Positions 1 to 32,048 of a stretch of 32,048 nt of DNA are shown here, piece by piece. The notes under the pieces are model-generated. The model was not told the origin of the DNA and did no database searches. It saw only the letters and a program-made list of their open reading frames with translations. Source of the DNA: Oscillospiraceae bacterium (lineage in GTDB: Bacteria > Bacillota > Clostridia > Oscillospirales > Ruminococcaceae); NCBI GenBank assembly GCA_051888545.1, contig JBJFBR010000243.1:1-32048 (forward strand), given 5' to 3'. The position numbers were made by a program, and so were the translations under genes. Position 1 is the first letter of the stretch, and every line of letters starts with the position of its first letter.

Positions 1-649
1 AACAACATCATCTCTGGTATATTGCTGGATCTCAATGGTTTTGCTTTTGCCTTTAGTTATGAGAAAGGGTACAAAATTCAAAGCCCGTAATATTTTTATT
101 GTAATATTGTTTGTTTGTATGTTTGTATATGCAGACCTGCAGACCTATTTCCTGGGGGAAGCTTCTGTAAGAAAATCAATGCTTGAAGGGGGAATTAAGG
201 TCGCCAATGAATACTTCCCTCTTGGTTCAGGATTTGCAACCTATGGCTCCGAAATGGCATCAAGATATTATTCCAAAATATATATAGACTTTGGCTGGCG
301 GTATAGCTGGGCACTCGGCGAAAGCAGTACATATATGAATGATAACTTCTTTGCAAGTATAATTGGACAATTCGGCTGGATCGGCTTTGTGCTTTATCTG
401 TATGCCCTTTATAATCTTTTCAAATCTGTTAATAAAACCTTCAACGCAAAAAGAACCAGAATACTTTCAATAGCAACAATTTTAACAATAGTAGCGGTTA
501 TGATAGGAAGTGCTTCTGCAAAATCAATGATGGGTGTAAATACTTTTGCTGTGCTGGGACTTGTCTGCGGACATGGTTTGCAAAAGCCTGCTGAGGATAA
601 ACAGGAAGATGAACAGCAGACTGAACAGAAAGTAAAACAGGCAGGATAA
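1..649 (+). CDS. C-terminal part of a polytopic membrane protein, probable Wzy/O-antigen ligase-like polysaccharide polymerase (5' truncated by window edge)
   Basis: Frame is open back to the window edge; several hydrophobic segments; FPLGSGFATYG and DN..IIGQFGWIG motifs; lies in a glycosyltransferase/flippase cluster. Confidence 0.6.
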   Translation, partial: TTSSLVYCWISMVLLLPLVMRKGTKFKARNIFIVILFVCMFVYADLQTYFLGEASVRKSMLEGGIKVANEYFPLGSGFATYGSEMASRYYSKIYIDFGWRYSWALGESSTYMNDNFFASIIGQFGWIGFVLYLYALYNLFKSVNKTFNAKRTRILSIATILTIVAVMIGSASAKSMMGVNTFAVLGLVCGHGLQKPAEDKQEDEQQTEQKVKQAG

Positions 650-653
650 TAGT

Positions 654-1646
654 ATGATTAGTGTAATTATTCCGGTGTATAATGTTGAATTATACTTGAA
701 TAAATGTATTGAAAGCATTGTAAAATCAACCTTTTCCAACTTGGAAGTTATTCTTGTTGATGACGGTTCTACTGACAGCAGCGGAAAGATTTGTGATTCC
801 TGGGCAGAAAAAGATTCAAGAATCAAGGTTGTTCATCAGCAAAATAATGGTGTCAGCAGTGCAAGAAATACAGGACTGAAATGCTGCAGCGGTGACTATG
901 TTGCTTTTATAGATGCAGACGATTATATTTCAGAAGATATGTATGAAAAATTATATCAGAATATAACAGATACAAATTCTGATATAGCCGTTTGCGGATA
1001 TTATGAAGAAAATGCTGAAACCGGACAACAAAAGCCTTTTCTTCCGGGTAAAGGAACATATGAAAAATCTGAGGCTGTTAAAGAGTATATAAGTAACGGC
1101 GGCTGTCACCTTACAATCTGGAATAAGTTGTTTAAAAAGAGTATTTGTTATAATTCCGATAATCAAATGATTCTTTTTCCCACGGATTTAACTATCGGCG
1201 AAGATGCAGTCTGGCTGTTGAATGTAACTATGAATGCAAAAAAAGTTGTCTGTCTTGACGAGCCTGAATATACATATATTATAAATCGTGCTGATAGTGC
1301 TGTAACTAAAAGCAAGAGAGAAAATAAAATTCCGGGGTGTAAGTCAAGACTTGAAGCAAGCAAAAGAGGTTATGAGCTTCTTAAAAACCATAATATTGAC
1401 TGCTGTTACCTGATGTACAGAAGATGTGTGTTTTCAGCCAGAGATATAATTTGTGCATATTATTTGTCAGGCGATTCAGAAGAAACCAAAAATTGGATTG
1501 ATATTTTTCATTCTTATTTATCAAGCTATAAAAATATGGTTGGTAAACATTCGGATAAAATGTTTGTTTTGAAAAACACGTTGATATATTATTCCATTAA
1601 ACTGCATTTACCATCAGGTATAACAAAACTATTATTAAATATGTAA
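654..1646 (+). CDS. Glycosyltransferase family 2
   Basis: ISVIIPVYN, VDDGSTD, GVSSARN and FIDADD motifs. Confidence 0.92.
   Translation: MISVIIPVYNVELYLNKCIESIVKSTFSNLEVILVDDGSTDSSGKICDSWAEKDSRIKVVHQQNNGVSSARNTGLKCCSGDYVAFIDADDYISEDMYEKLYQNITDTNSDIAVCGYYEENAETGQQKPFLPGKGTYEKSEAVKEYISNGGCHLTIWNKLFKKSICYNSDNQMILFPTDLTIGEDAVWLLNVTMNAKKVVCLDEPEYTYIINRADSAVTKSKRENKIPGCKSRLEASKRGYELLKNHNIDCCYLMYRRCVFSARDIICAYYLSGDSEETKNWIDIFHSYLSSYKNMVGKHSDKMFVLKNTLIYYSIKLHLPSGITKLLLNM
759..882 (+). repeat. 124-bp near-identical segment, copy 1 (copy 2 at 1776-1899)
   Basis: Manual alignment of the two GT2 genes gives 6 mismatches in 124 bp. Confidence 0.9.
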
Positions 1647-1664
1647 ATAATCAGAGGTTTGAAT

Positions 1665-2642
1665 ATGAGTAAAATCAGTGTTATTGTGCCGGTATATAAT
1701 GCAAAAAATACAATAGATATTTGTGTAAACAGTATTGTTTCACAAAGCTATAAAGATATAGAAGTCCTGCTTATAGATGACGGTTCAACTGACGGCAGCG
1801 GTAAAATTTGTGATTCCTGGGCAGAAAAAGATTCTAGAATCAAGGTTGTTCATCAGCAAAATAATGGTGTCAGCAGTGCAAGAAATGCAGGACTGAAATA
1901 CTGTAATGGAGATTATATTCTGTTTGTTGATGCTGACGATACTATACCTGATAATGCTTTACAGCATTTCTCTGATTATTTCGGCAGTAATTCTGACCTG
2001 ATTATTGGTTCATATAACGAAGTCAGAAATAACAAATACAAAAAAATCATAAAAAAAAGTCGAGAATATGATCAAAATAAAATACAGCAAAATATTAATG
2101 AGTTTGATAAATCGATTAATACTCTTTGGGCTAAGTTGTATAAAAGTGAAATAATTCATCAAAATCACATAGAGTTTAATATTGATCTACCACTAGGCGA
2201 AGACCATATTTTCAATCTGGAATACTGCAAATATGTAAATAAATGTCTGGTAATTGGAGATATAGTATATAATTATACGCTTGGTGGATTTGCAAGCTCA
2301 CTTAAATATTATGAAAATATCAATATTCTTAATATGACTCTGTTGAAGTCTTATGATAACTTTTGTAAAAATAAATCAGAAGTATGCAATTTTTATAAAA
2401 GGAAAATCAGAGCACAATTTATAGGAAGCCTGGTACACTATATTTCATATTGCAGTTATAGTACAGCAAAGAGAAAAGTCCAGGAAACATTTGATATTTA
2501 TAATGAGTATTTAACCGATAAGTGGATTGACTCACAGTATTATTCAGAGTACGAAATAAAAGCAATTCTCAATAAGCAATATAAGCGCTTGATGTATTAT
2601 TTGTACAGAAAAAATTTTTTGAAATTAATATTAAAAAAATAA
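1665..2642 (+). CDS. Glycosyltransferase family 2
   Basis: ISVIVPVYN, IDDGSTD, FVDADD and GED motifs; ATG at 1665 downstream of GAGG. Confidence 0.92.
   Translation: MSKISVIVPVYNAKNTIDICVNSIVSQSYKDIEVLLIDDGSTDGSGKICDSWAEKDSRIKVVHQQNNGVSSARNAGLKYCNGDYILFVDADDTIPDNALQHFSDYFGSNSDLIIGSYNEVRNNKYKKIIKKSREYDQNKIQQNINEFDKSINTLWAKLYKSEIIHQNHIEFNIDLPLGEDHIFNLEYCKYVNKCLVIGDIVYNYTLGGFASSLKYYENINILNMTLLKSYDNFCKNKSEVCNFYKRKIRAQFIGSLVHYISYCSYSTAKRKVQETFDIYNEYLTDKWIDSQYYSEYEIKAILNKQYKRLMYYLYRKNFLKLILKK
1776..1899 (+). repeat. 124-bp near-identical segment, copy 2
   Basis: Matches 759-882. Confidence 0.9.
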
Positions 2643-2696
2643 AACGGTTTTATTTATTAATTATAAAGAAAACATGATTATTTTGGAGGAAAATAT

Positions 2697-3779
2697 ATGA
2701 AAGTCGGAATATTAACTATTTATGATAATTCAAATATGGGCAACAGACTTCAGAATTACGCCTTACAGGAAATTTTGCTTAAATATGCAGATGAAGTTGT
2801 AACAATAAAGAATAAAACAAGGCCAATTTCTCTAAAGGACAGAATAGTACGGTCATCATTTCTTACCGAATCAGTATTAGCAAATAAAATGCTGGGCAAA
2901 AAAAGAAAAATAAAATTTTTACGATTCAATAAAAAATATATAAATATTTCAAAAAAATACTGTTTTTTTGATAATGAAAGCTTTGATTCAAATGTTCCGG
3001 AATGTGACTTATATTGTGCCGGAAGCGATCAGATATGGAATCCTAATTTAAAGCGTTCAGGATATTTTAACTTTTTAGGCTTTTCACCAAGAGAAAAAAA
3101 TTTTTCTTTTTCTGCAAGCTTCGGCATCAGCAGTATTTCTGATGAACATCAGCAGGCTGTTAAACGTGGACTTGAAAATATTAAATATATTTCTGTCCGT
3201 GAAGACGCAGGAAAGAAAATTTCAGAAGATTTAACAGGCAGAAATGATGTGCAGGTTATTATTGACCCTACTATGTACTTTTCAGCAAAGGATTGGGCAA
3301 AAGTAGAAGAAAAGCCTGAATTCTTATCCGATGAAAATTACATATTGACATATTTTCTGGGCGGCATTTCAAAAACACGCTCCGATGAAATTCAGAGAGT
3401 AGCCAATGAAAACGGCTGGAAAATTATAAATATCCTTGATAAGCAATCACCCTATTATAATTCCGGACCAAGTGATTTTGTGTATCTGATTCATCACGCA
3501 AAGCTTGTATGCACCGATTCTTTTCATGCCAGTGTGTTTTCATTTTTGTTTGACACACCCTTGTCAATTTTCAAAAGAGACGGTTTTCAGATTAATATGA
3601 ACAGCCGTCTGGAAACACTGGTGGAGAAATTCAGCCTTGATAAATGCGTAGTTGAAAATGATAAAATAAATTCCAGTATATTTAATGTTGATTATTCAAA
3701 AGGCAAAGAAACTTTAGCGTCAGAAAGAAAAAAAGCTGACAGCTATCTTGATAAGGTATTTAACGGAGAAAAACAATAA
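2697..3779 (+). CDS. Polysaccharide pyruvyl transferase family protein
   Basis: N.GNRLQNYAL, GSDQIWN, SVRE, DPT and TDSFHA motifs; GGAGG RBS. Confidence 0.88.
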   Translation: MKVGILTIYDNSNMGNRLQNYALQEILLKYADEVVTIKNKTRPISLKDRIVRSSFLTESVLANKMLGKKRKIKFLRFNKKYINISKKYCFFDNESFDSNVPECDLYCAGSDQIWNPNLKRSGYFNFLGFSPREKNFSFSASFGISSISDEHQQAVKRGLENIKYISVREDAGKKISEDLTGRNDVQVIIDPTMYFSAKDWAKVEEKPEFLSDENYILTYFLGGISKTRSDEIQRVANENGWKIINILDKQSPYYNSGPSDFVYLIHHAKLVCTDSFHASVFSFLFDTPLSIFKRDGFQINMNSRLETLVEKFSLDKCVVENDKINSSIFNVDYSKGKETLASERKKADSYLDKVFNGEKQ

Positions 3780-5296
3780 TGAAAATAGATCAGCGAAAAG
3801 CAGGCGTTCTGCTTTCATATACCGGCGAAGCCATAAAAATTTTAGTAAATTTAATATATACCCCCATAATGCTCCGCTTGCTCGGACAAAGCGAGTGGGG
3901 ATTATATCAGCTGGTATTTTCGGTAGTATCATATTTAAGCTTGCTCAGTCTGGGCTTTGGGAGCTCATATATGAGATTTTACTCAAGATATAAGGCTAAA
4001 AACGATAATAAAAACATAGCCAGATTAAACGGAATGTTTATGGTTATTTTCTGTTCCATATCGGTGATTTGCCTTCTTTGCGGTGTTGTAATGATATCCA
4101 ATATACACCTGATATTTGGAAACGGACTTACCGCAGCAGAATATGAAACAGCTAAAGTATTAATGGCATTAATGGTACTTAACCTGGCTATAACATTCCC
4201 TAACAGTGTATTTAACTGCTCTGTTACTGCACATGAAAAGTTTCTGTTTCAGAAGCTGCTTATCGTACTGCAAAACCTGTTAAGTCCGTTCCTTACACTT
4301 CCTCTTCTGATTATGGGATATGCGTCAATAGGAATGGTGTCTGTCACAACATTTTTAACCTTAGCAGTATTCATTTCAAATATGATTTTTTGCTTTAAAA
4401 AGCTGCATATCAAATTCATTTTCAGAGGCTTTAAGCTGTCATTGCTGAAAGAAATGTGGGTATTCACTTTCTTTATTTTCCTGAATCAGATTATAGACCA
4501 GATCAACTGGAGTGTCGATAAATTTCTCCTGGGACGTTTGACAGGAACCGTTGCTGTAGGAATTTACGGCGTTGCTTCTCAAATAAATACTATGTACTTA
4601 CAGCTTTCAACATCAGTTTCCAATGTATTTGTTCCAAAAGTTAATCGGATAGTAGCTGAATCTGATGATAATACTGAGCTGACCAGATTATTTACCAAGG
4701 TGGGACGAATTCAGTTTATTATACTTGCTTTGGTGCTGTCAGGATTTATATTCTTTGGAGTACCGTTTATAGATATATGGGCAGGAGACGGCTATGGAAA
4801 AGCTTACCGGGTAGCATTGTTTTTAATAGTTCCTGTAACTGTTCCGCTTATACAGAATCTTGGAATAGAAATACAAAGAGCCAAAAATATGCACAAGGCC
4901 AGATCTGTTGTATATTTATGTATAGCCGTTTCCAATGTATTTGTCAGCATTCCTCTGATTAAGCGTTTTGGAATTTCCGGTGCTGCCTGCGGTACAGCTA
5001 TTACCTTAATTGCAGGTAATATATTTTTTATGAACTGGTATTATCATAAACGTATTGGACTGAATATGGTTTACTTCTGGAAACAAATTGCTTCATTTAT
5101 CCCCGCCCTGATTGCTCCGACCATTCTGGGAATTGTATTTATGAAATTATTCAGTCTTAGCAATCTGCTTGTATTTGCCGTTTGCATAGTAGTTTATGTA
5201 CTTGTTTACTGTGCCTCAATGTGGCTGTTCGGAATGAATAAAGATGAACAGAATTTGATCGCTGCACCGCTAAGCAAAATATTTAAAAGAAAATAG
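3779..5296 (+). CDS. wzx: Wzx-type oligosaccharide flippase
   Basis: 505 aa with many hydrophobic segments; YTP..LRLLGQSEWG and DKFLLG..VGIY patterns; cluster context. Confidence 0.85.
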   Translation: MKIDQRKAGVLLSYTGEAIKILVNLIYTPIMLRLLGQSEWGLYQLVFSVVSYLSLLSLGFGSSYMRFYSRYKAKNDNKNIARLNGMFMVIFCSISVICLLCGVVMISNIHLIFGNGLTAAEYETAKVLMALMVLNLAITFPNSVFNCSVTAHEKFLFQKLLIVLQNLLSPFLTLPLLIMGYASIGMVSVTTFLTLAVFISNMIFCFKKLHIKFIFRGFKLSLLKEMWVFTFFIFLNQIIDQINWSVDKFLLGRLTGTVAVGIYGVASQINTMYLQLSTSVSNVFVPKVNRIVAESDDNTELTRLFTKVGRIQFIILALVLSGFIFFGVPFIDIWAGDGYGKAYRVALFLIVPVTVPLIQNLGIEIQRAKNMHKARSVVYLCIAVSNVFVSIPLIKRFGISGAACGTAITLIAGNIFFMNWYYHKRIGLNMVYFWKQIASFIPALIAPTILGIVFMKLFSLSNLLVFAVCIVVYVLVYCASMWLFGMNKDEQNLIAAPLSKIFKRK

Positions 5297-5353
5297 CAAA
5301 GACAATGATATCACAATAATAGTAAAATGATATCCAAAAGGATGTAAAATAAT

Positions 5354-6310
5354 ATGAATACAAAAGCTGTAGCTTGTTACAACAAAGATGATAAAATTCG
5401 TATGAAAAGTTCTTCAGGCGGAGTATTCTACCTTCTGGCTAAATATGTAATTGAAAACGGCGGAGTTGTTTTCGGAGCCAAATTCAACAAAGACTGGGAA
5501 GTTATACATTCTTATGCCGAAACGCTTGACGGAATATCCGACTTTATGGGAAGCAAGTATGTGCAAAGCTCTATGGGAAATACCTATAAAGATGTTTTGC
5601 AGTTTTTAAAGCAAGACCGTCTTGTTTTATTTTCAGGAACTCCATGTCAGGTATATGGTTTAAAAGCGTTCTTAGGAAAGAATTATGACAATCTTATTAC
5701 TGTTGATTTTGTTTGCCATGGAGTACCTTCAAAGAAAGTCTGGAGAAAATATATTAATTCAGTAACGTCCAAATCAGTACTCACAGAAATCAATATGCGT
5801 GATAAATCTTCAGGCTGGTCAAAATACAACTACAGCTGGAAAATCTCATATAAATCCGGCGAAGAAAAGTTTATAAATCAACACAATATTCCATATATGC
5901 GTGGATTTACAAGTGATTATTATTTAAGACCTTCCTGCTATAAATGCTGTTTTAAAGGAACAGAAAGAATTTCCGATTTCACCTTGGGTGATTACTGGGG
6001 AATATGGGAAATTCAGCCGGATATGGATGATGACAAGGGTACTTCCCTGATTTTAATACATACAGAAAAAGGAATACATATATTTGAAACGTTATCTGAT
6101 TTTATGGTATATCAACCTGCTATATTGGATAAAGCAGTTCAAAAAAATCCGAGCATTGTCATTTCATCAACGAAAACAAATAAACGTGCAGAGTTTTTCC
6201 AACGATTTAACAACGGTGAAAATTTTGAAGAAATTATAAAAGATATTTCCAGACCTTCACTGAAATCTAAAATCAAAGGCAAAATCAAGAAAATTTTAAG
6301 TAAAGTATAA
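5354..6310 (+). CDS. Coenzyme F420 hydrogenase/dehydrogenase beta-subunit-like protein of polysaccharide loci
   Basis: SSSGG, GSKYVQS, GTPCQ, CHGVPS, LRPSCY.C and SDFTLGDYWG motifs. Confidence 0.85.
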   Translation: MNTKAVACYNKDDKIRMKSSSGGVFYLLAKYVIENGGVVFGAKFNKDWEVIHSYAETLDGISDFMGSKYVQSSMGNTYKDVLQFLKQDRLVLFSGTPCQVYGLKAFLGKNYDNLITVDFVCHGVPSKKVWRKYINSVTSKSVLTEINMRDKSSGWSKYNYSWKISYKSGEEKFINQHNIPYMRGFTSDYYLRPSCYKCCFKGTERISDFTLGDYWGIWEIQPDMDDDKGTSLILIHTEKGIHIFETLSDFMVYQPAILDKAVQKNPSIVISSTKTNKRAEFFQRFNNGENFEEIIKDISRPSLKSKIKGKIKKILSKV

Positions 6311-6343
6311 GCTTTTTATTTATTATATTTTGGAGTGAAATTT

Positions 6344-6553
6344 ATGCCAAATGTACCGGTTTTATATAAAAATAAAGAAGACTGCTGTGGCTGTTCAGCT
6401 TGCTATGCTGTCTGCCCTAAAAATGCAATTATAATGACAGAAGACGATGAAGGATTTGAATATCCGGAAATTGATGAAACTAAATGCGTACAATGCCATA
6501 AATGCGTAAGCGTTTGCCCGATCAAGCAGAAAGATGACATAAGAAAAAGCTGA
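6344..6553 (+). CDS. 2x[4Fe-4S] dicluster ferredoxin-like protein
   Basis: Two CxxCxxCxxxCP motifs; ATG at 6344 after GGAG. Confidence 0.85.
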   Translation: MPNVPVLYKNKEDCCGCSACYAVCPKNAIIMTEDDEGFEYPEIDETKCVQCHKCVSVCPIKQKDDIRKS

Positions 6554-6586
6554 TAAAAAGACTATATAAATTTTAAGTTTAAGGAC

Positions 6587-7831
6587 GTGGGGATAATGAA
6601 TTTACAAATGCAGAATTTAATGACGGCAGTAAGCAACGCTCTGCATAAAACAAATATACCATTGCAAGACCCGGATTTTGATGAAATTTTTAAACTTGCT
6701 TCTGTTCATTCTATACTGCCTATCGCTTTTGAAGGCTGTATTGCTGATGAAAAATTCAAGGATTTCAGCGACTCCGTCAAATACAAAAATGGAGTGTATC
6801 AGCTTATCTTCTTGCAGGCTACACGTGCTGCAAAATTTACCGATATTTATTCAAAGCTTATTGAAAACGGAATTACCCCGCTTGTTGTAAAGGGTATTTT
6901 CTGCCGGAATATGTACGGCGATCTGTGTGACCACCGACCATCATCTGATGAAGATGTTTTAATACCTCTTAAAGATTTCTCAAAAGCAAAAGATATCTTA
7001 ATGAGCAATGGATTTAACTTAAAAAATATTTCTTGTACTGAAATTAAAGATATAAGTGAATTGCCTCAGGATTTGTCTACCGTTCAAGAGGTAACTTTTT
7101 ATAACATTGAAAGCCGACTAAGCATTGAACTCCATATTAATCTGTTTAGTGAGCGTGATGAAATGTTCCTGGCTTCAAACGATTACTTCAAAGATGTTTT
7201 TGACAACTATGTAAGTTTTGTAGTAAACGGTCAGCAATTCTACACAATAGAATACACTAAAAACTACATATTCTTGTTTTTGCATTTGTATAAGCATTTT
7301 ATCACTTTCGGCGTAGGTATCCGTCAGATAATCGACCTGCTTATGTTTAAAGAAAAATATGGCCAGCTTATAGACTGGAACGAAGTTGAACGAGTTATAA
7401 AATCAAAATCACTATGGCAGTTTTATGAGGACTTGATTGCCATTGGTAACGAATATCTTGGATTTTCTTTCCCGGATATTCACGGAAGCAAATATATAGA
7501 TATGCTCCTTGCAGATATTGAGAAATCCGGCACATTCGGTACCACAAGCAAAGAACACGCAAAAAGTTCAGCTTTTATAGACTCAGCAATGCTTTCAGAC
7601 AGCGGCAATCAGAGCAAAATTTCCATACTGTTTCCACCTTATGACAAGATGAAAATAGGCTATCCTGTACTATATAAAATGCCATGGCTTTTGCCTTTTA
7701 TGTGGATAAAGCGTCTTTTCAAATATTTTATCAAGCTGTTCAACAAAAAAGACCGCAGTTCTATTTCAGAGTCCAAAGATATTGCCAATGAAAGACTAAA
7801 ACTGCTTAAAAAATACAATATAATTAAATAA
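6587..7831 (+). CDS. Uncharacterised nucleotidyltransferase family protein (NTP_transf_5-like)
   Basis: VKG...Y...RPSSDEDVL and IELH motifs. Confidence 0.75.
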   Translation: MGIMNLQMQNLMTAVSNALHKTNIPLQDPDFDEIFKLASVHSILPIAFEGCIADEKFKDFSDSVKYKNGVYQLIFLQATRAAKFTDIYSKLIENGITPLVVKGIFCRNMYGDLCDHRPSSDEDVLIPLKDFSKAKDILMSNGFNLKNISCTEIKDISELPQDLSTVQEVTFYNIESRLSIELHINLFSERDEMFLASNDYFKDVFDNYVSFVVNGQQFYTIEYTKNYIFLFLHLYKHFITFGVGIRQIIDLLMFKEKYGQLIDWNEVERVIKSKSLWQFYEDLIAIGNEYLGFSFPDIHGSKYIDMLLADIEKSGTFGTTSKEHAKSSAFIDSAMLSDSGNQSKISILFPPYDKMKIGYPVLYKMPWLLPFMWIKRLFKYFIKLFNKKDRSSISESKDIANERLKLLKKYNIIK

Positions 7832-7847
7832 ACTTATTGTTATACAG

Positions 7848-7878
7848 AAAAAATCCCGACAGATTTACTGCCGGGATT
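7848..7878 (-). terminator. Intrinsic terminator, T-tract on minus strand, possibly bidirectional
   Basis: Minus strand AATCCCGGCAG-TAAAT-CTGTCGGGATTTTTT. Confidence 0.65.
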
Positions 7879-7890
7879 ATTATTTGTTCA

Positions 7891-8061
7891 TTACTTCACT
7901 TTAATGCTCTTTGTTGCAAAAGCTCCATTAAATGTTGTTCCGTTTATGATTCTGTATGCTATGACTGTAAAGTAATAAATCTTGCCTTTTGTAAGACCTG
8001 TTTTAGTAAAGCTTGTAGTACTGTTGTTTACAGTCTTCAGGAATTTCCAGACGCTGCTTTT
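7891..8061 (-). pseudogene. Start-less remnant encoding the C-terminal half of a fibronectin type III-like repeat
   Basis: Manual translation KSSVWKFLKTVNNSTTSFTKTGLTKGKIYYFTVIAYRIINGTTFNGAFATKSIKVK*; in-frame TAA just upstream; terminator just downstream. Confidence 0.55.
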
Positions 8062-8124
8062 TTATCTGCTGCAACGCTTCTGTTGCAAATCTACAAAAGT
8101 TTTAATAATTTTGCCCTGAATCCC

Positions 8125-8153
8125 TTGACATAGTTTGTGTTTTGTGATATAAT
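8125..8153 (+). promoter_or_regulatory. Sigma-A promoter of tRNA-Leu
   Basis: TTGACA-17 bp-TATAAT with extended -10 TG. Confidence 0.85.
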
Positions 8154-8171
8154 AATTTTTGCAATGTTAAT

Positions 8172-8258
8172 GCCGGTGTGATGGAATTGGCAGACGTGCT
8201 GGACTCAAAATCCAGTGGTAGCGATACCGTGTCGGTTCGACCCCGACCACCGGCACCA
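8172..8258 (+). tRNA. tRNA-Leu(CAA)
   Basis: Acceptor stem GCCGGTG/CACCGGC, anticodon arm CTGGA-CTCAAAA-TCCAG, long variable arm, GTTCGA T-loop, encoded CCA. Confidence 0.96.
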
Positions 8259-8261
8259 ATA

Positions 8262-8302
8262 AAAAAATGTCCGTTATCAGTTTTTGATAACGGATATTTT
8301 TT
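8262..8302. terminator. Terminator hairpin between convergent tRNA-Leu and ssrA
   Basis: AAAAAATGTCCGTTATCA / TGATAACGGATATTTTTT inverted repeat. Confidence 0.75.
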
Positions 8303-8347
8303 GTTAATTTGTAAAAAAGCTGCCGCATTTATTATGCAGCAGCATTT

Positions 8348-8705
8348 TGGTGGAGATGAGGAGAATCGAACTCCTGTCCGAAAATCAATCCCCATGAATT
8401 TCTACGAGTATATTCTGTTATTCCGGAAAATCCCGTTCCCTTGCAAAAAGGCAAGCAGACACGCCTTTATGCTTGGTAGGCTGAAATACATTGAAAAGTT
8501 ACAGCCATGGCTTAACAACGTTCACCACTAGTCGGCGCCTTTACCTAAGCCGTGGTACTCAAAGGCAAGACGAGCAGCAATTAAGCAGCTGCTAATTCAA
8601 AATTATCGTTGTCGTCTAATTTTAAAACGTACGCCGTTTTAAGAGTGTGCGCTCCTCTACTCGCTTATCATGCTTCATAATCCCCGTCGAAACCATTGCA
8701 TCCCC
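8348..8705 (-). ncRNA. ssrA: tmRNA; tag peptide (A)DNDNFELAAA*
   Basis: 5' end GGGGATGCAATGGTTTCGACGGG; 3' end GTTCGATTCTCCTCATCTCCACCA; tag frame at 8613-8581; directly downstream of smpB. Confidence 0.95.
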
Positions 8706-8730
8706 ATAGTATCAAGGTTTTAGTCAATCT

Positions 8731-9201
8731 TTACCTCTCGCGTTCTTTCATTGCTCTTTCAATGTCACGCTGAGCCGCACGCTTCGCCATGTCATCCCGC
8801 TTGTCGTGAAGTTTCTTGCCTTTGCATAAACCAAGAGCCAGCTTGACTCTGCTTCCTTTGAAATATAAAGACATGGGAATAAGCGTCAGACCTTCCTGCT
8901 TTACCTTTCCCAGAAGTCGGTTAATTTCTTTTTTGTGCAAAAGCAGCCTGCGTACACGCAAAGGATCACGATTGAAAATGTTTCCCTGCTCGTATGGTGA
9001 AATGTGCATTCCTTTTACCCACATCTCGCCGTCTTCAATAGTGCACCATGAATCTTTAAGGTTAACTCCCCCGTTGCGGATGGATTTTACCTCGGTGCCA
9101 ACCAGCTCAATACCACATTCGATTTGCTCAAGAACAAAGTAATCATGCCGTGCTTTTCTGTTGTCAGCAATTTGTTTTGTCTCGCTTTTATTGATTGCCA
9201 T
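8731..9201 (-). CDS. smpB: SsrA-binding protein SmpB
   Basis: [29 protein letters not shown] and GKKLHDKR motifs. Confidence 0.98.
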
Positions 9202-9234
9202 GTTCTTTCACTCTCCTTAAATGGTTTGAACTTG

Positions 9235-9263
9235 ATTATATCATTTTTTACAGCTCTTGTCAA
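9235..9263 (-). promoter_or_regulatory. Sigma-A promoter of smpB-ssrA
   Basis: Minus strand TTGACA-17 bp-TATAAT with extended -10 TG. Confidence 0.85.
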
Positions 9264-9638
9264 GAAATTTTCTGCTCATAATATCATAAATATTGTCGGT
9301 TTGTCAGGAATGCATTACAAAGAGTTAAAGAACTTAGCCGAAAGTTAAGACAGCATTCACATATTCAGAGAACAATTTCCGGCTCAGCGGACGCGTAGGA
9401 ATATTATTGTAATTTCGACAAACTGACGAAACAAATTTAACATCTATCTGAATATGCTGTACCATATTTTTCATACAGCTTGACGGCAGCAGATTATTTG
9501 TGTTATAGTAGTATAATAGATTTGTTTACTTCATTCACAGCTTAACTGTAACACAGATTGAGCTTTTCCGCTGCTTTTCTATATAATGTAACGCTTTTGT
9601 CAACCTACAAGTATCTGAAACATTTTTATATAAACATC

Positions 9639-9667
9639 TTGCAATTTTAGCTGATATGTTGTATAAT
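9639..9667 (+). promoter_or_regulatory. Sigma-A promoter of the host tRNA-Ser gene
   Basis: TTGCAA-17 bp-TATAAT ending 15 bp before the tRNA 5' end. Confidence 0.75.
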
Positions 9668-9682
9668 GAAAAAGTAACTTTT

Positions 9683-9723
9683 GGAGACGTATCGAAGTGG
9701 TCATAACGGACATGACTCGAAAT
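9683..9723 (+). pseudogene. 5' half of host tRNA-Ser(CGA), interrupted at the anticodon loop (attL)
   Basis: GGAGACG-TA-TCGAAGTGGTCATAACGG-A-CATGA-CTCGAAA-T followed by non-tRNA sequence; pairs with 27079-27135. Confidence 0.92.
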
Positions 9724-9864
9724 TTTTTGTAGAGTAGGCTGTTTGCTCCGCTTAAAAAGCCCGTAAATTCAGGGGTTTTCTCCGGTTCGAAAATTGAATA
9801 TTTTGTTGTTCTTTCCGTCAGTTCTTTCCAAAAGTTTTTGGAAGAAATGCGGAATCACATACAC

Positions 9865-9953
9865 GGAGAGTTGTCCGAGTGGTCGAAGGTGCAGCACTCG
9901 AAATGCTGTGTTCCCAAAAGGAACCTAGGGTTCGAATCCCTAACTCTCCGCCA
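9865..9953 (+). tRNA. Complete tRNA-Ser(CGA) carried inside the element
   Basis: Acceptor stem GGAGAGT/ACTCTCC, anticodon arm CAGCA-CTCGAAA-TGCTG, variable arm GTTCC-CAAAA-GGAAC, T arm TAGGG-TTCGAAT-CCCTA, discriminator G and CCA. Confidence 0.96.
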
Positions 9954-9996
9954 AAAAGTCCAGTAAACAAGCGGGTTTTCTGGACTTTTCTTTTTT
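9954..9996 (+). terminator. Terminator after the element tRNA, convergent with the integrase
   Basis: AAAAGTCCAG / CTGGACTTTT hairpin followed by a T-rich tract. Confidence 0.7.
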
Positions 9997-10098
9997 GCTT
10001 GTTTGCTCAAAATCGGCTCAAAACTGCGGAAAGAACAGCCCGTTTTTCGGAAAGAACAAGGCGATTTTCGGCATTTTGGCGTATTCGAACCGTAAAAA

Positions 10099-11313
10099 TC
10101 AGTTCTTTCCGCCGTCGTCTGAAATTTCGGTCCACTTGCTGCCGAAATTCACCGATTCGGGAAGCGCCATTCCGCTGACCATTGCCTTTGCCGACGACAG
10201 TTTTGAAGTGTAGTCAAGGTGGGCATAAATGTTAGCGGTGGTGGAAAAATCGCTGTGCCCCAGCCACTCCTGAATTTGTTTCAGCGGAACGCCGTTCGCA
10301 AGAAGCAGGCTTGCGCAACTGTGTCTTAAATCGTGAAAACGCATTCTTTTACAGCCGTGCTTTTGGATATACTGTGGGAAATAGCTTGTCAGATATTCTG
10401 GTCGCATTAAATCACCAAGCTCGTCTACAAAGACATATCCGTCATATTCGTAGTTGTAGCAGTTGCCGCAGACCTTTTTGTTGACCTCTTGTGCCGCTTT
10501 TACTTCTTTGAAGTATTCCGCAAAGCTGCCGACAAGCGGAAGTGTACGCATACTGGATTTTGTTTTGGCAGAGTCCTGTGCGTACATTTTTGTTTTTCCG
10601 TCCACTTGCAAAGATGTTACGGTGTGCCTAATAGTAATGGTGCCACGCTCAAAGTCGATGGCGTCCCATTTCAGTCCGCAAACCTCGCCACGACGCAAGC
10701 CGTAGAAAGCGGCAACTAAAACAGGAAGTTCCAGCTTTGTCCCTTTGACTACTTCAAATAAGTGTTTCAGTTCTTCTGCATCAAGGAATACAGGCTGATA
10801 ATCATTCTTTTTCGGGCGATCCACTTTCATTGCCACATTCTGCGTAACAAGGTCGGTTTTCATTGCATATTTCAGCGCCTGATGAATAACGGCGTGATAG
10901 TGAATAACCGAGTTTGGCTTGACCGTTTTCAGCTTTTCGGAATAGAATTGCTGAATGTGTCTTGCCTCCAATCCCTGAAGCGTTACCGCCTTCTTACGAA
11001 AATACGGCTCAATCACCGATTTCACCATTTGCTCGTAAGAGCTGAATGTGGTTGCTTTAACACGCACCTTGACAATGTCCAACCATTCAAGCAGATAGTC
11101 TGCAAACGGCATATCGGAAGCAAGCTCGCCGACTTCCTGCGGCGGTACAAATTCACTTCTGATTCGTGCAAGCTCGGCTTCGGCTTTGCGTTTGTTACCC
11201 TTTTCGGGCAGTCCCGTGGAAAAGTATTTCACACGGCGTTTTCCGTTGTTGTTATAGTAGCTCAGCACTACATAATAAAAAACTTTTTTAACTTGTAGGT
11301 GTCCTGATACCAT
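10099..11313 (-). CDS. int: Tyrosine recombinase (integrase)
   Basis: GLRRGE, FHDLRHS and LGHS..STT.NIYAH catalytic boxes; N-terminal arm-binding-like region; AAGGAG RBS. Confidence 0.95.
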   Translation of the reverse strand: MVSGHLQVKKVFYYVVLSYYNNNGKRRVKYFSTGLPEKGNKRKAEAELARIRSEFVPPQEVGELASDMPFADYLLEWLDIVKVRVKATTFSSYEQMVKSVIEPYFRKKAVTLQGLEARHIQQFYSEKLKTVKPNSVIHYHAVIHQALKYAMKTDLVTQNVAMKVDRPKKNDYQPVFLDAEELKHLFEVVKGTKLELPVLVAAFYGLRRGEVCGLKWDAIDFERGTITIRHTVTSLQVDGKTKMYAQDSAKTKSSMRTLPLVGSFAEYFKEVKAAQEVNKKVCGNCYNYEYDGYVFVDELGDLMRPEYLTSYFPQYIQKHGCKRMRFHDLRHSCASLLLANGVPLKQIQEWLGHSDFSTTANIYAHLDYTSKLSSAKAMVSGMALPESVNFGSKWTEISDDGGKN

Positions 11314-11433
11314 TGTATTTAACTCCTTTCATTGTACATCACAGGAAGGACCTACACCGACAAGCCTATTATAGCTTGCCGGCATAGTTCTTTCCATTCT
11401 GCAAAAGTCACTCGCTGTACACTTTGGTTCGAA

Positions 11434-12351
11434 TTAACGAGCGTCTCTGTTGCGTTCTCGTTGGCGTTTCAAAAGCTCCAAGCCTTTCAAAATATCTCGT
11501 TTGATTTGCTCATCGTTGTAATTTTGCGGAAAGTATTTGCGAAACTCATCACGAGGCAGCTTGATTTGTTCCTTTTGATTTGGTTTTTCTTCTGCCAAAA
11601 CAGCATAGACAGCATCGGCGGTAAGCAAGCCGTCCTGTGACATTTTCTTCAGTCTGATACTCTGTGCGTGGGACGGTGTGCAGTCATTCATATTGATTGC
11701 GTCAAGCAAAGTGAGCTGTTCGTCACGGTCGAGGTAGGAGATTTCAACCGCAGGGTTGAAAGCAATTTTATTGTCATCTACCATTGAAAGCAGTTCGGGA
11801 ATTAAGTAAGTTAAGCGGATATATCTTCGCACTTGGTCTTTGCTTTCACCGGCTTCTTCGGCAACTTTTTCTACACTAAGCAACTTCTCTGCAACTTGCA
11901 CAGAAGTTTTACCTTGGTGCTTTATGGCATCCAGTTTCATCTTATACGCAAAGGCTTTTTCGCTTGGCAGTATCGTTTCTCTTTGCAGATTTGCGTCCAC
12001 CATTGCAATCACAGCCTCATCGTCTGACATCTCACGGACGATTACAGGCATTGTTTCAATCCCCAGCACCTGACACGCCGCAAGCCTTCTGTGCCCTGAA
12101 ATAAGCTCATAGCCGCCGTCGGGCAGAGGTCTGGCAAGTGCCGGAGTTATCGTTCCTACCTTGCGTATACTTTCAATCATTCGCTCCATTTCTTCGTTAT
12201 TCAATATCTTAAATGGGTGATTCTTAAAAGGGTGAAGCTCGTCAAGCGGTATGTTCTTTACACGCTCAAGCTTTGCATCGTCACGCTCCGCCTGCGTTGT
12301 AAATAGGTCGTCCAGTGTCGGTAAAGTAAAATCTGATTTTCGTTTTGTCAT
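11434..12351 (-). CDS. ParB/RepB/Spo0J family protein
   Basis: HPF, ISGHRRL and DANLQRE motifs plus HTH; ATG overlaps the relaxase stop (ATGA). Confidence 0.88.
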   Translation of the reverse strand: MTKRKSDFTLPTLDDLFTTQAERDDAKLERVKNIPLDELHPFKNHPFKILNNEEMERMIESIRKVGTITPALARPLPDGGYELISGHRRLAACQVLGIETMPVIVREMSDDEAVIAMVDANLQRETILPSEKAFAYKMKLDAIKHQGKTSVQVAEKLLSVEKVAEEAGESKDQVRRYIRLTYLIPELLSMVDDNKIAFNPAVEISYLDRDEQLTLLDAINMNDCTPSHAQSIRLKKMSQDGLLTADAVYAVLAEEKPNQKEQIKLPRDEFRKYFPQNYNDEQIKRDILKGLELLKRQRERNRDAR

Positions 12352-13733
12352 CGTTCGCATCCTCTCTTTCTTGATTTATTAAGTCCGAAATATCGGCTTC
12401 GCATATTCTCCTCAATGAGAATATTTTCTTTGATTTTGGGGTTATCCTCAATAATCCTTGCCGCTGTTTTCCTGTCCTTTCGGAGCTGAGCAAGAGCCTT
12501 TGTGCAGTCATCTCGCTTGGCAATAAGCTTTGCTTTTTCGTCGGGATTGTGGCAAGAATCAATATCACGGTAGAGCATTTTGCGGTAATCCGATATGAGT
12601 TTTATTTCCGAATCTGCGTTTTTAATAAACACTTCCACAGAAGAAATATCGGTCAGGTGATTGTCGCAAATAAGCTGTACCTGTGCCGTGTGGCGCTCCA
12701 GCCAACGGCAAGCTTCACGCATTTCAGGCGATAACGGCTTGTGCTTTTTATTCTTCGGCAGCACGCCCAGCAGATACAAATATCTGAAATACAACGCCTT
12801 AAGTCCTGTAATCTTATTTGCGGTTTTTAAGCTGCCTCTAACAAAATGAGCTTTTTGAATTGTTACACCGAAACTCTTTTTTTCGGTAAACGCATAGTAT
12901 AAGCGGTAAGCTTCCTGTGGGTTGTTTCGCAGAGTATCTCTCATTCGGTCATAGATTGCATCTCGGTCATAGGCTTCTCCCAAGCGGTACAAACGAGTTG
13001 CTTTCTTGCTGTTGACAGAGCGAATGGTAGCGTATTTATGATATGGATTAAGGTCGATTACATATCCGATCTGTTTCATAACATAGGTGAAAGCTTTGGG
13101 ATTTGTACTCATCGTAAGCGCTTTATCTATCGCCTCACGCATTAAATTGTATCGGGTAGGCTCGCCGTTCTTTTCTGCAAAGTACAGCTTGCGTGGCGTC
13201 TTTCCTGTGGGATTTTTAATGACCGTCAAACCGTTTTCTTTGCAAAGCTCATCGGAAATACTGCGCAGTTTCCAGTATGCTCCCTCGTTGCAGTTAAACT
13301 TCTTACCGTTCCACATATTCACCGAATTGATGACCAAATGATTGTGATATGTGCCGGTGTTAAAGTGCGTAGCGACCAGCACTTGGTACTGATCGCCCCA
13401 CATTCTTTTTGCAAGTTCAACGCCGAGTTTGTGGGCAAGCTGCGGTGTAACTTCACCTGTTTTGAAACTCTGATATGCGTGATAAGCCACATTGCCGACC
13501 GTCTTATCAAAGCGTTCTTGCACCGCATTCATCTCGGCAAAAGCTGTTTCTGCGGTGCAGTTTACGCCTGTAACATACATAGCTTTTTCTTCACCGATTA
13601 CGGTTTTTCGCTCGTCGCTTGCGTAGTGAAGTGCCTTGCAAATATCGCTGTAAATCGTCTTGTCCGGGTTCGCCGCATAGCATAAAACACGGTTGACGCT
13701 GTCTGTTACAGCCCATATTTTTGTTACTGCCAC
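12348..13733 (-). CDS. Relaxase/mobilisation nuclease (MOBP-like)
   Basis: N-terminal Tyr (YAANPDKT), AYHAYQSF, and VATH.NT..YHNHLVINSV three-His motif. Confidence 0.92.
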   Translation of the reverse strand: MAVTKIWAVTDSVNRVLCYAANPDKTIYSDICKALHYASDERKTVIGEEKAMYVTGVNCTAETAFAEMNAVQERFDKTVGNVAYHAYQSFKTGEVTPQLAHKLGVELAKRMWGDQYQVLVATHFNTGTYHNHLVINSVNMWNGKKFNCNEGAYWKLRSISDELCKENGLTVIKNPTGKTPRKLYFAEKNGEPTRYNLMREAIDKALTMSTNPKAFTYVMKQIGYVIDLNPYHKYATIRSVNSKKATRLYRLGEAYDRDAIYDRMRDTLRNNPQEAYRLYYAFTEKKSFGVTIQKAHFVRGSLKTANKITGLKALYFRYLYLLGVLPKNKKHKPLSPEMREACRWLERHTAQVQLICDNHLTDISSVEVFIKNADSEIKLISDYRKMLYRDIDSCHNPDEKAKLIAKRDDCTKALAQLRKDRKTAARIIEDNPKIKENILIEENMRSRYFGLNKSRKRGCER

Positions 13734-14038
13734 GGCGAATCACTTGCTCTTTCCGGATCACCGATTGTGTGGTAAGCCTTCAAAAATTTGCTTACGACAT
13801 AATCAAATCCGTCGCTGATTCTGTCGTCGGGCAGCGACTTAAAGTTGTCACGAAGCGCAGTTAAACCTCGGTAAGCTTCGTAAAATTCCTGTGGCAAGGT
13901 TGCCTGAATTTCTTTGCCCAATCCAAGTTTTCTAAGGTAAGCAGAGAGCGAAAGTCCGCATTTTCTAGCGGCAGTTTCCATTTTTCTTTTCTCTCCCTCA
14001 GTCACTCGGATATTGATTGCAGTTGTTCTTTGTCTCAT
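13724..14038 (-). CDS. mobC: MobC/MobA-like ribbon-helix-helix relaxosome accessory protein
   Basis: INIRVTEGEK...A...GLSLSAYLR pattern; overlaps the relaxase start. Confidence 0.8.
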   Translation of the reverse strand: MRQRTTAINIRVTEGEKRKMETAARKCGLSLSAYLRKLGLGKEIQATLPQEFYEAYRGLTALRDNFKSLPDDRISDGFDYVVSKFLKAYHTIGDPERASDSPWQ

Positions 14039-14059
14039 ATTTTTTCATTCCTTTCTCCT

Positions 14060-14195
14060 AAAAATCGGGGTTACAGGGGCGGCAAGTCCCTTTCGGCAAT
14101 TTGCCGCCGGTTTTGTGGGCTTCAAAGGCAACACAAAGCCTATGCTCGCTATCCTTACGGATTGGCATTACCTGTATAGCCTTATATCCACTTTC
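14060..14195. other. Candidate oriT region
   Basis: Non-coding gap upstream of mobC with short inverted repeats (TTTGTG...CACAAA, GGCTT...AAGCC); position typical of MOBP modules; nic site not determined. Confidence 0.4.
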
Positions 14196-14202
14196 TCAAA
14201 AA

Positions 14203-14275
14203 GTGACGATAGTGACGGATGTGACGGCTTTTTCCTATATAGCGGATTTATTGTCATCGCCGTCATTGCCGTCAC
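14203..14275. repeat. Two inverted triplets of 9-bp-period RTGACR units, candidate replication origin
   Basis: GTGACGATA-GTGACGGAT-GTGACGG on plus; GTGACGGCA-ATGACGGCG-ATGACAATA on minus. Confidence 0.55.
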
Positions 14276-15260
14276 ACTTTTTTAAGCGAATCAGTCGGCT
14301 TGTCCCCGTGCGTTTTGTTTTGTATTCGATGGCTTGCGGCTGAAAAACTTCCGAAGAAAATCGGGCAAGCATTTTGGTCACGACATTAGGTGTTACTTCG
14401 GTTTCGTTCATTTGCGTTATAAGTTCCGTTGCCGTGCCTTGCCACTCTTTATGTTCCGATATAAAATCAACCAGCCGGAAAACAAACTTCGGAATTTCTT
14501 CACGGTGAATGTCCTCCATATCCTTTCGCTCGACCAACTCCCACAAGTGACTGCGGTTGTCAAACTTCAAGGTCAGTTCCTGATATTCGATATCTCGACC
14601 GGTAGCAAGCAGCGTTCCTGTTTCATTGGCACGGCTGCGTTTCAAAACAAAATTCGTATCTGCCGCACCTGTGATACCGGTGGAGCCTGATACCTCGTTG
14701 AATGGGTCGCTGACATCTTTTAGTTTTCTGACGTGATGAACAACCACAACGGCAATACCGTACTTATCCGAAATATTTTTCAGTGCCGATACATCATCAT
14801 AGTCGCCTGCGTACATTCCGCTTTTTCCGCCGGTGCTTTTTGAATCTCGAACCTTTTGAAAAGTGTCGATTATAACAAGCTTTGTTTTCGGGAAGTCGGA
14901 AAGATACTGTTCGATTTGCTGTTCCAAGCCGTTGCCGATTTGAAAACTCGTTGTGGCAATGCGAAGTTCGGGCGGGGCTTCGTCTGTGATTTGATATAGT
15001 CGGTTTTGGATTCTTGCATAAGTATCTTCCAAGCACAGATAAAGCACATCGCTCTTGTGTGTTTCAAAATCCCACACGGGTTGTCCTCTCGCCACTTGAA
15101 TGCCGAGCCAAAGCATAAGCCAGCTCTTGCCGATTTTACTTGAACCCGAAAGCACGCTGAGTCCTTGCGGTATCAAGCCGTCAACCACAAATAAGGTTTT
15201 TCTCATCGGCGTTGACAGCAGCGTGTCCGCATCGATTGTTTTCAGCTTTTCAACTTGCAT
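14235..15260 (-). CDS. AAA_25/RepA-like helicase-family ATPase, putative replication protein
   Basis: Walker A GSSKIGKS, YLCLED, Walker B VIIDT, VHHVRK and SGSTG motifs. Confidence 0.85.
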   Translation of the reverse strand: MQVEKLKTIDADTLLSTPMRKTLFVVDGLIPQGLSVLSGSSKIGKSWLMLWLGIQVARGQPVWDFETHKSDVLYLCLEDTYARIQNRLYQITDEAPPELRIATTSFQIGNGLEQQIEQYLSDFPKTKLVIIDTFQKVRDSKSTGGKSGMYAGDYDDVSALKNISDKYGIAVVVVHHVRKLKDVSDPFNEVSGSTGITGAADTNFVLKRSRANETGTLLATGRDIEYQELTLKFDNRSHLWELVERKDMEDIHREEIPKFVFRLVDFISEHKEWQGTATELITQMNETEVTPNVVTKMLARFSSEVFQPQAIEYKTKRTGTSRLIRLKKCDGNDGDDNKSAI

Positions 15261-15477
15261 TCTTTACACCTTCTTCCATAACATAATTGATGACATTGAC
15301 CTTCGGAATCTTAAAAGCGTTTCCAATTTTAACGCCGGAGATATATCCGTTGTTAATCAGGTCGTATGCCAAGTGTCGGCTTACGCCGAGCATTTGTTGA
15401 AGCTGAGCTACCGTAACAATGTCCGGGTAATCCGGGAACATCATTTTGTAAAGCTCTTTTAATTCTGTTTTTCTCAT
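15250..15477 (-). CDS. Excisionase-like HTH (HTH_17) protein
   Basis: YPDIVTVAQLQQMLGVSR..AY.L and KIG..FKIPK; GGAGG RBS. Confidence 0.85.
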   Translation of the reverse strand: MRKTELKELYKMMFPDYPDIVTVAQLQQMLGVSRHLAYDLINNGYISGVKIGNAFKIPKVNVINYVMEEGVKNAS

Positions 15478-15728
15478 CTTCTTAACCTCCTTTGTGAGAA
15501 AAAGCTGCACGGTATGTACAGCTATGTAAGAGGCAACAGTTGAAAGGAGGGCTCTTTCTGTTGCCTTTTCGCCGTTCTACCCGAATGTCGTTTTTCTATC
15601 CCTGCCCCATCTCAGCGGCGTTGCTTCGCTTTCGTCGTCTCCGACTGTCATCGCAAAGTCATATCTCATTCGGACGGTCATTCAATTTTTAGAAAATCAA
15701 ACAATATACAATCTTGATTTGCAAATTT

Positions 15729-15771
15729 ATTATAGCTATGTGTTGACACGAAGGCAATACTTTTGTATAAT
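15729..15771. promoter_or_regulatory. Overlapping divergent sigma-A promoters
   Basis: Plus: TTGACA(15743)-17-TATAAT(15766). Minus: TTGCCT(15757)-17-TATAAT(15734). Confidence 0.75.
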
Positions 15772-15840
15772 GTTCTTTGTAGTGATATAGATTTGCCAAC
15801 AATTCAAAATTTCTCATTTTCTAAAACGGAGGTCTCAGTA

Positions 15841-17262
15841 ATGAGTGGAAACCTGCTTCAAACAGAAGATAAATACAGCGCTGTGTCCTTTGGATTTGCT
15901 CCAAACAGATGGCACATGACAGATGATGAGAAGTCCTGCGTGCTGTCCGTGAATGACGAGTACAACTATTCGAAGCTCTTTGAACTGTTTAATGCTATTG
16001 ACGCCGATAAGCGAGAAGCGATTGCTCTGGCTGTTACCGGCAAAAAAGAATTTGCTTTATCGGACGGTGAAATTGCTCAAATTAAGCAGGATGCTGCCGA
16101 TACGCTTGCTCGTTTGCGAGCCGTTACGCAAAAAATAAACTCCGCATTTGACTTTCTTCCTTTAGGTGACAGCAGAGCTTATATTTCACCGATGAACACC
16201 TCTTCTGTCTTTTTTTCACCGGGCGAAGGAATTTTGAATTTTCTATATGCAGATTTTGATTCGGCATATAATGAATGCCTGAATCGCACAAAAAAAGACC
16301 TGCCTGACGAGACAAGTCTTGATATATCTTTACTGACCGAAAAAGAAAAGAAATTGTATTATTATTTGGCTTTAACCGAAACGCAAAAACGCTTTAAGCC
16401 ATTGATAGAAGCTTCTCTGTTTACAGCGGAATTTCCGCCTATTCTGCTTCATTGTTCAGAACAGGAGTTGACGGACTACTATCAATATCTTAAAGAAATA
16501 CAAAGTAATCTCTTGAATTTAATCGAGGCGACATTTGACGAGAATTTTTGCGACGGATTTTTCAATCTCCTAACCCATAAAACGAGATTTGCAGGCTACT
16601 GCCGTAAGCTCGGCTTGCCGGCAGAGCAAAAGAGAACGATTGTGCATAGCATCAGCATCATTGATGCCGAACATCAGATAGAAAATGTGCTTGACGGCTA
16701 TATAGATAGTGATTTTGATATGAATATAAAAATGGCTGCCGTTTCGGAGGTGGATTTGAGTATTCAAAAGGATTTGGACAAGCTTGGTTTTACTATGCCG
16801 GAAATGATTGCCTTGTCCGTAATGCAAGCTGGTGAATACGAAACCTGTATTTGCGAAAGTATTGAACAGCAAATTGAGTTTGAATTGATACAGTTGTTGA
16901 AGTCCGACACCGGAATGCGCAAATGCAAACGCTGCGGTAAGTATTTCATTATGAAGGGCAACTACGACACCAATTACTGCGACCGCATTACCGAGGGTGA
17001 AACCCGCAACTGTCAGGACTTAGCCGCACAGGAAAACTACAAAAAGAAAATGGCGGACAATGCCGCCATTCCGTTGTATCAAAAGTATTATAAGCGCTAT
17101 GCCGCCCGTGTGCGTGTAAGGCAGATTAAAGAGCCTGATTTCAAAAAATGGAAGTATCAGGCGATGACAAAGCGAGACGAATGCTCCGACGGCAAAATCA
17201 CCCTTGCGGAGTTTGAAGCATGGCTTGAAGCCAGTTTTCCTAATAGGAAGAAGAAACAATAA
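15841..17262 (+). CDS. DUF6076-like protein with C-terminal Cys cluster, possible element regulator
   Basis: KCKRCGKYF...YCDR...RNCQ followed by a basic tail; GGAGGT RBS before ATG 15841; family name from recall. Confidence 0.65.
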   Translation: MSGNLLQTEDKYSAVSFGFAPNRWHMTDDEKSCVLSVNDEYNYSKLFELFNAIDADKREAIALAVTGKKEFALSDGEIAQIKQDAADTLARLRAVTQKINSAFDFLPLGDSRAYISPMNTSSVFFSPGEGILNFLYADFDSAYNECLNRTKKDLPDETSLDISLLTEKEKKLYYYLALTETQKRFKPLIEASLFTAEFPPILLHCSEQELTDYYQYLKEIQSNLLNLIEATFDENFCDGFFNLLTHKTRFAGYCRKLGLPAEQKRTIVHSISIIDAEHQIENVLDGYIDSDFDMNIKMAAVSEVDLSIQKDLDKLGFTMPEMIALSVMQAGEYETCICESIEQQIEFELIQLLKSDTGMRKCKRCGKYFIMKGNYDTNYCDRITEGETRNCQDLAAQENYKKKMADNAAIPLYQKYYKRYAARVRVRQIKEPDFKKWKYQAMTKRDECSDGKITLAEFEAWLEASFPNRKKKQ

Positions 17263-17294
17263 TCATCCCTTGCCAATAAACAACCGATTTCCCC

Positions 17295-17327
17295 AAGCGG
17301 AACTGTAACAAAAGCAGTTCCGCTTTT
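17295..17327 (+). terminator. Intrinsic terminator
   Basis: AAGCGGAACTG / CAGTTCCGCTT hairpin with T-tract. Confidence 0.75.
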
Positions 17328-17369
17328 ATAATATTTTCTTGTAATTCCTTTATAAATCCGCAATAATCC

Positions 17370-17398
17370 TTGATTTTAAAGCTAAAATATGCTATACT
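17370..17398 (+). promoter_or_regulatory. Promoter of the cargo region
   Basis: TTGATT-17 bp-TATACT with extended -10 TG. Confidence 0.6.
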
Positions 17399-17440
17399 AA
17401 AGTTGTATAAATATATCTACCCGAAAGTGAGGAAAATTAA

Positions 17441-17629
17441 ATGGATTCCAACATTGAACGCTGGTACTCAATGAAAGAAATTTGCGAATACCTCGGCGTC
17501 AGCCGTGACACCGTACTCGCTTGGATAGAAAAAAGAAATATGCCCGCCGCAAAAATCGGTCGCCTTTGGAAATTCAAGGTCAGCGAAGTAGACGCTTGGA
17601 TGAAATCCGGCGTTGCGGCAGATAAGTAA
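17441..17629 (+). CDS. Small HTH_17/MerR-like DNA-binding protein
   Basis: WYSMKEICEYLGVSRDTV..WI and PAAKIGRLWKFK.SEVD.W. Confidence 0.85.
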   Translation: MDSNIERWYSMKEICEYLGVSRDTVLAWIEKRNMPAAKIGRLWKFKVSEVDAWMKSGVAADK

Positions 17630-17638
17630 GTTCCGGAG

Positions 17639-18133
17639 ATGTACAATATGGGTTTTATTGAATCGTATAAACATCTTGAAAAACTATGCGGCGAAGTATT
17701 AAATGACGATAGGCGTATATCCGCTTATATTGATGAAATGATAAATACTCCCCGTGGTTCTTATCTTGTAAGAGGTTGGGATGATGACCTAAAACAACTG
17801 AAACACTACCGTTGGGTTAGGAATCAAATAGCACATGAACCTGATTGCACCGAGCAAAATATGTGTGAACCGCGTGATACTGTGTGGCTTGACGATTTTT
17901 ATTCACGCATAATGAATCAAACCGACCCTCTCGCTTTATATTCTAAAGCCACCAAGCCTCGTCAGGCTCAAAAACCGGTACAAGCTCTTAAGCCGGAATC
18001 CCATACATACACTTATTCTCAGCCGACTTCTAATCATAGAAAATCATCCCCACAGGCTGCCGGTTGTATGACATTTTTAGTAGGTATTTTAATTATTGTA
18101 GTTGCAATCGTTTTAATTTCAGGAATATTATAG
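17639..18133 (+). CDS. Hypothetical protein with HEPN-like RxxxxH motif and C-terminal transmembrane helix
   Basis: RNQIAH in a helical N-terminal domain, low-complexity linker, hydrophobic C-terminus. Confidence 0.55.
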   Translation: MYNMGFIESYKHLEKLCGEVLNDDRRISAYIDEMINTPRGSYLVRGWDDDLKQLKHYRWVRNQIAHEPDCTEQNMCEPRDTVWLDDFYSRIMNQTDPLALYSKATKPRQAQKPVQALKPESHTYTYSQPTSNHRKSSPQAAGCMTFLVGILIIVVAIVLISGIL

Positions 18134-18153
18134 TTCGATTTTGGAGGTGCAAT

Positions 18154-18759
18154 ATGGCACTTGAAAATAAATTAGGTCTGACAAGCTCTGCCGACCTTGC
18201 TCGTGAAGAAGAACGAATCAGCAAGAAAAAGGCGGCGGAACTTTTTGAAAAAGGCATTTTAGATAATCTTCCTGTCGGCAAGTTTTCGACATTGCAGGCA
18301 ATCCATAAATACCTCTTTGAGGACATTTACGACTTCGCAGGTGATCTCAGAACAGTCAATATTGCAAAGGGCAATTTCCGCTTTGCTCCCTTGATGTACT
18401 TGCAAGCGGCACTTGAGAATATCGATAAAATGCCGCAGTCAAACTTTGATGAGATAGTAGAAAAATATGTTGAGATGAATATTGCCCACCCGTTCCGAGA
18501 GGGCAACGGTCGCAGCACACGCATTTGGCTTGACCATATCTTGAAAAACGAAATCAGTAAAGTGGTGGACTGGAGTAAGGTGGATAAAGAAGATTATCTG
18601 CTGGCAATGGAGCGCAGTCCGATTAAAGATGTGGAAATCAAAGTGTTACTAAAAGGTGCGCTTACAGACGAAATAAACAGCCGTGAAGTCTATATGAAAG
18701 GCATCGACCACAGCTACTACTACGAGGGTTATACAACCTTTAAGACGGAAGAATTGTAA
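18154..18759 (+). CDS. Fic family protein (canonical AMPylation motif)
   Basis: HPFREGNGRSTR; GGAGG RBS before ATG 18154. Confidence 0.92.
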   Translation: MALENKLGLTSSADLAREEERISKKKAAELFEKGILDNLPVGKFSTLQAIHKYLFEDIYDFAGDLRTVNIAKGNFRFAPLMYLQAALENIDKMPQSNFDEIVEKYVEMNIAHPFREGNGRSTRIWLDHILKNEISKVVDWSKVDKEDYLLAMERSPIKDVEIKVLLKGALTDEINSREVYMKGIDHSYYYEGYTTFKTEEL

Positions 18760-18775
18760 GAAATGAGGTACAAAT

Positions 18776-19858
18776 ATGCCCGACAAGAATTGGCAATTTG
18801 AACTTGAAGAATATATAAAGCAGGGCGAACCTGAAAGAGCCGAAAAAAGCGAAGCTTGGCAAACTGCTATCGGTCTGCAGGCGGTTGACGGGCTGAAAAC
18901 CTCCGAATATTTGCTGGACACCGCAAAGGATCACATCGAGGGCAAAATCACCATTGACGAGGCTCAGAAGCGTATTCACAGCTATTACGAGCAGAGATCA
19001 ACCCGTACCGAAACCGAAAACGAAACAAAGGAAGCCGACATCGTTTCCGCAAGGATCACAAAGCTGTTGGGCGAAAAAGCGTTTCAGTTTTCTCCGGCAG
19101 AGTGGATTACCATTCACCGCAGATTGTTTGAGGGCGTATTTGACCACGCCGGACAAATCCGTCAGTATAACATTTCCAAAAAGGAATGGATACTGAATGG
19201 CGAAACGGTTATCTACGCTGATTGGGACAGCATAAAAGACACTTTGGATTATGATTTTTCCACCGAAAAACAGTTTTCCTATGAGGGGCTGTCGGTTGAA
19301 GCATCGGTAAAGCATCTTGCAAAATTTGCATCAGATATTTGGCAAATTCACCCTTTCGGCGAGGGTAACACAAGAGCTACCGCCGTGTTTATGATTAAGT
19401 ATATGAAAACTTTTGGTTTCCGTGTCAACAATGATGCGTTCCGTGAAAACTCTTGGTATTTCCGTAATGCATTGGTTCGAGCAAACTATAACGATTTGCA
19501 AAAAGGTATTCATTCCACCACAAAGTTTTTGGAATTGTTTTTCTCAAACCTTCTGCTCGGTACAAATTACAAATTAAAGAATCGCTATATGCACGTTGAT
19601 TTTGTGGATGAAAACGCTTCCCAAAGTATCAATTCTAAAGTTCCAAAGTCTCAATTTGACACTTTGGACTGCACTTTAGAGGAACTGGCGATTTTAGAAT
19701 TAATTGCAAAAAATCCAACTATCAAACAACAAGAAATGGGCGAAGCGACCGGAAAATCTCTCAGCACTATAAAGCGAATTATGAAATCGCTACAGGATAA
19801 AAACTATATCCGCCGTGAAAGCGGCAAACGCTACGGCAAATGGGAAGTTTTGGTTTGA
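18776..19858 (+). CDS. Fic family protein with N-terminal antitoxin-like helix and C-terminal winged HTH
   Basis: HPFGEGNTRAT; N-terminal AIGLQAVDG; C-terminal NPTIKQQEM..ATGKSLSTIKR. Confidence 0.85.
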   Translation: MPDKNWQFELEEYIKQGEPERAEKSEAWQTAIGLQAVDGLKTSEYLLDTAKDHIEGKITIDEAQKRIHSYYEQRSTRTETENETKEADIVSARITKLLGEKAFQFSPAEWITIHRRLFEGVFDHAGQIRQYNISKKEWILNGETVIYADWDSIKDTLDYDFSTEKQFSYEGLSVEASVKHLAKFASDIWQIHPFGEGNTRATAVFMIKYMKTFGFRVNNDAFRENSWYFRNALVRANYNDLQKGIHSTTKFLELFFSNLLLGTNYKLKNRYMHVDFVDENASQSINSKVPKSQFDTLDCTLEELAILELIAKNPTIKQQEMGEATGKSLSTIKRIMKSLQDKNYIRRESGKRYGKWEVLV

Positions 19859-19881
19859 AATATAAGAATTGAGGTTAAAAA

Positions 19882-20922
19882 ATGCAAAACAACTCGATTT
19901 TAAATAAAGCAAAATATTCTGAAAACACTGATGAATGGTATACAGATTACAGCACGGTTGAAAGTGAATTATCCCATTATATTGAACATTTTTCTGATAA
20001 AATTGTATTGTGCAATTGTGATGATCCGTATGAATCTGCGTTCTCAAGATATTTCTTGAAAAACTTTAATGTTTTAAAATTAAAAAAATTAATATGTACA
20101 TCGTATAAAGGCTCTCGCATTCTTGAAAAACTTCAAATAACCGACAATAAAAATCAAAGATTAAATAAAAATTCTGCTTATGTAATGATCGTCGAAAGTA
20201 AGCATTTCAAAAGTAAACCATATATAGATGACGATGATATCATTGATTTTTTGAATGGCAATAACGTTGTAACTAAGTTAAAGGGCGATGGCGACTTTCG
20301 AAGCGAAGAATGCATTGAGTATCTAAAAGAAGCAGATATTATCGTAACAAACCCTCCATTCTCAAAATTCATAGAATTGTTTTCATTGATTATTAAATAC
20401 AACAAAAAGTTTTTGCTAATAGGCAATCAAAATGCAATAACCTATAAAGAAGTTTTTCCTTATATAAAAAATGGTGAAGCTTGGATTGGTTATTGCTTTG
20501 GAGATATGAAATTCAAAGTTCCAAGCGATACAAAGCCAAGAAAAACCCGTTTTTGGATAGATGAAAACGGTCAAAAATGGCGCAGTTTAGGTAATGCAAT
20601 GTGGCTTACCAATTTGGATAATGAAAGAAAACACAAGGAATTAGTTTTAACTGCCTATTACGATCCGAATAAGTATCCGTATTATGATAACTACAATGCT
20701 ATTAACGTATCAAGGGTCATTGATATTCCGATGGATTTCACTGGTGTTATGGGTGTCCCCTTAACATACTTAAAGTATCATAACGACGAACAGTTTGAAA
20801 TTGTCGGCGAAGCAAACCACGGTTCTGACAATGAATACGATTTGTTCAAGCCCATAATAGACGGCAAAGAAATATTCAAACGAATACTAATAAAAAACAA
20901 GAAATGTGTGGTGAGAAAATGA
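19882..20922 (+). CDS. Adenine-specific DNA methyltransferase, EcoRI-methylase-like family
   Basis: DEWYT, VLCNCDD, GDGDFRS and IIVTNPPFS motifs. Confidence 0.88.
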   Translation: MQNNSILNKAKYSENTDEWYTDYSTVESELSHYIEHFSDKIVLCNCDDPYESAFSRYFLKNFNVLKLKKLICTSYKGSRILEKLQITDNKNQRLNKNSAYVMIVESKHFKSKPYIDDDDIIDFLNGNNVVTKLKGDGDFRSEECIEYLKEADIIVTNPPFSKFIELFSLIIKYNKKFLLIGNQNAITYKEVFPYIKNGEAWIGYCFGDMKFKVPSDTKPRKTRFWIDENGQKWRSLGNAMWLTNLDNERKHKELVLTAYYDPNKYPYYDNYNAINVSRVIDIPMDFTGVMGVPLTYLKYHNDEQFEIVGEANHGSDNEYDLFKPIIDGKEIFKRILIKNKKCVVRK

Positions 20923-21986
20923 AGTTCAAAATTTTGGATTTGTTTTGTGGAGCCGGCGGATTATCTTATGGAATGCATAAAAATCCGCATTTTGAAACAG
21001 TCGTTGCTTTAGATGTAAATGAGAATTTAGCAATTACCTTAAAAAAGAATATGCCTAAAGTCAATGTTGTTGTTGGAGACATAAAAGAAACTGCAATAAA
21101 AGAAAAAGTCATAGATTTATCGCTTAAGTCTGGTGTAAATATGATTGTAGGCGGGCCACCGTGCCAAGGCTACTCGATGAAAGGAAAAAAGTTGGGATTA
21201 GAAGATCCACGCAACTTCCTGTTTATAGAATATTTGAATTTTGTTGAAAGACTTCAGCCTGATGTTTTTGTTATAGAGAATGTAAAAACATTGCTGTCTA
21301 CATCTAAAGGATGGTTTAAGGAGCAAATTCTCTCCGCTATTGAAAGGTTGGGCTATTTTGTTGATGTTGGAGTATTAAAAGCTACTGACTTCGGTGTGCC
21401 GCAATCAAGAGAAAGAACAATATTTATTTGTAGTAAAAAGAAAAAGATAAATCTTCCGTTACCAACCGTCGAAAAGCCTGTTACTGTAAAGGATGCCATA
21501 AGTGATTTAGCCTATTTGAATTCAGGTGAGGGCGATTTTGAATTAGAATACACTACAAAAGCTACATCTGAATATCAAAAACTTATGCGTGCAAATAGCT
21601 CAAAATTATATAATCACAAAGCATCGAATCACGCTGAAATAGCTATTAAAAAGTTAGCAATGATTCCACCGGAAAAAGGTAAAGAGTGTTTGCCAAAAGA
21701 AATGCTCGGGAAACAGCAATTCAATTCGACTTGGGGCAGATTAAAATGGGATGAGCCTTCACCTACTATAGACACAAGATTTGATGCCGCATCTAACGGC
21801 ACAAACAATCATCCTTTTTTACATCGTGCAATCACTCCGAGAGAAGCCGCTAGATTGCAATCATTTGACGATAACTACATCTTTTATGGTACGAAAGTTG
21901 CTGTAAGAACACAAATAGGCAATGCTGTCCCCCCACTGATGGCAAAGGCAATTGCAGATAAAATTTATACGGAGATAGGAGAATGA
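20919..21986 (+). CDS. DNA (cytosine-5)-methyltransferase
   Basis: DLFCGAGG, GGPPCQG, ENV, QSRER, REAARLQSF and QIGNAVPP motifs; ATGA overlap with the upstream MTase. Confidence 0.96.
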   Translation: MKFKILDLFCGAGGLSYGMHKNPHFETVVALDVNENLAITLKKNMPKVNVVVGDIKETAIKEKVIDLSLKSGVNMIVGGPPCQGYSMKGKKLGLEDPRNFLFIEYLNFVERLQPDVFVIENVKTLLSTSKGWFKEQILSAIERLGYFVDVGVLKATDFGVPQSRERTIFICSKKKKINLPLPTVEKPVTVKDAISDLAYLNSGEGDFELEYTTKATSEYQKLMRANSSKLYNHKASNHAEIAIKKLAMIPPEKGKECLPKEMLGKQQFNSTWGRLKWDEPSPTIDTRFDAASNGTNNHPFLHRAITPREAARLQSFDDNYIFYGTKVAVRTQIGNAVPPLMAKAIADKIYTEIGE

Positions 21987-22324
21987 TTATGTATAGAGAT
22001 TTACTTGATTTTTTAAGGAATGAAGAATTCTTTATTGAAGCAGAGGCAAAACCTTCAAGAATGCGAAATTTTGTAAACGAATATAACGCAACATATGATG
22101 AAAATTTAACATTCGAAGATCCGGGTATGATTATTCTACAAGAGGATGCTAATAAATGGGGGTTGGAATTAAGACTCTATGTGTATAACCGTCCCCCAGA
22201 AAACATATACCAACTAGGTTTTACTCATAATGATGCGTATAGAGACAACTTTTCTTTCAGATTAAACGATAACGACGTCGTCAATTTTCTGTTTGAACAA
22301 GGATACAGAATTGGATTTAATTAA
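21983..22324 (+). CDS. Hypothetical protein (113 aa)
   Basis: ATGA overlap with the C5-MTase stop; AGGAG RBS; no motif recognised. Confidence 0.75.
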   Translation: MIMYRDLLDFLRNEEFFIEAEAKPSRMRNFVNEYNATYDENLTFEDPGMIILQEDANKWGLELRLYVYNRPPENIYQLGFTHNDAYRDNFSFRLNDNDVVNFLFEQGYRIGFN

Positions 22325-22336
22325 CGGGGTGTTAAT

Positions 22337-23209
22337 ATGAATACACAAATGGCATATCTTATCGGTATGATTCTCGGTAATGGTGAGGTTCAACGAAAAA
22401 CAGATACGACAACCATTACCATCGAATTGCCTCATAAAAACTTGATTGATGATGAAGGAAGAGAAGTAGCAGTTTACGTTAAAAGTAGTTTGGCTGATAT
22501 TAGAAGCGTTATCGAACCTTTAATTGGGCACTCCTTGCCTATATCTGAAACCAAAAAGGCTACACAATTTTCATTTACAAAACCCAATGAAGATTATACT
22601 ATGCGTGAAATCCTTAGATTTATTGGAAATGGCGTTCATCATTCAACTATGACTATGAATAGCGAACTTTTCAGTATGACAACCGATGAAAAGAAAGAAC
22701 TATTGCGAGGAATGGCCGATGTAACAGGATATATCCGCAGAAGTAATATCGCTTTTGGTCAAGAGGGATGGCATAGAGTTTACATAGAAATTCCCGGCAA
22801 TTGGCAGTTAGTTATCGACATAGCCAATATGCTTAAGGATTTAGACATCCCTGTTCAGACAATAGATTTTGGTCATCCAAATTTCAGGGATTCAAACCTA
22901 AAAAAATATAATGAAGGCAAAAAATACTATTGGAAAAAGGAACATCAAGTTAAAATTTGGGCAAATGAGTTTCTACCAATTGGTTTTAACATTGTACATA
23001 AGCAGCGAGCATTAGAAAAGTATGCCGACGAATTGCTTGAATACTTGGATGAAAACAAAACTCACAAGTTTTATTGGGAGAAGCCTCTCAAACGTAAAAA
23101 TCGCCCGTTCCATCCTATGGTTAATGATGATCTCATCCCAGAAATCATCCGAGGAAAACATTATGAATCTTGGACACTGTTAGCAAAGGATTTAGGTTAT
23201 GGTGAATAA
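22337..23209 (+). CDS. Double-motif LAGLIDADG-like protein with degenerate catalytic positions
   Basis: AYLIGMILGNG (res 6-16) and LLRGMADVTG (res 122-131), each followed by a beta-strand-like segment. Confidence 0.55.
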   Translation: MNTQMAYLIGMILGNGEVQRKTDTTTITIELPHKNLIDDEGREVAVYVKSSLADIRSVIEPLIGHSLPISETKKATQFSFTKPNEDYTMREILRFIGNGVHHSTMTMNSELFSMTTDEKKELLRGMADVTGYIRRSNIAFGQEGWHRVYIEIPGNWQLVIDIANMLKDLDIPVQTIDFGHPNFRDSNLKKYNEGKKYYWKKEHQVKIWANEFLPIGFNIVHKQRALEKYADELLEYLDENKTHKFYWEKPLKRKNRPFHPMVNDDLIPEIIRGKHYESWTLLAKDLGYGE

Positions 23210-23702
23210 TGTAAAAAGAGAAGTCGAACTTTATGCAGGAATGTGCGATTGGTTAGAAATATACTTAAATGATAAGTACCATTCTAAAAAATGCGATATT
23301 TTTGTTGTCGATTGCCACTCTGTAAATCTTGATTCAGTATTAGAACAATATGGAATTATCAAATACTATCCTCAAGCAGTCGGATTAAAAATAGAAATTG
23401 ATGTTCTTGGTATGGTTATATGGGGAAACAAGGCAGAAATCTTCTTTATTGAAGCCAAGAAAACACAATTGACTTTACAAAATTTAGGACAACTTCTTGT
23501 TTACTGCAAACTCTGTAATCCTGAAGAAGCATTCCTATTATCATCCGCAGGTTTAGGGAGCTTAGATAAGGTTCTGAACGTTTTGGGAAGGGAGGATTTG
23601 TTGGACTTTGGAACCGGGAAACGAATCAAGAAAATTAAAGCTGCTAAATGGGACACGGCGAGAAATATAATTGATCACCATTCCATCATCCCCAAAATAT
23701 AA
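23199..23702 (+). CDS. Small PD-(D/E)XK-family nuclease
   Basis: E8, IDV (D68), IEAK (E85/K87) and GQLLVY (QxxxY); overlaps the upstream gene by 11 bp. Confidence 0.65.
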   Translation: MVNNVKREVELYAGMCDWLEIYLNDKYHSKKCDIFVVDCHSVNLDSVLEQYGIIKYYPQAVGLKIEIDVLGMVIWGNKAEIFFIEAKKTQLTLQNLGQLLVYCKLCNPEEAFLLSSAGLGSLDKVLNVLGREDLLDFGTGKRIKKIKAAKWDTARNIIDHHSIIPKI

Positions 23703-23740
23703 ATTAGTATATAAATTTAAACGAAACGAGGACAAAGCTT

Positions 23741-24838
23741 ATGGCTGATATTTTCCAAACAGAAAATGAAACATATGAAATTGATGTACCAAAAGAAAAA
23801 AGATATTTAAACACAATGTCTTATGACTATTCTGTGCAATACATCTATGATTTGATTAAAAAAGGCAAAATAATTCTTGAAGTACCTTTCCAAAGAAAAC
23901 AAATTTGGAAAACAGACAAAGCATCTTCTCTTATTGAGTCAATAATTATGAATGTACCCATTCCGCCGCTTTACTTTGCTGAGGAAGAAAATGGGAGTTG
24001 GCTCGTGTTAGACGGCCTGCAGAGACTGTCTAGTATTAGGAATTTTTATGATAATGAGTTTGCTCTGACAAAATTAGAAGTTCTTACAGATCTAAATAAG
24101 ATAAAATATAAAGATCTACCGCCCAAATCTAAGAGCCTTCTTGATGATGGTATGTTACGTGTTAACGTAATAAAAAAAGATTCTCACAGAGACATTAAAT
24201 ATGACATTTTTATGCGTTTGAATCGTGGTGCTGTAACATTGAATTATCAAGAGCTCAGGAACTGTATGTATAGAGGAAACCTTAACGATGCGGCTAAAGA
24301 GCTTTGTAAGGAAAACACTGACTTTTTGAAAATACTGAAACAGAAAGCCCCACACCAGCGTTATTTGGATGTTGAATTTATAATCAGGTATTTTGCAATG
24401 AGCGATAATATAGCTATTGATGAGAATGGCGATGTTTATATTGAGGGGTATAAAGGCAAATTGGTTCAATTTATAAATGAGTATATGGATACTCATAAAG
24501 ATTGTACCGAGGAAGAAAAGCAAGGATACAAAGATCGTTTTAACTCAACGATAGAAAAAGTTGTAACTGTATTTGGTACCGATGAAGCATTTAGAGATAT
24601 TAGCACCGGCAACACCAAGATATACAAAACAATTGCAGATTTTATTATGCCGAGTCTCGAACGAATGAGCAAAGAATTTGTCGAAGCAAATACAGAGCAA
24701 ATTTATAACCGTCTTAAATCTTTTTTGATGATAGATGATATCAAGGACTCCTTATCAAAAAGAACATCTGATAAAGATATTGTAAATAAGCGTGTTAAAA
24801 TGTGGTTTAAGGAGTTTGAAGATGCCATATCATTATGA
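23741..24838 (+). CDS. DUF262 (ParB/Srx-like, GmrS-like) domain protein
   Basis: FQR..IW, LIESI..VPIP, DGLQRL and IFMRLNRG..L...ELRN motifs. Confidence 0.9.
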   Translation: MADIFQTENETYEIDVPKEKRYLNTMSYDYSVQYIYDLIKKGKIILEVPFQRKQIWKTDKASSLIESIIMNVPIPPLYFAEEENGSWLVLDGLQRLSSIRNFYDNEFALTKLEVLTDLNKIKYKDLPPKSKSLLDDGMLRVNVIKKDSHRDIKYDIFMRLNRGAVTLNYQELRNCMYRGNLNDAAKELCKENTDFLKILKQKAPHQRYLDVEFIIRYFAMSDNIAIDENGDVYIEGYKGKLVQFINEYMDTHKDCTEEEKQGYKDRFNSTIEKVVTVFGTDEAFRDISTGNTKIYKTIADFIMPSLERMSKEFVEANTEQIYNRLKSFLMIDDIKDSLSKRTSDKDIVNKRVKMWFKEFEDAISL

Positions 24839-25466
24839 GGCAACTTCAGAATTCATGCAAAGTGTTTCTGAGGTTGAAAAGCTGACTACTTTGGCTTCCT
24901 CTGATGATGAAAATCGAACATTGTTTTTAAAATTAGCGGTTGTATCATTAGTTACCAAGTTTCAAGTATTTGTAGAAAAAGCGCTTGATGAATTCAGGTA
25001 TAACCTTAATGGCATGACCAGCGGAAGTTTGCCGCTGTATATGAAAATGAATGCCATACGTTTAAGTGTAATGGATGGTAATGCATTAATAGGTATACAG
25101 AAGCATCATTTCACAGAGGAAAAGAAAACCAAGATTGTAAACTATTTAAATTCAATATCTTTCATATCAGATGAAGATGCAGAAATAGATGAGTCTTTTA
25201 TGTTTAAGACAAAGTTTCCTTTAGGAAAGACTGGCAAAGGAGAATTAGTTGAATTGCTGTCCCAAATAGATGGCGACCAAAATCCTTTTGAAAATTTTGA
25301 CACGGACGATTTTGACAAACTTGATTCGGTTTTACAGACAAGACATCTAATCATTCATCAAGACAGATTTACTGGTACAGAAACAACTGTAACAGACAAT
25401 GTTTCCTTTATTAAGAATCTTGTTGAATACATAGATGAATACTTGTTTTTAAAAGCACCAATTTAG
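24822..25466 (+). CDS. HEPN domain protein
   Basis: Helical protein with RHLIIH (RxxxxH) near the C-terminus; AAGGAG RBS; overlaps the DUF262 gene. Confidence 0.7.
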   Translation: MPYHYEATSEFMQSVSEVEKLTTLASSDDENRTLFLKLAVVSLVTKFQVFVEKALDEFRYNLNGMTSGSLPLYMKMNAIRLSVMDGNALIGIQKHHFTEEKKTKIVNYLNSISFISDEDAEIDESFMFKTKFPLGKTGKGELVELLSQIDGDQNPFENFDTDDFDKLDSVLQTRHLIIHQDRFTGTETTVTDNVSFIKNLVEYIDEYLFLKAPI

Positions 25467-25471
25467 CAAGC

Positions 25472-25504
25472 AACAGGCACGGAAGTAAACCTCCCGTGCC
25501 TGTT
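25472..25504. terminator. Hairpin between convergent genes, probable bidirectional terminator
   Basis: AACAGGCACGG / CCGTGCCTGTT. Confidence 0.7.
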
Positions 25505-25505
25505 A

Positions 25506-25652
25506 CTATTTTGAGAATTTTATTATGACTTCATCTACTCCGTCGGTGTATTTACCTTGAGTTAAGAGTTTATTTCGGAAATTGAGCAAACATTGAATTA
25601 TAAGGCGGTACTCAGAGTTGGTTAGGCGTAGATAGTATTTTCGTTTTCTCAT
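25506..25652 (-). CDS. Small hypothetical protein (48 aa), not in the ORF track
   Basis: MRKRKYYLRLTNSEYRLIIQCLLNFRNKLLTQGKYTDGVDEVIIKFSK*; ATGA overlap with the tnpV stop; ends at the terminator. Confidence 0.6.
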   Translation of the reverse strand: MRKRKYYLRLTNSEYRLIIQCLLNFRNKLLTQGKYTDGVDEVIIKFSK

Positions 25653-26026
25653 ATAAACAACACTTCTGAATTAACAACCTCAGTTGCTCTACTACGGATA
25701 TTATTCATCTTCCGCACCCACGCCATTTGGTCGGCGGATTTGAGTTGTTCGGTCACTCCCTCTTTTTCGGCGTATTCTTTTACCAGCCGGAGAAAAAGTT
25801 GTTGTGCCTGTTCTTCGATGTCGGCAAGGTGGGAATGTAGTTTGCCGGAAGTGAGTAGATTGTAGTACAGCACCTTATGATGCTGCTTCAAATATCGTTT
25901 GTGTCTTAATGCCCACACACCGATATTACCCGGTTCTTTTTCCACCGGTAATGATAAGTCCGGCAAGAGATAGTCACCAATCTGTGTATAAGTGCCGCCG
26001 AGTTGTTCAAATAATGTGTCAGTCAT
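25649..26026 (-). CDS. tnpV: TnpV family protein
   Basis: GGTYTQIGDYLLPDL, GVTEQLK..DQMAWV.KMNNIR; GGAGG RBS before ATG 26026. Confidence 0.88.
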   Translation of the reverse strand: MTDTLFEQLGGTYTQIGDYLLPDLSLPVEKEPGNIGVWALRHKRYLKQHHKVLYYNLLTSGKLHSHLADIEEQAQQLFLRLVKEYAEKEGVTEQLKSADQMAWVRKMNNIRSRATEVVNSEVLFI

Positions 26027-26218
26027 AGTAAAAAACCTCCTTTGATACTTAGATTGTATCAAAAGAGGTTTTCTTTTTCGAATGTGCGATTTATGAATTT
26101 GCAAATTATGCTCGTGCCAAAAATTACAACGAATATTTTCAAACCTGTGCCACTTTTTACAGCGAACATACCGAATATTCAGTGAAAAACCACCCCAAAG
26201 CAAAAATTCAGCGAATAT

Positions 26219-26806
26219 TCACTCTTTTGTTTTCAATCCTCGTATCACTTGCCAACGGGGGAATTCTCGCAGCACCCGGATATGCCAATCAGATTTGCGG
26301 ATAATGGTGCGAAAATATTTCGAGCAAAAAAATTCTATTAAATAGACTTTCGGAATATGATTCACATTGTTTCTTTTGAACGATTTAAGATGTCCTTTCC
26401 TGCACCAATCATTTATTGACGTTGTGCCGTAGCCGATTATTTTTGATATTTCGGTCGCAGTCAGCACATCGGGATACTGTGCAAACAGTTCCGTGTAATA
26501 CAGCTTCATATTTTCAAGAACCGGTTCGGGTACTTCGGCTTTCATTTTTACGGCATAGTTCCCCTTGTACCAACCTGCCGGTGCGGAATAAGATTCGGGG
26601 AATACTTTTCTCTTTTCAAGATATGTAATAACATCGGCCTTTTTGATTTTGTAACAGCGAGTTTTCTTGCCCGTGTATTCGCACGGTATCTTGCCGCTGC
26701 GAAGCAGATACAACGCCGTTGATTTGCTGATATGGCAGATTTGATAGAGTTGGTCTTTGGTAATAATATCAGGAATCGAATCCCAGTTGATTGCAGTTTC
26801 ATTCAT
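26219..26806 (-). CDS. Tandem HTH_17 DNA-binding protein
   Basis: Two repeats: PDIITKDQLY.ICHISK.TA.YLL and YPDVLT..EIS.IIGY..TSINDW. Confidence 0.75.
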   Translation of the reverse strand: MNETAINWDSIPDIITKDQLYQICHISKSTALYLLRSGKIPCEYTGKKTRCYKIKKADVITYLEKRKVFPESYSAPAGWYKGNYAVKMKAEVPEPVLENMKLYYTELFAQYPDVLTATEISKIIGYGTTSINDWCRKGHLKSFKRNNVNHIPKVYLIEFFCSKYFRTIIRKSDWHIRVLREFPRWQVIRGLKTKE

Positions 26807-26878
26807 AGCAATACACCTCGTAAATGTTTTAGTCGGTGCAGGTTTTTCCCGTGTATTGCCGTTGTTAATGTGTTTATT

Positions 26879-26926
26879 CTGTTCTTTCCGCAGTTCTTTC
26901 CAAAATAGTGCCTGTTCTTTCCGAAA
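26879..26926. repeat. GTTCTTTCC repeats at the right end, putative integrase arm-type sites
   Basis: Direct copies at 26881, 26893 and 26914. Confidence 0.75.
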
Positions 26927-27078
26927 ACAGCGAAAATGCCGTTATTCGAACTTTCCTGTATTTATCGGGATTTCTGCGGCGCAACCGCTAAAAAGCCTTT
27001 AATTTCAAGCATTTTCGGCGAATAGAAAACCGCCCGAAACTGCCTTCAAAAATCGCTAAACTGCCATTAACCCATAAA

Positions 27079-27135
27079 ACTCGAAATCATGATGCCCCTT
27101 GAGGGACGTGGGTTCGAATCCCACCGTCTCCGCCA
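27079..27135 (+). pseudogene. 3' half of host tRNA-Ser(CGA) (attR)
   Basis: A-CTCGAAA-TCATG, variable arm, GTGGG-TTCGAAT-CCCAC, CGTCTCC-G-CCA; complementary to the 9683-9723 half only. Confidence 0.92.
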
Positions 27136-27164
27136 GATATTTTAAGCGGCTTTGACCGCAGGAG

Positions 27165-27194
27165 AAAACCGCAGGCTTTATGTCTGCGGTTTTT
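27165..27194 (+). terminator. Terminator of the original host tRNA-Ser gene
   Basis: AAAACCGCAG / CTGCGGTTTTT. Confidence 0.7.
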
Positions 27195-27200
27195 GCTGCC

Positions 27201-27229
27201 TTGAAAAATTTACTGAGTTGTGATATATT
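27201..27229 (+). promoter_or_regulatory. Promoter of the yunG-like gene
   Basis: TTGAAA-17 bp-TATATT with extended -10 TG. Confidence 0.55.
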
Positions 27230-27251
27230 AACTGTCAGAGGTGAATACAGT

Positions 27252-27722
27252 ATGTTTAAAACAAAATCAGGCAGAGAAATATCATATTATGGAAGTGAAC
27301 ATAGCAAAGATATCAAAAGAACCGACAACAGAAAGCATGATATAGAATCTATTGACTCCCTGTTTAAAATTCTGTTGGATGTGTGGTGTAAAGATACTGC
27401 TTATCCAAGATGTCAGAAGGATTATGTTGAAGAGAATGATCCGACATATGGTCAATGTGCCATTACAGCAACACTTGTTCATGATATGTTTGGAGGGACA
27501 ATACATAGAATGCGGGTTTCAGGCGGCGGGACACATTACTTTAATCAAATAAATGGTCACTATATTGATTTAACAAGTGATCTGTTCGATTTGTATGGTA
27601 TTTCTGTTAACTATGATATAAATGAACAAATACCAAGAGAGTATTGCGGAAAAAATGATGATACCTTAAAAAGATATAAATTATTACTAAAGCTTGTTTA
27701 TGAGCATATATGTAATCCATGA
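27252..27722 (+). CDS. YunG-like protein
   Basis: GQCAITA..VHDMFGG.I...THYFN...IDLT pattern; GAGGTG RBS. Confidence 0.65.
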   Translation: MFKTKSGREISYYGSEHSKDIKRTDNRKHDIESIDSLFKILLDVWCKDTAYPRCQKDYVEENDPTYGQCAITATLVHDMFGGTIHRMRVSGGGTHYFNQINGHYIDLTSDLFDLYGISVNYDINEQIPREYCGKNDDTLKRYKLLLKLVYEHICNP

Positions 27723-27776
27723 GTTGTTGCCCGACCTGTGTTAAATGATTATAGTTAATCTGCATCTAAAATTACA

Positions 27777-27812
27777 AAACCTCCGCCTTGAATTATCAAA
27801 GCGGAGGTTTTT
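27777..27812. terminator. Bidirectional terminator
   Basis: AAAACCTCCGC / GCGGAGGTTTT. Confidence 0.75.
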
Positions 27813-27813
27813 A

Positions 27814-28122
27814 TTATCCTTCCAATAACTCCATTATCTGCGACTTAGAGCCGGCACCTACTGATTGACCGACAATTTTTCCGCCTTCCATTATAACAAG
27901 AGTTGGAATGCTTGAAACATCAAAGGCCTGCGCAAGCTCAGGATCTTCGTCCACATTGATTTTGCCAATGAGATATTGGGGATTTTCCCTGGCAATTTCT
28001 TCAACTAAAGGTGAAACTCTGCGGCAGGGACCGCACCAGTCAGCGTAAAAATCCAGAAGTACTCTTTTATCGCTGTTCTGAATTTCGCTGAAATTGCTCT
28101 TGCTTACTTTTATAACTGACAT
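27814..28122 (-). CDS. trxA: Thioredoxin
   Basis: DFYADWCGPC, KINVDE and SIPT motifs. Confidence 0.93.
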   Translation of the reverse strand: MSVIKVSKSNFSEIQNSDKRVLLDFYADWCGPCRRVSPLVEEIARENPQYLIGKINVDEDPELAQAFDVSSIPTLVIMEGGKIVGQSVGAGSKSQIMELLEG

Positions 28123-28188
28123 ATAAAGACTTCCTTTCTTTTAATATGCCTTTATTATACCCCATTTTGAGAAATTTGTATATACCTC

Positions 28189-28238
28189 TTGACAAATTTT
28201 TATTTCGGTGTTATCATTATATATAGAACATACGTTCG
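28189..28238 (+). promoter_or_regulatory. Sigma-A-like promoter followed by a Firmicutes LexA (SOS) box
   Basis: TTGACA(28189)-17-TATCAT(28212) with TG; AGAAC-ATAC-GTTCG at 28225-28238. Confidence 0.55.
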
Positions 28239-28264
28239 TGTAAATTGAATATTAATAATGCAGA

Positions 28265-29530
28265 TTATACATAAAGATAATCATTGAGTACAGGCTGTAA
28301 TCCTTCAGAGGAAATGTCATCGTACATTTTGTCAAGGCTTCTGGTGTCGCATATTTCAAACTGCTCGTCGCCTTCCTCAGCGCCGGCTTGTTTGCCGGTG
28401 TATTTGCTTTCGTGGTCGCCGATTCCGGTGGAAACACCTGCTGAAATCTTTGTGGCACAAATCTTTACAATGCCGTTTCTGAATTGTGCACTTTCTCTTG
28501 ATGATACTGTTATTCCAACATAGGGGAGAAAAATCCGGTATGCACAAAGTACCTGACAAAGCTGTTTTTCTCCCACATCTGACGGATTTATTTTGTCGTT
28601 GTTGATGATAGGACGAAGTCTTGGACAGGATAGTGACATCTCAGCATGAGGATATTTTCTTTGAAGATAGTATACATGCAGAGCACTTGCAAGAGCGTCT
28701 TTTCTGAAATCAGAAAGTCCTAAAAGTGCTGAGAATGCAACTCCCCGCATTCCGCCTTTTAAAGCTCGTTCTTGTGCGTTGAAACGGTATGGCCATACCC
28801 GCTTGTGCCCCATTAAATGCAAAGTTTCGTATTTATCCGTGTCATAGGTTTCCTGAAATACCGTGACATAATCTGCACCGCATTGGTGTAAATATTTGTA
28901 TTCGTCGGTGTTTACGGGATAAATTTCAAGTCCTACCATGCGGAAATATTTTCTCGCAAGCCTGCAGGCTTCGCCAATGTATTTTACATCACTCTGAGCA
29001 CGGCTTTCACCTGTGAGGATGAGGATTTCTTCCATTCCGCTGTCGGCAATAACTTTCATTTCGTGCTCAATCTGTTCCATGTTCAGTTTCATTCGCTTTA
29101 TGTGATTGTAACAGTTGAAACCGCAGTAAACACAGTAATTCTCACAGTAGTTTGCAATGTATAGAGGTGTGAACATATATACTGTGTTGCCGAAATGCTT
29201 GCTTGTTTCAAGACGTGCTCTTTCAGCCATTTTTTCAAGAAAAGGCTCGGCAGCAGGTGATAAAAGTGCCTTGAAATCTTCAATGGTGCAGACTTCGTGT
29301 TCAAGCGCTGTTTTTACATCTTTTGCAGTGTATTCAGAACTGTTGTATGAATTCATCTGGCTCATGACTTTTTCGCAGATGTCCGATTGGATAATTTCCA
29401 TTCCTGGCATATATTCCATGTGGTTGGTGCGTGATGTCGGGTCATTTTCAAGACGGTGCTTGATTTCCAGAGCCTTTGGCGAAAGATATTCCGAGTCGAT
29501 TAAAAATTGATTGTCCATATTAAAAGCCAC
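28265..29530 (-). CDS. thiH: 2-iminoacetate synthase ThiH (radical SAM)
   Basis: FTPLYIANYCENYCVYCGF, FQETY and DEQFEI.D.RS motifs; downstream of thiG; start may be ATG 29518. Confidence 0.93.
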   Translation of the reverse strand: MAFNMDNQFLIDSEYLSPKALEIKHRLENDPTSRTNHMEYMPGMEIIQSDICEKVMSQMNSYNSSEYTAKDVKTALEHEVCTIEDFKALLSPAAEPFLEKMAERARLETSKHFGNTVYMFTPLYIANYCENYCVYCGFNCYNHIKRMKLNMEQIEHEMKVIADSGMEEILILTGESRAQSDVKYIGEACRLARKYFRMVGLEIYPVNTDEYKYLHQCGADYVTVFQETYDTDKYETLHLMGHKRVWPYRFNAQERALKGGMRGVAFSALLGLSDFRKDALASALHVYYLQRKYPHAEMSLSCPRLRPIINNDKINPSDVGEKQLCQVLCAYRIFLPYVGITVSSRESAQFRNGIVKICATKISAGVSTGIGDHESKYTGKQAGAEEGDEQFEICDTRSLDKMYDDISSEGLQPVLNDYLYV

Positions 29531-29533
29531 CCT

Positions 29534-30307
29534 TTAGTTGCGTAAAAATCCTGTCAGGGGATCGGAAGCAGACGCTCCTCGTGTAAGAACCCGTCCCAGT
29601 CCTGAAATGTATGCTTTTCTGCCTGCTTCTATGGCTGATTTGAAAGCCGATGCCATCATGGGCAGGTCTCCGGCTGTTGCCAGAGCTGTGTTTGCCATTA
29701 TTGCAGCAGCGCCCATTTCCATGGCTTCGCAGGCTTGTGAGGGACGTCCTATTCCTGCGTCAACTATTACAGGAAGGTCGATTTCATTGATGATGATTTG
29801 AATAAATTCTTTTGCGGCAAGACCTTTGTTTGAGCCGATGGGAGCTGCCAGAGGCATTACTGCCGCTGCTCCTGCATTGACCAGATCTCTTGCAGAGTTA
29901 AGGTCGGGGAACATATAAGGCATAACTACAAAGCCTTCCTTTGCAAGTATTTCTGTAGCCTTGATTGTTTCAGCATTGTCCGGAAGAAGATATTTGCTGT
30001 CACGCATAATTTCAATTTTTACGAAATCTCCGCAGCCGAGTTCTCTTGCAAGATGAGCAATTCTCACAGCTTCTTCAGCATTTCTTGCTCCTGATGTATT
30101 GGGTAAAAGAGTAACATTTTCAGGTATGTAATCAAGAATATTTTCATGTTCCCTTGTATTTGCACGACGGACAGAAAGAGTTATAATTTCTGCTCCCGCA
30201 TATTCTACAGCGGCTTTTATGAGGTCGAGAGAATATTTTCCTGAGCCTAAAATAAAGCGTGAATTAAATTCATGTCCGCCGATAATCAGCTTATCATTTG
30301 CCTGCAT
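29534..30307 (-). CDS. thiG: Thiazole synthase ThiG
   Basis: [38 protein letters not shown] and VDAGIG.PS motifs. Confidence 0.97.
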
Positions 30308-30347
30308 ATTAAAACTTCCTTTTTATTATAGTGTATAAATCAAGCGG

Positions 30348-30545
30348 TTAACATCCGCCGCCCATAAAGCTTACGATTTCAACGGTATCACCTTCATCAA
30401 GAACAGTTGTATCGTATTCTGTTTTTGGTATAATTACATAATTAACTTCCACAGCTATCATTCTTGAGTCATAGTTGTTATCATTAAGATATTGAGTAAC
30501 AGTTATTCCTGCAGCATTTTTTTCTTCACCGTTAATTATAACCAT
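30348..30545 (-). CDS. thiS: Sulfur carrier protein ThiS
   Basis: IAVEVN..IIPK and GDTVEIVSFMGGG; GGAGG RBS before ATG 30545. Confidence 0.93.
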   Translation of the reverse strand: MVIINGEEKNAAGITVTQYLNDNNYDSRMIAVEVNYVIIPKTEYDTTVLDEGDTVEIVSFMGGGC

Positions 30546-30560
30546 TCTGCACCTCCAGAT

Positions 30561-30596
30561 AAAAAAAGGGAAAATCACCCAAGCGGTAACTTTCCC
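30561..30596 (-). terminator. Riboswitch-associated intrinsic terminator
   Basis: Minus strand GGGAAAGTTACC-GCTTG-GGTGATTTTCCC-TTTTTTT between aptamer and thiS. Confidence 0.8.
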
Positions 30597-30609
30597 TAAG
30601 AATTTTCAA

Positions 30610-30710
30610 CTTATCCCTACGTTGGCATTATCCACATCAGGTTAACGGGTCGAAGGAGCACCTTCCTCTCAGCCTGTTTGGAAAAAAATCCGTCAAGCTC
30701 CCCATATTCA
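30610..30710 (-). ncRNA. TPP riboswitch
   Basis: Minus strand GGGGAGC...GGCTGAGAGG...GACCCGTTAACCTGAT.TGGATAATGCCA.CGTAGGGA upstream of thiS. Confidence 0.93.
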
Positions 30711-31282
30711 CTTAACAAATCAATTATATTCCTATACAAATACATATTCAAGAGCTGATGAAAAAAGTTTGAAAAAAGTTCACAATTATATTGTCGGTTA
30801 AAATGACAAAAATCAAAGTATTTATGATTTTATGAGCAGAAAATGCAGGTTTATAATAGAAAGGCTACAGGATATAAGCAAATCTGTTATGCGTCCGCCA
30901 AGCCGGAAAATTCCCACCCAGTATATGAATGCTCTTTTCACTTCTTATACATCATTGAAAAACCGGCATTTTTATATAAATACCTCAGATACAAACACAT
31001 AATATTCTGAGCTGTCTTTTTTATTTCAATTAATTTCAAGCTGAATATTTGTATTATTCCATTTTGTTATTTATAAATTATGAATAGTGCATAGAAATTC
31101 AAAGCAAAAGTTGTTCAAGTTGTATGCCAAAAAAAGACTGAAAACTATAGAAATTTAAGAAAAAATCTGTTATAATATAATTACTACCGTATACCCGACG
31201 CTTTGTGCGTTTGTCAGTGGAATGTTAAATAAGCCTTCCCTTTTGGATGCGGAATTATAATTTTTATGGAGGTATTAAACCA

Positions 31283-32048
31283 ATGGCAAAGAAGTATTGT
31301 TATCTTTTCTCTGAGGGCAATGCTAACATGAGAGAACTTCTCGGCGGCAAGGGTGCTAACCTTGCAGAAATGACCAATATAGGTCTCCCTGTTCCTCAGG
31401 GCTTTACAATTACAACAGAGGCTTGTACTCAGTATTATGAGGACGGCAGACAGATCAACGATGAAATTCAGGCTCAGATCAATGAGTACATCGTAAAGAT
31501 GGAAGAAATCACAGGCAAGAAATTCGGCGACAAAGAAAACCCACTCCTCGTTTCTGTTCGTTCAGGCGCAAGAGCTTCTATGCCGGGTATGATGGATACT
31601 ATCCTCAACCTTGGTCTTAATGAAGAAGTTGTTGATGTTATTGCTGAAAAGTCCAACAACCCCAGATGGGCTTGGGACTGCTACAGAAGATTCATTCAGA
31701 TGTATTCTGACGTAGTTATGGAAGTTGGTAAGAAGTATTTTGAAGAACTTATCGACGAAATGAAGGCTAAGAGAGGCGTTAAGCAGGACGTTGAACTTAC
31801 TGCTGATGACCTTAAGGAACTTGCTGGTCAGTTCAAGGCTGAATACAAGGCTAAAATTGGTGAAGACTTCCCTGATGATCCTAAGGAACAGCTCATGGGT
31901 GCTATCAAAGCCGTATTCCGTTCATGGGATAACCCAAGAGCTAACGTATACAGAAGAGACAACGATATCCCTTATTCATGGGGTACTGCTGTTAACGTAC
32001 AGTCAATGGCATTCGGTAACATGGGTGATGACTGCGGTACAGGTGTTG
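31283..32048 (+). CDS. ppdK: Pyruvate, phosphate dikinase (3' truncated by window edge; absent from the ORF track)
   Basis: [45 protein letters not shown] and [24 protein letters not shown]; GGAGG RBS. Confidence 0.97.

Follow-up and report, generated by a model that had tools for sequence, protein, structure and literature searches.

We report an integrative mobilizable element (IME), 17.4 kb long and with defence genes among its cargo, that lies inside the anticodon loop of a host tRNA-Ser(CGA) gene and leaves this gene as two halves. The element brings a complete tRNA-Ser(CGA) of its own. This tRNA probably depends on the captured host promoter for its transcription and hence probably takes the place of the broken gene, a reading to which we assign a probability of roughly 70%.

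The window (the whole stretch of DNA analysed, 32,048 nucleotides) was searched with ARAGORN, which, in the sequence as it stands, called a tRNA-Leu(CAA), a tmRNA and, at 9865-9953, a single tRNA-Ser(CGA); both junctions of the element were free of tRNA calls. Joining 9683-9723 to 27088-27135 gave an 89-nt tRNA-Ser(CGA) with every stem paired, which ARAGORN called in full. The left attachment site (attL, 9683-9723, plus strand) is the 5′ half of the host gene with the core (9715-9723) at its end, and the right site (attR, 27079-27135, plus strand) is the core (27079-27087) followed by the host 3′ half with CCA. The direct repeat is exactly 9 bp, ACTCGAAAT; a third copy lies at 9896-9904 in the element's own tRNA, and no further copy occurs in the window. 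Outside the element, a promoter-like site for the host tRNA (TTGCAA-17-TATAAT; 9639-9667, plus strand) matches the consensus at 10/12 positions and is called from this match only.

The element tRNA (9865-9953, plus strand; detected by ARAGORN and, at 51 bits, by Rfam) has an encoded CCA and starts 141 bp inside the element's left end. It agrees with the host tRNA-Ser(CGA) in 62/90 aligned columns (69% identity), and the host halves differ from it in every stem. A terminator-like hairpin (−15.2 kcal/mol) and then a T run (9954-9989, plus strand; missed by a stricter scan) lie between this tRNA and the convergent integrase gene. The first-pass annotation had joined the same two segments into a host tRNA, limited the shared repeat to 9 bp, denied a functional tRNA to both junctions and placed a whole tRNA with the same anticodon, no copy of the target, about 140 bp inside the left end; each of these statements agrees with the coordinates, calls and alignment given here.

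That annotation had also proposed a search for the empty site, and an intact joined allele was found in two places. Another contig of the same assembly (C185) ends in this allele (87/87 nt identical) behind the same smpB flank, which is 98.7% identical to that of the window over 1,661 bp. Since the flank of C185 is 92-99% identical to that of the window's contig (C243), we take C185 for a co-binned second strain and not an excised copy; it stops at the 3′ end of the tRNA and shows the empty site with its left flank only. A genome of the same genus (G001) has the identical host allele intact, with promoter-like sequence upstream; the 6 kb retrieved around it contain no match to an element protein. 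The YunG-like gene of the right flank, with merely 31-33% matches in 5/26 genus genomes, was of no help for the empty site. Four DNA runs aligned to 9000-28000 reached portions of the element and left the host flanks uncovered; the joints in them belong to tRNA-Ser genes of other species, so they say nothing on this empty site. A tRNA intron was also considered and was ruled out by the 17-kb insert with integrase and relaxase and by the existing empty site.

The left arm (9724-9864, plus strand; 141 bp) contains two direct GTTCTTTCC repeats (9808-9816 and 9821-9829), two more lie inverted past the tRNA, between it and int (10028-10057, minus strand), and the right arm (26881-27078, plus strand) contains three (26881-26889, 26893-26901 and 26914-26922); these repeats around both cores are predicted arm-type sites of the integrase. 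Encoded on the minus strand are a 404-aa tyrosine integrase (10099-11313; Phage_integrase and SAM_3 domains, with what we take to be the R, HxxR, H and Y motifs), a ParB-like protein (11434-12360), a MobA/VirD2-like (MobP-type) relaxase (12348-13733; PF03432), a NikA/MobC-like relaxosome protein (13724-14038), an AAA_25 ATPase (14235-15260) and an HTH_17 excisionase-like protein (15250-15510; below the NCBIfam cut-off). The plus strand carries DUF6076, DUF6548 and two Fic-domain genes (15763-19858; PADLOC PDC-S04 and PDC-S72 matches) and defence cargo of low GC content (19882-25466; 34%), comprising EcoRI-type adenine and C5 cytosine methyltransferases, three unassigned open reading frames (ORFs), a GmrSD_N/NsnA-like gene and a RiboL-PSP-HEPN gene. 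TnpV and a double HTH_17 protein (25649-26806, minus strand) are kept at the right end in most relatives whose sequence was retrieved. The backbone, at 45% GC, is richer than the cargo (34%) and the left flank (35%).

No capsid, tail or terminase family was found in the 19 element ORFs scanned (the three cargo ORFs staying unassigned), nor were VirB4, a coupling protein or a conjugation pore family found among them. The element has its own recombinase, flanking att sites and a PF03432 relaxase with a NikA-like partner, and, among the ORFs scanned, no complete type IV secretion system; its predicted gene make-up is that of an IME with defence cargo. The displaced tRNA end that restores the target in a canonical island is absent.

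Relatives were drawn from the best 80 of 515 integrase matches in genome contigs (71-99% identical), mostly in Clostridia-class records plus one Erysipelotrichaceae. After 12/80 loci with less than 450 bp beyond int were set aside, 68 were counted, and 57 of them have the layout host 5′ half, arm, whole tRNA, then int. Ahead of the whole tRNA-Ser(CGA) stands one 5′ half in 44 loci, two stacked halves in 11 and three in 2; the remaining loci have a whole tRNA alone (7), a 3′ half alone (3) or nothing (1). Among the seven loci with only a whole tRNA, two are junctions of tandem elements, where a further right arm leads through the core and the left arm into the tRNA; in the other five no arm separates the tRNA from host-like DNA upstream of it. 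Longer regions were taken from 21 genomes, 14 of which include both element ends; the 5′ half and the far 3′ half pair fully (7/7, 5/5) in 12/14, and the halves are mismatched, with a foreign 3′ half, in G047 and G048. Given the five arm-less loci and the two with mismatched halves, the layout is not universal. Its carriers include cultured strains (L068, Clostridium leptum DSM 753; L076, Pseudoruminococcus massiliensis; L086; and L098, Flavonifractor sp. An82), and contigs from viral collections (32 loci; viral by collection label only) have a 5′ half plus whole tRNA in 6 cases and a 3′ half alone in 2. Integrases 98-99% identical occur across hosts of several families, which implies recent transfer.

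The outermost 5′ halves comprise 29 sequences in 53 loci, while one whole-tRNA allele, identical to that of the window, is common to 17 loci. The first-pass annotation had suggested seeking, among integrase homologs, a full tRNA-Ser beside int with host halves at both ends; the empty site and the 57/68 loci in which a host 5′ half and a whole tRNA-Ser lie beside int support its proposal that the element replaces its target instead of repairing it. Use of many host alleles, also proposed there, is borne out by these 29 halves and by the perfect pairing in 12/14 relatives; that the cell's Ser(CGA) gene would change with integration state follows from the structure. All stems stay paired across 25 element tRNA alleles. 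Three genomes (G248, G134 and G082) carry alleles of the window element's type as resident genes preceded by promoter-like DNA, with no element protein match nearby in the fetched stretches (only 1.6 kb for G082). As the same allele type is resident there, the element tRNAs are, to judge from sequence, of host type, whichever the direction of exchange.

A promoter scan that detects consensus sigma-70 promoters only gave a match in 39/56 host flanks versus 0/56 arms of equal length (two loci lacked enough flank). With all loci counted, 1/58 arms adjoining a whole tRNA had a match, a weak one in a 367-nt composite arm; the left arm of the window (9724-9864) had neither a promoter nor a terminator match, and the last 250 bp of right arms gave 0/15. 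Host flanks with a match numbered 40/57 against 11.4 expected from shuffles. Promoter counts are not independent of one another, as the 73 arm spacers fall into 23 clusters of related sequence; among cluster representatives a match was present in 3/23 versus 3.2 expected. Behind the whole tRNA, every locus (58/58) has a terminator-like hairpin, whereas 1/23 arm clusters contains one. These scans suggest that no recognisable promoter belongs to the element tRNA itself and that its transcript likely stems from read-through from the promoter of the host tRNA. The same replacement could instead be driven by a non-consensus promoter of the element's own in the left arm, as for the tRNA of phage Fionnbharth, whose promoter was demonstrated by a reporter (PMC10865867). 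The scan leaves some room for this, since 17/57 true host flanks had no match within 150 bp, so that it misses or stops short of real promoters, and a lone −10-like hexamer occurs in 27/73 spacers. Cluster representatives, however, have matches at chance level and such hexamers below chance (7 vs 14.1), and the near absence of matches in arms and the universal hairpin after the tRNA, behind arms without terminators, also weigh against a separate promoter, which we consider unlikely. Neither the apparent lack of an own promoter nor the role of the tRNA as a target had been part of the first-pass annotation.

A whole Ser(CGA) gene was present in 159/200 near-complete genomes of the order, nearly always as a single copy. 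Ten negatives were rechecked; four contained a CGA-type 3′ part, and the three fetched were orphan 3′ halves, so the true share is above 159/200. Ser(GGA) failed as a ceiling for tRNA recovery (121/200); a looser pattern gave tRNA-like matches in 3/5 rechecked negatives, which means that the tRNA pattern misses alleles. The source assembly (G000) also has a tRNA-Ser(UGA), which may read UCG by wobble; as UCG makes up only 6.3% of serine codons in long ORFs, replacement is perhaps unneeded. The Ser(CGA) gene of Escherichia coli tolerates mutation to an amber suppressor, and with it the loss of its anticodon, with viability kept. We expect that losing Ser(CGA) would bring a fitness cost rather than lethality. 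The presence of Ser(UGA), the rarity of UCG and the viability of the E. coli mutant, like a scar (metagenome contig L192) with a decayed tRNA start behind an arm, agree with a tRNA not kept for host complementation, but as a passive relic or landing pad while Ser(UGA) covers UCG. A landing pad, however, would require the core alone, and a relic sits poorly with stems that stay paired across 25 alleles, a terminator after 58/58 whole tRNAs and the wide retention of Ser(CGA) in the order; we hold this to be still less probable than a promoter in the arm. Two strains are mixed at the locus in the assembly (C243 and C185), which might point to a chimeric assembly or to a tRNA repaired in the ordinary way next to some unrelated fragment, but recurrence of the layout in 57 other genomes, including cultured strains, and halves that pair perfectly while differing from the whole tRNA in every stem make either reading very improbable.

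If the broken gene is replaced by a tRNA read from the host promoter, the integrase would recombine at the core, using the GTTCTTTCC arm repeats, and RNA polymerase would start at the host promoter and reach the element tRNA by way of the 5′ half and the 141-bp arm. The transcript would end at the hairpin behind that tRNA, RNase P would trim the leader, and excision would restore the host gene. The benefit would likely be a wide host range, with no fitness cost from losing a single-copy tRNA.

The first-pass annotation had left open whether such replacement has been described, and the principle has indeed been published, for phages: tRNA-dependent lysogeny was shown experimentally in the actinobacteriophages Fionnbharth, LeBron and Gaia (Guerrero-Bustamante and Hatfull 2024, PMC10865867). 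By the available text of that paper, the element has in common with these phages a tyrosine integrase whose attB lies in a host tRNA gene, a short core (9 bp here; about 10 bp there, 8-17 in its Table 2), junctions (attL and attR) that rebuild no tRNA, a diverged tRNA of the same anticodon and arm-type sites around the core. Compared with the same text, it differs in being a relaxase-bearing IME in which phage genes were not found, in its target, Ser(CGA), which may not be essential, and in its nested and tandem arrays in natural genomes; its tRNA is located within the attachment arm, aligned with the host promoter and with no promoter match, whereas that of Fionnbharth overlaps with gene 37 and is driven by a strong promoter. 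Being no phage, and with a carried tRNA on which survival may or may not depend, the element is not a member of tRNA-dependent lysogeny but appears to work like it.

Prophages of Sinorhizobium meliloti inactivate tRNA-Leu(UAG) and bring a substitute (PMC11476347; prophage cases also in PMC12429752), and a similar prophage, Lj965 of Lactobacillus johnsonii, is cited by PMC10865867. Both share with the element a central tRNA core, a broken host gene and a foreign tRNA of the same anticodon; unlike it, both are prophages, and the accessible portions of PMC11476347 and PMC10865867 make no mention of promoter capture or nesting for them. As far as the available text of an IME review (PMC5704250) goes, tyrosine-integrase IMEs at tRNA ends leave their targets undisrupted, and Islander, by that of PMC4383910, relies on target restoration. 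With such canonical IMEs and islands, as these two texts present them, the element shares the tyrosine integrase, a relaxase without a conjugation pore, an anticodon-centred crossover, tandem accretion and defence cargo; they carry a target fragment and integration restores the target, whereas the element has a repeat of 9 bp and leaves its target broken. Finders that pair a whole tRNA with its own fragment are likely to misplace or miss such ends.

In searches of openly accessible papers we found no case of non-phage tRNA replacement. The principle is known from phages, and what is added is a non-phage carrier, likely promoter capture and natural nested arrays; tRNA replacement on integration would thereby be extended from phages to conjugatively mobilized elements. 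The arrangement suggests how one integrase family spreads over hosts with widely differing tRNA-Ser alleles, and points to a way, open to experiment, in which a core translation gene may be replaced horizontally. A broad-host integration tool for gut Clostridia could be built from the integrase, the arms and the tRNA. For tRNA annotation and island finders it is a warning that the element tRNA can be mistaken for that of the host.

The element tRNA would be a fresh target because it keeps the core, and in relatives this tRNA has received further elements. A 99%-identical element is nested in G041 within the tRNA of another whose integrase is 56% identical (the far end of this outer element was not found in 78 kb), and in G063 a 68% element occupies the tRNA ahead of a 73% integrase. 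Tandem elements are present in G049 and G066, and an orphan inner 5′ half in G043 and G060. Such nested, tandem and orphan arrangements, and the foreign 3′ halves of G047 and G048, would fit a nested array in which any core can recombine with any other. For the carried tRNA of the actinobacteriophages, the available text of PMC10865867 speculates that a second plasmid could integrate into it; the word 'conjugative' does not occur in this text. Tentatively, as a possibility we do not quite favour, the element may represent a large family of gut-bacterial IMEs in which a promoterless whole-tRNA cassette in the arm acts as a promoter trap, switched on only after integration behind a host tRNA promoter; the cassette would also remove the need to match any host allele and renew the target inside the element. 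Core-by-core recombination would then stack 5′ halves, build nested defence islands, swap tRNA alleles among elements and hosts and sometimes mismatch the host halves, so that excision would cost Ser(CGA) and the element would be locked in.

A quick integrase tree (69 rows; 34/66 inner branches open) needs 22 changes for 12 tRNA allele families, compared with a minimum of 11, and its well-supported branches force at least 6 changes for the commonest family. The element's own circle junction had 0 matches in viral contigs and 1 in metagenome contigs (L192). A circular form was considered for this contig and rejected: in it a right arm runs into a left arm of 77% identity and the decayed start of a tRNA, an integrase is missing, and we read it as a decayed scar.

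The layout of left arm followed by a whole tRNA-Ser(CGA) recurred in more distant relatives (genome contigs G070:C37 [locus L179], G099:C2 [L191], G049:C5, and G066:C6) with integrases only 39 to 52% identical; the whole-tRNA-plus-arm strategy thus extends across a deep integrase clade. Integrases about 48% identical, from the viral collection (L155, L156, and L160), adjoined tRNA-Leu(CAA), not tRNA-Ser(CGA). Within the integrase family, loci L049, L080, L083, L093, and L097 had no left arm, with host-like upstream DNA leading directly into the whole tRNA-Ser(CGA) and then the integrase gene; these are possibly collapsed or conventional forms.

In relatives G047:C4 and G048:C9 (L130 and L124-L125), the host 5′ half and the far 3′ half derived from different alleles (acceptor pairing, 5/7), and excision would thus be predicted to yield a mispaired tRNA. 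Relative G045:C1 carried two identical tRNA 3′ halves 23 kb apart (near 414589 and 437612), with additional partial 3′-end duplications downstream of one of them, and the region appears to be a complex accretion site.

The window's own assembly (G000) is a mix of two strains, as it contained a second copy of the left flank (C185, 1 to 9763; 92 to 99% identical to window 1 to 9723) holding capsule-type glycosyltransferase genes, the transfer-messenger RNA (tmRNA) gene, smpB, and the intact tRNA-Ser(CGA). Immediately left of smpB in the window, tRNA-Leu(CAA) and tmRNA (8172 to 8705) were convergent and separated by about 90 bp, so that three common integration targets were grouped inside 1.6 kb.

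Cargo of the window element included two methyltransferase genes and three unassigned open reading frames (21983 to 23702), followed by a GmrSD_N/NsnA-like gene overlapping a RiboL-PSP-HEPN gene (23741 to 25466), together a candidate cassette for restriction and abortive infection. Two adjacent Fic-domain genes (18064 to 19858; PADLOC PDC-S04 and PDC-S72 matches) comprised one NmFic-like gene, exceeding the NCBIfam cutoff, and one Fic-MarR helix-turn-helix (HTH) gene; the pair was also found in several related elements.
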